From Malacoraja senta (lineage: Eukaryota), in assembly GCA_038087875.1 (NCBI GenBank), contig CM075989.1:2170001-2234000 (forward strand): DNA of 64,000 nt, read 5' to 3'. The translations under genes and the position numbers were made by a program. The notes under the pieces are model-generated. The model ran no database searches, was not told where the DNA came from, and saw only the letters and a program-made list of their open reading frames with translations. This document shows positions 1 to 64,000 of this stretch, piece by piece; position 1 is the stretch's first letter, and every line of letters begins with the position of its first letter.

Positions 1-420
1 TTCCTTTGTTTCTCTTAAAAATCTCAATGTTTCAGAAGTTTTGAGGTTTGAAAAAAGCTTAAAAAGAGCTTTTCTCTCAGTCCCACTGCTAGGCATAAAG
101 TTCCACTAGTTCCCAAATGCTGGGCAGAGAGAGCATCACCAATGCAGGATAATGGCTCTCCAGAAGTAGTCTTAGAGTAATCAATAATGTACATTTGGTT
201 AACACAAAGAACTGCAGATACCGGTTTACAAAAAAAAAACACATAGTGCTGGAGTAACTTCGGGTCAGACAGCCTCTCGAGAAGACATGGATGGGTGATG
301 TTTTGTGTCAGGACCCTTCTTTTGTGTCAGACCTATGTTTATCTGATCAGTGGAAGAGGCACACAGATAATTGACATCCAGATTGGCTGTGATAGTCTAA
401 CAAGTTGGTTTAAGTTCCAT

Positions 421-780
421 CTTGGATAGAGTGGATGTGGAGACGATGTTTCCACCAGTGGGAGAGTCTAGGACTAGAGGTCATAGCATTAGAATTAAAG
501 GGTGTTCTTTTAGGAAGGAGATGAGGAGAAATGTCTTTAGTCAGAGGGTGGCGAATCTGTGGAATTATTTGCCACTGAAGGCTGTGGAGGCCAAGTCAGT
601 GGATATTTTTAAGGCAGGGATTGATAGATTCTTGATTAGTACATGTGTCAGGGGTTATGGGGAGAAGGCAGGAGAATGGGGTTAGGAGGGAGAGATCGAT
701 CAGCCATGATTGAATGGCGGAGTAACTTTGAAGGGCCGAATGGCCTAATTCTACTCCTATCACTTATGACCTTATGACAT
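421..780 (+). mobile_element. CR1 (HER1-like) LINE 3' fragment
   Basis: ORF 422-685 carries the CR1 ORF2 C-terminus (ESRTRGHS...FSQRVANLWNYLP). It is followed by the 3' hairpin gaagggccgaatggcct and a (ttatgacc)n tail. Confidence 0.9.
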
Positions 781-1099
781 GATCTGTGTAATGTTTGAGA
801 AGGATACCATCAAACATGATTTGACATTGAGCCAGATAGAAAGATGTCAGGAAATGGCAGTAGGATTTGAAGTAGATCTTATAGGAGTAGAGGGAAGCAG
901 AGAGGTGGTTGGGGGGGGGGGGGGGGGGGGTGTATGGGAGGGTGACCTCATGTGTGAATACACATCAAATTACCTGTCAAATGCAATCAGTGCTACTAGG
1001 GTGGCCAGCACAGTAGCCAGGTTTCATGCAGCAGTGAGTTAAATGACCAGTGAGTTGCTGCTGAACATGCTGACAATGTGTAGCGAGTGTGAATGCAGA

Positions 1100-1270
1100 T
1101 ATGGGGCAGCAGTAGAGTTGCTGCCTTACAGCGCCAGAGACCTGGCTTCGATCCTGACTACAGGTGCCGTCTGTACGGAGTTTGCACGTTCTCCCCATGA
1201 CCTGCGTAGGTTTTCTCCGGGTATTCTGATTTCCTCCCACACTCCAAAGATGTACAGGTTTGTAGGTTAA
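1100..1270 (+). mobile_element. V-SINE (HE1-like) 5' part, interrupted; a SINE tail follows at about 1987-2064
   Basis: tRNA-like head with B-box-like cttcgatcc and V-domain gtttgcacgttctcccc; (ctaaa)n tail at 2031-2064. Confidence 0.85.
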
Positions 1271-1970
1271 ATGTTTAAGAAGGAACTGCAGATGCTGGAA
1301 AATCGAAGGTAGACAAAAGTGCTGGAGAAACTCAGCGGGTGCAGCAGCATCTATGGAGCGAAGGAAATAGGCAACGTTTCGGGCCGAAACCCTTCTTCAG
1401 ATTGATGTAGGGTGGGGGGGGGGGTCGGGAAGGAGAAAGGAAGAGGAGGAGCCAGAGGGCTGAGGGAGAGCTGAGAAGGGAAGGAGACAGTGAGGTCTAC
1501 CGGAAATTGGAGAAGTCAATGTTCATGCCGCTGGGGTATAAACTGCCCAAGCGAAACATGAGGTGCTGCTCCTCCAATTTCAGGTGGTCCTCACTCTGGC
1601 CATGGAGGAGGCCCAGGACAGAAAGGTCGGATTCGGAATGGGAGGGGGAGTTGAAGTGCTGGGCCACCGGGAGGTCAGGTTGGTTAATGCGGACCAAGCG
1701 GAGGTGTTGGGCGAAGCGATCGCCGAGCCTACGCTTGGTCTCACCGATGTAGATCAGCTGACATCTAGAGCAGCGGATGCAATAGATGAGGTTGGAGGAG
1801 ATGCAGGTGAACCTCTGTCGCACCTGGAAAGACTGCTTGGGTCCTTGAATGGAGTCAAGGGGGGAGGTAATGTGACAAGTGTAGCTTTACCCCCCCCCCT
1901 TGAAGAAATGCTGCACATGTCGCTCAGATGCTGCCGCACCCGCTGAGTTTCTCCAGCACCTGTTGTCTAA
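1271..1970 (-). mobile_element. Penelope-like element 3' fragment (GIY-YIG endonuclease plus pLTR with hammerhead motif)
   Basis: ORF 1497-1823 (NLIYCIRCSRCQLIYIGETKRRLGDRFAQH...GMN) is a GIY-YIG domain. The downstream terminal repeat holds a hammerhead core. Confidence 0.9.
1373..1400 (-). ncRNA. Minimal type-I hammerhead ribozyme motif
   Basis: Minus strand reads CTGAAGA AGGGTTTCGGCCC GAAACGTT: CUGAnGA and GAAA boxes, a stem II hairpin, and a palindromic ACGU stem III. Confidence 0.75.
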
Positions 1971-2412
1971 CGTCTATTGTCTATTGACGTGGACTCGGTG
2001 GGTCGAAGGGCCTGTTTCCATGCTGCATCTCTAAACTAAACTAAACTATAAACTAAACTAAACTGGGCACCACAGGCCAAGCCCACAGAGAGGGAGGCAA
2101 CGGATGGGGGCTCCAGTGAAGAAAGTAACAACAAGAAGGACACAAAGTGCTGGGGCTAATCAATGGGTTAGGTGTCATCTCTGGAGAATGGACCTTTCTT
2201 CAGTCTGAACAAGCGCCTTCAATGGAAACGGCACTGAGTTACTCCAGCACCTTGAGTCTTTTTTTGTAAACTGCCACCTGCAGTTCCACGTGTCTACAAG
2301 TAACTACAAAGTATGGGAACAGTAGGCTGGTCCCAGCATTTAAAGTTAGAGTGTGGTGTTGGCATACAGGGTACAACTATGGGATACCGGGGAATGCGGC
2401 ACAGAAAAATAC

Positions 2413-2885
2413 TTTAGAGATACAGCATGGAAACAGGCCCTACTGCCCACCGAGCCCACATCAACAGACAAAGACAATAGACAATAGGAGGAGAAGTAGG
2501 CCATTCGGCCCTTCGAGCCAGCACTACCATTCAATGTGATTGTGGCTGATCATCCACAATCAGTACCCCGTTCCTGCCTTCTCCCCATATCCCCTGACTC
2601 CGCTATCTTTAAGAGCTCTATCTAACTCTCTCTTGAAAGTATCGACCAGCGATCCCCGCACATTAACTCTATCCTACACACTAGGGAGATTTTACAATTT
2701 TACCGAAGCCAATTAGCCTACAAACCTAGATACGTCTTTGGAGTGTGGGAGGAAATGGGAACACCCGGAGAAAACCCACGCGGTCACAGGGAGAACGTAC
2801 AAACTCCATACAGACGGCACGCATAGTCAGGATCAAACCCGGGTCTCTAGCACTGTACGGCTGCAACTCTAACGCTGTGCCACCG
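2413..2885 (-). mobile_element. V-SINE with nested CR1 3' end (about 2462-2643)
   Basis: SINE head at 2885 and tail at 2413. A CR1 3' UTR with a (gacaata)n tail is inserted in the SINE tail region. Confidence 0.85.
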
Positions 2886-3604
2886 TATATTTTATTAAGA
2901 ATTAAATTGAGGAGGTTGTCCGGTGAGCGAGAGGCTGCAGTTGCTGGACTCTGGGTCAATGGTAATTCATGAAGTGTTAAAGCTACTATTTTTGGTGGTG
3001 GTGCTGTTAGATGGACAAGGTTGACTGAGCCCGTAATCGGAGTGCAGCTTAAATCACAGCTGTTAGAATGATTGCATGTTTAATGAGGGGCCTGATGTTG
3101 AACATTGCATAGGCACAGCTCCCCTCTCTTTGACAGTGCTGAACTCGGGGACACGACCTGTCGGAAGTCTTTTACATCAGAAATTGCCCGGCAGATTGGC
3201 ATGTACGGAATCGCCAGGGCTGAAGTCCAAACCCAGCCACAGGGAGGGGGCATGGGGGGGGGGGGGGAGCAAGGGTAAAGAGTTCAGGGAAGATGAGCCT
3301 GAAATAATCCTTCCACCTTCCCTTCTCAACTTCCTGCTCTGTGTGGAGCTGCTAGGAATCGAGAGACCTGCTGATGAATCCCAGCCAACAGATTCACCCA
3401 CACACCATCTGCATTTCCCGTCTGACGCTGCTCAGTGCAGCTGGGAACTGTGCACAATGCCCGTGCTGCGATTCATGCAGTTAACTCACTAACGTCACAT
3501 TCTCAGAATTCATTTCACACAGCGAGAGCCACCTCATCCTGTCCCCTCCAACAAGCATCGGCCATTAACAACTGTTCTCCAAACTCTCCTCTCCTCTCCC
3601 CTCC

Positions 3605-4050
3605 CCTTCTCCCCGTGACCTGCGTGGGGTTTCTCCGGGATCTTTAGTTTCCTCCCACATTCCACGTGTACATCGCCGTACAGGTTTGTGGGTTAATTGG
3701 CTTGGAACAAAATGTACAAATTGTCCCCAGTGTGTGTAGGATAGTGTTAAGAGCCTGTCCCACTTTCACGACCTAATTCACGACCTTTTTTACTCGTGGA
3801 CATTTTTCATCAGTTGAAGAAAGGCCCCGACCTACTTGATGCCACGAGTACCTACGACTAGCATCACGACCTACCTACGACTTCGTGACGACCATGCTGC
3901 GAGTGTGAGTCAAGGGCAAACTCGGCAGAGGTCGTGAATTAGGTCGTTAAAGTGCGACAGGCCCTTTAACGTGTGGGGATCGCTGGTCGGCACAGACTCG
4001 ATGGGCCGAATGGCCTTTTTCCACGCTGCATCTCTGAACTAAACTAAACA
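3605..4050 (+). mobile_element. V-SINE (5' truncated) carrying a MITE insertion
   Basis: V-domain and (ctaaa)n tail; split at gtgTTAacgtg by a MITE. Confidence 0.85.
3750..3965. mobile_element. PIF/Harbinger-like MITE (subfamily A)
   Basis: TIRs agagcctgtcccactttcacgacctaattcacgacct / aggtcgtgaattaggtcgttaaagtgcgacaggccct; TTA target-site duplication (3747-3749, 3966-3968) inside a SINE. Confidence 0.85.
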
Positions 4051-4051
4051 G

Positions 4052-4325
4052 CTTTGAGGTGAGAGGGGCCAAGTGCAAAGGGGATGTCCAGAGCAACTCA
4101 TAAACACAGAGAGTGGTGGGTGTCTGGAACATGCTGCCAGGGGTAGTGGTGGAGGCAGATACGATAGTGGTGTTTAAGAGACTTTGAATAGGCACATGGA
4201 TATGCTGGCAATGGAGGCATGTGGATTGTGTGCAGGCAGATAAGAGTTGGTCTTGGCATCATGTTCGGCACGGACATTGTGGGCCGAAGGGCCTGTTCCT
4301 GTGCTGTACTGTTCCATGCTCTATT
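4052..4325 (+). mobile_element. CR1 3' fragment (older family)
   Basis: cacagagagtggtgggtgtctggaac motif and 3' gggccgaagggcctgttcctgtgctgta. Confidence 0.8.
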
Positions 4326-4807
4326 CCTCAACCAACAGGCAGACTGCTCTTGATAATTGTATCTAACACATCGCTGTAACCTCTCAGAAGGAAACATTCC
4401 TATTATTCAGTAATAATAGAATCATTCTATTATTACCGTAATGTGGTGCGATTTTCGAATGCCTCTCTCTGAGAATGACTGCTAACAACAAGTAAATTAT
4501 CCACTCATGCCTTGGGCTGAAGAAGGAGCAGGTTTGCAATGTTATGTCTCTTGAAGACGAAGCCCAACATGATCATTCCAAGCCAACCAATTTCTAGCAC
4601 TCTGCTGTGCCTGGCTCGGTAGACTAACACAAAGGTTAACACCAACGAAGAAGGAATACCCAAGGATTGTCTTTGATAAAATAAATGTAAGCGTGACACT
4701 CATACCAGGAATCAGTGTCCACGCCAAGTTTATGTTTGTTGATGTGTGACATCAAATAACATGCCAGAGCCCATACGTCGATATACCAAAGGGCTCATGG
4801 AACTAGA

Positions 4808-5065
4808 ACATAGAAGATAGAACAGGAACAGGCCCTTTGGCCACAATATCTGTGCTCAACGTAATGCCAAGGCCATCATTTATCTGCCTGCACATAAGCC
4901 ATATATCTCCATTCCCTGCATATCCATGCGCCAAACCAAAAGTCTTTAAAATGCAACTAACGTATCAGCTTCAAACGCCACTGCTGGCAGCGTGTTCCAG
5001 GCACCCATCACCCTCTGTGTAAAAAAACTTGCCCCGTACATCTCCTTTAAATGTTTCCCCCCTCA
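4808..5065 (-). mobile_element. CR1 3' fragment
   Basis: Reverse complement of the same CR1 3' end. Confidence 0.75.
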
Positions 5066-5945
5066 AGACCATCTTACTGATCAAGGATATCCCTAATTTC
5101 AAAAACCCGTGAGAAAACAGAATACAGTATTTTAGTAACATTAATTTGTGTTTTCATTTCAATCAATTCCCGTTGAAAACAAATTCACAAATTCACAAAG
5201 CTTGCTCAGACCAAACCTCCACAACTTGGAAGAGACTGAGAGATGTGGACAACAAAATAACAGAAAGATTATCCCTGCCACGTTTATAATGATTGAGGTC
5301 AACTGCATAGGCCATTCAAGCTAATATGTTGATGATGTCCACATTAAACCTGGTCCCCCCCTTCAGCTCTCAATTCTTAGCCTTGCAGCAACGTTTTACA
5401 AGATGCCTTGTCAATGTCATGGGTTCCTTCCCCCACCTTGTCAGCCCCAAAATGACCACAAAAAAACTCATCTAATTCTAGCTTCAGTTACTCCAAGCTA
5501 ACACAAGATACACTGGATATTTTAACAAGTAATTATTGTTTCAAATATTTAAGGGCCAGAAGCCAATATCAATCAATAACGAAGGCAGGAGCAGGAACCG
5601 AGCCAACAGCAACGCTGGCAATGATTAGCAGAAGTACTGAACAGTCAGCATGAAACAAAAAGCAACACTCACACTGCAAACTGCATCATTAACTACTCTT
5701 ACACACCATACACCACTGGGTTAACCCTTTCAATAACACAGCAACCGCAAGGCAGGTCTTCACTGCAAACCACTCTCTATACAAGTCATCACATTGAACA
5801 TCCAATGCTCAATGGATGAACGAATTATCAATTATAATCCTGAAACTTCTCCTTTGCGTTCCATCTGATGAGTTGTACAACTGTCCTCTTATCTCCTCTG
5901 ACATCCGATCTGCATCTTCCCACCTCATAATTCTCTTCTGAAGGA

Positions 5946-6040
5946 GTCTGAAGAAGGGTTCTGACATGAAACGTCACCTATTCCTTTTCTCCCAGATGCT
6001 GTCTGACCCGCTGAGTTACTCCAGCTTTTTGTGTCTATCA
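5946..6040 (+). repeat. Short Penelope-pLTR-derived repeat with hammerhead motif (5948-5975)
   Basis: ctgaagaagggttctgacatgaaacgtcacctattcc...gatgctgtctgacccgctgagttactccagc. Confidence 0.75.
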
Positions 6041-6379
6041 GCATAATTCTCTTCAATGGTTGACCCTGTACCAGCATAGTTGCTGCTATCTCTCCCCACC
6101 CGTACCATGTCTTATTTCCATATTCCACTCTTCCTGGTGCTCTGCTCTCTTCCATTCTCCCCACTCACTTGAGCTCACTTGAGTTCATCCCAACTCTTAG
6201 AACCCACATACCATCTTGCATTAGCTCCTATCGATTCCTACTCCAGCTACAGGTCAGCTTATTGTTTCAGAGTCCACATTTGTGTGTCCCTTTCAATCTC
6301 TCCAATCCTCAAACCCTCTGAAGCTTCTGTGGGATTTTAACTCTGGCCTTCTGTGACCACCCAACCTCACTGGTGACTC

Positions 6380-6688
6380 TGAGTCTCTTGCCCAGAGTAG
6401 GTGAATCGAGGACCAGAAGACATAGGTTTAAGGAGAAGGGGAAAGATATAATAGGAATCTCAGGGGTAACGTTTTCACACAATGGGTGCTGGTTGTATGG
6501 AACGAGCTGCCTGAGGAGGTAGTTGAAGCTGGGACTATCCCAACATTTTAGAAAGAGTTATACAGGTACAGGACAGGTTTGGAGGGATATGGGCCAAACG
6601 CAGGCAAGTGAGAGTAGTGCAGCTGGGACATTGGCTGGTGTGGACAAGTTGGGCCGAAGGGCCTATTTCCACACTGTATCACTCTATG
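6380..6688 (+). mobile_element. CR1 3' fragment
   Basis: gaatcgaggaccagaagacataggtttaagg...tggaacgagctgcctgagg...gggccgaagggcct. Confidence 0.8.
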
Positions 6689-6799
6689 TCTCCACTATTT
6701 GAACCCCACACTGTGGTTGCCCTCAGGCTCCAGAATTCCTTCCTTAGACCCCTTCACATCTTCACCTTCCTATTCAAGTTTAAAATGCTTCTTAATTAG

Positions 6800-7570
6800 A
6801 CTTTGGTTTGGATTTATTATTGTCACGTGTGTCTAGGTACAGTGAATAACTTTGTTATCAAATCAGATCTATTATACTGAAAGCATTATACTTAATAGAT
6901 GTATTATACTTAATCAAGCCAATCTCAAATATAATAAGCAGAGTAAAGGGGAAGATACGGTGTGCAGAATACAATCCTCAGCATATAGCATAATAGTTCC
7001 ATACACAATGTCCAATATCGGAAATGAGGTAGAGGTGAATTGGACTGCAGTCTAGCTTATGGAAGGACTGAACTTAATAGATAGGCAAGAGGATATGCTA
7101 AATACAATGGTAATGCGATCTCTCATTGACTTTAAACACAAAGTACTGAAGTAACTCAACGGGCCAGGCAGCATCTCTGGACCGGAGTGTGATAACAGAG
7201 GGGAAGAAGCTGTTCCTGAGTCTGGTGGTGCGTGCTTTCAAACCTCTGCATCTTCTGCATGACAGGAGCGGGGAGAAGAAGGAATCACCAGGGTGGGAAA
7301 TGTCATTGATTATGTTGGCTGCTTTTCTGAGGCAGCGTGAAGTGTGGATGGAGTCAATGGTAGGGACTCTGGTGTGTGTGGATGGAGTCAATGGTGGGGA
7401 CTCTGGTGTGTGTGGTGGCCTGAGGCAGCGTGAAGTGTGGATGGTGTCAATGGTGGGGACTCTGGTGTGTGTGGTGGCCTGAGGCAGCGTGAAGTGTGGA
7501 TGGAGTCAATGGTAGGGACTGTGGTGTGTGGTGGCCTGGGTTAAATCTACAATTCTCTGCAAACCCACCT
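6800..7570 (-). mobile_element. Rex1/Babar-like non-LTR retrotransposon 3' fragment (interrupted)
   Basis: ORF 7098-7391 (RCLRKAANIINDISHPGDSFFSPL..RRCRGLKARTTRLRNSFFP) resembles the C-terminus of Rex1/Babar RT proteins. 3' UTR with an AATAAA-containing tail near 6810. Confidence 0.7.
7327..7540. repeat. Tandem repeat (about 60-bp unit, about 3.5 copies) derived from LINE coding sequence
   Basis: ctgaggcagcgtgaagtgtggatggagtcaatggtagggactctggtgtgtgtggtggc repeated. Confidence 0.85.
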
Positions 7571-8231
7571 CTATCATGTGCTCCAACACGATCTCATCTA
7601 TCTTAATGACAAATTTTCCCTCTTGACAAAGCTATAAAGCGCAACATAATTGCGTGTTCGTGTTGTTCTGGGAAGATTGTGATAACCAAGAAGGTCCTCG
7701 TGTTGAAACAAGGAACTGTAGATGTTGGTTAACACAGAGTGTTGAAGTAGTTCAGCAGCTCAGGCAGCACCTCTGGAGATCATGAAAGGTGATGTTTTGG
7801 GTCGGGACCCTTGTTCGGACTATGTGTAAGAGCATGTTACCTGTATGCAAGGACCATTGTAAGCACACTTCATCTCCATGTCTGCACCTTGTGGCCAGAT
7901 ACTCTGATGACTATTAGATAGGTTGCAGAAGTTCCCTTGGGCCTCCTATCTCAACAGATGAGAGAATCACTGTTTAGTGGTGCCTTTTCATCGCTGTTAT
8001 GGCAGTGATCAATCAATCAATGTGTATCAGTAATACACAGTGTCATAACCATATCTGGATGCCTCAACTCCCAGCAAAGGGCAGCAAAAAGAAACTGTCC
8101 CCAGCGGCTGGGGAATAGGAGCGGCAACAAGGAGAAGAAGAAATGGGAAAGCATTAATAACACTCCGCTTCCTTCCGGACACTGCTGCACAATGTTTGAA
8201 TTCAGCTCATACCCATGGATTCACATTTCCA

Positions 8232-8500
8232 AAGTGATAGGAACAGAATTAGGCCATTCGGCCATCGCATATTCCACCAATCAATCATGGCTGATCTATC
8301 TCTCCCTCCTAACCCCATTCTCTGATAACCCCTGACACCAACACAAGTCAAAAATGTATCTATCTCTGCTTTAAAAATATTCATTCATTTGGCCTTCTCA
8401 GCCTTCTGTGGCAATGAATTCCACAGATTCACCACCCTATAGAAATTCTCCTCATCTCCTTCCTAAAGGAACATTCCTTATATCAGAGGCTGTGTCCTTA
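8232..8500 (-). mobile_element. CR1 3' fragment
   Basis: ORF 8202-8384 (NIFKAEIDTFL) and CR1 3' hairpin. Confidence 0.8.
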
Positions 8501-8559
8501 CCCTGTTCTACAGCCCTGGGATGTTGCCTTGCTCACCAAAGGGATCTGAAGCTGCAGTA

Positions 8560-9778
8560 GAAACATAGAAACATAGAAATTAGGTGCAGGAGTAGGCCAT
8601 TCGGCCCTTCGAGCCTGCACCGCCATTCAATATGATCATGGCTGATCATCCAACTCAGTATCCCGTACCTGCCTTCTCTCCATACCCTCTGATCCCTTTA
8701 GCCACAAGGGCCACATCTAGCTCCCTCTTAAATATAGCCAATGAACTGCCTCGACTACCCTCTGTGGCAGAGAGTTCCAGAGATTCACCACTCTCTGTGT
8801 GAAAAAAGTTCTTCTCATCTCGGTTTTAAAGGATTTCCCCCTTATCCTTAAGCTGTGACCCCTTGTCCTGGACTTCCCCAACATCGGGAGCAATCTTCCT
8901 GCATCTAGCCTGTCCAACCCCTTAAGAATTTTGTAAGTTTCTATAAGATCCCCTCTCAATCTCCTAAATTCTAGAGAGTATAAACCAAGTCTATCCAGTC
9001 TTTCTTCATAAGACAGTCCTGACATCCCAGGAATCAGTCTGGTGAACCTTCTCTGCACTCCCTCTATGGCAATAATGTCCTTCCTCAGATTTGGAGACCA
9101 AAACTGTACGCAATACTCCAGGTGTGGTCTCACCAAGACCCTGTACAGCTGCAGTAGAACCTCCCTGCTCCTATACTCAAATCCTTTTGCTATGAAAGCT
9201 AACATACCATTCACTTTCTTCACTGCCTGCTGCACCTGCATGCCTACTTTCAATGGCTGGTGTACCATGACACCCAGGTCTCGCTGCATCTCCCCTTTTC
9301 CTAGTCGGCCACCATTTAGAAAATAGTCTGCTTTCCTGTTTTTGCCACCAAAATGGATAACCTCACGTTTATCCACATTATACTGCATCTGCCAAACATT
9401 TGCCCACTCACCCAGCCTATCCAAGTCACCTTGCAGTCTCCTAGCATCCTCCTCACAGCTAATACTGCCCCCCAGCTTAGTGTCATCCGCAAACTTGGAG
9501 ATATTGCCTTCAATTCCCTCATCCAGGTCATTAATATATATTGTAAATAGCTGGGGTCCCAGCACTGAGCCTTGCGGTACCCCACTAGTCACTGCCTGCC
9601 ATTGTGAAAAGGACCCGTTTACTCCTACTCCTACTCTTTGCTTCCTGCTTGCCAGCCAGTTCTATATCCACATCAATACTGAACCCCCAATGCCATGTGC
9701 TTTAAGTTTGTATACTAATCTCTTATGTGGGACCTTGTCGAAAGCCTTCTGGAAGTCCAGATACACCACATCCACTGA
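8560..9778 (-). mobile_element. CR1 (HER1-like) LINE, 5' truncated, RT domain
   Basis: ORF 8717-9592 with GVPQGSVLGPQLFTIYINDL..KFADDTK and the CR1 C-terminus; 3' UTR with (catagaaa)n tail; frameshift near the end. Confidence 0.95.
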
Positions 9779-10184
9779 CATCATGCAGGGATCTCACCTA
9801 CAGCTGCCAACTACTGGAATTCTGCCCAGGATGGTTGGGCAAGGTTAATGACCACCAAGCCCATGCCACCCAACACACCTCCATCAATGCAACACTGCAT
9901 GGTTTCAATGCTCTGAAACCGCCTTGTGCACAGTTGTATCTTCAGGAATGTAATGGAGACAGGCAGGAGGATATGCTAAATGCATTGGAAATGCCACCTC
10001 TCATTGACTTTAAACACAAAGTAACTCAGCATCTCTGGATGGGAGATCTGGGCGACCCTCTCTCACTGCTCCCCCTCTGAGATTCCTGTTGCTCTCCTGC
10101 TATATTTTTTAATCCGTGTTCTCCAGAGATGCTGCCTGACCCGCTGAGTTTCTCCAGTACTTTGTATCTTTAGCTCAAGATTCC

Positions 10185-10865
10185 AGCAGACACAGTATGG
10201 AAACAGGTCCTTCGGCCCAACAAGTCCATGCCGACCAGCGATCGCTCCATACACTAGAACTATCCTACACATTAGAGATAATTTACAGAAGGGGCAGCAT
10301 GGTGGGACAGCGGTAGAGTTGCTGCCCTGCAGTGCTTTCAGCGCCAGAGACCTGGATTCGATCCCTACTATGGGTGCTTGTCTGTACGGAGTTTGTACGT
10401 TCTCCCCGTGAATGAGTAGGTTTTCTCCGAGATCTTCGGTTTCCTCCCACACTCTGAAGATGTACAAGTTTGTAGGTTAATTAACTTGGTATAAATGTAA
10501 TTTGTCCCTAGTGTGTGCAGGGTGGTGTTAATGTGCGGGGATTGCTGGTCGGTGTGGACTCTGTGGAATTCTCTGCCTCAGAGGGCGGTGGAGGCAGGTT
10601 CTCTGGATGCTTTCAAGAGAGAGCTGGATAGGGCTCTTAAAGATAGCGGAGTCAGGGGATATGGGGATATGGGAGGAACGGGGTACTGATTGGGGATGAT
10701 CAGCCATGATTACATTCAATGCCGGTACTGGCTCGAAGGGCCGAATGGCCTACTCCTGCACCTATTGTCTATTGTCTATTGACTCGGTGGGCTGTATGGC
10801 CTGCTTCCACACTGTATCTCTAAACTAAACTAAACTAAGGCAATTAACCTACAAGCTTGTACGTC
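10185..10865. mobile_element. Triple nest: minus V-SINE containing a plus V-SINE (10291-10838) containing a CR1 3' end (10562-10780)
   Basis: Each host element resumes after the insert; the CR1 is flanked by a gactc duplication (10557-10561 / 10781-10785). Confidence 0.85.
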
Positions 10866-11554
10866 TCTGCAGTTCCTTGTGTCAATTTTGCTATTTTCAT
10901 CTGTGGGGCAAGCTTCAATCATGGTCAAATCCACTGCAGGACAGGCCTAATTCACGTCCAGGTTTTCTCCCCACACACTTCAGTCTAATTCTCATTCATT
11001 GCTAGTTCAGCCAATAAATCACTTCAGCCCTCGGCTCCAGAACATCCCAGTGATGTAAGGCACTCTTTAGTTTCTCTGGCCTGCTCATTACTGGTTAATG
11101 GTGCGTAATATAGAACATTGCCTCATAAGGCATTAACAGTCTGTTTGAAGAAAAAGGTGAGAAGCATGTGCGTCATTTGCTTTCCACATTGCAAGCGCGT
11201 GTGCCTGTGTCTCACTGTCTTCAGTCAACCGCTCTCATGTGCTGGCTTTCAATGTGAAAACAAACCCCGCTATCAACCCAATCCGTTATCGTCTTCTTCT
11301 TTTCCTGTCCATCTTGTTACAAATGTTCACCTCGCTGTCATCGTCGGTCCTGAAAAGGACGCAAGCTTCCGGCAACAATCAGTGGGAGTCATCACTTGTC
11401 GCAATGGATGATGGTGGTAGCAGAATTAGCTCAGGATACTTCCAGTTTCCAGCCCCGCCACGTGGACACTTCTGACCCATTATCGTGCTTCACAATAATT
11501 CAATTAACAGTGCCCAGTCGTGGGATCAATTACCGATGATCTCCCCTCTATCCT

Positions 11555-12600
11555 CCATTAACTATCCAGATAGAGGCGTATAAAATCATGAGGGAATAGA
11601 TAGGGTGAATGTAAAGAGTCTTTCACCAGTAGGGGAATCAAGAACCAGAGGGACATAGGTTTAAGGTAAGAGGGGAAAGATTTAACAGGAACCTGAGGAG
11701 CAACCTTTTCACTCAGAGGTTGGTGGATATGTAGATCAAGCTGCCACAGGAGGGATCCAGGTACATAGTTCCATGAAAGTGACGTCACAGGTAGATAGGG
11801 TGGTCAAAAAGGCTTTCTGCACATTGGTCTTCATCTGTCAGAGTGGTGATCATAGAAGTTGGGAGGTCATGTTGCAATTATACAAGACACCACATTTGGA
11901 GTATTGTGTTCAGTTTTGGTCACCATGTTAAAGGAAATATGTTGTCGAGCTGGAAAAGGTGCAGGAAAGATTTAAAGATATTGCCCGGACTAGAGGGTCT
12001 GAGCTATTGCGAGACATTGGGCAGGCTGGGACTCCATTCCTTGCAGTGCAGGAGGATGAGAGGTGAACTTTTAAAGGTGTACAAAATCATGAGAGGAATA
12101 GATTGAGTGTTTTGCCCAGAGTAGGGGAATCAAGAACCAGAGCACATAGGTTTAAGTTGAGGGTGGAAACATTTAATAAGCACCTGAGGGGAAACATTTT
12201 TACACAAAGGTCGCCAGGTGTATGGAACAAGCTGCCAAAGGAGGTAGTTGAGGTAAGTACTATTGCAACTTTTCAGAAACATTTGGCCAGGTACATGGAT
12301 AGGACAGGTTTGGAGGGATATGGGCCAAACACAGGCAGGTGGGACTGGTAGATGGGGTCTGTTGGTCGGTGTGGGCAAGTTGTGCCAAAGGGCCTGTTTC
12401 CATGTGGTATGACTCTACGACTCTGAGGAAGTAATTGAAGCAAGTACTTTAATAACACTTAAATCTGCAGCTACGGAGAGGTAAGGTTTGGAGGGATATG
12501 GGTCAAATGTGGGCAAATGGGACCAGCTTATATGGGACATCTTGGTCGGTATTAAAGAGTTGGGCTGAAGGGCCTGTTTCCATGCTGTATGACTCTCACT
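11555..12600 (+). mobile_element. Cluster of degraded CR1 3' fragments
   Basis: ORFs 11843-12106 and 12103-12351 (GESRTRAHRFK...FTQR..WNKLP) and repeated CR1 3' ends. Confidence 0.85.
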
Positions 12601-13204
12601 CAATGCAAGTCCCAGAATAAATGGCATTTCACTCAGGCCTTGGTAATTTGAGATTTTATTTTTCTCTCAGTGAAGACTGATATCAGACAAGGGTATACTT
12701 GTCTCAATACTTCTCACCATCTTCCCATGGGAGTTCAGTGAACCTTGGGAACTGTTCAGCCTCTGGTGAAGCAAAGTAACCCCACCTCTATACTGCAAAT
12801 ACAGTATACAGCCAATGCTTCCTGCCAAGACAGACATCGATTATGAAACTCGCCATTGCCACAAAGTGGCCACACAGTCATTGGATGATTAAGGTAAAGG
12901 ACAAATAAAAATCAAGACCTCAGACCTAAAACATAATTCATGATCTATCAGAGGACAGCAAGCCCTGTCCTGTTGCTTCTGGGACCTGGACTAGCTCCAG
13001 CAGACACTTCAAACATTGGGAAAGGATCACCAAAACTACTTCCAAAATTCTCAAATTGTATGGAGGATAAGCAAATCAATGTCAGTGTCCTCTCCCAGAC
13101 TAATATCCCCAGCACCGAGGCCATATTAATCTTCAGTTAAGATATATAATGTAGAATAGTACAACATGGGATCTAACAATATTGGTTCCAACATGATGCC
13201 AAGT

Positions 13205-13490
13205 TTAATTTTAGTTTTAGAGATACAGCTTAAAACAGGCCCTTCGGTCCTTCAAGTCCACACTGACCATCTATAAACTGTTCACACTAACTCCATGTCG
13301 TCTCACTTTAACATTCACTTCGGGGCAATTTACAGTCCAATTAACCTACAAACTTGCAGATCTTTGGGATGTGGGGGGAAATTGGAGCACCTATTGGAAC
13401 CCATGAGGTCACAGGAAAACGTGCTAACTCCACACAGACAGCACCCAAGGTCAGACTCGATCCTGGATCTCTGGCACTGTGGGGCAGTGA
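13205..13490 (-). mobile_element. V-SINE (diverged)
   Basis: Tail tttagttttagagatacag; ccaattaacctacaaac motif; head near 13480. Confidence 0.75.
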
Positions 13491-14174
13491 GTCTGTCATC
13501 CGATGACATTACCAGGCAAACAGAAGGTAAGATGGAAGGATGAACAAGTGCAACTTCCCCACTGGCCCCACTACTGCCCACAGTACAGAAGCAGCATTCA
13601 GTCACAGTGCTAGTGAGGACAATGGAAGTGCACAGAAGCCGTGCATCAGTGGTGGGAGAAACACACCACGTCACAAGCTCCTCAGCTGCCCATCCATCAC
13701 ACACCCCTTGTCCCAACTCGGAAAACCTCAACCGTTGCAACATTGGCCCCATCAGCCAAGTTACAACCCGGAAAACCAAAGTGGAAACAAGTTTTAGTTT
13801 CAGCTTTGTCTAATGTCACAGATACTGAGATACTGAAAACAAAGCTACCAGTCAGCGGAAAGATAATACATGATTACAATAGAGCCATCCTCAGTGTACA
13901 GATACATGGTGAAGGGAATAACGTGAATAATGTTTAGTGCAAGGTAAAGCAGTAAGGTCCGAGGGTCTCCAATGAGGTAGATAGTGGTTCAGGCCTGAAC
14001 GACGAGTTGATGGTGGGATGACTAAGACTAAGTCATCCTTGACCCCTGGTAACTGCCCAAGAATAAAGAGAACTAACATAGAACATGTCCATATTCTCTC
14101 CTAGACCACCTAGCAAGATAAAGAAGAAACACCTCTGATATTCTTTCGTAAACTCTAGGCATTAATAAATGCAA

Positions 14175-14450
14175 GGTGGCACTGCCAGTGCCAGAGACCT
14201 GGGTTCGATCCTGAACTTGGACGCTGTCTGTGTGGAGTTTGCACATTCTTCCTATGATGGTGTGGATTTCCTCCGGGTACTCCGGTTTCCTCCCACGTCC
14301 CAAAGATGTGCAGGTTTGTTGATTAAGTGGCCTCTGTAAATTGCCCCTAGCGTGTAGGGAGTGGATGAGAAAGTGGATAGCATGGAGCTAGTATGCATGG
14401 GTGATCGATCCACAGCATGGACTCGGTGGGCCTGTTTCCAGGCTACACTA
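14175..14450 (+). mobile_element. V-SINE
   Basis: ccagagacctgggttcgatcctg (B box) and V-domain. Confidence 0.8.
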
Positions 14451-14819
14451 AAAAAAGTAATTTTGTGAAGTGAGAGGCAGAATGAATGCCGGATAAGTGT
14501 CATCTGTGGCTAAGAATAAGTTGTTTTTTAATTGGAAACTTCTGCTTCCGAACAACACTTCAGAAAACGATTTCCCACTTTTATTTTAACCCACCATGTT
14601 TGACAAGTTACCTCACACAAGAAAAATAGATCACTTTCAGGGCTTCTTGCTAAATGTAAGTATCATTGACACGTGGCAGGCTCCTGCAACCTACCAGAGC
14701 GAGATTTGCATCATAATATGTTAATCAATGAGTCCTTCCCTCAAGACTTGCAGCAACCACAATTCTCAGATCCTTGCAGTTTATAGAAATGCAGAATTTA
14801 CACTCTTTACTAACTAAAT

Positions 14820-15790
14820 AACCTCAGGTCCCTTTTAAATCTTTCCCCTATCAACTTAAAAATATACCCTCTAGTTTTAAACTCCTCTACCCTGGGGAAA
14901 GACTTTGGCTATTCACCATATCTATGCCCCTGATGATCTAATATACCTCTATAAGTCATCCCACAACCTCTTATGACCCACGGAAAAATAACCCAGTCTA
15001 CCCAGCCTCTCCTTGTAACTCAAACCCTGCAGACCTGGTAACATCCTCGCAAATCTTTTTGAAACCTTTTCCAGCTTAATAACATCATTGCTCCAGTAGA
15101 GCGCCCGGAACTGTGGCCTTACCAACACCTCTGTGATATGACATCGCAACTCCTGCACTCAATGCTCTACTGATGAAGGTAAGTGGGCCAAATGCCTTCT
15201 TCACTACACTCTCCACCAATGTCTCCACTTTCATGGCACTATATATCTTCACCCTAAAGGGTCTGTCCCACTTACGCAATTTTTTTTGGAGATTTGCCGG
15301 CACCCGTCATAGTCGCAGCAGGTGGCCGGAAATGTCCAACATGTTGAAATTCAAGCGGCGACCAGAAATAGGTACGGCTCTTTGGGCGACTACTCACGAC
15401 CAAACAGGCGTCACCCCGCCACATGTCGACACATGACGTCTGTATGGTCGTGAGTAGTCGCCCAAAGAGTCATGCCTTTTTCTGATCGCTGCTGGATTTT
15501 CAACATGTTGGACATTTTCGGCCACCTGCTGCGACTAGGACGGGTGCCGGCAAGTCGCCGAAAAACCTACGTAAATGGGACAGCCCTTAAATCTCTCCAT
15601 TGTACAACACTGCCCAGGGCCCTACCACTCACCGTGTAAGAACTTCCCTTATTTGTCCTACCAAATAGCAACACCTTACATCTATCTGAATTATACTCCA
15701 TCTGCCATCCCTTGCCCCGTTGGCCCAATTAATCAGAATCCCCTTGTAATCTTAGATAACCTTATGCACTGTCAACATTGCCAGCAATGT
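14820..15790 (-). mobile_element. Degraded CR1 fragment split by a MITE
   Basis: ORF 14949-15158 (LVRPQ..LEKVSKRFARMLPGLQGLSYKERLGRLG); CR1 sequence resumes after 15590. Confidence 0.75.
15258..15587. mobile_element. PIF/Harbinger-like MITE (subfamily B), long internal palindrome
   Basis: TIR agggtctgtcccacttacg / cgtaaatgggacagccct; TAA duplication on both sides; the arms are near-inverted copies across the whole element. Confidence 0.85.
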
Positions 15791-16361
15791 TAGGGCTGGA
15801 CATGCTCAGCTTGGAACCCACCTACACATGCAGGGGTGGCTTCAGCTGAAGAGGTCACATTGTGGAGATTCACCTACAAAGTATGTTGCGGAACTCTGGG
15901 GGCACCAGTCATCACAGTGACCCGCAAAGTAACTGTGACCTAGAAATGTGCCCGTTGGCCACGAGTACCCATGAGGGCATCGCAGCCACTGGTTCCTCTG
16001 CCATCTGTCCATTCTATGAAACGCTCCAGGTAAAACTCAACCTCCGTTACGGTAAATGCACAGAGTCTTTTAGAAAAATCTTAAGGATTTAAATAAGATT
16101 GAGCTGGTTCATCGCCACCAGCATTAGTCTATGAGTGGTCATCTCATCTCAGATAAATACTGAATAAGATGGTATCTTAATTGCATCGGTTGATTAACAT
16201 ACTAAATATAACAACTTAAGGTTTGAGTCATTCAATAATTTAAAGTGGTCCTGTTCATTTCAAGGCACACCGTTGTGTGGATGCTTTTTGTGGAAAGGAT
16301 GGATCATGATTGCCAAAGTTCAGCGCATTATGGACATTTAGTAGGGAGAGAGCATGTTGGC

Positions 16362-16657
16362 AGTGGCGCAGCGGTAGAGTTGCTGCCTCACAGCGCCAGG
16401 GACCCGGGTTCCTTCCTGACTACGGGTGCTGTCTGTACGGAGTTTGTACGTTCTCCCCACGACCGCGAGGGTTCTCTCTGAGATCTTCGGTTTCCTTCCA
16501 CACTCCAAAGACGTACAAGTTTGTAATTGGCTTGGGGTATAAATGCATATTGTCCTTAGTGTGTGTAGCATAGTATTAGTGTGCGGGGATCGCTGGTCGG
16601 CACGGTCTCGGTGGGCCGATGGGCCTGTTTCTGCACTGTATCTCTAAACTAAACTAA
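16362..16657 (+). mobile_element. Near full-length V-SINE (HE1-like)
   Basis: A-box gtggcgcagcggtag, B-box-like ggttccttcc, V-domain, CR1-like tail and (ctaaa)n. Confidence 0.9.
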
Positions 16658-17046
16658 AAGAGAGGACTCTGAGGTGAATGTAAGGCGGGATTCCTGATGT
16701 GAGACGTCAGGTCAGTTTCTCACATGCTGGCTCTGCAACGGAACTCATTCATCCACTCCCCTTTCTTCTGCTCCATCACTGAGCAACATGAGCTTCCACA
16801 TGGGCCTTCAGTGCAAAAGGCTGCCGGGATTGTTGGTCTCCGCAGGAACTCTCCCTTGAACATTTTCTCAACCTTGGATCAATGCACATCATGGCTCTAG
16901 CTCAGTTGCATTTGGTCGCCTTTCTTGGAAGCAGGGTAGGTGGTTCAGTCTTATTGAAGGTCAGCAAAGTGCAGTTTTCCTTATAAAGTTTGAGTTGGAG
17001 TTAAATTCAGTTTATTGTCACATGTACCAAGGAGCAGTGAAAAGCT

Positions 17047-17350
17047 TTTAGTTTAGTTTAGTTTAGAGATACAGCGCGGAAATAGGCCCTTCAGCCCATC
17101 GAGTCTGCGTAGACCAGCGATTCCCAGCACCATGGTACACACTAGGGACAATTTACAATTTTTACCAAAGCCAAGTTAACCTACAAACCTGCACGTCTTT
17201 GGAATGTAGGAGGAAACCGGAGCACCCGGGGAAAACATACACAGTCGCGGGGAGAATGAACAAACTCCGTACAGACAGCACCCGTAGTCAGGATCGAACT
17301 TGGCTCTCTGGCGCTGTGAGGCAGCAACTCTACCGCTGCGTCATCGTGCC
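17047..17350 (-). mobile_element. Near full-length V-SINE
   Basis: (tttag)n tail and tRNA head on the minus strand. Confidence 0.9.
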
Positions 17351-17999
17351 GCCAACATTTCTGTTCATTGTTCTTTTGCCGTGAACAGGATGTGGTGTTT
17401 ACTGTAAGGTTTTTATCCATTCCTAATGGCTTGCTGGTCATTTCAGAGGGGAGGCAAGACTCACTCACTTGGCAGTGAGTTAGGAGTCACCTACCTTGCA
17501 TCCTTCATTGATCTGATCTATATGAGATTCCTGACCCACAGGGGTGGACGTGAGCTTTATTTACCTTTACATTTGAGTTTAGTATTGTCACGTGTACTGA
17601 GGTACAATGACAAGCTTTGTATTGCATGCCCTCCAAACAGATCAGATATACCGTGCCTACATACAATCAAGTCAAACACTAGTGCAATGGATGAGCTAAG
17701 GGGGAGGATACAGAGTGCAGAATATAGTTCCCAGCATTGCAGCGCGTCAGTCCATGGACATTTTCCATGAACAACATCAATAATCCAGCTGGGTTTTTAT
17801 AAAGTGTTCAGCAACACTGCTGATGTTATTCCGGATTTATTTAAGAAACTGCATTTAAATTTCACAGTTGTTGTACCTCGATTCCACTCATGTGCTTGTT
17901 CAGAAGTTCAAGCCTGTGGTTTATTGAAGTGCCACTTAACCTGTGGGCAAGGGTCCTCCAATGCCCTGACACTGCTAATGAATCCACTGGGAAACTGGT

Positions 18000-18350
18000 A
18001 ACATAGAAACTTGGAAACATAGAAAATAGGTGCAGGAGTTGGCCATTCGTCCCTTCGAGCCAGCACCACCATTCAATTTGATCATGGCTGATCATCCTGA
18101 ATCAGTACCCCGTTCCTGCTTTCTTCCCATAACCCTTGATTCCATAAGCCCTAAGAGCTATATCTAACTCTCCCTTGAAAATATCCAGTGAATTGGCCTC
18201 CACTGCCTTCTGTGGCAGAGCATTCCACAGATTCACAACTCTCTGGGTGAAAAGGTTTTTCCTTATCTCAGTCATAAATGGCCGACCCTTTGTTCTTAAA
18301 CTGTGACCCCTGGTTCTGGACTCCCCCAAAATGGGGAACATGTTTCCTGG
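18000..18350 (-). mobile_element. CR1 3' fragment
   Basis: ORF 18102-18353 (GESRTRGHSLR...FTQRVVNLWNALP); (catagaaa)n tail. Confidence 0.9.
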
Positions 18351-19167
18351 CAACGGCGCTTTAAGTCAACTGAGTCGATCCATTTTTACACCATCACGAT
18401 ATCCACTTATTCTTTGCTAATTGGGTTGTTTGCTGTGTGGATGAGTGTGAATGAGACCAGCCCCAGGGCCAACATATGGAGTTGTGCTAAAGAAAGCATA
18501 TCCAGCAACAAGCTATTTGCAAAATTTATTCTTGTCCCAGGGCAAAGAGATATAAAACGATTAATTCCCTTCCGCAGCCCAGAATTGTTAAATGTGGGCA
18601 ATTCACTCGATTTTTGGACATTTTACCACAGTTGCAACTTTTAAAGTTTCAGTTAAGAATCTACATCGATCCCACCGAGTTCAGCGAGTTCTGGCAATCT
18701 CGCCAGTCCCACCACAACGTCAGGTCTGCCGCAAGAAGCCTGCTACAATGACCCACAGGTCATTACAAAGCAGACTCCACATTTTCCCTCTGCAATAAAA
18801 CATCATTTTAAAACATCCTTTCCGAGTAAAGGGAAAAGCTTTTTGATGTATTGTGATCCAAGAGCGATTATGTCTAATGATATTGGATTTTATCTCTCAG
18901 ATCTCCCTTGAGTCTAAGATAGATTACAATGTCAACCCAGAGCATGAGGACCACTTGTACCTCTGGAGAGATCACAACCATTAATTTACCCTTTGTATCA
19001 TGTGGTATCTTTGAAACTCCAACTCTGTTTGATCTTTCTGTAGATACGTGACTAATCGGCACTTAGAATCATCGGCAACATCAGGCCCATGAACAGTTGT
19101 GCATACTTTATGATAACAACAAACGACAAATTATATGTCAGTGGAAGTTAGACACAAAATGATAGAG

Positions 19168-19530
19168 TAATAATAATAATAATAATAATGGATTGGATTT
19201 ATATAGCGCCTTTCTAATACCCAAGGCGCTTTACATCGCATTATTCATTCACTTCTCAGTCACACTCGGTGGTGGTGAGCTACTTCTGTAGCCACAGCTG
19301 CCCTGGGGCAGACTGACGGAAGCGTGGCTGCTAATCTGCGCCTACGGCCCCTCCGACCACCACCAATCACTCACACACATTCACACACACATTCACACAC
19401 ATTCACACGCAGGCAAAGGTGGGTGAAGTGTCTTGCCCAAGGACACAACGACAGTATGCACTCCAAGCGGGATTCGAACCGGCTACCTTCCGGTTGCCAG
19501 CCGAACACTTAGCCCATTGCGCCATCTGTC
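19168..19530 (-). mobile_element. tRNA-derived CORE-type SINE with L2-like 3' stem-loop and (TTA)n tail
   Basis: Minus strand: A-box atggcgcaatggg, B-box ggttcgaatcc, CORE-like ccttgggcaagacactt, tail gtaaagcgccttgggtattagaaaggcgctatataaat followed by (tta)n. Confidence 0.8.
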
Positions 19531-20357
19531 GTAGCTCAGTGGGACAGGCAACATGTCAATTAGGGAGCAGGATGAAAGGAAAGAGTGCATCACACGGCAT
19601 CATCATTAATGATCAATTACTGCCATCCTCATGAATGGAAACACCAGATCTGAGATTGAATGGGAGGCATTTTGTAAATGAGCAGCAGAGTGGGAACAGA
19701 GTATTATTTAATCGTGATTTTCAACCAAAGAAAACCCATCAGCAATTACGGCCAGCAGATGTTGCTGTCATAAACACACAACAGAAGTCTGACGTTTGTC
19801 CACTTCAACCCAACTGCTCTGTGATCATTACGTCCATTCAACTCTTTGCCAATGAGAATTAACCAAGGGTTCGGACCTGACCAGGGTGGGATCGCACAAA
19901 ATCACAACCACAGAAATACCCCCCGACCATCTTCCACTGAGCAGATCTGTCTTTCTCAGTTTACGCACTCCCCGTGCATGTCTGCCACCCTAAGTGTCTG
20001 TAAGTCAGGAAAACTGTAGGCTGAGATCCCTGAAGTTACACTGGTAGGTTAATTGGTTACAGTCTTAGGTAATTGTAGATCTATGTTAGATAGATACAAA
20101 GTGCTGGAGTAACTCAACGGGTCAGGCAGCATCTCTGGTGAAAATGCATAGGTGACATTTCGGGTTGAGACTCTTCAGATCTGTGGTGGATCATACTTGG
20201 AATAAGGAGAGATATGTATTTGAAATATTCCACACAATGTGGATCGGAGAGTTTCAACTTGTATTGTGATTTCTCAGCATATTTAATTATTGAAGATATT
20301 TAACATTTTAGACTTTCTTGCTTTTTGCTTTTACATTTGGTCTCACGATTTCTTTCA

Positions 20358-20610
20358 TAAGGTCAAAATGACATAAGTGATAGGAGTAGAATTAGGCCAT
20401 TCAGCCCATCAAGTCTACTCCGCCATTCAATCATGGCTGATCTATCTCTCCCCCCAACCCCATTCTCCTGCCTTCACCCCATAACCCTTGACACTCGTAC
20501 TAATCAAGAATCTATCTATCTCTACCTAAAAAAAATATACACTGACTTGGCCTCTACAGCCTTCTGTAGCAGAATTCCACAGATTCACCACCCTCTGACT
20601 AAAGAATCAC
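20358..20610 (-). mobile_element. CR1 3' fragment
   Basis: CR1 3' UTR (gaattaggccattcagcccatc). Confidence 0.8.
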
Positions 20611-20924
20611 TTTCCATGTGATTTTGGAATTGAATTCACAATTCCCTTTAATTAAGATTTCCTACTTCGTTGTTGACCTATTAGTTCCACAATGCCTTTG
20701 TTTGGTTTGTTAATAGGCTGTGGTGCATATTCACTTCATTGGCAGCCACTCTCGCTCTCTCTGCTACTTCATCAGTTCACATTCCCAAAACATCTGCCAA
20801 GCAAAAGAATCAAGAATCCAGAGGCACAAGACCAAGTCGAACTAATGGCAAAAGCTGCAATAATATAAAGGCTGTGAATGTCAATGGGTGGTATGAGAAG
20901 AAATCAGACAATCGAATAAATCGC

Positions 20925-21540
20925 CAAGACCAAGCGTAGACTGGGAAAACGTTTTTCTGAAGATCTGCACTCAATCCGCTTGGCGTACGTGATCTCTCGG
21001 TTGCCAAACACTTTAATTCCCCTTCCCATTCCCACACTGACCTTTCTGTCCTGGGCCTCCTCCACTGTCAGAGTGAGGCCCAATGCAAATTGAAGGAACA
21101 GCACCTCATATTTTGCTTAGGCAGCTTACACCCCAGCGGTATGAATGTTGATTTCTCTAACTCCAATTAACCTCTGCATCCCCTCTCTCTCCGTCTCTCC
21201 CCCACCCTAATCATTGTACTAAATCCACTGTCATCTTGCTGAGTTTCATTTTCTGTACAACTCATTATCACCTAGCCCACAGCCAACAATGCACCATTGT
21301 GGGCTCCACCTTTCCTTGATCATTGTTACATTTTTACATGTCTTTCATTCATTTGTTCCATATCTCTCTATATCACTGTCTATATCTCTCATTTCCCTTC
21401 CCCCTGACTCTCAGTCTGAACAAGGGTCTCGACCCAAAACGTCACCTCTTCTTTCTCTCCAGAGATGCTGCCTGAACCGCCGAGTTACTCCAACTTTTTG
21501 TGTCTATCTTCAATTTAAACCAGCACCTGCAGTTCCTACC
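20925..21540 (+). mobile_element. Penelope-like 3' fragment (degraded GIY-YIG end plus pLTR)
   Basis: agaccaagcgtagactggg...ggaacagcacctcatatt...ggtatgaat, then a pLTR with a mutated hammerhead at 21416-21443. Confidence 0.8.
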
Positions 21541-22312
21541 CGGGGAGGGAGATTGCAACCTTCACGTGGTCCACTCTGTTTCGACTAATGCAATCAACCC
21601 GACATGCACAAACAAATAGATCAAAGTGACCTACAACTTTAGGCTGTGCACGCCATACGCAAAAGGAAGAAGGCGGTCCTCCCCACACCATCCAATGACT
21701 GAACTGTCAATCCAGAGATCATTGTGTGCTCAGTCCACATGTATATGTTTTAACTTCACACTTGTCCTTCAGTAATTCCATTGTTAATGCCCTCACGTTG
21801 CATTATGTCCTCAATGCACAAGACAAAATGTTAGAGGGCATCGTGACACTCGATCAGTTACTCTAATGCAACTGCATTTTAAAAGCCCACAAAAATCAAC
21901 CAAAAAAACACAAGTTACGATAACTCGCTGAATGCCGTGCACACTGATATGGCAGGTCTATCTAGGTTGTCGCTTGTAATGTATAATTGGATAGAGAACA
22001 TAGGCTTTGAGTGCTGACTAAACCTGGAGTATCATTTGCAGTCCGTCAAAATGGGTGAAGCAAGCTTCCACAAACAAAGTGATTTTTAATCACAAGAGAA
22101 TCTAATCTTTTTGTGGTGTTGAGCGAGGAATAAATTTTGGCCAGGACACGGGGGATAACTGTTCTCGTTTGAATGTGTGTCATAGATTTTGATGTGGACC
22201 TGAGAGAGAAGAATCTGCATTTCCAGCTTCACTCAAAATAGAGCGCACCAATTTCATGTTGGCCCCGGGGATTCGCAGCCTATAAACTCGGAGTCGGGAT
22301 GTGAATCAATTA

Positions 22313-22521
22313 AGGGCCTGTCCCACTTACGAGATTTTTTTCGGTGACTTGCCGGCAACCGTCATAGTTGGCCGAAAATGTTCAACATGTTGAAAATCCA
22401 GCGGCGACCAGAAAAAAGTACGACTCTTCGGGCAACTACTCATGGCCATACAGGCGTCACGTGTCGACATGGTCGGGTGCTGGCAAGTCACGGATAAAAT
22501 TGCATAAGTGGGACAGGCCCT
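22313..22521. mobile_element. PIF/Harbinger-like MITE (subfamily B, internally deleted)
   Basis: TIR agggcctgtcccactta / taagtgggacaggccct; TTA duplication on both sides. Confidence 0.88.
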
Positions 22522-22659
22522 TTACCCTCTGGGTCAGACTGAAGGACGAAAACACTCAGCCATTGATAACATTATTTATATTCAAGCAACCAATACATAA
22601 AGTAATTGTGCAACATAACAAAGAAATGTATTTTCGGGTCAGGACTCTTCTTCAGGGGT

Positions 22660-22687
22660 CTGAAGAAGGGTCCCAACCCGAAACGTC
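22660..22687 (+). ncRNA. Minimal type-I hammerhead ribozyme motif
   Basis: CTGAAGA AGGGTCCCAACCC GAAACGTC; an inverted, degenerate partner lies immediately upstream (22630-22654). Confidence 0.7.
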
Positions 22688-22889
22688 AACACTCCATGTT
22701 CTCCAGGGATGCTGCCTGACCCACTGAGTTACTCCAGCACTATGTGTCTTGTAACAAAAATCAGCATCTACGGTTTCTTGCTTCTACTTTCTTGTAGATG
22801 CATTATCTTGGATGTTTCCTTACATTGGCCCAATATCCCTGATGGCATGAGGCTATGAACAGTTTTGTAACATTGTAATTAATTTTGTA

Positions 22890-23830
22890 ATTAATTTATT
22901 AGCCAAGTATGTAAACATACAAGGAATTAGATTTGCCAGCAGTCATACAAAAAAGCAACAAGATACATAACCACATAAAAATTAAACATAGACTAAAGGG
23001 CTGTCCCACTGCAGCGACCTAATTGGCGAGTTTAGAAGAGTTTAGGAGAGTTTGAAAAAATATCATGTAGAAGACCTCATTCAACCTCCTTCGACTATGT
23101 TGAAGACCAGCTTCGACTAGCTTCGATTAGCTTCGGGAAAATTGGACACCGAATAGTGGAGAGTGAAGACGACCTCCTTCGATCTCCTTCGATCTCCTTC
23201 GACCTCCCTTCGACTATGATGAATACTATCTACGACTACCTTCGACTACCCTCGATTACCTACGACTAACATGCTGACCTACTACCACCTACTTCGACTA
23301 AACCTACGAGTAAAAAAAGTATCGATTTTTTCCATGGCGACCTTTTTTTACTCGCGGGCATTTTTCAGCATGTTGAAAAATACTCCGCGACCTAGCTGAG
23401 GCCACGAGTACACGGGGACTACTCTCGAGCATGAAGGAGAGTTACAAAGACCTCCTAGGACCTCGTGTCGACCATGCTGCGAGTATGAGTCGATGGCAAT
23501 CTCGTCTGAACTCGCGGATTAGGTCGCCGCAGTGGGACAGCCCCTTTAAACAGCCCCCACAGCGGCGTGTGAGAATCCCCAGGGCACACAGCATAAGCGG
23601 AGACCCACAGCCATCAGTTCAATGTCCGGGCCACACACACGCTCCTTCACCGTGATGTGACCAGAGTTGTACCGACCGCCGCCACCCTCTCCGCAGTCCC
23701 TGTCCGCCCGAACAGTCAGAAAGCCGTCCACACTCACACTAGACTCCGGGATGGCCTCATGGAACCATGTCCAGTGCAGGCAGAACGTCCATCTTGTTTT
23801 TTCGACGACCTCACATTCCACACTGTGGTG
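22890..23830 (-). mobile_element. Internally deleted non-LTR element (AP-endonuclease remnant joined to a 3' tail), split by a MITE
   Basis: ORF 23546-23821 (TWFHEAIPESSVSVDGFLTVRADRD..GGG..DIELMAVGLR) resembles a LINE APE domain; the tail at 22890-22990 resembles the one at 37140-37225. Confidence 0.55.
22997..23545. mobile_element. PIF/Harbinger-like MITE (subfamily A, long form) with CGAC-rich microrepeats
   Basis: TIR agggctgtcccactgcagcgacctaa / ttaggtcgccgcagtgggacagcccct; taa/tta flanks; shares internal sequence with 3750-3965. Confidence 0.85.
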
Positions 23831-24664
23831 GAACTTATACCTCCTTTCCTCCTTTTAACACACCTATTTAGCACAAGCAGCTCCTGTGATTTGCGAACAT
23901 GCACATTTGTGCGTGCATGCATGCGTGCGTTTGTCATTCTCAACTCATCGGAGAAAGGTTCAAATAAAGAGGAGACACAAGGAACTGCAAATGTGGAGTC
24001 TTGAGTAAAACACAAAGTGATTTGTAACTCAGCAGGTCAGGCAGCAATTTGAAGAATATGAATAGGAGACATTTTGGGTCGGGACTCTTCCTCAGAAATG
24101 TTGCCCGTCCATTCCCTCCATAGATGCTGTTTGACCTGTTGGGTTGCTCAGGGTTCAAACAAAACCCGAATAGTTCAGATTTCATGTCCACATTTTTCAA
24201 ATGTCCAGCAGATCTTCATTTGGTTTTTACAGAGAGCCTCATGTTGTCATTTTTGGTGATTTGCAAATATTGTACAACTGATAAACAACAACCACTGTTT
24301 GGGTAGCATTGGTTGGTGAGCGTCCACAGGGGTGAAGAGAAACTGAACGATGTTTTGTTATATTCACAGGTCAGGTTCCACAAGATGTGTGACTGGAGCC
24401 AGTGACCCGGTCAGTATAACGTTGCTGCATGTACGGGCTTGCAGATGGATCGCACCACTATCTCCCACACTACAACTGACAAACATCAATCCGCTTGGAG
24501 TATTAATATGGGAGCTGTACAATTTTAAATGATGTTTTTTGAGGCTCCAACTAAAGATTCTCAGTAGAGACACAAGGAAATATAGATGTTGGAATCTTCC
24601 AAGTATTGGAGTAACTCAGCGAGTCAGACAGGACCGTGGATGGAATGGATAGGCAATGTTTCAG

Positions 24665-25195
24665 ATCTATAAGAGTCATAGAGTCATACAGCATGGAAAC
24701 AGGCCCTTCAGCCAAACTTGCCCACACCGACCAACATATCCCATCTACACTAGTCCCACCTGCCTTTGTTTGGCCCAAATCCCACTAAACCTATCCTATC
24801 CATGTACCAGTCTAACTGTTAAACATTGCAATAGTCCCTGCCTCAACTACCTCCTCTGGCAGCTCATTCCATACACCCACCACCCCTTGTGTGAAAAAGG
24901 TAACTCTCAGATTCCTATTAAATCTTTCCCTCTTCACCTTACACCAATGTCCTCTGGTTCTCAATTCCCCTATTCTGGGCAAAATCATCCCAAGGAATAG
25001 TGTCCCAGCTTACTCAACCTCTCTCTATTGCTCAGACCCTTGAATCCAGTCAACATCCTCATAAATCTTCTCTGTATCCTTTCCAAGTTGACAACATCCA
25101 GTAACATGGTACCCAGAACTGAACACAATACTCTAAATTCAGCTGCACAAATGTCTCATACAATTGCAACATGACCTCCCAACTTCTACACTCTT
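24665..25195 (-). mobile_element. CR1 3' fragment
   Basis: (agagtcat)n tail and CR1 3' UTR/ORF2 end. Confidence 0.8.
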
Positions 25196-25629
25196 CTTCA
25201 GACTCCAGACAAAGTTTCTCAGTATTTGTAGATCACCTCAAAGCTGTAAATCACACGTTATACTTTGCTCTTCTGAAGTCCTTGGATTTTTGGACCAACT
25301 TTGCCTCAAGTCACAGGATTTGAATTGTAGAAGGACGTTTCTCCCAAGCTAACTACTGATGGGCACATTACAGCCTTATAGACTCATCAGGGAGTCAAAC
25401 AATTCCTGATCATCACATAGACAGATTTCTAACCATTCCCCTCTAGTGATTTCAGATTATGATTCTGTTCTCCTCCATTAATACAACTTTCAGAACAATT
25501 ACTTGTCTCATTGCCATCTTTCCATTTGTATTATCAACTCCTTTAACGTTCACTTTCTCCTGAATGACCCCATAATTGATTATTCATCTTGTTCGCTTCT
25601 TCTTATTCCCATTCTTTAAACCAATGTCT

Positions 25630-25808
25630 CTCTACGCTCCAAAGACATACATGTTTGTAGGTTAATTGACGGTGCAAGTGCAAATTGTCCCCAGTGTGTG
25701 TGTTGGGTAGCGTTAATGTGCAGGGATCGCTGGTTGGCGCGGACTCGGTGGGCCGGAGGGCCAGTTTCCGTGCTGTATCTCCAAACTAAAATCAACTAAA
25801 CTAAACTA
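25630..25808 (+). mobile_element. V-SINE 3' half
   Basis: gtaggttaatt...gggatcgctgg...(ctaaa)n. Confidence 0.8.
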
Positions 25809-26297
25809 TCTCCACAATGGCTGCCTGACCTGGTGAATATTTCCAGTGCTTCAGATTCACAACTGTATTTAATATGTGTACACATTTTTTTGGGGGGGAA
25901 TATTGGGCTTACGGATGGCAAATGATAAGTTCCCATCTACAACAGAGACAAGAATTAATAACTGCACAATGTCAACAGATGCATATTTCATGGGAGCAAG
26001 CTGATATTAATGTTTTGCAGACATATATTTAGTTTTAAAGTGTAGTTACAAATGCAAGAATGTCATCTTCTTCAATAATTAAATACCACTAAAAACCATA
26101 AGGAAAGATTGCGTTTAATGGATCCGGAGCCAGTGAAGTCTCACTGTCTCAGTGGGAACTGCATAAAGCAATAATAATTCTCAGCGATCAAATTAAGCAC
26201 ATTGTGAGCTTCAATTACTAGTATTCATTTAACATGCACGGTAAACATTGTGCACAATACTTCAGCAGCAATTCACAGAACACAACAGAAGAAGGAG

Positions 26298-26555
26298 GAT
26301 AGGCACACAATGCTGGAGTAACTCAGCGAGACAGGCAGCATCTCTGGATAGAAGGAATGGGTGACATTTTGGGTCGTGACCCTTCATCAGACTGGGGAGA
26401 AAGGTCTCGACCCGAAGACTCAGCCTGAAGAAGGGTCACGACCCGAAATGTCACCTATTCCTTCTCTCCGGAGATGCTGCCGGTCCGGCTGAGTTACTCC
26501 AGCATTTTGTGTCTATCTTCGGTTTAAACCAGCATCTGCAGTTCCTTCCTGCACA
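26298..26555. repeat. Fold-back inverted pair of Penelope-pLTR-derived repeats with hammerhead motifs
   Basis: Arms of about 90 bp (26300-26390 and 26425-26515) are reverse complements of each other. Confidence 0.85.
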
Positions 26556-26654
26556 GAAGAAGGAGGAATTGGCTGTATATACTTCCACCGTTCAATATCA
26601 CGGCTGATCCACAACTGAGACACCTTCTCAACCGCATCTTCTGAACTCTTGGTG

Positions 26655-27085
26655 ATCATAAGCGATAGAAGCAGAATTAGGCCATTTGGCCCATCAAGCC
26701 ACTCCGCCATTCAATCACGGCTGATATAACTCTCCTTCCTAACCCCATTCTCCTGCCTTCTCCCCATAACCCCTGACACCCTGATCAGTCTCTCAGTATC
26801 ACCCCTGGATAAACAAAGGTACACAGTTGAAGCAACCTACTACACCAATACTGCAGAGGCTTTAATAGGAATCTGAGGGGTCACTTTCTCACGCAAAGGG
26901 CAATGGGTGTATGGGACGAGCTACCAGAGGAGGTAGTTGAGGGTGGGACTATCACAATGTTTAAGAAGCAATTAGACAGGTACATGGATAGGTTTAGAGG
27001 GACTAGTGTAGAGGGGACATATTGGTCGGTATGGGTAAGTTGGGCCGAAGGGCCTGTTTCCACACTGTATGACTGTAAACTCTAT
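26655..27085. mobile_element. Two CR1 3' fragments (minus 26655-26790, plus 26860-27085)
   Basis: CR1 3' UTR hairpin; ORF fragment VWDELPEEVVE..FKKQLDRYM. Confidence 0.75.
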
Positions 27086-27129
27086 AGGGTGTGATGTGAG
27101 AGAGTTTCACGTTGGATTGATTGATTGAA

Positions 27130-27735
27130 AGATACACCAAGTCCACACCAACCATCAATCACCACTTCACATTAGTTCAATGTTATCCAAATGCACTCCT
27201 TACACATTAAGTGTGATTTACAGAGGGTAATTAACCGAAAAACCTGCACATCTTTGAGATGTGGGAGGAAACCAGAGCACCCGGGGGAAACACACACAGT
27301 CACGGGGTGAACATGCAAACTCCACACAGACAACAGTAAAGTCAGGATCAAACCCGGGCCTCTGCTGCCCCACTGCGGATGGTGCTGGTCAGCTGGTGAA
27401 GTTGAAGCCCTCAGCCTGACAAACACAACATGTCATTAACCATCTTTAGTTTAGTTTAGTTTAGAGATACAGCATAGAACCAGGCCCTTCGGCCCAACAA
27501 GTTAGCGCCGACCAGCAATCCCTGCACACTAACACTGTCCTACACACACTGGGGACAATTTACAATTATAACAAACCTATTAACCTACAAACCTGTACGT
27601 CTTTGGAGTGTGGGAGGAAACCAGAGATCCCGGAGAAAACACACGCAGGTCACAGGGAGAACGTACAAACTCCATACAGACAGCACCCGTAGTCAGGATC
27701 GAGCCCAGGCCTCTGACGCTGTAATGCAGCACTAT
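27130..27735 (-). mobile_element. Two V-SINEs (27130-27365 diverged; 27445-27735)
   Basis: V-domain motif tgtgggaggaaaccagag and (tttag)n tail. Confidence 0.85.
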
Positions 27736-27794
27736 CACGGCGATATAACGATATAACTATCGATATAACTATCTATATCAGAGCAGATGTTCTT

Positions 27795-29050
27795 TTCTTA
27801 GAGGAGGCTCTCACCAGGGTCTCCTCTAAATCCCGTAGCTCCGCTCTCATTCCCCATCCCCCCACTCGTAACAAGGGCAGAGTCCCCCTTGTCCTCACCT
27901 TCCACCCTACCAGCCATCACATACAACAAATAATCCTCCGACATTTTCGCCACCTCCAACGGGATCCCACCACAGGCCACATCTTCCCATCTCCTCCCCT
28001 TTCGGCTTTCCGCAGAGACCGCTCCCTCTGTAACTCCCTGGTCAATTCGTCCCTTCCCACCCAAACCATCCCCTCCCCAGGTACCTTCCCTTGCATCCGC
28101 AGGAAATGCTACACTTGTCGCTTTACCTCCCCTCTTGACTCCATCCAAGGACCCAAACAGTCTTTCCAGGTGCGGCAGAGGTTGACCTGCACCTCCTCCA
28201 ACCTCATCTATTGCATCCACTCCTCTAGGTGTCAGCTGCTCTACATCGGTGAGACCAAGCACAGGCTTGGCGATCGCTTCGCCCAACACTTCCGCTCAGT
28301 TCGCATTAACCAACCTGATCTCCTGGTGGCTCAGCACTTCAACTCCCCCTCCCATTCTGAATCCGACCTTTCTGTCCTGGACCTCCTCCATGGCAAGAGA
28401 ATTGGAGGAGCAGCACCTCATATTTCGCTTGGGTAGTTTACACCCCAGCGGTATGAACATTGACTTCTCCAATTTCAGGTAGTCCTTGCTTTTCTCTCCT
28501 TCTCCTCCCCTTCCCAGCTCACCCACAGCCTACTGTCTCCGCCTCTTCCTTTCTTCTTCCCGCCTCCCCCCCCCCACCACATCCATCTGAAGAAGGGTCT
28601 CGACCCAAAACATCACCTATTCCTTCGCTCCAGAAATGCTGCCTCACCCGCTGAGTTTCTCCACATTTTTGTCTACCTTCTTTTCTTTGGAACTTACTCT
28701 TCCACATGAAACCCATAGGAAGGAAAACGTGGATATAGAATATAGTATAGTAATGCAAATTGGAGGAACAGCATCTCATATTTCGCTTGGGCAGCTTACA
28801 GACCAATGGTATGAATATTGATTCCTCTCACTTCAGGTAACCCCGGCATTCCCTCTCTCTCTATCCCTCCCCCACCCAAGTCGCACCAGCTTCTCGTTTC
28901 ACCCAACAAACAGCTAACAATGGCCTGTTTCCTTTATCTTTCATTCATTGTTCTTTAACTCTCCACATCATCGTCTGTATCTCTCGTTTCCCTTATCCCG
29001 AACCAGTCTGAAGAAGGGTCTCGACTCGAAACATCACACATTCCTTCTCT
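27795..29050 (+). mobile_element. Penelope-like element fragment (linker with Cys cluster, GIY-YIG, pLTR), followed by a second pLTR fragment (28750-29050)
   Basis: Plus frame reads RVPLVLTFHP...GTFPCIRRKCYTC...NLIYCIHSSRCQLLYIGETKHRLGDRF; hammerhead motifs at 28587 (mutated) and 29008-29035. Confidence 0.9.
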
Positions 29051-29194
29051 TACAGCATCAGAGACCCGGGTTCGATCGCGAGTATGGGTGCCGATTGCAT
29101 GGAGTTTGTACGTTCTCCCCGTGACCGCGTGGGTTTTCTAACAAAGCTAAAACAAAACTAAATTGTGTTTTTCACTAACGTCTTGTTTATTTTT

Positions 29195-30016
29195 TTGCGC
29201 GACTGACGTCGCAGCGGCTTCTGCAGTCTGTCTGTCTTTTTAAAAATAAATTTGTCCCGTTGAGTGTAGTTTGTAGCTTTTTTAATTGTTTTTAAATGGG
29301 TATGTGTGGGAAGTGGGTGGGGGAAACTTTAAAATCTCTTTCCCTGTCGGGTCTCCGGTGTCGTTGGGGCCCAGCACCGTGGAGCGGCCTCCAACCGGAA
29401 CGACCTGGGGCTCCACTCGCGGAGCCTGCGGACTACTCACCATCGTGGAGCTGGCCGAGTTCGGAGCGTGGAGAGCTGTGGTGGCGCGCTGCTGCGGCCC
29501 GACCCCGGAGATTCGGAGGCTCCAGCCGCAGGTCTGGTGGACGGTGACATCGGGAGCTCGCGGGTCCATGGTGGGAGACCGCTTTTCGGAGCTCCCGCAA
29601 CGGCAGCTACTCCCGCCCAAGTTGCGGGGTTGAAAATGACCTGGAGCGGGGCCTTACATCATCCGGCGCGGCTTTAACGGTCGTGGGACTTGCCAGCACC
29701 CGCCGGGGGCTCCAACATCAAGACCCGGAGCACGGCCTTTCATCGCCCCTCGCGGCATTAATGGCCATGGGACTTACTTGCCATCGCCTGCCGGGGGCTT
29801 TGACTTTGACATCGGGAGAAGAATGGGGAGAGCAGGGGAGAGATAAGACTTTGCCTTCCATCACAGTGAGGAGGAGATTCACTGTGATGGATGTTTGTGT
29901 AAATTGTGTTGTGTCTTGGTTCTTTTCTTGTTGTATGACTGCAGAAACCAAATTATGTTTGAACTTCAATTGAGGTTCAAATGACAATAAACGGTATTGT
30001 ATTGTATTGTATTGTG
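29195..30016 (+). mobile_element. Unclassified CpG-rich non-autonomous retroelement with Rex1-like 3' end and (TATTG)n tail
   Basis: Very GC/CpG-rich body. The 3' end (taagactttgccttccatcacagtgagg...aatgacaataaa) is shared with 37683-37890. Confidence 0.55.
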
Positions 30017-30436
30017 TTCTTTCCACCGCCCTGTAGAATTGATGTGTAATTCATCAATAATTTGTGTTTGGTGTGTTGTCTGAGTCCTTGTGTCCGTGAT
30101 GCTGCTTGTATGGTATTGTATGGTATTGTATGGCAATAAACTCAACTTGACTTTGAGAGAAGATTTATGAGGATGTTGCCATAGTTGGAAAATTATAGTA
30201 AAGAGCAGGAATGTGCAAGGCTGGGTGGGGTTGTTTTCTTTCAGTCAAAGAAGACTGAAGAGAGATTTAAATGAGAAGCAGCAAGGTTATGTGAAACCTG
30301 TACACAGAATGGATCCATTTCCTTTAGCTGAGAGCTTTGTAAGTAATGGACATAGATTTGTATGAATTGGCGGAAGAATTCGGAAGGAGCAGAGGGATTT
30401 GTGTTCTTTCAGCAAGTGCAGGGCTTTATACTGTTA

Positions 30437-30766
30437 TGGCCCTGTCCCACAGTACAAGTTCATTCCAAGAGCTCTCCCGTGTTTGCCCTGATTCAAACTC
30501 GGAGATTTACGGTAATGGCCACTCGGCGGTATTCGGGGCTCTCGTGGACATTTTTCAACATGTTGAAAAATCTTCACGAGTCTTCCCGTGCTTACCTGCC
30601 GTTAGCGAGTCTTCCCGTGTACCTGCCGTTAGCGCTACGAGCCGGTATGAGACGTCCCCGAGCTCCGACGTACCCGCTACGTTCATTCTCTGTGCTTACC
30701 ACGAGTTTGATTTTTTTTAAGCTCGGGATAGTTCTTGGAATGAACACGTACCTTGGGACAGGGCCA
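30437..30766. mobile_element. PIF/Harbinger-like MITE (subfamily C)
   Basis: TIR tggccctgtcccacagtac / gtaccttgggacagggcca, extended by ttcattccaaga / tcttggaatgaa; tta/taa flanks. Confidence 0.8.
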
Positions 30767-31107
30767 TAACTCACAACATGTAAGGGTGGTGTAAGTTAAT
30801 TAGAATTAAGTAAGAATTTCATTGTTCTATCTGGGACATATGACAATAAAACACTCTAGACTCTTGGTGGAGGCAAAAACAGTGAGCATTTCTTAAGCAT
30901 TTAAATATTTGAATACAGGACTGAGAGATTGCAAGTGAGAGTATCCTGGTCTATTTTAAGCCAGATGCATATGATGGGCCAAATGGTCTTCTGCGCTGTA
31001 AATGTCACAATTCTGTGCCACATTTGAGTCATAGTACTCAAAAGGTGATCTGTAGTTCTTTGTGGTCAAGGTCAGCTTGGGGCTGCACAGGGTGGTTCAA
31101 GAACCTG

Positions 31108-31492
31108 CAATGTAGGAAGGAACTGTAGATGCTGGTTTACTCTGAAGATAGACACAAAAAGCTGGAGTAACTCAGCGGGTCAAGCAGCGTCTCTGGAGAA
31201 AATAGGTGATGTTTCGGGTCGAGACCCTTCTTCAGTCTGAGAGTCCCACAGGGGAGAGGGAAAGGAGAGATATAGACGGTGATGTCGAGAGATGTAGAAC
31301 AAATGAATGAAAGATATTGGAGAACAACAAACTAGAGGTATGAAAAGGTACAGAGGAAATCAGAGCCGGCTCCAATGACTCAGGAAAGGTGGAGCCCACA
31401 ATGGTCCATTGTTGGCTGTGGAAGAGGTGATAATGAAGTGATACAAACAGTGAAACTACCGAGACAACTAGGGTAGGGGAGGGATGGAGAGG
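31108..31492 (-). mobile_element. Penelope pLTR-derived repeat with hammerhead motif (31208-31235)
   Basis: Minus strand CTGAAGAAGGGTCTCGACCCGAAACATC; same family as 21170-21540. Confidence 0.8.
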
Positions 31493-32159
31493 GCCTCGTA
31501 GTTAGTCATGGAGTCATACAGCACGGAAACAGGCCCTTCGGCCCATCACGTCCATTGCAGGGAATCTGAATTGCAGTGTAACCTATGAAGAGTTAATGCG
31601 GTTTCCCAGAGAGTATGTTATACAATGTGACAAACCTTTAGCTTGGGTGCAGCAGTCAATACAGAGCACTACACAACTAATTTCACTTTAATTAACTAGT
31701 TTGTATGTTGCCCTCATAAATTTTCTAAAGAGCAATCTAAATGCAGCCCCCAACCCCCAACACAGCGCAGGCTGCAAGACCCAGTTAATCTTTTTTTCTT
31801 TAATTAGCCCTGTTTACTGGAATGAAAATGAGAGATGAGACCTTCGGCTTATCAGAGGTGCACCAGAAAATACCAAAGGAAGTGCATGTGACGGGGAGGT
31901 GAGACGGGAGTGCGGTTGATGATGGCAGCTACGGCCCAAAGCATTCCCAACAGCTCGTTTGTATTGACATTTCCAAATGGATGAGCTGATTACGCCTGAG
32001 CCCCCATTAACACCAGCGAGGCCAGATGGGCAATAACAAGTGCCTTTGCAAGATGCACTTCTCAGTGAGAGGCAAGTTTTTAAACAGATGCCTTCCATTG
32101 AATACACAGCCTGATGGATAATGGTTGGCAAGCAAAACCCAGTTGTTTGTCCCCAAAAG

Positions 32160-32470
32160 TGTTTAGTTTAGAGATACAGCACGGAAACAGGCCCATCGGC
32201 CGATCAATGCGGCACTAACAAGCTGGAACACTATCCCCCACACACACACACACACACACACACGAGGGACAATTTTCAATTTAACCAAAGCCAATTAACC
32301 TACAAACCTGTACGTCTTTGGAGTGTGGGATGAAACCGAAGATCTCGGAGAAAACCCACGCAGGTCACGGGGAGAACGTACAAACTCCGTACAGACAGCA
32401 CCTGTAGTCAGGATCGAACCGGGGTCTCTGGCGCTGTAAGGCAGCAACTCTACTGCTGTGTCACCATGCC
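32160..32470 (-). mobile_element. V-SINE with internal (CA)n microsatellite (32239-32263)
   Basis: tRNA head, V-domain and tail. Confidence 0.88.
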
Positions 32471-32977
32471 GCCCAGTGTGGTGAGATTGAGAGTCTGCTG
32501 CTGTTAAAGAGGGAAGCTGGACAGATGCAGAAACAGGACAAGAATAGAGGGCCTTTCTGTTGGATAGACACAGAGTGGTTGTATCACAATTGAACACTCT
32601 TCACCGGTGGCAGCAACCTCCATAACATCACACTGGTAACACTGCTTTGCAGGAACATTATCCAACAGCACTTTGTAAAAGATGAAATACAGTATGTAGG
32701 AAGGAACTGCAGGTGCTGGTTTAAACCGCAGATAGTGAAAATGCTGCAGTAACTCAGCTGGGAAGGGTGTTGACCTGAAATGTCACCTATTCCTTTTCCC
32801 CAGAGATGCTCCCTGCCCTGCCGAGTTACTCCAGCTTTTTGTGTCTATCTTCAGCACTTTGTAAAACATGCCTCCTGGAATACCCCACAAATAAAGGAAG
32901 CTGTACAGGATTGACAGGGAATTTTGATTCTGATCATTGATTTGTTTAATTCTCTCAAACATGAAACTGCATTGAAG

Positions 32978-33556
32978 TTTAGTTTAGAGATGCAGCATGG
33001 AAACAGGCCCTTCGGCCCACCCATTCACACTAATTCTATGTCATCCCACATTCCCATCCTCGTTACACAATAGAGTCCGTTTTGACAGAGGCTAATTAAC
33101 CTATAGACCCAGACGCCTTTGGAATGTGGATGGAAACCAGAGTTAAAAGGTCACAGGGAGAATGTACAAACTCCACACCAAAGATCCTATAGCAAGCAAG
33201 ATCCTATAGCAAGCAGAGACGGAAGCCGGTTACGGAAATATCCTCGTAAAAATAAAAGTTATTTGGGAAACATTTTCTCCTCATTTTCAGAATGATAATT
33301 TAATAACACAAACTGTTCCCCCGCAACGCTGATTACACTGCGAGTCTGGATCGGTCGGGTTACGGAAATGGATGAAAAAAAGGCCCACGTTCTGCTCCGT
33401 TGCGTACTACACGTCATCCCATTGCATTTAGAAGGAGTGGTCTATCTTGCTTGCTATAGGATCTTTGCTCCACATAGTCAACACTCGAGGTCAGGATTGA
33501 ATCCTGATCTCTGGTGCTGTGAGGCAGCAGCTCCACCTGCTACGCCACTGTGCCAC
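32978..33556 (-). mobile_element. V-SINE interrupted by a hAT-like MITE
   Basis: SINE sequence resumes after 33467. Confidence 0.8.
33179..33467. mobile_element. hAT-like MITE
   Basis: 23-bp TIR caaagatcctatagcaagcaaga / tcttgcttgctataggatctttg; 8-bp TSD ctccacac / ctccacat. Confidence 0.85.
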
Positions 33557-33684
33557 CCCGTTTTAACAGTGGAATCATTTTATAAAACGATACAGACAGA
33601 GGTGGCCTGCGTCAGTGTGGAGGAGCGTTGAGCAGTCCAGCATCTAACCGTTAGTTTTGGAAACTTCAAGCAGCAGAGAAATTT

Positions 33685-33970
33685 GTTTTGTTCAGTTTAG
33701 AGATACAGGCCCTTTGTCCCAGTCGTGCCAACTGATCCCAGCACACTAACACTATCCTACACACACTAGGGACAATTTACAATTTTATCGAAGTCAATTA
33801 ACCTACAAACCTGTGTGTCTTTGGAGTGTGGGAGGAAACCAAAGATCTCGGCAAAAGCCCACGCAGGTCACGAGGAGAAGGTACAAACTCCGTACAGACA
33901 GCACCTGTAGTGAGGATCGGACCTTGTTCTCTGGCGCTGTAAGGCAGCAGCTCTACTGCTGCACCACTGT
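33685..33970 (-). mobile_element. V-SINE
   Basis: Same family motifs. Confidence 0.85.
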
Positions 33971-34695
33971 ACGAACAATAATTCAATACACATGATCCCC
34001 CAGCAGCCACATACAGTTCCTGTTCCTACAACGGAGGACTGCTTCCAATGCCCACAAACCAATGTTGTGTCCAGTGATTAGAATGCCTTCCACACGGAGT
34101 GTTCATGTTTTGTAGTCAGATATGCACTGAAATGAACTGGCAAATTTCACTATTCATTCCTGGCTTCCTGCTGACTGTTGTGAACCTGTGCTGCTGGTTT
34201 ATTGCAATAATCATGTCTTACATTGTTGAACATCTTGTTAAACTATCAAAGATTGTCACACGGAACAATGCTTTAAAACAGAGTCCCTTTAGATCTCTGA
34301 CAGCCAAAGTCAAACAGGCTTTGAGAGACATGTTTTCTGCTACATGCAGCCCATTATTTATGTATGATGTGGACATATAGTGACAGGCTTATTCACACTC
34401 AGAGTGTACTTGATGAAGGCTGCAGACAGGACAAGCTGAACAGGCCTGACATCCAGCATTGGCGGGTTTGTTCTGAACGCAGTAGGAAATGGTTCGAATA
34501 CAGCATCACTTGCACGCACACTTTAATACGGAAATATACCTCCAGTGAAATATCTATGTTCAAACAGCTGCAGTAACTCATCGGGACAGGCAGCATCTCT
34601 GGAGAGAAGGAATGGGTGATGTTTGGGGTCAAGACCCTACTTCAGACTCCATCTGTCCCCCATACTGTCTCGTGTGTGTGTGTGTGTGTGCTCCA

Positions 34696-34797
34696 CTCTG
34701 ACAGTCGCCGTTCCAGTTGCCGGTTATTCAGGCGACTGCCGGCAACTTGACAGTCGCCAGCAATCTGCTGAAAAATCACCTAAGTGGGACAGGCCCA
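34696..34797. mobile_element. PIF/Harbinger-like MITE, single end (subfamily D)
   Basis: cctaagtgggacaggccca followed by tta. Confidence 0.7.
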
Positions 34798-34902
34798 TTA
34801 GTCATGATTTACCAGTACACCAATCCACGCCACGGCAGCTTCCTATCACCTCTGGGATTATCATAGAAGAACACTCTTGCTGGAAGGGAACCTTAACCCT
34901 CA

Positions 34903-35300
34903 TAATAGGAGCTGCAGATGCTGGTTTAAACCAAAGATAGACACAAAAAGTTGGAGTTACTCAACGGGTCAGGCAGCATCTCTGGAGGGAAGGAATAGAT
35001 GATGTTTCGGGTCAGGACCATTCTTCAGACGTAGGGAAAGGGAAATGAGAGATATCTCGGTGATATAGAGAGATAGAGAACAAATGAATGAAAGTTATGC
35101 AAAACGTAACGATGATCAAGGAAATGTGGGGCCCACAATGGTCCATTGTTGGCTGTGGTGATAATGAGTTACACAGACAGTGAAACTCAACAGGACGACA
35201 GTGAAACTAGTACAACTAGACTGGGGGAGGGACGGAGAGAGAGGGGATGCAAGGGTTACTTGAAGTTAGAGAAATCAATATTCTTACCGCTGGGTTGTAA
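34903..35300 (-). mobile_element. Penelope pLTR-derived repeat with hammerhead motif (35001-35028)
   Basis: Same family as 31108-31492; extends to the GIY-YIG C-terminal end. Confidence 0.8.
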
Positions 35301-35544
35301 GATACCCTCATAATATACCTCTGCTCAATCTCCATTCTAATCCTCTTTCAGATTGTTCTTACAAACTATTATTCCTCAAGGGATTAAATAGTTCGAAACT
35401 TTGTGTGCTGAGAGTTACAGAAAGTGTCACCGAATTAAAAGGATAAAGTGTGCAAATAATCTTGTGTTCGTTCTCACATTGCACAAGTTCCACACCAACA
35501 TCTTCCTTCAATAAGACAATATTCATTGGCAACCTTTGCCAGTG

Positions 35545-36005
35545 TGGAAAGAGCGCAGAGGAGATTTATAAGGATGTTGCCAAGACTCGAGGGCCTGAGC
35601 TCCAGGGGGCTCAGACTGGGCATGCTAGGACTATATTTCTTGGAGCGTAGGAGGCTGATGGGTGATCTTATAGACGTGTATAAAATCTTGAGAGGAATAG
35701 ATGAGGTGCGAGTAGGAATTAAGAACCTGAGGACATATCTTTAAGTAGAGAGGTAAAAGATATAATAGGAACCTGAGGGGCAACATTTTCACACAGAGGC
35801 GGGTATATGGAATGAGCTGCCGGAGGAGGTATTTGAACCAGGTACTTTAACAACATTTAAAAGGCATTTGGACATGCACATGGATAGGGAAGATTTAGTG
35901 GGATGTGGGAAAAACTTAGGCAAATGGGACATCCTAATGGGGCATCTTGGTTAGTGTGAACAAGTTGGGCCAAAGGCCCTGTGTCTATGCAGTTTGACTC
36001 TATCT
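35545..36005 (+). mobile_element. CR1 3' fragment
   Basis: ORF 35526-35744 (ERAQRRFIRMLPRLEGLS..RRRLMGDLIDVYKIL). Confidence 0.85.
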
Positions 36006-36328
36006 ATAGTGAGCAAAAGCAACTATAGCACCACTGCCCATTATCAACAGGGGTGCCACCATCAGCATACATCAAGAGACTGAATTTGCAAAAGGAACAG
36101 AAGAAACAAAGAAGAAACAAAGAGCTGCAGTTTGTTGGTTTCATACCAAAGATATACACAAAGTGCTGGCGTAAGCCAATGGGTCAGGCAGCATCTCTGG
36201 AGGAAAAGGTGATACGTTTCCGACGGGGACCCTTCTTCAGTCTGAAATGTACCCATACTTACTCTGCAGAGATACTGCCTGCCTCACTGAGTTACCACAG
36301 CACTTTGTTTCTAACTTTGCAACAGTAA

Positions 36329-36733
36329 TGGGCCTGTCCCACTTAGGCGATTTTTTCGGCGACTGCCAGCAACTGTCATAGTCGTAGCAGGTCGCCGAAC
36401 AACCAGCGACTGGACCCCCCACGGCAATGTCTACGACAATGTCTACAACAACCTACCACCTAGTTGACGTCAAGCTACTGTCAACCGGTGACCCATTAGG
36501 ACGTTCACCTACGACCACACCTACGACAACCCACGTCCACCCGCGACAAGCTACGACAAGGTTCGACCCTGTCGGCCACAACTGAAGACAACTTAAGACA
36601 ATTCAGTCGCCGGTACCTGTCGCCAGTTGACGTAGGTAGTCGCTAGTGGAATTCACCGAAGTCAGCACCGGCGTAAATCTGCGTCATCCTGGTGACAACC
36701 TACGACAGCACCCATGTCAGGAGAAGTCAAGCC
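36329..36733. mobile_element. PIF/Harbinger-like MITE, single end (subfamily D), CGAC-rich
   Basis: taa followed by tgggcctgtcccacttaggcga; internal ctacgac repeats; second TIR not seen. Confidence 0.75.
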
Positions 36734-36934
36734 AACATCCCTTGTTCACAACTAGAAGCCGGACTCATCTGATTCCACGGCCAACAACCCACATCAGCGT
36801 TTACATTCTCAATGTAGGCTAGACGGTCTTAGAAGTAAACAGTTCATTCCTTTTTCAATGTCCTGCCCAGGAACAATTGGGTCTATCTTGTACAATGGGA
36901 TCACATTGAGAAACTAAATGTGATGCTAGTTAGG

Positions 36935-37225
36935 TTGTGGAGCCGGATTGTCAAAGCTGCCACAGCCAGACATAAAAACAGTTTTTATCCACGAGTAGTT
37001 GCTCTACTCAACAGCCAAAAATCTGTAGCCTCCCTTTGATCTGGTATTTTGTTGGTTCACATGCTTGATCAATGGTGTTTTATCATTAATGTTAATGTTT
37101 AGTGTTATCTGAGTCATTCGTAACTGTCACTGTATGTCATGTTGTTACTTGTGGGCAGAGCACCAAGGCAAATTCCTTGTATGTGAATACTTGGCCAATA
37201 AACTTACTTACTTACTTACTTACTT
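36935..37225 (+). mobile_element. Rex1/Babar-like 3' end with (CTTA)n tail
   Basis: gccagacataaaaacagtttttatcc (RHKNSFYP-like), AATAAA and (ctta)n. Confidence 0.6.
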
Positions 37226-37527
37226 AGACACATGGTGCAATGCGCAGGGAAACAGGCCCTTCGACCCTGCTCGTACATGCTGACCAAGATGCCCCATCTA
37301 AGGTTCTGCCCATGAAGAAACCAATCAGATTTAAAAGGAACAGAATTTTAGACAGACATGTTGAATTCATTCAGTCTACATTATGGCTTGAAAAACAAGA
37401 AGAGAGACTGCAGTTGAAAACTGTGCAAGTGTAAGGTGGGCAGTCTCCACTTTGCAGGGGCCCAAATCCCACCAAGGTATTTAGTTTAGTTTAACATATT
37501 GTCTCGTGTACCAAGGTACAGTGAAAA

Positions 37528-37955
37528 TAGACATTAGACAATAGGTGCAGGAGTAGGCCATTCAGCCCTTCGAGCCAGCACCGCCATTCAATGTGATCAT
37601 GGCTGATCATCCCCAATCAGTACCCCGTTCCTGCATTCCCCCAATATCCCTTGATTCCCCTATTTTTAAGAGCCCTATCTAGCGCAGAGGGAGAACAAGG
37701 AGGGAAGAGACGGAGACTAAGACTTTGCCTCCATCACAGTGAGGATGTGCTTGGTGAACTCACTGTGGTGGATGTTTAATTTGTGTTTATTGTATGTTTT
37801 GTTATTGTTGGTTCTGTGTATGACTGCAGGCATCACAATTTCGTTCAGACCGAAAGGTCTGAATGACAATAAAGGAAATCTAATCTAATCTAGCTCTCTC
37901 TTGAAAGCATCCAGAGAACCTGCCACCACCGCCCTCTGAGGCAGAGAATTCCACA
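37528..37955. mobile_element. CR1 3' end (minus) interrupted by a Rex1-like 3' end (37683-37890, plus)
   Basis: CR1 ...gagccctatctag resumes as ctagctctctcttgaaagc after the (ctaat)n tail. Confidence 0.75.
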
Positions 37956-38069
37956 AAAAGCTTTTGTTACGTGCTAACAAGTCGTAAAAGAGGAATCATG
38001 TTTGCAATGGAGCCATTCACAGTGTACAAATACATGATAAGGGAATAATGTTTAGTGCAAGATAAAGTC

Positions 38070-39015
38070 AGTGTGAAGAAGGGTCTCGACCCGAAACACC
38101 ACCCATTCCTTCTCTCTAGAGATGCTGCCTGTCCCGCTGAGTTACTCCAGCATTTTGTGTCTACCTTCGAGTTAAACCAGCATCTTCAGTTCTTTCCTAC
38201 ACTTAAAGCCAGTAAAGTTTGATCAAGGATAGTCTGAGGGTCACCAATGAGGTAGGCAGTAGTTCAGGACTGTTCTCCAGTTGTTGGTAGGATGCCTGAT
38301 AACTGCTAGGAAGAAACTGTTCCTGGAGCCCATCCTACATTGTACACACCTCATTTAATCCCCTATTACAGCTCAACTAAAAGCTGGACTTTGACCCCCC
38401 CCCCCCCCCCCCCACCCCCTGCCCCACCCCAACCAAGAATGTCCAAATATTAACCTTAATAACCTCAAGAATAGTTCCGCAAAACTTAACACCATTTCCT
38501 CCATGTTTCCTTCCATTGTTTAATTCCCAAGGTGTCTAGTCCCAAGAAACAACTCCGATCCCATTTGACCATTTTCATCCATCCCTCCCTCTTATCTCTG
38601 CTCCCAACTAAATCCATCGCATGGATGGATCCACCTGACGCAGGGTCTTGATCCAAAACGTCACCCATTCCTTTTCTCTCGAGATGCTGCCTGATTTGCT
38701 GAGTTACTCCAGTTGAGTTTCCCCACCTGTATAACGTGTTATCACCCAGCCCACAGCCAACATGGACAGTCGTGAGATAAGCCTTTCCTTGATCATCGCT
38801 ACTTTTTGCATAGCTTTCATTCATTTGTTCTATATCTCTGTATATCACCGTCTATATCTCTCATTTCCTTTTCCCCTGACTCTCAGTGTGAAGAAGGGTC
38901 GCGACCCGAAACTTCACCTATCCCTTTACTCCAGAGACGCTGCCTGATCTAGTGAGTTACTCCAGCTTTTCGTGTCTATCTTCGGTTTAAACCAGCATCC
39001 GCAGTTCCTTCCGAC
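38070..39015 (+). repeat. Three Penelope pLTR-derived repeats (38070-38202, 38635-38712, 38725-39015)
   Basis: gaagaagggtctcgacccgaaac and gatgctgcctg..gctgagttactccag motifs; the hammerhead cores are mutated. Confidence 0.7.
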
Positions 39016-39834
39016 CCATCACATGAATTGCTTTGTGGGATGGAAACTCAATGCTCTTTAACTCTGCGATGAGTTTGTCCTCTCAGACTTTGTCTGCCAC
39101 ACACAATTCCAGGTTTAGGATCGCATATAAATAGAATCCGTCATTTCTATCGCTTTTCAGTCATTAAACAGAAGCAGAATTATCTTCGGCAGTGTTATGC
39201 GGAGGGCAGGCTGAACTGTGACACTGTGACAGTGCCGCCAATATTTCATGCTGTCACATTGATGCCAAAAGATCATGGAGGAGGCAAAGGAGCCATTACA
39301 GGGAGCGCAAAATGGACTTGGACTCAATGGTGGCAATTAAATCTAAATACCAGTCTCCGAACGTTGTCAATTAGGATGCCCCTTGCATCAACCACTTGAG
39401 CCACCCTTATATTTTACACAGTCAAGTATGTGCACTATTTAAATGTCAAAAGCAACATTTGGAGCAGCATAAGAATTTAAATCTAGCATAATAGCTGTGT
39501 GTCACCACAGGTCAGAGACTCCAGATGCAAGGAGGCCGAAATTATTGCAGACATCAGCTCACCCTTAACACTGAAGTAGGTTTCATTAATGAATCTCTGC
39601 CCCCATAATCATGCTGCCTGACCCGCTGAGTTACTCCAGCATTTTGTCTGTCTTCTGTTTAAACCAACATCTGCAGTTCCTTCCTACACATAGATTAATT
39701 GGTTATTGTTTTATAGTTATCTTGACAAACAGTGACACATTGTGTTTTGGTAAATCAGACCAAATGTGCGTATATCAGGTAGTGCAAAAGAGGAGAAAGT
39801 GTGCAGAATATAGTATTATATCCACAGAGGAACA

Positions 39835-40345
39835 TGTGTGTTGGCCCACTGAGTTCATGCTGCCCATTGATCACCTGTTCACACACGTTCTATGTTATCT
39901 CGCTTACTCATCCATTCCCTACACACTAGGGGGAATTTACAGAGGCCAATTAATCTACAAACCTGGTACATCTTTGGAATGTGGGAGGAAATCAGATCAC
40001 CTGGAGAAAACCCACATGGTCACAGGGAGAAACTTCACAAAGAACTCCACAGTGGCACATCATCAGAGTTGCTGCCTTACAGCTCCAGAGACCCGGGTTT
40101 GATCCTGACTACGGATGCTGTCTGTACAGAGTTTTTCTCCGGGTGCTCCGGTTTCCTCCCACACTCCAAAGATGTGCAGGTTTGGAAGTTAATAGGCTTC
40201 AATAAATTGTAAATTGTCTCTAGTGTGTAGGAAAATGCTATTTTACGGGGTGATCACTGGTCAGCATGGACTCGGGCCGAAGGGCCTGTTTCCATGCTGT
40301 ACCTCTGAAGTCTCAGTAAAAGTAAAGACAGCACCCGAGGTCAGG
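39835..40345. mobile_element. Nested V-SINEs (plus copy 40050-40312 inside a minus copy)
   Basis: The minus copy resumes at 40326 (gacagcacccgaggtcaggatc). Confidence 0.8.
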
Positions 40346-40366
40346 ATCAAAGTCGGCTCAATAGCC

Positions 40367-40676
40367 AATAGACAATAGACAATAGGTGCAGGAGTAGGCC
40401 ATTCAGCTCTTCAAGCCAGCACCGCCATTCAATGTGATCATGGCTGATCATCCCCAATCAGTACTCAGTTCGTGCCTTCTCCCCATATCCCCTGACTCCA
40501 CTATCTTCAAGAGCCCTATCTAGCTCCCTCTTGAAAGTATCCAGAGAACTGGCCTCAACTGTCCTTTGAAGCAAATTCCACAGACTCACAACTCTCTGTG
40601 TGGAAAAGTGTTTCCTCATCTCCGTTCTAAATGGCTTACCTCTTATTCTTAAACTGTGGCCCCTGGTTCTGGACTT
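40367..40676 (-). mobile_element. CR1 3' fragment
   Basis: ORF 40458-40730 (KSRTRGHSLRIRGKPFRTEMRK); (gacaata)n tail. Confidence 0.9.
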
Positions 40677-42887
40677 TACCTGTTGCATGTACCTGCAGGC
40701 TCTCAGGCGCTGAGGCAGCAGTTGTACCACGATGCAGCATGGAAGGGATTGGGGGCATCACAATTTGTTATTTCAAGAGCAGAGCTTCTACTCCTTCCTC
40801 TATCCCCGCACCTGTGCACAACATTATAAATAAACTCCCCAGGGTCCAGAAAGAAAATAGAAGCAATATCACGGGGAGGAGAATAAGATCAGCTGTCAAG
40901 AGATAGCTTTTCACAGGTTATCAATCAATATCAGTTTAATTCGTCACTTGCACATAAAGTGCAAGTGAAATGAATTTGTCAGCAACGGTACAATGAAAAA
41001 CACACAAAAACACAATAAAAATAGGAGTAGAATTAGGCCATTCGGCCCATCGAGTCTACTCTGCAATTCAATCATGGCTGATCTCTGCCTCCTGATCTAA
41101 TTTTCCTGCCTTCACCCCATAACCCTCGACACCCGATCTAATCAAGAAGTTATAACATTTTGAGATACTTTATGAAGATGGAGATGGAGGGGAAAGATAA
41201 CTAATCGTGGAGCATGGGCTCCAGGCTTGAGAGAACATGGTCATCAATGGAGCAAAGGGGATATACGAGAGACAGGGTGGAGCAAGAGAAACAGAGAGCT
41301 TGACATGGCGGAGGTGGTTACAGAATGGAATGGCATCGATTGTCCAGTAAGGTATCCTGGACCAGAACCTCATGGTCGTACATTGTGTTAGAAACAACCC
41401 TTGCAGGGCACTTCAAGCTTTGTCTTTAACAGTGTAGAGCCATACTGCGCATGTCCAGAAGGGGCCGCTTTTGATGTTACAAAATGTTTTAAAAAATCAT
41501 TTTATACCCTTTCATCAAAGCGTTTGAATGACACAACTCCAAGAGCTGTCATTAATTCCAATCTTGTCCAAAGCAAATGTAATGATCTACAGGAGAATGG
41601 ACAGTAAATTGTAGTGGTGGGTGATGGCTTTATGTGAAGCAACCTTCTGATTCTGACTGAAATGAAAGCTTGTTATTGCCACTTTCATTTAAAAAGCAAA
41701 ACTAGGCATAATTAAGAGACGCTCTGGCCATGTAGCTCTGGAGTTTGCTTTCTTCCAACGTAGCAAATGTGATTATAGATAACGAGGTGATCACAATTAC
41801 CAATTGATCTTCCATGTTGGTGCTTCAGGCAACACAACCACAGTGTGTGAGGAGATGAGAGAGTTTTACTCTCCGCACAAGCTGGCAGCTCACTGATAGA
41901 AAGTCGTGTGGTACAGAGATGGGGTGTGAAGGGAATCTTGGGGAAGGATGGTGGTGGAGGAGAGGTGAGCAAGCTGAGAGATCAGAAGGACAGCGAGCGG
42001 GGACATTCTTAAAACTAGTACAAGGACAGGTCGGCACGGTGGCACACCAGCAGTGCCGGCGACACTGTAGGTGACGATTCGGGTCGAGACCCTTCTTCAG
42101 ACTGATCCACAGACTGGTGACTGTGGATGGATAGTGTTAGCATTCATTGGTACATGATGTCCATGACTGACCTTTCAACTACACAGATGCTCACTCTGCC
42201 ATTCCAAGTGGAATGATTTAAAAAAATGATTTAAACAGTTCAAACAGGGAAGAAAATTCATTGAACCTGACTTCCGGCACAGTACAAACCTGAATGGAAA
42301 CGTGGCTAAAATAAAAAACCATGTTCTTGCATTGTGGAAGTTAATGTGCAAAGTTACTGATCAAACCTGCTCCTCATCATGTGTCCAGTTTGCAATAGAA
42401 GTTATATTGAAGAGTTCAACTCAGCAATTTTGAGATTGCTGCTGCCATCACCCTTCTCACCACCCCTGACGAAAGATGTGCAGGACCGATAAAAAGCATA
42501 ATTGGTCTGCTCCACATACGCCTGATAGAAAGAGATGATACCAATCACCAATCTTATTGTGAAGAATTCCAAGGTAGCAAACTACACTCCAATCATGAAG
42601 GAATGATCATGTTCTCTGAAGATGAGATGCCATCTACTTTGGTCATTGAATCAAGTAAAATGACAATAGCAATCTCCATTGTTTCATCAGTACTACCTGT
42701 TGATCTGAACTACTTCAGTTGACCATGTTTCAGCATGAGGCTGCAGAATCCAAGCAAGGAAATCATCCCTTAAATCGCAACAATGGACAATGGTGTCTTC
42801 TTCACGTTCCAAACCCCCAGCCCATTGCCCTGCACAGCAACGTTGCAACAACCCATAACTGAAGCCTTCCCCATTGTCATCACTCAC

Positions 42888-42990
42888 CCTTCATTCCATA
42901 CTTGGATCGGCGTCCATATTTGTTGAACATGATGAAGAGGATGAGCAGGAGGAAGCAGCCAAAGGCAGCCAGTCCAACAGCGATCGAGAC
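42888..42990 (-). CDS. NTRK3: Neurotrophin receptor tyrosine kinase (TrkC) transmembrane exon, 103 bp, phase 0 to phase 1
   Basis: Minus strand reads ctctgatgctctgtattgctccgcccacag|GTCTCGATC...ATGAAGG|gtgagt and translates to VSIAVGLAAFGCFLLLILFIMFNKYGRRSKYGMK(G). This closely matches TrkC as I recall it (VSIAVGLAAFACVLLVVLFVMINKYGRRSKFGMKG), with the same exon length and phase. Not present in the ORF track. Confidence 0.93.
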
Positions 42991-43414
42991 CTGTGGGCGG
43001 AGCAATACAGAGCATCAGAGACGTGTGCTTCTGGACTCCACACCATCATTAGGCAATCTGAAAAGTGCCTTTGATGAGAAGCTTTTTCCTTACCTCCTTT
43101 GAAGTATCAACCATCAAATATTCATGGAGCAAGATCTGATTAAAGCGACATTCCAATTAATCAGTAACGAGTTTGCTGCTATATTGGACTGGACTGAACT
43201 CCACTATGGGCCACAGTTCCCTAAGATGCACGACCCACTGCCTCTGGGATTCAGCCTTTGACGTCTGAAACTGGAGACCTGCTGGGGTAGCGATGTTGAG
43301 CCTTCTGTCCTCCAGCTGTAAGCCCAATGTTACACTGATGCGAGAGCCCAGGCTCGTTCAGAACTATCACAATTCCCTTTTAATGTCCCCAATCTTAACC
43401 CAAATCAAGGATTA

Positions 43415-43795
43415 GTTGCACCCTGGCCACTCCCTCTTCTCCCCTCTCCCATCCCGCAAAAGGTATAGAAGTGTGAAAACGCACACCTCCAGATTCAGGG
43501 ACAGTTGCTTCCCAGCTGATATCAGGCAACTGAACCATCCTACCAACAACTACAGAGCGGTCCTGAGCTACTATCTACCTCATTAGAGATCCTCGGACTA
43601 TCTTTGATTGGACTTTACTGGGCTTTATGTTCCACGAAACCTTATTCATGTTATTTCCTTTGTCCTGTATCTGTAGACTGTGGATGGATCGATTGTCATC
43701 ATGTATTGTCTTTCCGCGTGATTGGTTAGCACGCAACAAAAGCTTTTCACTGTAACTTGATACATGTGATGATCAACTAAACTCAAACTCAATTC
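43415..43795 (+). mobile_element. Rex1/Babar-like 3' fragment
   Basis: HPGHSLFSPLPSRKRYRSVKTHTSRFRDS.FP-like coding end plus 3' UTR. Confidence 0.7.
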
Positions 43796-44279
43796 AAACA
43801 TCTCTTAATATCAGAAATGTCTAAAATCTAGGAAGGAAGATGTTGGTAGCACTGAGTTCATGTTTTACTCCTGAGATCCAGCCCTACTTGTAATGGCCCT
43901 GCCTTTTGGAGAACCCATTGCATTGGATGCCCCAGAAGTGCGGTAATTTGTGCTGCCCCTAATACCTGCAGCAAACAAGGTTGAATCTGACTTTGCAAGA
44001 TGCTGGTGTGGAGTTTGCATGCTTGCCCCAGGACCGCATGGTTTCCCATGTGCTCCACACATGGAGTTGTGTTGATGGGTTAATGGGCCGAGAGGAATTA
44101 CCCTTAGGATAGTGGGCTGCAGGAAGTCTGGCAGGAGCTGATGGGCATGCCCCAGAGACTAGGTTACAGGAAATAAGAGGGTGAATGGATGGGTCACCCT
44201 GTAGGGAGTTAACACAGGGCTGGTGGACAGAATGGCAACCTTTTGAGTTGCAATACATTGTGTTACAACAGTAGGTTAG

Positions 44280-44590
44280 GGCGGCACAGAGGTGCAGCAG
44301 TAGAGATGCTGCCTTACAGGGACCTGGCGCCAGATACCCAGGTTCGATCCTGACCATATGTGCTATCTGTATGGGAGTTTGTATGTTCTCCCTATGAACT
44401 GCAAGGGTCTTCTCCCAGATCTTCGGATTCTTCCCACTCTCCAAAGACGTACAGGTTTGTAGGCTAATTGGCTTCTGTAAATTGTAAATCGTCCCTAGTG
44501 AGTGTAGGATAGTGTTAGTTTGCGGGGATCGCTGGTCGGCGCGGACTCAGTGGGCAGAAGGGCCTGTTGCTGTGCTATATCTCTAAACTA
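44280..44590 (+). mobile_element. V-SINE
   Basis: tRNA head (ggttcgatcc), V-domain and tail. Confidence 0.88.
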
Positions 44591-44714
44591 ATAAGTTTAG
44601 TTAGATTAGCTGAGAGCAGCTGTGAAACTGGAGAGGAAGCTGAGTGTATCTGTTGGGCTGGATCAAGCATGACCTGGTCAAATAGCCCCACAATGTGCCA
44701 GTACGTTGGAGCAC

Positions 44715-45075
44715 AGGAGGATGAGAGGTGATGTTGTAAACGTGGATACGATCATGAGGGGAATAGATAGGGGAGGTACACAAAGTATTTTACCCACAGT
44801 AGGGGAATCAAGAAACAGATGACAGAGGTTTAAGGTGAAAGGTTTAATAGTAAACTGAGGAGCAAACATTTTCACACAGAGGTGGGGGGAATGTGGAATA
44901 AGCTGGTACAGGAAGTAGTTGAGGCAGGTACTATAACAACAGGTAAAAGACACTTGGTTAGCTACATGGATGGGAACGGCTTAGATTGATATGGGACCAG
45001 TGTAGATGGGGTATCTTGGTCGGCATGGGCAGGTTGGCTCGAAGGCCCAGTTTCCGTGCTGTGTGACTGTGACTC
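44715..45075 (+). mobile_element. CR1 3' fragment
   Basis: CR1 ORF2 end and 3' UTR motifs. Confidence 0.75.
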
Positions 45076-45444
45076 GATGTAACCCTCCTGCTTGGTAAAT
45101 GCTCACCGCCTGTACCTCGGGGTGGCAGATACATCTGCAGTGCCTGCCATGGTAAGTACACACTCTCTGTACATATCAGACCATCATACATGGTCTCCAC
45201 ACCACGAGGCAAGATAGGTAGCCCAACATAATGAATGTGCATCATCTATAGTCCACAAAGCTCGATCCTCTTTCCTGCCCTAATATGTGAGCATGCATCT
45301 TGCAAAAGCTGCTTGTCTGCGAGAGGCACTTTGCCCTCCGGTGGTGCCCATGTACTGAGATGTGTGAACTCTATGTTGTGCTCACTGTGCCAGTGTCCAT
45401 CCAGAAGTTAAACAAAGGTGGACATTCAATACTACTCAGAGGTT

Positions 45445-45790
45445 GAGTTGAGTTTTGTTTATTGTCACGTGTACAGTGAAAAGCTTTTGTTGCGTGCTAA
45501 CCAGTCAGCGGAAAGACAATACGTGATTACAATCAAGCTGCCCACGGTGTACAGATACAGGATAAAGGGAATAAATGTTGCTATAGGATTAAAGATTTTA
45601 AAGATTGGAGTGTTTGCAGATCCACTTTTATGTTTCAGTTTAGTTTAATGTCACGTGTACCGAGGTACAGTGGAAAGATTTTGTTGCGTGCTAACCAGTC
45701 AGCGGAAAGACAATACATGATTACAACGAGCCGTTTATAGTGTATAGATACATGATAAAGGGAATAACGTTTAGTGCAAGGTAAAGCCAG
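45445..45790 (-). repeat. Two adjacent copies of a Rex1-like 3' UTR
   Basis: gttgcgtgctaaccagtcagcggaaagacaatac at about 45489 and about 45682. Confidence 0.7.
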
Positions 45791-46479
45791 GTGGAGCCAG
45801 CACGCTAGCACACAACGAGTCACCTGCGTTAAGCGCCATCTTGGGAGTGTGTAATTCACGACCATTCATACCCAATAATGCATTGTATCATCCAATAGGT
45901 TATTCAATCACCTGTACAATCAGTAGTTATTGTATAACTTGAACATTATTATGGAATGAACAGTGCACACTGTCAATAGCATCATGTTCAACTGTACAAC
46001 ATAACAGATAGTTTAAGCCAACAACCCTCTCTGCCAGCAGAGCTTGTGTGATAATGAAAATGATCCCCTATCTGCATCTGAAGCTGTGATAAAATCTTAG
46101 TCAGCCAAGAGCTTCCCTTGTTGTCAGCATCGTTGAGCGTGATTGCCTCAAAATGTTCGGAACCATTATTTCAGACAGTAATGCATGCCAATTGGAGCAC
46201 GGCATCCACAGTTCCCATTGTGCTGCTTCTCCTGCTGTAAGCAGTCAGTAAGTACTTTGTTTTCACAAGTACAGGCGTTAATCTCACAGCACAAGTGTCA
46301 TCACACAATGCGAGCTCTACAGTGCTTCCCCAAACTGGCCCCTGCCAGCTTATAGTAGAGGCTTGTCTGTACAAAGTGGAGAATATCCTTGCAATCACAA
46401 AGGAGTCTTAATGGATCTACCACTTGTCCTTGGCGATCACAAGAGGAATTTGGTGTCTTTGGGCTCAAGAATGGTAACA

Positions 46480-46780
46480 CGGTGGCTCAGCGCAACAGTT
46501 GCTGCCTTACAGCGCCAGAGACCCGCGTTCACTCCTGACTATGGGTGCTGTCTGTACGGAAGTTGTACATCCCCCCCTGACCTGCGTGGGATTTCTCTCT
46601 GATCTCCGGATTCCTCCCACACTCCAAAGATGCACGGGTTTGTCGGTTAATTGGTTAAGGGAAAATTGTAAATTGTCCCTAGTGTGTGTAGGATAATGTT
46701 AGTGTGCGGGGATCGCTGGTCGACACGGACTTGGTGGGCCGAAGGGCCTGTTTCCGCACTGTATCTCTAAACTAAACTAA
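46480..46780 (+). mobile_element. V-SINE
   Basis: Family motifs and (ctaaa)n tail. Confidence 0.88.
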
Positions 46781-46861
46781 AATTGCTCTGGAGAGACAAT
46801 TCGAATATTAAATATATATGGAACCATTCTGGACATGCCTGTTTGTGAATTAAATGATAAA

Positions 46862-47215
46862 AACATAGAACATACAGTAAAACAGAACAGCACAATAACA
46901 GGCCCTTCGGCCAATCATGTCCATGTTGAACATAATGCCAAGACCATCACTTATCTATCTGCACAAGAGCCATATCCCTCCATTCCCTACATATCCATAC
47001 AGCTCTCCGAAACACTCCTAAATACACTATAGTATTTGCCTCAACTACCAACCCTGGCTGTGTGTTCCAGGCACTCACAACCCTCTGTGTAAAAAGTTGC
47101 CCCACACATCTCCTTTACAACTTTCCCCCACACCTATGCCCTGTAGTATTTGATTTTTCCACCCTGGGAAAAAGGTTCTGACTGTCGACCTCATCTGTGC
47201 CTCCCAGAATTTTAT
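46862..47215 (-). mobile_element. CR1 3' fragment
   Basis: CR1 3' UTR and ORF2 end. Confidence 0.75.
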
Positions 47216-47359
47216 ATAGAAGGTAAATCTAATGCAAGACTTTGCAAACTTTGCACCTGGTTTCTATGAAAAGAAACAAAAAGTTTCACAACTATTAAAG
47301 ATTTGTTGCATAATAATAATTGGTAAAGGTTAAAAAATAGTTGAGGTGGCAGAGAGACG

Positions 47360-47915
47360 CAGCTGGGATAGCAGCTGCCTCACAGCACCAGAGACCACGG
47401 TTCGATCCTGACCTTGGGTGATGGCTAGTTTAGTTTTTAGTTTAGAGATACAGCGTGGGAACAGGCTCTTCGACACACTGAGACTGCGCCGGCCAGCGAT
47501 CCCCGCGCGCTAACACTATCTTGCACACAATAGAGACAATTTACACATGCACCAAGCCAATTAACCTACAAACCTGTACGTCTTTGGAGTGTGGGAGGAA
47601 ACCGAAGATCTCGGATAAAACTCACGCAGGTCACGGGGAGAACGTAAAACTCCGTACAGACAGCGCCCATGGTCAGGATCGAACCCGGGTCTCCGGAGCT
47701 GCAAGCGCTGTAAGGCAGCAACTCTACTGCTGCGCCAATGTGCTACCCATGTCGGTCTGGAGTTTGCTCGTTCTCCCTGTGACCATGAGGGATTTCTCCC
47801 ACATCCCCAAGGCCTGTGGGTTTGTAGGTTAATTAGCCTCTGAAAATTGTCCCCAGTGTGTAGGGAGTGGATGAAAAAGTGGGGTAACATAGAACTAGTG
47901 TGAGTGGGTGACTGT
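47360..47915. mobile_element. Nested V-SINEs (minus copy 47427-47748 inside a plus copy)
   Basis: Plus head at 47360-47425 resumes at about 47750. Confidence 0.8.
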
Positions 47916-47944
47916 GATTGTGAGGGCTGATTTTCTGTGATCTA

Positions 47945-49066
47945 TGGGGGAGATCTGTGTTGTTGCGGAGTGAGTCGATGGCAGTGCGTTCAGGGGGGGA
48001 GAGATTGGAGTGAGACAGGGGAGTGGAGAAGTTGAGGCAGTTGATGTCACGGCGGCAGTTTTTGATAAAGAGTTCTAAAGCCGGAAGGCCACGAGGGGGG
48101 TTCCACGAGGAGGGGGTGCGTTGGAGACGGGAAAAGGGGTCATCAGTGGGGGGGCGAGGACTCCTTACCATGGAAGTGCGCTGTGAGGCGGAGGCGATGG
48201 TAGAAGCGTTCCAAGTCATGGAGGGCGCGGAACTCATTGAGGTGGGGACGGAGGGGGACAAAGGTAAGACCTCTGCTGAGGACAGACCGTTCGATGTCGG
48301 AGAGGGGGAGGTCGGGGGGATGGTGAACACCCGGCGGGGATGGGGGTTGGGGCCGGAGGAAGGCAGGTGGGTGGAATGGGGATGAGGCAACGTGTGGTGG
48401 GGGGGTGGTGGGTGGTGGGGGGGTGGTGGGTGTTCAGGGGGTGGGGGGGGTGAGAGGGCTGTAGTGTGGGTGGGGAAGAGAAGGCAACCGCAAGAGATGC
48501 AACACTTGTCCCTTCACCTCCCCCCTCGACTCCATTCAAGGAACCAAGCAGTCGTTCCAGGTGCGACAGAGGTTCACCTGCATCTCCTCCAACCTCATCT
48601 ATTGCATCCATTGCTCTAGATGCCAGCTGATCTACATCGGTGAGACCAAGCGGAGGCTTGGCGATCGTTTCGCCGAACACCTCCGTTCGGTCCGCATTAA
48701 CCAACCTGATCTCCCTGTGGCTCAGCACTTCAACTCCCCCTCCCATTCCGTATCCGACCGAGACTCTGGTCCTGGGTCTCCTCCATGGCCAGAGCGAACA
48801 ACACCGGAAATTGGAGGAAATGCACCTCATATTCCGCTTGGGGAGTCTGCATCCTGGGGGCATGAACATTGAATTCTCCCAATTTTGCTAGCCCTTGCTG
48901 TCTCCTCCCCTTCCTCAGCCCTCCGGCTCCTCCTCCGCCTTTTCCCTTTCTTCTCCCCACCCCCCATCAGTCTGAAGAAGGGTTTCGGCCCGAAACGTTG
49001 CCTATTTCCTTCGCTCCATAAATGCTGCTGCACCCGCTGAGTTTCTCCAGCATTTTTGTGTACCTT
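47945..49066. mobile_element. Penelope-like element with inverted structure: N-terminal ORF fragment on minus (47945-48390), GIY-YIG plus pLTR on plus (48480-49066)
   Basis: Minus: ERSVLSRGLTFVP..FYHRLRL..SSWNPP..NLSPPERTAIDSLRNNTDL. Plus: ORF 48561-48872 (NLIYCIHCSRCQLIYIGETKRRLGDRFAEH). Confidence 0.88.
48972..48999 (+). ncRNA. Minimal type-I hammerhead ribozyme motif in Penelope pLTR
   Basis: CTGAAGA AGGGTTTCGGCCC GAAACGTT; core identical to 1373-1400. Confidence 0.75.
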
Positions 49067-49477
49067 CTTAAAAACTCTTTGATGAGATGATGTTTCGGGT
49101 CAGCATCCTTCTTTAGACTGAAGATAGACATGAAATGCTGGAGTAACTCAGTGTGACAGTCAGAAGAAGGGTCTCGACCCGTAACCACCACTGTGTTGTT
49201 CCAGCATTTTGTGTCTATCTTCGGAGTAAACCAGTTCCTTTTTACACACCACTGTTTAGACTGTTGTCTGACGAACCTTCAAACCAAATGTTTTTCTGGA
49301 TTTCTGCGAAGCATTTGGTCCATTACTATTTTGGTGGACTGTCTTCAAAGTGGCAAGCATGGAATAGAAGGACAGGTACAGAAGTGGATTGGCAATTGGC
49401 TGCTTTAAAGGAAATGAGGTGGTCATATGTTGACTTGCACATCAATCCCGGGGCCTGCCCATGCATGTTGCTTGTCA

Positions 49478-49880
49478 AGTTCACAAGTTCACAAGTTATC
49501 GGAGTAGAATTAGGCCATTCGGCCCATCGAGTCCACTCCGCCATTCAATCTTGTCTGATCTCTGCCTCCTAATCCCATTTTCCTGCCTCCTCATAATCCT
49601 TGACACCCGTTCTAATCAAGAATTTGTCTATCTCTGCTTTAAAAATATCCACTGACTTGGCCTCCACAGCCCTCTGTGGCAATGAGTTCCTCAGATTAAC
49701 TTCACTCTGGCTAAAGAAGTTCCTCCTCACCTTTTTAAAAAAGCGCCCTTTAATTCTGAGGTTATAACCTCCGCTCCTAGACTCCCCACCAGTGGAAACA
49801 TCCTTTCCACATCCACTTTATGCCTTTCATTATTCTGCGAATTTCAATGAGGTCCCCTTTCAACCTTCGGAACTCCAGCG
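49478..49880 (-). mobile_element. CR1 3' fragment with (CAAGTTCA)n tail
   Basis: CR1 3' hairpin aggccattcggccc and ORF2 end. Confidence 0.8.
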
Positions 49881-51654
49881 AGGCCCAATACTGTCAAACG
49901 CTCGTTGGAGAAGCAAGGCGGGAGGGAGGGTGAGTGAGGGGTGGAATGTGGAGAAAGAACATCAGCATTTTCCAACAACATTAATACTGAAGGCGATTGG
50001 ATTCAGGCTGGTCTGGACAAGAATAATCCTTAAATATGGGGAATTAAATTCAGCATTGAAAAATATAAGTAATGAGATCGGGGAATAAGAATAACAATGA
50101 GACGTTCAACTTAATGGTGTCAGACTACAAAATGCAGAACAGAGAGAGGGAATGTTGTAAATGAGGTGGATTACAGGAATTATAACAACTTTCATTTACT
50201 TCATTTTGGTGACTTCAGAGCTGTAAAACTACACAAAGCTCTTCGTAGGCAGTATTTGATGTCATTTGAAGTAAATCAAACAAAAAAAATCCCACAAAAT
50301 GCTGAAGTAACTCGGCAGGTCAGGCAGCATCTGTGGAGGACATGGAGAGGTGATGGGTCGGGACCTCATTCAGACTGATTAGAGAAGGGTGAAAAAGCTT
50401 GTAGTGAGGGCTCGAAAGAAGGGTCTTGACCCGAAACATCGCCTATTCCTTTTCTCCAGAGATGCTGCCTGTCCCGCTGAGTTACTCCAGCCTTTTGCGC
50501 CTATCCTGGCAAGTGATAGGTGGATACGTGAGGGGGGTGAATTTGCAGAAGGGTAGACAAAGGCCTGAGATGAAAAGGAGGCAAAAGGATGTCAGACAAG
50601 GTGATGAGGTGAGGAGTATAATGTAAAGCCAGAGGGAGGTGTATAGATACGCGGGAATGCAGGGTGCATTGGCGGTGCGGGGGGGAGGGGAGAGGAAATG
50701 GATGCAGGATAGTTGGAGAAATCAATGCAGGCCGAGATGTGACACAGAAAGAGAGGTGTGAAAAACAATGTGGCTGGGGATTGTTTACTTAATGTAGGAT
50801 AATTTAATATTCATACTGTTTGGTTATAAATAGGTGCAGGAGTAGGCCATTCGGCCCTTCGAGCCAGCACCACCATTCAATGTGATCATGGCCGATCGTC
50901 CCCAATCAGTACCTCGTTCCTTCCTAAACTACCCAAGCAGAATACGAGGGGCTGTTCGTCCAATTTGCGTGAGGCCTCACTCTGGCAATGGAGGAGGCCC
51001 AGGGCAGAGAGGTCAGTGTGGCAACGGAAGGGGAGTTAACATGATTAGCAAGAGGCTGGGCCAGAAATAGAAGAAATGTATATTTAAAAGACACTTGGAG
51101 AGGTACATGGATAAAAGAAAAGATGTAGAAACATATGGTCCAAATGCAGGGAAGTGGGACTAGCTTAGATGGGGCATCTTGGTCAGTATGGACGGGTTGG
51201 GCTGAAGGGCCTGTTTCTGTGCTGTATGACTCTAAATGGATTAGTGTAACCAAGCACGTGATACTATGGCTAACGTAATGCTGATCTACAATATAATATT
51301 TAGTCCAGGACATATTTTATTGGCACCATGCCTTGCACTGGGGCAGGTTCAGCAACGTGGTCCACTTTCTAGCACCTGGTTAGTGTGAGCTCGGACTGCC
51401 CAGGCTGGGGACGGGGGTTGAAATAGAGACAACTCAGAAATGGGCCTACACAACCAGACATGCAGAAATGGGATTACACTCAGATCACAGAAGGTGAACG
51501 GATTACACAAATGCAAATCATTTATGGACAAAATGATAAATCTTTGGAATAAAATGCCCACGGAGGCATTCAAAGATGCTAGCATAAAACAATAGGTGCC
51601 AAAGATAATTAGTTCATGCCAGAGGTAGTGAACTGTAGATGTTCTGAGATCTTA

Positions 51655-53370
51655 GAAACATAGAAAAATAGAAAATAGGTGCAGGAGGTGGCCATTCGAA
51701 CCTTCGAGCCAGCACCGCCATTCATTGTGATCATGGCTGACAGTCCCCGATTAATAACCCGTGACTGCCTTCTCCCCATATCCCTTGATTCCACTAGCCC
51801 CTAGAGCTCTATCTAACTCTCTCTTAAATCCATCCAGAGATTTGGCCTTCACTCCCCTCTGACAGTCCCACCATCCCAGGGATCAACCTTATGAACCTAC
51901 GCTGCATTGCCTCAATCACAAGGATGTCCTTCCTCAAATTAGGAGACCAAAACTGTACACAATACTCCAGATGTGGTCTTACCAGAGCCCTATACAACTG
52001 CAGAAGAACCTCTTTACTCCTATACTGAAATCCTCTTGTTATGAAGGCCAACATTTCATTAGCTTTCTTCACTCCCTGCTGTACCTGCACGCCAAATTTC
52101 AGTGACTGATGTACAAGGACGCCCAGGTCTCGCTGCACCTCCCCCTTACCTAACCTAACCCCATTGAGATAATAATCTGCCTCCTTGTTTTTGCCGCCAA
52201 AGTGGATAACCTCACATTTATCTATATTATACTGCATCTGCCACGCATCTGCCCACTCACTCAACCTGTCCAGGTCACCTTGCAACCTCCTAACATCCTC
52301 TTCGCAGTTCACACTGCCACCCAGCTTTGTGTCATCCGCAAACTTGCTAGTGTTGCTCCTAAGTCCCTCTTCTAAATCATTAATATATATGGTAAACAGT
52401 TGCGGCCCCAACACCGAGCCTTGCGGCACTCCACTCGCCACTGCCTGCCATTCTGAAAAGGATCCGTTCACTCCTACTCTTTGCTTCCAGTCTGCCAACC
52501 AATTTTCTATCCATGTCAACACCCTACCCCCAATACCATGTGCTCTAATTTTAGTCACCAGTCTTCCGTGCGGGACCTTACCAAAGGCTTTCTGAAAGTC
52601 TAGATACACTACATCCACTGGCTCCCCTTCATCCATTTTACTTGTCACATCCTCAAAAAATTCCAGAAGATTAGTCAAGCATGATTTCTCTTTCATAAAT
52701 CCATGTTGACTTGGACTAATCCTTTTACTACTATCCAAATGCCCCATCATTACCTCTTTAATAATTGACTCCAGCATCTTTCCCACCACCGAAGTCAGGC
52801 TAACTGGTCTGTAATTCCCCGTTTTCTCTCTCGCTCCTTTCTTGAAAAGTGGGATAACATTAGCTATCCTCCAATCCACAGGAACTGATCCTGAACTATT
52901 GAACATTGGAAAATGATCACCAATGCGTCCACTATTTCTAGAGCCACCTCCCTGAGGACCCTGGGATGCAGACCATCAGGCCAGGGGATTTTATCATCCT
53001 TCAGTCCCATTAGCCTACCCAATGCTATTTCTCGCCTGATGAAAATTTCTTTCAGTTCCTCTACCCCCTTAAATCCTCTGTCTTCCAGTACATCTGGGAG
53101 ATTGTTTGTCTTCCTTAGTGAAGACAGATCCGAAGTACCTGTTCAACTTCTGCGATTTCCTTGTTGCCCATAATAATTTCACCCGTGTCTGCCTTCAAGG
53201 GACCCACATTTGACTTTGCTATTCTTTTTCCTTTAACATATCTAAAGAAGCTTTTACTGTCCTTCTTTATATTCCTGGCCAGCTTCCCCTCGTACTTCAT
53301 CTTTTCAGCCCGTATTGCCCGTTTTGTTTCCTTCTGTTGTCCTATGAGAGTTTCCCAATCCTCTGTCTTC
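51655..53370 (-). mobile_element. CR1 (HER1-like) LINE fragment with RT domain and internal deletion
   Basis: ORF 51824-52906 (YRPVSLTS..QHGF..SCLTNL..DFQKAF..GVPQGSVLGP..FADDTK); jumps from GLS to the 3' end at about 51860; (catagaaa)n tail. Confidence 0.95.
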
Positions 53371-53476
53371 CACAGTATGTAGTCTCATGGTTTTAGTTAC
53401 GAGCACTTGTCCGTTAGTATTGGATCAACACATGAAGGTTACCGGGTTCAATTGAATGGAAACACATCACACGAAG

Positions 53477-53770
53477 GGTGGCACGGTGGCACAGCGATAG
53501 AGTTGCTGCCTTACAGCGCCAGAGACCCGGGTTCAATCCTGACTACGGGTGCTGTCTGTATGGAGTTTGTACATTGTCTCCGTGACCTGCGTGGGTTTTT
53601 CCCGGGTGCTCCAGTTTCTTCCCACTCTCCAAATATGTACAGGTTTATAGGTTAATTGGCTTGGTATCATTGTAAATTGTCTCTAGTGTGTGTAGGATAG
53701 TATTAATGTGTGGGGATCGCTAGTTGGTGGGCCGAAGGGCCTGCATTTCTGAACTAAACTAAATTAAACT
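53477..53770 (+). mobile_element. V-SINE
   Basis: ggtggcacagcgatagagttgctgccttacagcgccagagacccgggttcaatcc... Confidence 0.9.
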
Positions 53771-54396
53771 GAACAAGTATAACTAGTTTATTATAATTAT
53801 TTTCAATTTGATAGAAAGCATGGATGTGACAGGATATCTAACTCGAAAACCATTCCTTATTCTATCACTGATGGAATAGGCTACCGCATAGTTCACAGAT
53901 GTGCATGCAAATGTTCAGTGTCTTGTAGTCTGACCCATTTTCTACCATCTTTAAGAATATAGCGATGTGCCTCTCTTGAACATTCCACCTTCAGTGTTGC
54001 TACTTTGCACAACTAGATGGCTTGTTTGCCATGCTACTGGAGAGTTTTTTGCCCTCAGAGTGGGAGAGAGGCAGGCCAGATTCTTTTCTTTGAACAGAGA
54101 AGGTTGAGGAGTGGAGATGCCAGGAATTGCAGATGCTGGGATCTTGTGCAAAACGCAATGTGCTGGAAGAAATCAACGGGTCAGGCAGCATCTGGGGAGG
54201 GAATAGACAGGTCTGGACCCATCTTCAGACACAGGGAGAAGAAGAGCCCAGACTTGAAACATTGCCTGTCCATTCCTTCCCCAGCTGCTGCTTGACCCAC
54301 GGATTTACTCCGACACTTTGTATTTAGCTCAGTGATGACAGGCAGCATCTGTGGAGGGAATGGACAGACGGCAATGGACAGATGGAATGGACAGAT

Positions 54397-54629
54397 GGCG
54401 ACCAGAAAAAGATACGACTCTTGGGGCGACTACCCACGACCATACAGGTGTCACCCCGTAAGATGTCGGCACGTGACGCCTGCGTGGTCGTGAGTTGTCG
54501 CCCACAAAGTCGTACCTTCTTCTGGTCGGCGCTGGATTTTCAACATGTTGAACATTTTCGGCCACCTGCTGTGACTATGACGGGGTGCCGGCAAGTCGCT
54601 GAAAACATCGCGTATGTGGGACGGGCCCT
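54397..54629. mobile_element. PIF/Harbinger-like MITE (subfamily B), left end lost
   Basis: Internal sequence matches 15258-15587; ends gtgggacgggccct followed by tta. Confidence 0.8.
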
Positions 54630-54910
54630 TTAGTGTGTGCAACATGCAGCTGAAAGGAAAGAGTTTTAATTCTGAGGTAATGGCACAAGTATTGTGACAG
54701 CTGCTTAATGTAGACATTTGAATAAAGAGCATATGGCAGCCAAGGTAAATGAGGTTTATCCGTGGAGCGGAGGAGACTGGGGGAGGGCAGGTGGTGTCGG
54801 CAACAACCAAGGCACAACCTGAGAGAGCGCAGGTTATGAACGATCGATAGACACAAAAAGCTGGAGTAACTCAGCGGGACAGGCAGCATCTCTGGAGAGA
54901 AGGAATGGGT

Positions 54911-54938
54911 GACGTTTCGGGTCAAGACCCTTCTTCAG
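54911..54938 (-). ncRNA. Minimal type-I hammerhead ribozyme motif
   Basis: Minus strand CTGAAGA AGGGTCTTGACCC GAAACGTC within pLTR-derived repeat 54846-54943. Confidence 0.75.
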
Positions 54939-55102
54939 ACTGATTATAAACTCCTGTAGGACTCCTATAAACGTTCCTTAGGTCAGCGACGCATGATGGG
55001 GAACATCACAGGGAAGTTGGCAAGAGAGGAACGTCCCAAACAACGGTCGCAGATGAGGTAAATGGCCTGGGGAACGTGGGGGGGGGGGGGGGGGGGGGGG
55101 CC

Positions 55103-55360
55103 TCAATGAAACCTACCGAACAGTGAAAGACCTAGATAGAGTGAATGTGGAGAGGATGTTTCCACTAGTGGGCGAACCTAGGACCAGAGGTCATAGCCTC
55201 AGAATAAAAGGATATTCCTCTAGATATTCCTCAGTGGATGATTGACAGATTCTTGATTAATACGGGTGAGTGGGAAAGATGGGTCGGCCATGATTGAATG
55301 GTGTAGTACACTTGATGGGCTGAATTGCCTAATTTAGCTCTTAGATCTAATGAACTTATG
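55103..55360 (+). mobile_element. CR1 3' fragment
   Basis: gatgtttccactagtggg..aggaccagaggtcatagcctcagaat. Confidence 0.75.
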
Positions 55361-55428
55361 AAGGCGCAGACAGCATTGAACTGACAGGATGTCAACTCAA
55401 ACACAACGCTGCAACGGCTGTGAGGTAT

Positions 55429-55863
55429 AGGGCCTGTCCCACCAGCATGCGACTGCATGCAGCAAGGGTGACCAAACCGGAAGCGGGGGCCGCGCGGAGA
55501 TCGAGTGATCCCCGTACAGGGCCGGTCCCACGAGCATGCGACTGCATGCGGCGAGCGCGACCAAACCGGAAGCGGGGGCCGCGCGGAGGTTGAGTGAGTG
55601 ACGTGAAGTTCGAGCGAAGTCCGCGGGAAGTTCGCGCGTGACGTACGGCGTCGAGGCGGCTGCGGGCCGGCAGGCCGTTGCCGCGCGGAATTTTTGAACA
55701 GTGTCAGTTTTTCGGAGCCACGCGTGATGTCGGGACCAGCTCCGCACAACTCCATACGGCTCCGGCGATCGAAGTGGGACCGGCCCCGCGAGGCCGTATG
55801 GCTCAAGCGACCACGTTAGGTCGTGCTTGCTGCATGCAGTCGCATGCTTGTGGGACAGGTCCT
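55429..55863. mobile_element. PIF/Harbinger-like MITE (subfamily E), very CpG-rich, duplicated left end
   Basis: TIR agggcctgtcccaccagcatgcgactgcatgcagcaag / cttgctgcatgcagtcgcatgcttgtgggacaggtcct; a second left end starts at 55518. Confidence 0.85.
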
Positions 55864-56336
55864 TTAGTCTAGTCCCCTTCACCCAACTGTGAAGGAGCTT
55901 GTTGGCAGACGGGCACGAGAATGGGAGCAAGAGTATGGTGTTACAATCACACAGAGATGTCAGCCAGACCAGTGTCTCGGGGGACAAATCCAATATTGTT
56001 AGATTCATAAGCTGTTTCTCCCTGTAGGTCATTTTGGAAAATGACTGCAGTTTGATATTACCACGGCAAATCTCTCCATGTGTACTGGCTCCTTCTGGCA
56101 GACAGATGAAAACTCCATAGCAAGCGGAACCTCGGGGCACAAGATGATAATATCAAAGGATAGCAATCTGTTCAGGGAACAGATCTGACTGCTCAGCACT
56201 CATTAAAACTGGATTCACTGTAGAGGGGGGTGAAAGAAATCATCTCCCTTCATCAGATTGTGTCATTCCATGAGTGACGTTACTGCAGCAATGGTGTAAT
56301 TACCAGGAGGATGGGAAGACTTGCTCGGGTGAGAAT

Positions 56337-56536
56337 NNNNNNNNNNNNNNNNNNNNNNNNNNNNNNNNNNNNNNNNNNNNNNNNNNNNNNNNNNNNNNNN
56401 NNNNNNNNNNNNNNNNNNNNNNNNNNNNNNNNNNNNNNNNNNNNNNNNNNNNNNNNNNNNNNNNNNNNNNNNNNNNNNNNNNNNNNNNNNNNNNNNNNNN
56501 NNNNNNNNNNNNNNNNNNNNNNNNNNNNNNNNNNNN
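56337..56536. other. Assembly gap (200 N)
   Basis: Run of exactly 200 N, probably a fixed-size placeholder. Confidence 0.99.
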
Positions 56537-56643
56537 ATGAAGGCTAAATACATTGACACATCTATTTATTACCTTACATTCTATGTTGGTCATTCCCCCC
56601 CCCCACACTTCCCCAGTATATTAGCCAGATTATAACCTGCTCA

Positions 56644-56822
56644 TGTGCAGGAAGGAACTGCAGATGCTGGTTTAAACCAAAGATAGACACATAATGCTGG
56701 AGTAACTCAGCAGGACAGGCAGCATCTCTGGACAGAAGGAATGGGTGACGTTTCGGGTTGAGATCCTTCTTCAGATTGAAGAAGGGTTTCGACCCGAAAC
56801 GTCACCCAGCATTTTGTGTATA
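56644..56822. repeat. Penelope pLTR-derived repeat with inverted hammerhead pair (minus 56747-56774, plus 56776-56803)
   Basis: gacgtttcgggttgagatccttcttcag-a-ttgaagaagggtttcgacccgaaacgtc. Confidence 0.8.
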
Positions 56823-57279
56823 ACCTTCCTTATAATTCTCAAAATTCCCAACAACATCCAGTAAAACATGAGTTCCCATGCGATGGATATAACGTGATGG
56901 ATAGAATAGAGAATGTATTCGTACTATGCAGGGTGTATTAGTTTGTAACAGGATTTGTTCAGGAACTACACACCCATTAAAAACTTACTTTGGAATTTGG
57001 CAAGCAGATAAAAGCTATCTTGGAAAAAGAAGTTTGCATGTAACCTCCTGGCAGAACTATCTGTAAAAATGCCACTGGATGTAGATGGTTCCATCTGACC
57101 AAGACACAGAGAGGTTTGATCGAACAACCTCTCTCAGTCTTATTTCTACACCATGATGCTGTGGCTTGGAACACAGAACAACGTGGAAAGTAACTCACTG
57201 GAGCATGCCCCTTATTAACATCACCTCCTTCAAAGCACACGCCAGGCACACACATGCTCAGCAATAAATAGGCACTCAC

Positions 57280-57303
57280 CATAAAAGGGATTCTCCAGAA
57301 TTT
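57280..57303 (-). CDS. NTRK3: 24-bp juxtamembrane microexon of TrkC (phase 1-1), encodes (E)ILENPFY
   Basis: ccttttgatttgtttcctctgcag|AAATTCTGGAGAATCCCTTTTATG|gtgagt: strong acceptor and donor, exactly 24 nt, upstream of the TM exon. Mammalian NTRK3 has a 24-nt alternatively spliced exon (ESTDNFIL) at this position. Confidence 0.75.
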
Positions 57304-57626
57304 CTGCAGAGGAAACAAATCAAAAGGAAATTTTTTAGTTTGAAAGAAACAGACTGGGTGATTCAATTTGTGGATCGATCCCTGATGGAACGGTCCATTG
57401 GAGCTGCAACTGGTCACGTCATCAGCACAGCCTGAAGGAGTGTCCCGAACTGAAACATGACCCATCCATGCCCTCCAGAGATGCTCCCTGACCCGCAGAG
57501 TCACTCCAGTACTTTGCGGGTTTTTCTGCAAGGCAGTAACTCTACTGCCGTGCCATCGTGTTGCCAAACTCTTCTGAGATCTGATGAAAGGCTGTTAACT
57601 CTGCCTGGATCATTCCTGTCTCCAAC

Positions 57627-57927
57627 TTAGTTTAGTTTAGCTTAGAGATACAGCGCGGAAACAGGCCATTTGGCCAGCTGAGTCTGCACCCACCAGCGAT
57701 CCCCGCACACTAACACTATCCTACATACACAAGGGACAAGTTACATTTATACCAAGCCAATTAACCTGCAAACCTGTACGTCTTTGGAGTGCGGGAGGAG
57801 ACCGAACATCTCAGAGAAATCCCACGCGGGTCATGGGGATAACGTACAAACTCCATACAGACAGCACCGGTAGTCAGGATCGACCTGGGTCTCTGGCGCT
57901 GCAAGGCAGCAACTCTACCGCTGCGCC
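57627..57927 (-). mobile_element. V-SINE
   Basis: (tttag)n tail, V-domain and head. Confidence 0.9.
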
Positions 57928-58234
57928 CAACTCTTCTGACATCTGATGAAAGGCTGTTAACTCTGCCGGGATCATTCCTAACCTGCTAAATATTTCCAGC
58001 ATTTTCAGGTGGTTTCATTTCGATTGCTGTATTTGACGAGTGTTGCCTTGCCATCAGCACCTCTATTTCACCAGGAAGACTCCATCTCATGAACTACAAT
58101 CTATCCCACATGGTCCACAGTGATGTCTCTGGGCTCTGTAGATTTTCCCTGATACCTCAGCCTCTCTCTTCATATAGAAACCATCTTTATGTAACAACAT
58201 GTCGAGTATACAGTCAGAAGTGGAACTCAGTGTC

Positions 58235-58500
58235 TAAACCTTTTTTTCCCAGGATGGAAATGTCAATTGCTAGAGAGCATGACATTAATGTTAGAGCAGG
58301 GATGTGGAAATATGTGGAAGAAGCCATTTCCACAGAGGGTGGTGTGTGCCTGGAACGCGCGGGCAGGGGTAGTGGTGGAGACAGATACAACAGTGGCATT
58401 TAAGGGGCTCTTGGATAGGCACGTGGATATGGAGAGAATCGAGGGTTGAGATACAGGCAGATCCGAGTTGTTCTTGCACAGACATTGTGCCCTTCACCGT
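58235..58500 (+). mobile_element. Old CR1 3' fragment
   Basis: ORF 58267-58449 (PQRVVCAWNA..FKGLLDRH). Confidence 0.7.
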
Positions 58501-59004
58501 TCTATTTAAACAAAATTTAAAAATGAGGCTAATATTCAGCTTTTCTAGAACAGGGGATGATCACAAAGAATAAAAGCTCATTTGTAATTTTGACCAGGAC
58601 TTAGCTGAGAAAAAAAGATACCTTCTAATCTTCCATAGAGATTTCATGAACTGCACATACTTGAACACTCATCAATTTACATTCTTGTTACCCAGTCAAA
58701 TTTTTCAGTAGCACACCATTAATCCAGCCTAATCCCTTTCACAATAATCGTTGCTGAAAGGATTCTCACGCACTTTATTTGTGAGAATTATATTGACTGC
58801 CTCAGTCACGTCTCTGAACTAATTAATTCACCTCCATTGTCAGTCCAACACTTCGTTAGTATACTGTACTCAGTTGATTTTTAGCAAGATTTTATCGAGA
58901 ATAAATGTTCCTTTTCTACAAATAGGAACCCTGAACCACGTGTTCAGGTCAATAACATTCCTACCGTTAATCCATATCTTTAGCGCCAAAGACGACAGCC
59001 TTAC

Positions 59005-59315
59005 TAGTTTTAGTTTTAGAGATACAGCGAGGAAGCAGGCCATTTTTGGCCCACCGAGTCCGCGCCGACCAGCAATCCCTGTACACTAGTGCTATCCTAC
59101 ACACTAGGGACAATTTACAATCTTTACCGAAGCCAATTAACTACAAATCTGTACGTCTTTGGAGTGTGGGAGGAAACCGGAGTACCCGGAGAAAACCCAC
59201 ACAGTCACGGGGAGAATGTACAAACTCCACACAGACAGCATCCATGGTCAGGATCGAACCCGGTTCTCTGGCACTGTAAGGCAGCAACTTTACTGCTGAG
59301 CCACAGTGCTGCCCC
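59005..59315 (-). mobile_element. V-SINE
   Basis: Family motifs. Confidence 0.88.
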
Positions 59316-60189
59316 AAGGCCAGCTAAAGCCATGTGTTATTGGAACATTTGCAACAAGAGCGGAGGGCATCCTTCAAAATTCTCACAGTTTTCAACATTT
59401 GTCCCCTCTTTTAGCTTTGTATAATCCTTGTCAATTTTACCTGCAACTCTGAGTATGATATTTAAATGCTGACATGTAATTGTAATTAATTTTAATTTTA
59501 CCTCCTTTAGCTTTGATAGCTATTATTATCACACCCCAAAGATGCTGAAGGGGAACATCAGTTTGAAGCACAGGTCACAACTATGATCTGTTTGGGTCAA
59601 TATAATAGTGAGCAAATTTCCTAAAGTTAGTTCATGTTCCACATCAAGGACGGTAACTGCCCTGTGTGGAGGAAGGAACTGCAGATACTGGTTTACACTG
59701 CAGATAGACACAAAAAGCTGGAGTAACTCAGCGGGACAGGCAGCTCTCTGGAGAGAAGGGATGGGTGACATGTCTGGTTGAGACCTTTCTTCAGACCAGG
59801 GTCTCGACCCGAAATATCACCAGAGATATTTGTAACTCAGCTTGTCCTGCTTGTTTATAGACAGTTCAATGATTCATACGTACGTGAGGATATTTTAGTG
59901 TGAATAAGTGTGTCAGTGAGAGTTGGTGTGTCAATGAAGGTGGGTGTATGGTGAGGATGGGTGTTCCTGGTGAGCGGGGTCAAGCCCTCTACTAGGCCCA
60001 GCTCGCCCACCATAGACGCTGACTGGACTCACACAGCGAGAGCAAGGAAGTACTCGCAAGCAACTGCCAAGAGCATGGTGGGCCATCAGAGAGTGAGGAA
60101 GGTCGCCTGAAATCGAGGGGACCATCATCCAGCAAGGGGTCCATCGAGATAAGAGAGGATAATTTGGGATAGGAGTTGCTGGCATTTGG

Positions 60190-61385
60190 AAGAGAATGGG
60201 AAAATTATGGACAATCACTATGGCAGGTTATGTCCTACCAACTTGATAGGGCATTTTGAGGAGGTGATGAAGGTGATTGGTGAGGGGAAGGGAGTGGATT
60301 TTGAGAGTGCTTGGATTTTGGTTTGGCATTTGATAAAGGCCCTCACGCTAGGCTGATCCAGAAGATTCAGTTGCGTTAGATCCACAGTGATTGGTAGCTT
60401 GGATTCAGAACTGACTTACCCATAGAAGACAGATGGTTGTGGAGGAAGGACAATATTCAGGCTGGAGGTCTCCGATTAGTGGTGTTCCCTGGGGATCTGT
60501 GCTGGGATCTCTGTGGTTTGTGATTATATGAAAATGACTTGGACATAAATGAAGTCTGGTTGATTGGTGAGTTTGCAGACCACACCATAAATGGTGGAGT
60601 TAGGGGTGGTGAAGAAGGCTGTCAAAGGATACAGCAGAATTTTAGATCCATTACGGATATGGGCAGACAAATGGCAGATGGAGTTTAATCCAAGAAAGTG
60701 TTGCATGCTCGGAGATTTCATGTAAGTGGAAGGTATACAGTTAACGGTAAACGGAGAGTATACAGTTAACTAAACAACATGGACGTACACAGCGATCTTG
60801 GGATCCAAGTTCATAGCTCCCTGAAAATGGCAACACAAGTAGATAGAATGGTAAAGAAGGCATGTGGGTTGCTTGCCTTCAATAATTGAGGCTGGAAATG
60901 ATGTTGCAGCCTTACAGGACTTTGGTTCGGCTGCATTTGGGTAATGTGTGCAGTTGTGGTTGCAGAAGAGGGTTACCAGAATGCTGCCTGGATTAGAGAG
61001 TGGTAGCTAGAAGCAGAGAGGTTGAACAAGCTTCGATTGTTTTCTCTCGAGCATCAGAGGTTGAGGGGATACATGATAGAATTTTCAAAAATAATGAAAG
61101 GCATTAATGGGATAACCAGTCAGAACTTTTTTCGCAGGATGGAAATGTCAGAGTATTAATGTCAGAGGGGGAATGTTTGAAGGAGATGTGGGTGCCTGGA
61201 ACACGCTGCTTGGGTGGTGGTGGAGGCAGATACAATAATGGCATTCAAGAGGCTTTAAGATAGGCACATAGAGACATGCAGAGAATGGTGAGATCTCGAT
61301 CACGTACAGGTAAAGGAGATTAGTTCAACTTGGCATCACAGACATTGTTCGCTAAAGGGCCTATTCCTGTTCTGTACCGTTATAT
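60190..61385 (+). mobile_element. Old, heavily degraded CR1 RT region plus 3' end
   Basis: ggtgttccctggggatctgtgctggga (GVP.GSVLG), gtttgcagac (FAD), tggcagatggagtttaatcc (WQMEFNP). Confidence 0.8.
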
Positions 61386-61704
61386 GTGTAGGAAGGAACT
61401 ACAGATGCTGGTTTAAACCGAAGATAGACACAAAACTGCAGTAACTCAGCATCTCTGGAGTAAAGGAAGATGCTGTCTGACCTGCTGAGTTACTCCAGCT
61501 TTTTGTGTCTATCTTCTGTAATGTTCCATGTTCTGTATAGTGAAAGACTCCTGGTACATACTGTAGGTACAAGTAACCAAGTGCTCGAAAAGGAACTGGT
61601 TTAAGAAATCAACCTCTGTTCTCTGCATTGTGCATTAAATGTGCAGTCAGTCACATATACAATGTTGCATTTTGCTTCCGGACTCATTTCATGGCAAACA
61701 TTCC

Positions 61705-62560
61705 CACTGAATTTAGAAGGATGAGAGGGTATCTTATAGAAACATATAAAATTCTTAAAGGATCGGACAGGGTTACAGAGAAAGGTTGAACTAGATAGGT
61801 CTTTATTCTTTGGAGTGCAGAAGGTTAAGGGGGGACTTGATAGAGGTCTTTAAAATTATGAGAGGGATAGACAGAGTTGACGTGGATAAGCTTTTTCCAT
61901 TGAGATTAGGGAAGATTCAAACAAGAGGACATGATTTGAGAATTAAGGGACAAAAGTTTAGGGGTAACATGAGGGGGAACTTCTTTACTCAGAGAGTGGT
62001 AGCTGTGTGGAATGAGCTTCCAGTGGAAGTGGCGGAGGCAGGTTCATTTTTATCATTTAAAAATAAATTAGATATGTATATGGACGGGAAAGGAATGGAG
62101 GGTTATGGTCTGAGTGCAGGTAGATGGGACTAGGTGAGAGTAAGTGTTCGGCATGGACTAGAAGGGCCGAGATGGCCTGTTTCCGTGCTGTAATTGTTAT
62201 ATGGTTATATGGACAGGCTAGATGCAGGAAAAAATGTTCCCCATGTTGGTGGAGTCCAGAACCAGGGCGCACAGTTTAAGAATCAGGGGTAGGTCATTTA
62301 GGACTGAGATGAAGAAAAACGTTCTCACCCAGAGAGTTGTGAATCTGTGGAATTCTCTGCCGCAGAAGGCAGTGGAGTCCAATTCACTGGATGTATTCAA
62401 GAGAGAGTTCGATATAGCTCTTGTGGCTAACGGAATCAAGGGATACGGGGAGAAAGCAGGAGTAGGATACAGATTTTGGATGATCAGCCATGATCATATT
62501 GAATGGTGGTGCTGGCTTGAAAGGCTGAATGGCCTACTCTTGCACTTATTTTCTGTTTCT
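61705..62560 (+). mobile_element. CR1 3' fragment with a second CR1 (61772-62210) nested inside
   Basis: ORFs 61810-62133 and 62222-62590 are both CR1 C-termini; 7-bp duplication ggacagg at 61765-61771 and 62211-62217. Confidence 0.88.
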
Positions 62561-62689
62561 TTCTTTCTAATTTCTGAAGGAGGCTATTAGAATTGATGCA
62601 TTAAAACAGAGGATCTATTTCTATCCTGTGGATATTTTTTAAACATAAATGTATCAGTACAAGCATGGCGTTATGGAGTAATATAGTTT

Positions 62690-63125
62690 AAACAGGCCTT
62701 TGGCCCAACCTGTCCATGCTGGGCCCATTTGCCAGCATTTGGCCCATATCCCTCTAAACATTTCCTATCCATGTATCTGTCCAAATGTCTTTTAAATGTT
62801 GTTGTAGTACCTGCCTCAACTAACTCCTCTGGGAGTTTGTTCCATTTACCCACTGCTCTCTGTGTGAAGACATTTCCCCTCAAGTCTCTTTTAAATCTTT
62901 CCCCTCTCACATGAAACCTACGTCTACTATTTCTTGATCCCCCTTCCCTGGGTAAAAGACTCTGTATATTCACCTGAACTATGCCTCTCATAATTCCTCT
63001 CCGTAAAGACACCACTTGGTCTCCTGCACTCCAGGCAATGAAGTCTTAGCCCGCCTCTTAACTTTTCTCCGCAGCTCAGGTATTCAAATCCCAGCCACAT
63101 TTTTGTAAATCTTCATTGCACTCTT
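62690..63125 (-). mobile_element. CR1 3' fragment
   Basis: ORF 62671-63015 (FTQRAVGKWNKLPEELVE..FKRHLDRYM). Confidence 0.8.
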
Positions 63126-63131
63126 TCCCAC

Positions 63132-64000
63132 TTTTATTTTTTTATTTTTTATTTTATTTATTAGAAGTACATTACATTACAACCAATTACACTAGTACTC
63201 ATCACATATATCTTATTACAATTAATGTACTCCGTTTATTTTCTATACTAATAGAGGGAAAGGATAAAATTGAGAGAAAGAAGAAAGTGAAGGAAAAAAG
63301 TGAAGGTGGAAAAAACGTGGAAAAAAAAAAGAAAGACAAATACCCTATAAGAAAGAAATTAAACACAAAAGGAAAGAGTTAAGAAATAGACCCTAAAAAA
63401 GAAGAAAAAAAGAGAAAGAGGAAAAAGAGAAAAACAGATACTTTTTTGTAAGCATCACGCAAATGGGACATACCAACTCTCCAGTTGCACCCTATACTTG
63501 TAATAATTCTATAAATGCAGACCACGTCAGGTGGAAGTGATCTGGTTTACCTGCCAGGAGGAGTCTTATCTCTTCTAGGTGTAATGTTTCGAACTTATTT
63601 GAAATCCACATGATTATAGTTGGTATTGGAGCGTTTTTCCAGAATTTTAGGATTAACTTTTTTCCAGTTATTAACCCATAGTCTATTAATTTCTTTTGGA
63701 ACACATTTAGTTCAGGACTATCTTCCGTTGTTCCGAAGATAATCCATTCTGCTATTGGTATCAGTTTAGTTTTAAATAATTTTGTAAAGATTTCAAAAAT
63801 TTCAATCCAAAATTTTTGAATTTTTGTACAGAAAACAAATGAGTGCGCTATAGTAGCTTCTTGAGATTGACATTTATCACAAATGGATGATACATTTGGG
63901 AATATTTTATTGATTTTAGTTTTAGAATAATATAATCTATGTAAAATTTTAAATTGTATTAAAGTGTGTCTTACATTAATCGAACATTTATACACGTTTA
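63132..64000 (-). mobile_element. L1-clade LINE 3' end (ORF2 C-terminal CCHC zinc knuckle, 3' UTR, A-rich tail); runs off the window
   Basis: ORF 63492-63995 (IQFKILHRLYYS..ICDKCQSQEATIAHSFVFCTKIQKFW) has a CX2CX7HX4C pattern; AATAAA and A-rich tail at 63132-63160. Confidence 0.88.

Follow-up and report, generated by a model that had tools for sequence, protein, structure and literature searches.

Short hammerhead-bearing repeats in the TrkC gene of a skate are likely by-products of Penelope-like element insertion

The window considered here, a stretch of 64,000 nucleotides, lies within a minus-strand gene for a Trk receptor. The only Trk exon found in it is a TrkC-type transmembrane exon (42886-42990, minus strand; TrkA_TMD, E 5e-4). 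An upstream exon of the gene best matches the NT-3 receptor TrkC (E 2.5e-13, versus 1.7e-3 for TrkA), and a motif search for the second Ig-domain exon found none. Everything in the window outside 42886-42990 is treated as intron. A profile HMM finds in it 49 fragments (206-61519; 25 on the minus strand and 24 on the plus) of one module, the pLTR of a Penelope-like element (PLE), which consists of a minimal hammerhead motif and about 65 further nucleotides, with or without a tail. Positions within the module are counted from the C of CUGA.

The sequence-only reading of this DNA claimed about 30 hammerhead motifs, a good estimate, as 28 of the 49 fragments span the catalytic core, about five of them intact. 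The 30-mer it put forward has 12 matches in the window with at most three mismatches, versus none in 100 shuffles, and 32 sites lie within nine mismatches of a window copy, versus 0.0 in ten Markov shuffles. In Rfam, nothing in the window reaches the gathering score of any family, and 48000-60000 matches no hammerhead family even at E 10; as the minimal form of the hammerhead lies outside Rfam's coverage, these negatives weigh neither way. Twenty-four fragments stand in head-to-head pairs, 22 are solo, 3 are tail-to-tail, and none has a direct (head-to-tail) neighbor.

A core was scored by script as intact if it had both boxes, the palindromic tetramer, and stem II. Four of the five cores previously called intact are so: 1373-1400 and 54911-54938 on the minus strand, 22660-22687 and 48972-48999 on the plus. 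The fifth, at 56747-56774 (minus), keeps its boxes but has a mismatch in stem II. The script also passes a core at 5948 (plus), which has a gap in stem II. In all four cores called near-intact, at 26425, 29008, 31208, and 35001, the tetramer is broken at its CpG; the term suits those at 29008 and 31208, but that at 35001 is decayed.

As had been claimed, the motif lies 3' of GIY-YIG ORFs (1497-1886, minus, and 27717-28436, plus). One 5'-truncated PLE (1265-1891, minus) comprises the C-terminus of GIY-YIG, the 3' UTR, the core at 1373-1400, with a GUU triplet, and the tail; another (27799-28685, plus) comprises the linker, GIY-YIG, the 3' UTR, and a decayed core at 28587. A third (20916-21540, plus) has a decayed core and retains some 450 nt on its upstream side. 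Shorter pieces of 3' UTR lead to the core at 29008 (28752-29050, plus, shortened on its 3' side), to that at 31208-31235 with a tail (31111-31317, minus), and, from the end of the ORF, to that at 35001-35028 with a tail (34907-35307, minus). In an insertion of the youngest subfamily (47836-49067), an inverted piece from the middle of the ORF (47836-48513, minus) adjoins the endonuclease (EN) sequence, 3' UTR, and core 48972-48999 on the plus strand. Solo short copies include one that starts at -3 and has a 13-bp target-site duplication (TSD; 5945-6039, plus), one that starts at -5 and includes the whole tail (38068-38202, plus), and one only 1% diverged that carries the intact core 54911-54938 in the sense of TrkC (54846-54943, minus). 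Head-to-head pairs lie at 22632-22775, with the intact core on the plus arm; at 26295-26555, where both arms begin at the 5' edge of the hammerhead and one has a tail; at 56641-56808, containing the sense core 56747-56774; and at 59665-59821, with a decayed core.

The Penelope origin first suggested for these repeats holds, for their sequence is common to autonomous elements, with reverse transcriptase (RT) and GIY-YIG, that are intact in the genome. These have the layout pLTR-ORF-pLTR, with the motif at both ends and an optional tail of about 37 nt. One of them has a single ORF of 1212 amino acids (P0001) with RT and, at its C-terminus, GIY-YIG (RVT_1, E 7e-6; GIY-YIG, E 1.5e-3; each below its curated cut-off in Pfam) and, by eye, a three-cysteine motif before the EN domain. 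That motif of the Neptune clade is also found in Nematis (PMC8557442; comparisons with published systems refer throughout to the accessible parts of the papers cited). In L133-L137 and L139, a minimal hammerhead stands on both sides of the ORF. The hallmarks of EN+ PLEs are present: a partial-tandem pLTR, an inverted 5' copy, an optional tail of 30-40 bp, and TSDs. In their partial tandems, adjacent inverted copy, and 30-40-bp tail, as in RT followed by C-terminal GIY-YIG, the Cys-rich linker motif, and 5' truncation, the skate elements resemble those of the Neptune/Nematis type (PMC8557442). The 3' ends of the module fall at about +94 and +131, some 37 nt apart, which is the signature of a PLE tail (PMC11167929, PMC8557442). 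Poseidon PAc of Anolis likewise has a hammerhead at the pLTR-ORF junction and two 3' ends that define the tail, but its ORF starts inside the hammerhead (PMC11167929), while the skate element has its main ATG at about +161, preceded by a short ORF that begins at +49.

The identification of the motif as a minimal hammerhead of type I whose tetramer is palindromic is borne out by all subfamily majority sequences, which have the CUGAnGA and GAAA boxes, an NUH triplet, a stem II with G10.1-C11.1, an extra base after position 9, and a palindrome at 15.2-16.2, as do 65 of 546 random fragments. There is little new in this. Publications since 2014 describe minimal hammerheads among dispersed leftovers of PLEs. 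Those of metazoan PLEs share with the skate's the boxes, the extra nucleotide, G10.1-C11.1, and the palindrome, and like them occur by the thousand as scattered single motifs associated with truncated PLEs (PMC4209133). They differ in stem II, which has 7-8 bp rather than the skate's 4 bp with a tetraloop; the skate's stem I has only about 2 bp. Cartilaginous fish do not appear in the accessible parts of that survey. The changes seen between families of the element are one-sided: U-A becomes U-G in stems II and I, and C17 becomes U17, with no double compensation. Core position G12, which lies in a CpG, is altered in 63 of 254 copies, much as other CpGs are (15-24%). Non-CpG positions of the core are less diverged (115/2546, 4.5%) than those downstream (1191/14449, 8.2%), though an invariant block at +48 to +56 is itself 4-7% diverged. 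I ascribe the difference to subfamily-diagnostic sites downstream; weak selection on the core after insertion may also play a part. Master elements retain an intact hammerhead, which, once inserted, likely decays neutrally.

The claim of high copy number stands: 546 fragments were found in 1.2 Mb sampled, which extrapolates to about 9e5 in the genome, unlike the 4,000-9,000 minimal hammerheads that another method gave for coelacanth and Xenopus (PMC4209133). Exact cores number 6504, and the density of fragments in TrkC is within the genome-wide range. Among 763 fragments, head-to-head neighbors outnumber tail-to-tail, 155 to 38, and most copies are indeed non-coding, with EN coding sequence upstream of the module in only 48, across subfamilies.

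What is out of the ordinary is where the copies begin. Their 5' ends were measured against subfamily references, as lengths from all-against-all BLAST are inflated by inverted arms and neighboring LINEs. (The references of subfamilies 3 and 5 are short, 86 and 119 nt, so that the spikes at -86 and -119 are artefactual and the lengths of long copies there are minimums.) Of 277 solo copies, 87 begin at -6 to +2 (9.7 per nt), 26 times the density just upstream (20 at -60 to -7, 0.37 per nt), and 88 more begin at +3 to +56 (1.6 per nt). The site of ribozyme cleavage shows no such peak, with 8 of the 277 within 2 nt of it (1.6 per nt). TSDs of 7-17 bp flank 22 of the 87 peak copies, versus none of 87 when flanks are swapped; an exact TSD is absent from the other 65. 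The peak is present in every subfamily including the youngest, in which 10 of 30 copies start at -5 to -1 and none at -45 to -6. Copies that run into the ORF's start stop at this place too: 6 of 20 begin at -8 to +2 and none at -94 to -9, and 10 reach beyond -94. The sequence-only reading needed short copies whose ends are not simply random, and on that point it was right. Only 3 of the 87 peak copies have an upstream flank in common and the flanks are otherwise unique, so the peak is not an artefact of missing upstream references. The same count speaks against a spliced template, for which no shared upstream exon was found. The accessible account of Neptune/Nematis-type PLEs (PMC8557442) does not describe a sharp stop at the hammerhead edge, and the listings and accessible passages of the literature yielded no description of a fixed 5' end, though Repbase, subscription papers, and supplements (in PMC4209133 the alignments, in PMC11167929 Fig. 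S2) may hold one.

The best explanation, which I hold with good probability, is that the repeats represent the terminal pLTR module belonging to EN-bearing PLEs still intact in the genome, and that the insertion reaction of these elements itself likely left the short copies behind as dead by-products. Behind this stand the sequence common to autonomous elements, the fixed 3' ends, the 5' peak at -6 to +2, the TSDs, the head-to-head pairs, and the lack of strand bias in TrkC. By analogy with the anole element in vitro, the element's protein would nick DNA and start reverse transcription internally, at +94 or +131. Uncleaved RNA would be copied through the hammerhead; in Poseidon PAc both strands are extended and uncleaved RNA is the template (PMC11167929). 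RT would then run off the 5' end of the RNA near -3, at an initiator-like TCAGT that is conserved in all subfamilies and would be the start site. The cDNA could be joined to the target by microhomology, giving a short copy; or be paired with a second cDNA, giving a head-to-head pair; or transfer to the 3' repeat and be extended into the ORF, giving long and partial-tandem copies.

The common 5' starting point at the edge of the hammerhead likely marks the start of the copied RNA. A test for a cap signature found G before the junction in 15 of 35 cases, versus 11.1 expected (p 0.11). More tentatively, and short of an even chance, PLEs may make a strong-stop cDNA as retroviruses do: RT would start 94 or 131 nt into the mRNA, run off at the 5' edge of the hammerhead, and have to jump to the 3' repeat before the ORF could be copied. 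The stubs would be fossils of failed jumps, and the hammerhead sequence would double as a core promoter (initiator plus downstream element). Since 10 of the 20 ORF-start copies extend past -94, the run-off model has to include either a transfer step or read-through RNA. The Penelope of D. virilis also counts against a start at the hammerhead edge: its hammerhead lies at the 3' end of an intron (PMC4209133) that begins 46 nt beyond the start site and spans 75 nt (PMC2377424), which puts the start there about 120 nt upstream.

That intron ends at the 5' end of helix I (PMC4209133), and this suits a different view of the peak, one with the same origin for the repeats, in which RT, on its way from the 3' repeat, is held up at a YAG and polypyrimidine tract immediately 5' of the hammerhead, owing to splicing factors on a signal like a 3' splice site or to C tracts that are hard to copy. 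A pyrimidine tract ending in CAG at -4 to -2 is found in all subfamilies, and a feature of the template would indeed recur in ORF-start copies. Against a roadblock, however, ends within the tract are nearly absent (0.37 per nt), no shared upstream exon is joined at -1, and in several copies the bases with which the element opens have in small part been copied a second time ahead of -2, suggesting slippage at the end of a template. I consider a roadblock rather unlikely.

The sequence-only reading saw a non-autonomous, retrozyme-like family. That the short copies propagate themselves in this or a SINE-like way, transcribed from short masters and mobilized in trans, is improbable. Ends that are fixed on both the 5' and the 3' side and come with TSDs of their own, the general lack of coding sequence, and pLTR-derived tandem arrays with a 384-bp period and intact cores elsewhere in the genome would fit such a family, and non-LTR retrozymes too are PLE-related, non-coding, and equipped with a type I hammerhead (PMC7229834; bioRxiv 10.64898/2026.07.22.740005). 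Those, however, are head-to-tail tandem units that give circular RNAs, while the copies in the window stand singly or in head-to-head pairs, and cleavage sites do not delimit them. Autonomous partners exist, and the peak is shared by copies that continue into the ORF. The top three haplotypes of 142 short copies (46, 11, and 9, judged by nine diagnostic sites only) are also the top three of 62 long copies (16, 6, and 5); tails are about as common in short copies (25/87) as in long (26/83; p 0.74).

Within the TrkC gene, 95 fragments are sense and 88 antisense (p 0.66), and the proposed depletion of intact sense cores is not seen there (11 versus 14, p 0.69). The idea that sense copies pair as dimers in the pre-mRNA, cut the intron, and affect the host gene has two fully intact sense cores in the window, 11 in the stretch of the gene examined, and the weak cutting of schistosome dimers and trimers in vitro (PMC4209133) in its favor, yet is very improbable given the absence of strand bias, a predicted 4-bp dimer helix (palindrome duplex -3.1 kcal/mol) far weaker than sense-antisense duplexes within the one pre-mRNA (-64 to -185), a modelled dimer of the two nearest sense cores at -6.0 versus -11.3 for two monomer folds, a core at 56774 that by prediction is tied up in a hairpin formed with the inverted arm of its pair, and an anole hammerhead that cut only with the element's protein and showed no RNA-seq ends at its site (PMC11167929). 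Minimum-energy folds of the monomer are not the hammerhead. The copies would not normally cut TrkC pre-mRNA.

The short pieces, then, are decaying terminal ends of a known kind of PLE, dispersed genome-wide, and no separate ribozyme element aimed at TrkC. The ribozyme aspect is ordinary and has no tie to TrkC; the value lies in the ends of the copies. The transposition cycle of PLEs is still called undefined (PMC8557442). The strong-stop scheme, if true, would explain pLTRs, partial tandems, and tails together, and with an intact element that looks active, identical young copies by the thousand, and its sharp stop at the 5' side, the skate makes the model of strong stop and strand transfer directly testable.

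The hammerhead motif occurs 12 times in the window at no more than 3 mismatches, as against none in 100 shuffles, and at no more than 9 mismatches there are 32 sites, as against 0.0 in 10 Markov shuffles. A profile HMM made from copies in the window and the genome finds 49 fragments of the pLTR module (25 minus, 24 plus). The catalytic core is spanned by 28 of them, in keeping with the roughly 30 motif copies of the sequence-only reading. Of the five cores it called intact, four are so in their boxes, palindromic tetramer and stem II, while 56747-56774 has a mismatch in stem II; the four it called near-intact have all lost the palindromic tetramer at its CpG.

That these repeats derive from Penelope-like elements (PLEs) is confirmed by intact elements with reverse transcriptase (RT) and GIY-YIG endonuclease (EN) domains, flanked by the hammerhead module. 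They were reached by stepwise 5' walking from GIY-YIG candidates, of which the window's GIY-YIG fragment gave 83,622 across the genome at first look. One of them, in the stretch L133, has an ORF of 1212 amino acids matching RT and GIY-YIG, both below Pfam cut-offs, with one hammerhead module before it and another about 120 nt past its stop. The ORF's linker contains a cysteine motif, which PMC8557442 assigns to Neptune and Nematis. Upstream signals at L133:2039-2210 comprise another pyrimidine tract, which runs up to an AG at about +47 (numbering from the C of CUGA as 0, with the predicted cut between +27 and +28), followed by the ATG of a 41-codon upstream ORF; the main ATG overlaps a splice-donor-like AG/GTATG. 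Going by sequence, these signals might represent a 5' intron or translational control, or possibly cryptic acceptors for host genes. L006, L011, L012 and many small contigs all carry one 5'-truncated PLE copy, whose open frame is 430 codons long; since its flanks are identical on dozens of unplaced contigs, it is part of a larger amplified unit.

Six references, the consensus ends of five subfamilies and the young L137 type, have the hammerhead module in common but not the 3' UTR. Of 763 fragments, 48 have EN sequence no more than 900 nt upstream, and all six groups are represented; the three EN hits of group 5 probably belong to neighbours, but in one group 5 copy the last codons of the ORF are visible by eye. 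Haplotypes were compared at nine diagnostic sites: the top three among 142 short copies (46, 11 and 9) also lead among 62 long copies (16, 6 and 5). Copies end on the 3' side either at about +91..+98 or at +127..+132, a difference that is the optional PLE tail, which PMC11167929 attributes to two internal RT start sites. Neighbours within 150 bp among the 763 fragments are head-to-head in 155 cases, tail-to-tail in 38 and direct in 75, and inverted 5' copies are standard in PLEs (PMC8557442, PMC3846280).

The 5' ends are not random. With a complete 3' part and a position away from the stretch edge required, 648 of the 763 fragments were kept: 277 solo, 266 head-to-head and 105 of other neighbour classes, which were left out. 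Among the solo copies, 87 begin at -6..+2 (9.7 per nt), compared with 20 at -60..-7 (0.37 per nt), 88 at +3..+56 (1.6 per nt) and 63 beyond -60; 97 of the 266 head-to-head arms begin at -6..+2 as well. Peak copies have unique flanks (shared in 3 of 87), and 22 of the 87 have exact target-site duplications of 7-17 bp, as against none with swapped flanks. No description of such a fixed 5' end was found in the literature listings and freely accessible passages searched.

The stop recurs in the youngest subfamily, where of the first 30 cores listed on contig C1 (two pairs being one insertion each) 10 begin at -5..-1, none at -45..-6 and 20 farther upstream. It recurs also in ORF-bearing copies: the exact pLTR-ORF junction exists at 338 places in the genome, and of 20 non-array places on C1, taken in list order, 6 begin at -8..+2 (4 at inverted junctions), 4 at +25..+83 and 10 at -95 or beyond. 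The stop is therefore a property of the template, and its presence in ORF-bearing copies counts against separate short masters. The tail is equally common in peak copies (25 of 87) and long copies (26 of 83).

I propose that RT would initiate at +94 or +131, copy uncleaved RNA and run off its 5' end, whereupon the cDNA would be joined to the target, to another cDNA or to the 3' repeat. Every step of this is inferred, and I give run-off an even chance of explaining the peak. TCAGT at -5..-1 is identical in the six references despite their differing upstream UTRs, and its TCA is dispensable for stem I. It resembles an initiator. For a rotifer PLE, PMC3846280 names TCACT as an Inr-like sequence, and PMC2377424 gives Penelope of D. 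virilis an internal promoter and a downstream element with ACGT; here the ACGT of the hammerhead would fall 27-30 nt past a putative start at -3. A G, such as a cap might leave, precedes the junction in 15 of 35 cases, against 11.1 expected (p 0.11). A roadblock to RT at the CAG/pyrimidine tract is a less likely source of the peak, and other causes are unlikelier still. In L218, L241 and several solo copies, a short piece of the element's +2..+10 sequence recurs directly before the 5' junction, which suggests that RT, once at -2, may have slipped back to copy from the same RNA again.

Minimal hammerheads (min-HHRs) in PLE ends, for the most part dispersed singly and stemming from truncated elements, are already described in PMC4209133. 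The idea of a retrozyme-like family is not supported: the copies lack a tandem layout and cleavage-bounded units, and only 8 of 277 solo 5' ends fall no farther than 2 nt from the cleavage site. Nearer to such a layout than any copy in the window is a tandem array at G000:C1:28902275-28907175 (L258-L270), with at least 13 units of 384 bp; in each, a 3' UTR is followed by a hammerhead core of the young type, which is intact, then by the tail and the first 100 nt or so of the ORF. Further arrays derived from the pLTR repeat at 138, 165, 254 and 275 bp.

Nor do the sense copies seem apt to pair in cis as dimers and cut the intron. Predicted folds of monomer RNAs are not hammerheads, and the modelled tetramer duplex reaches -3.1 kcal/mol. 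For the two sense cores closest to each other (54938 and 56774), the dimer is predicted at -6.0, less stable than their monomer folds at -11.3 and than sense-antisense duplexes in the same pre-mRNA at -64 to -185. The min-HHRs in the literature are weak cutters even when dimeric (PMC4209133) or depend on the element's protein for cleavage (PMC11167929); of 9 Xenopus dimers, 1 showed cleavage (bioRxiv 10.64898/2026.07.22.740005).

The window spans G000:C13:2170001-2234000. The host gene is a Trk receptor on the minus strand, with exons at 48-58 kb and 20 kb past the window end, at 42886-42990, and 108 kb before the window start; the best match of one exon is the NT-3 receptor TrkC. A motif search for the exons that should precede the transmembrane exon did not find the second Ig-domain exon or the short juxtamembrane ones; these may lie in the 200-base assembly gap (56337-56536) or have diverged. 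The window also holds three non-LTR RT ORF fragments, presumably CR1-like: 8717-9661 and 51824-52975 (both minus, with RVT_1 matches) and 62222-63045 (plus). A composite repeat, found in L064, in L086 and near the window on C13, has a head-to-head hammerhead pair inside another, GC-rich element; the pair was amplified along with that element, as several copies share flanks of 300-550 bp.

A special tie to TrkC is not borne out. Contigs C1-C14, sampled at even spacing in 120 stretches of 10 kb (1,197,800 bases), yield 546 fragments, 0.46 per kb and 0-29 per stretch, which extrapolates to roughly 9e5 in the genome; the window's 7.7 per 10 kb lies within this spread, 25 of the 120 stretches holding at least 8. 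Sense copies are not depleted in 229 kb of the gene (95 sense, 88 antisense, p 0.66), whether cores are fully intact (11 and 14, p 0.69) or intact in their boxes (29 and 23, p 0.49). In the 258 copies that cover -2..+88, G12, an essential base within a CpG, is altered in 63 of 254, much as other CpG sites are (15-24%). Non-CpG core sites diverge by 4.5%, against 8.2% downstream; because downstream sites invariant between subfamilies also diverge by 4-7%, I read the lower core divergence as constraint on master elements, to which weak selection on cores after insertion may add.

Exact 38-base cores of the youngest subfamily number 6504 in the genome, and many near-identical elements (L133:2165-5839, L134-L150) have open frames of 1190-1300 codons. 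The repeats are very probably by-products of autonomous PLEs, whose youngest subfamily looks to have been active recently or to be active still.
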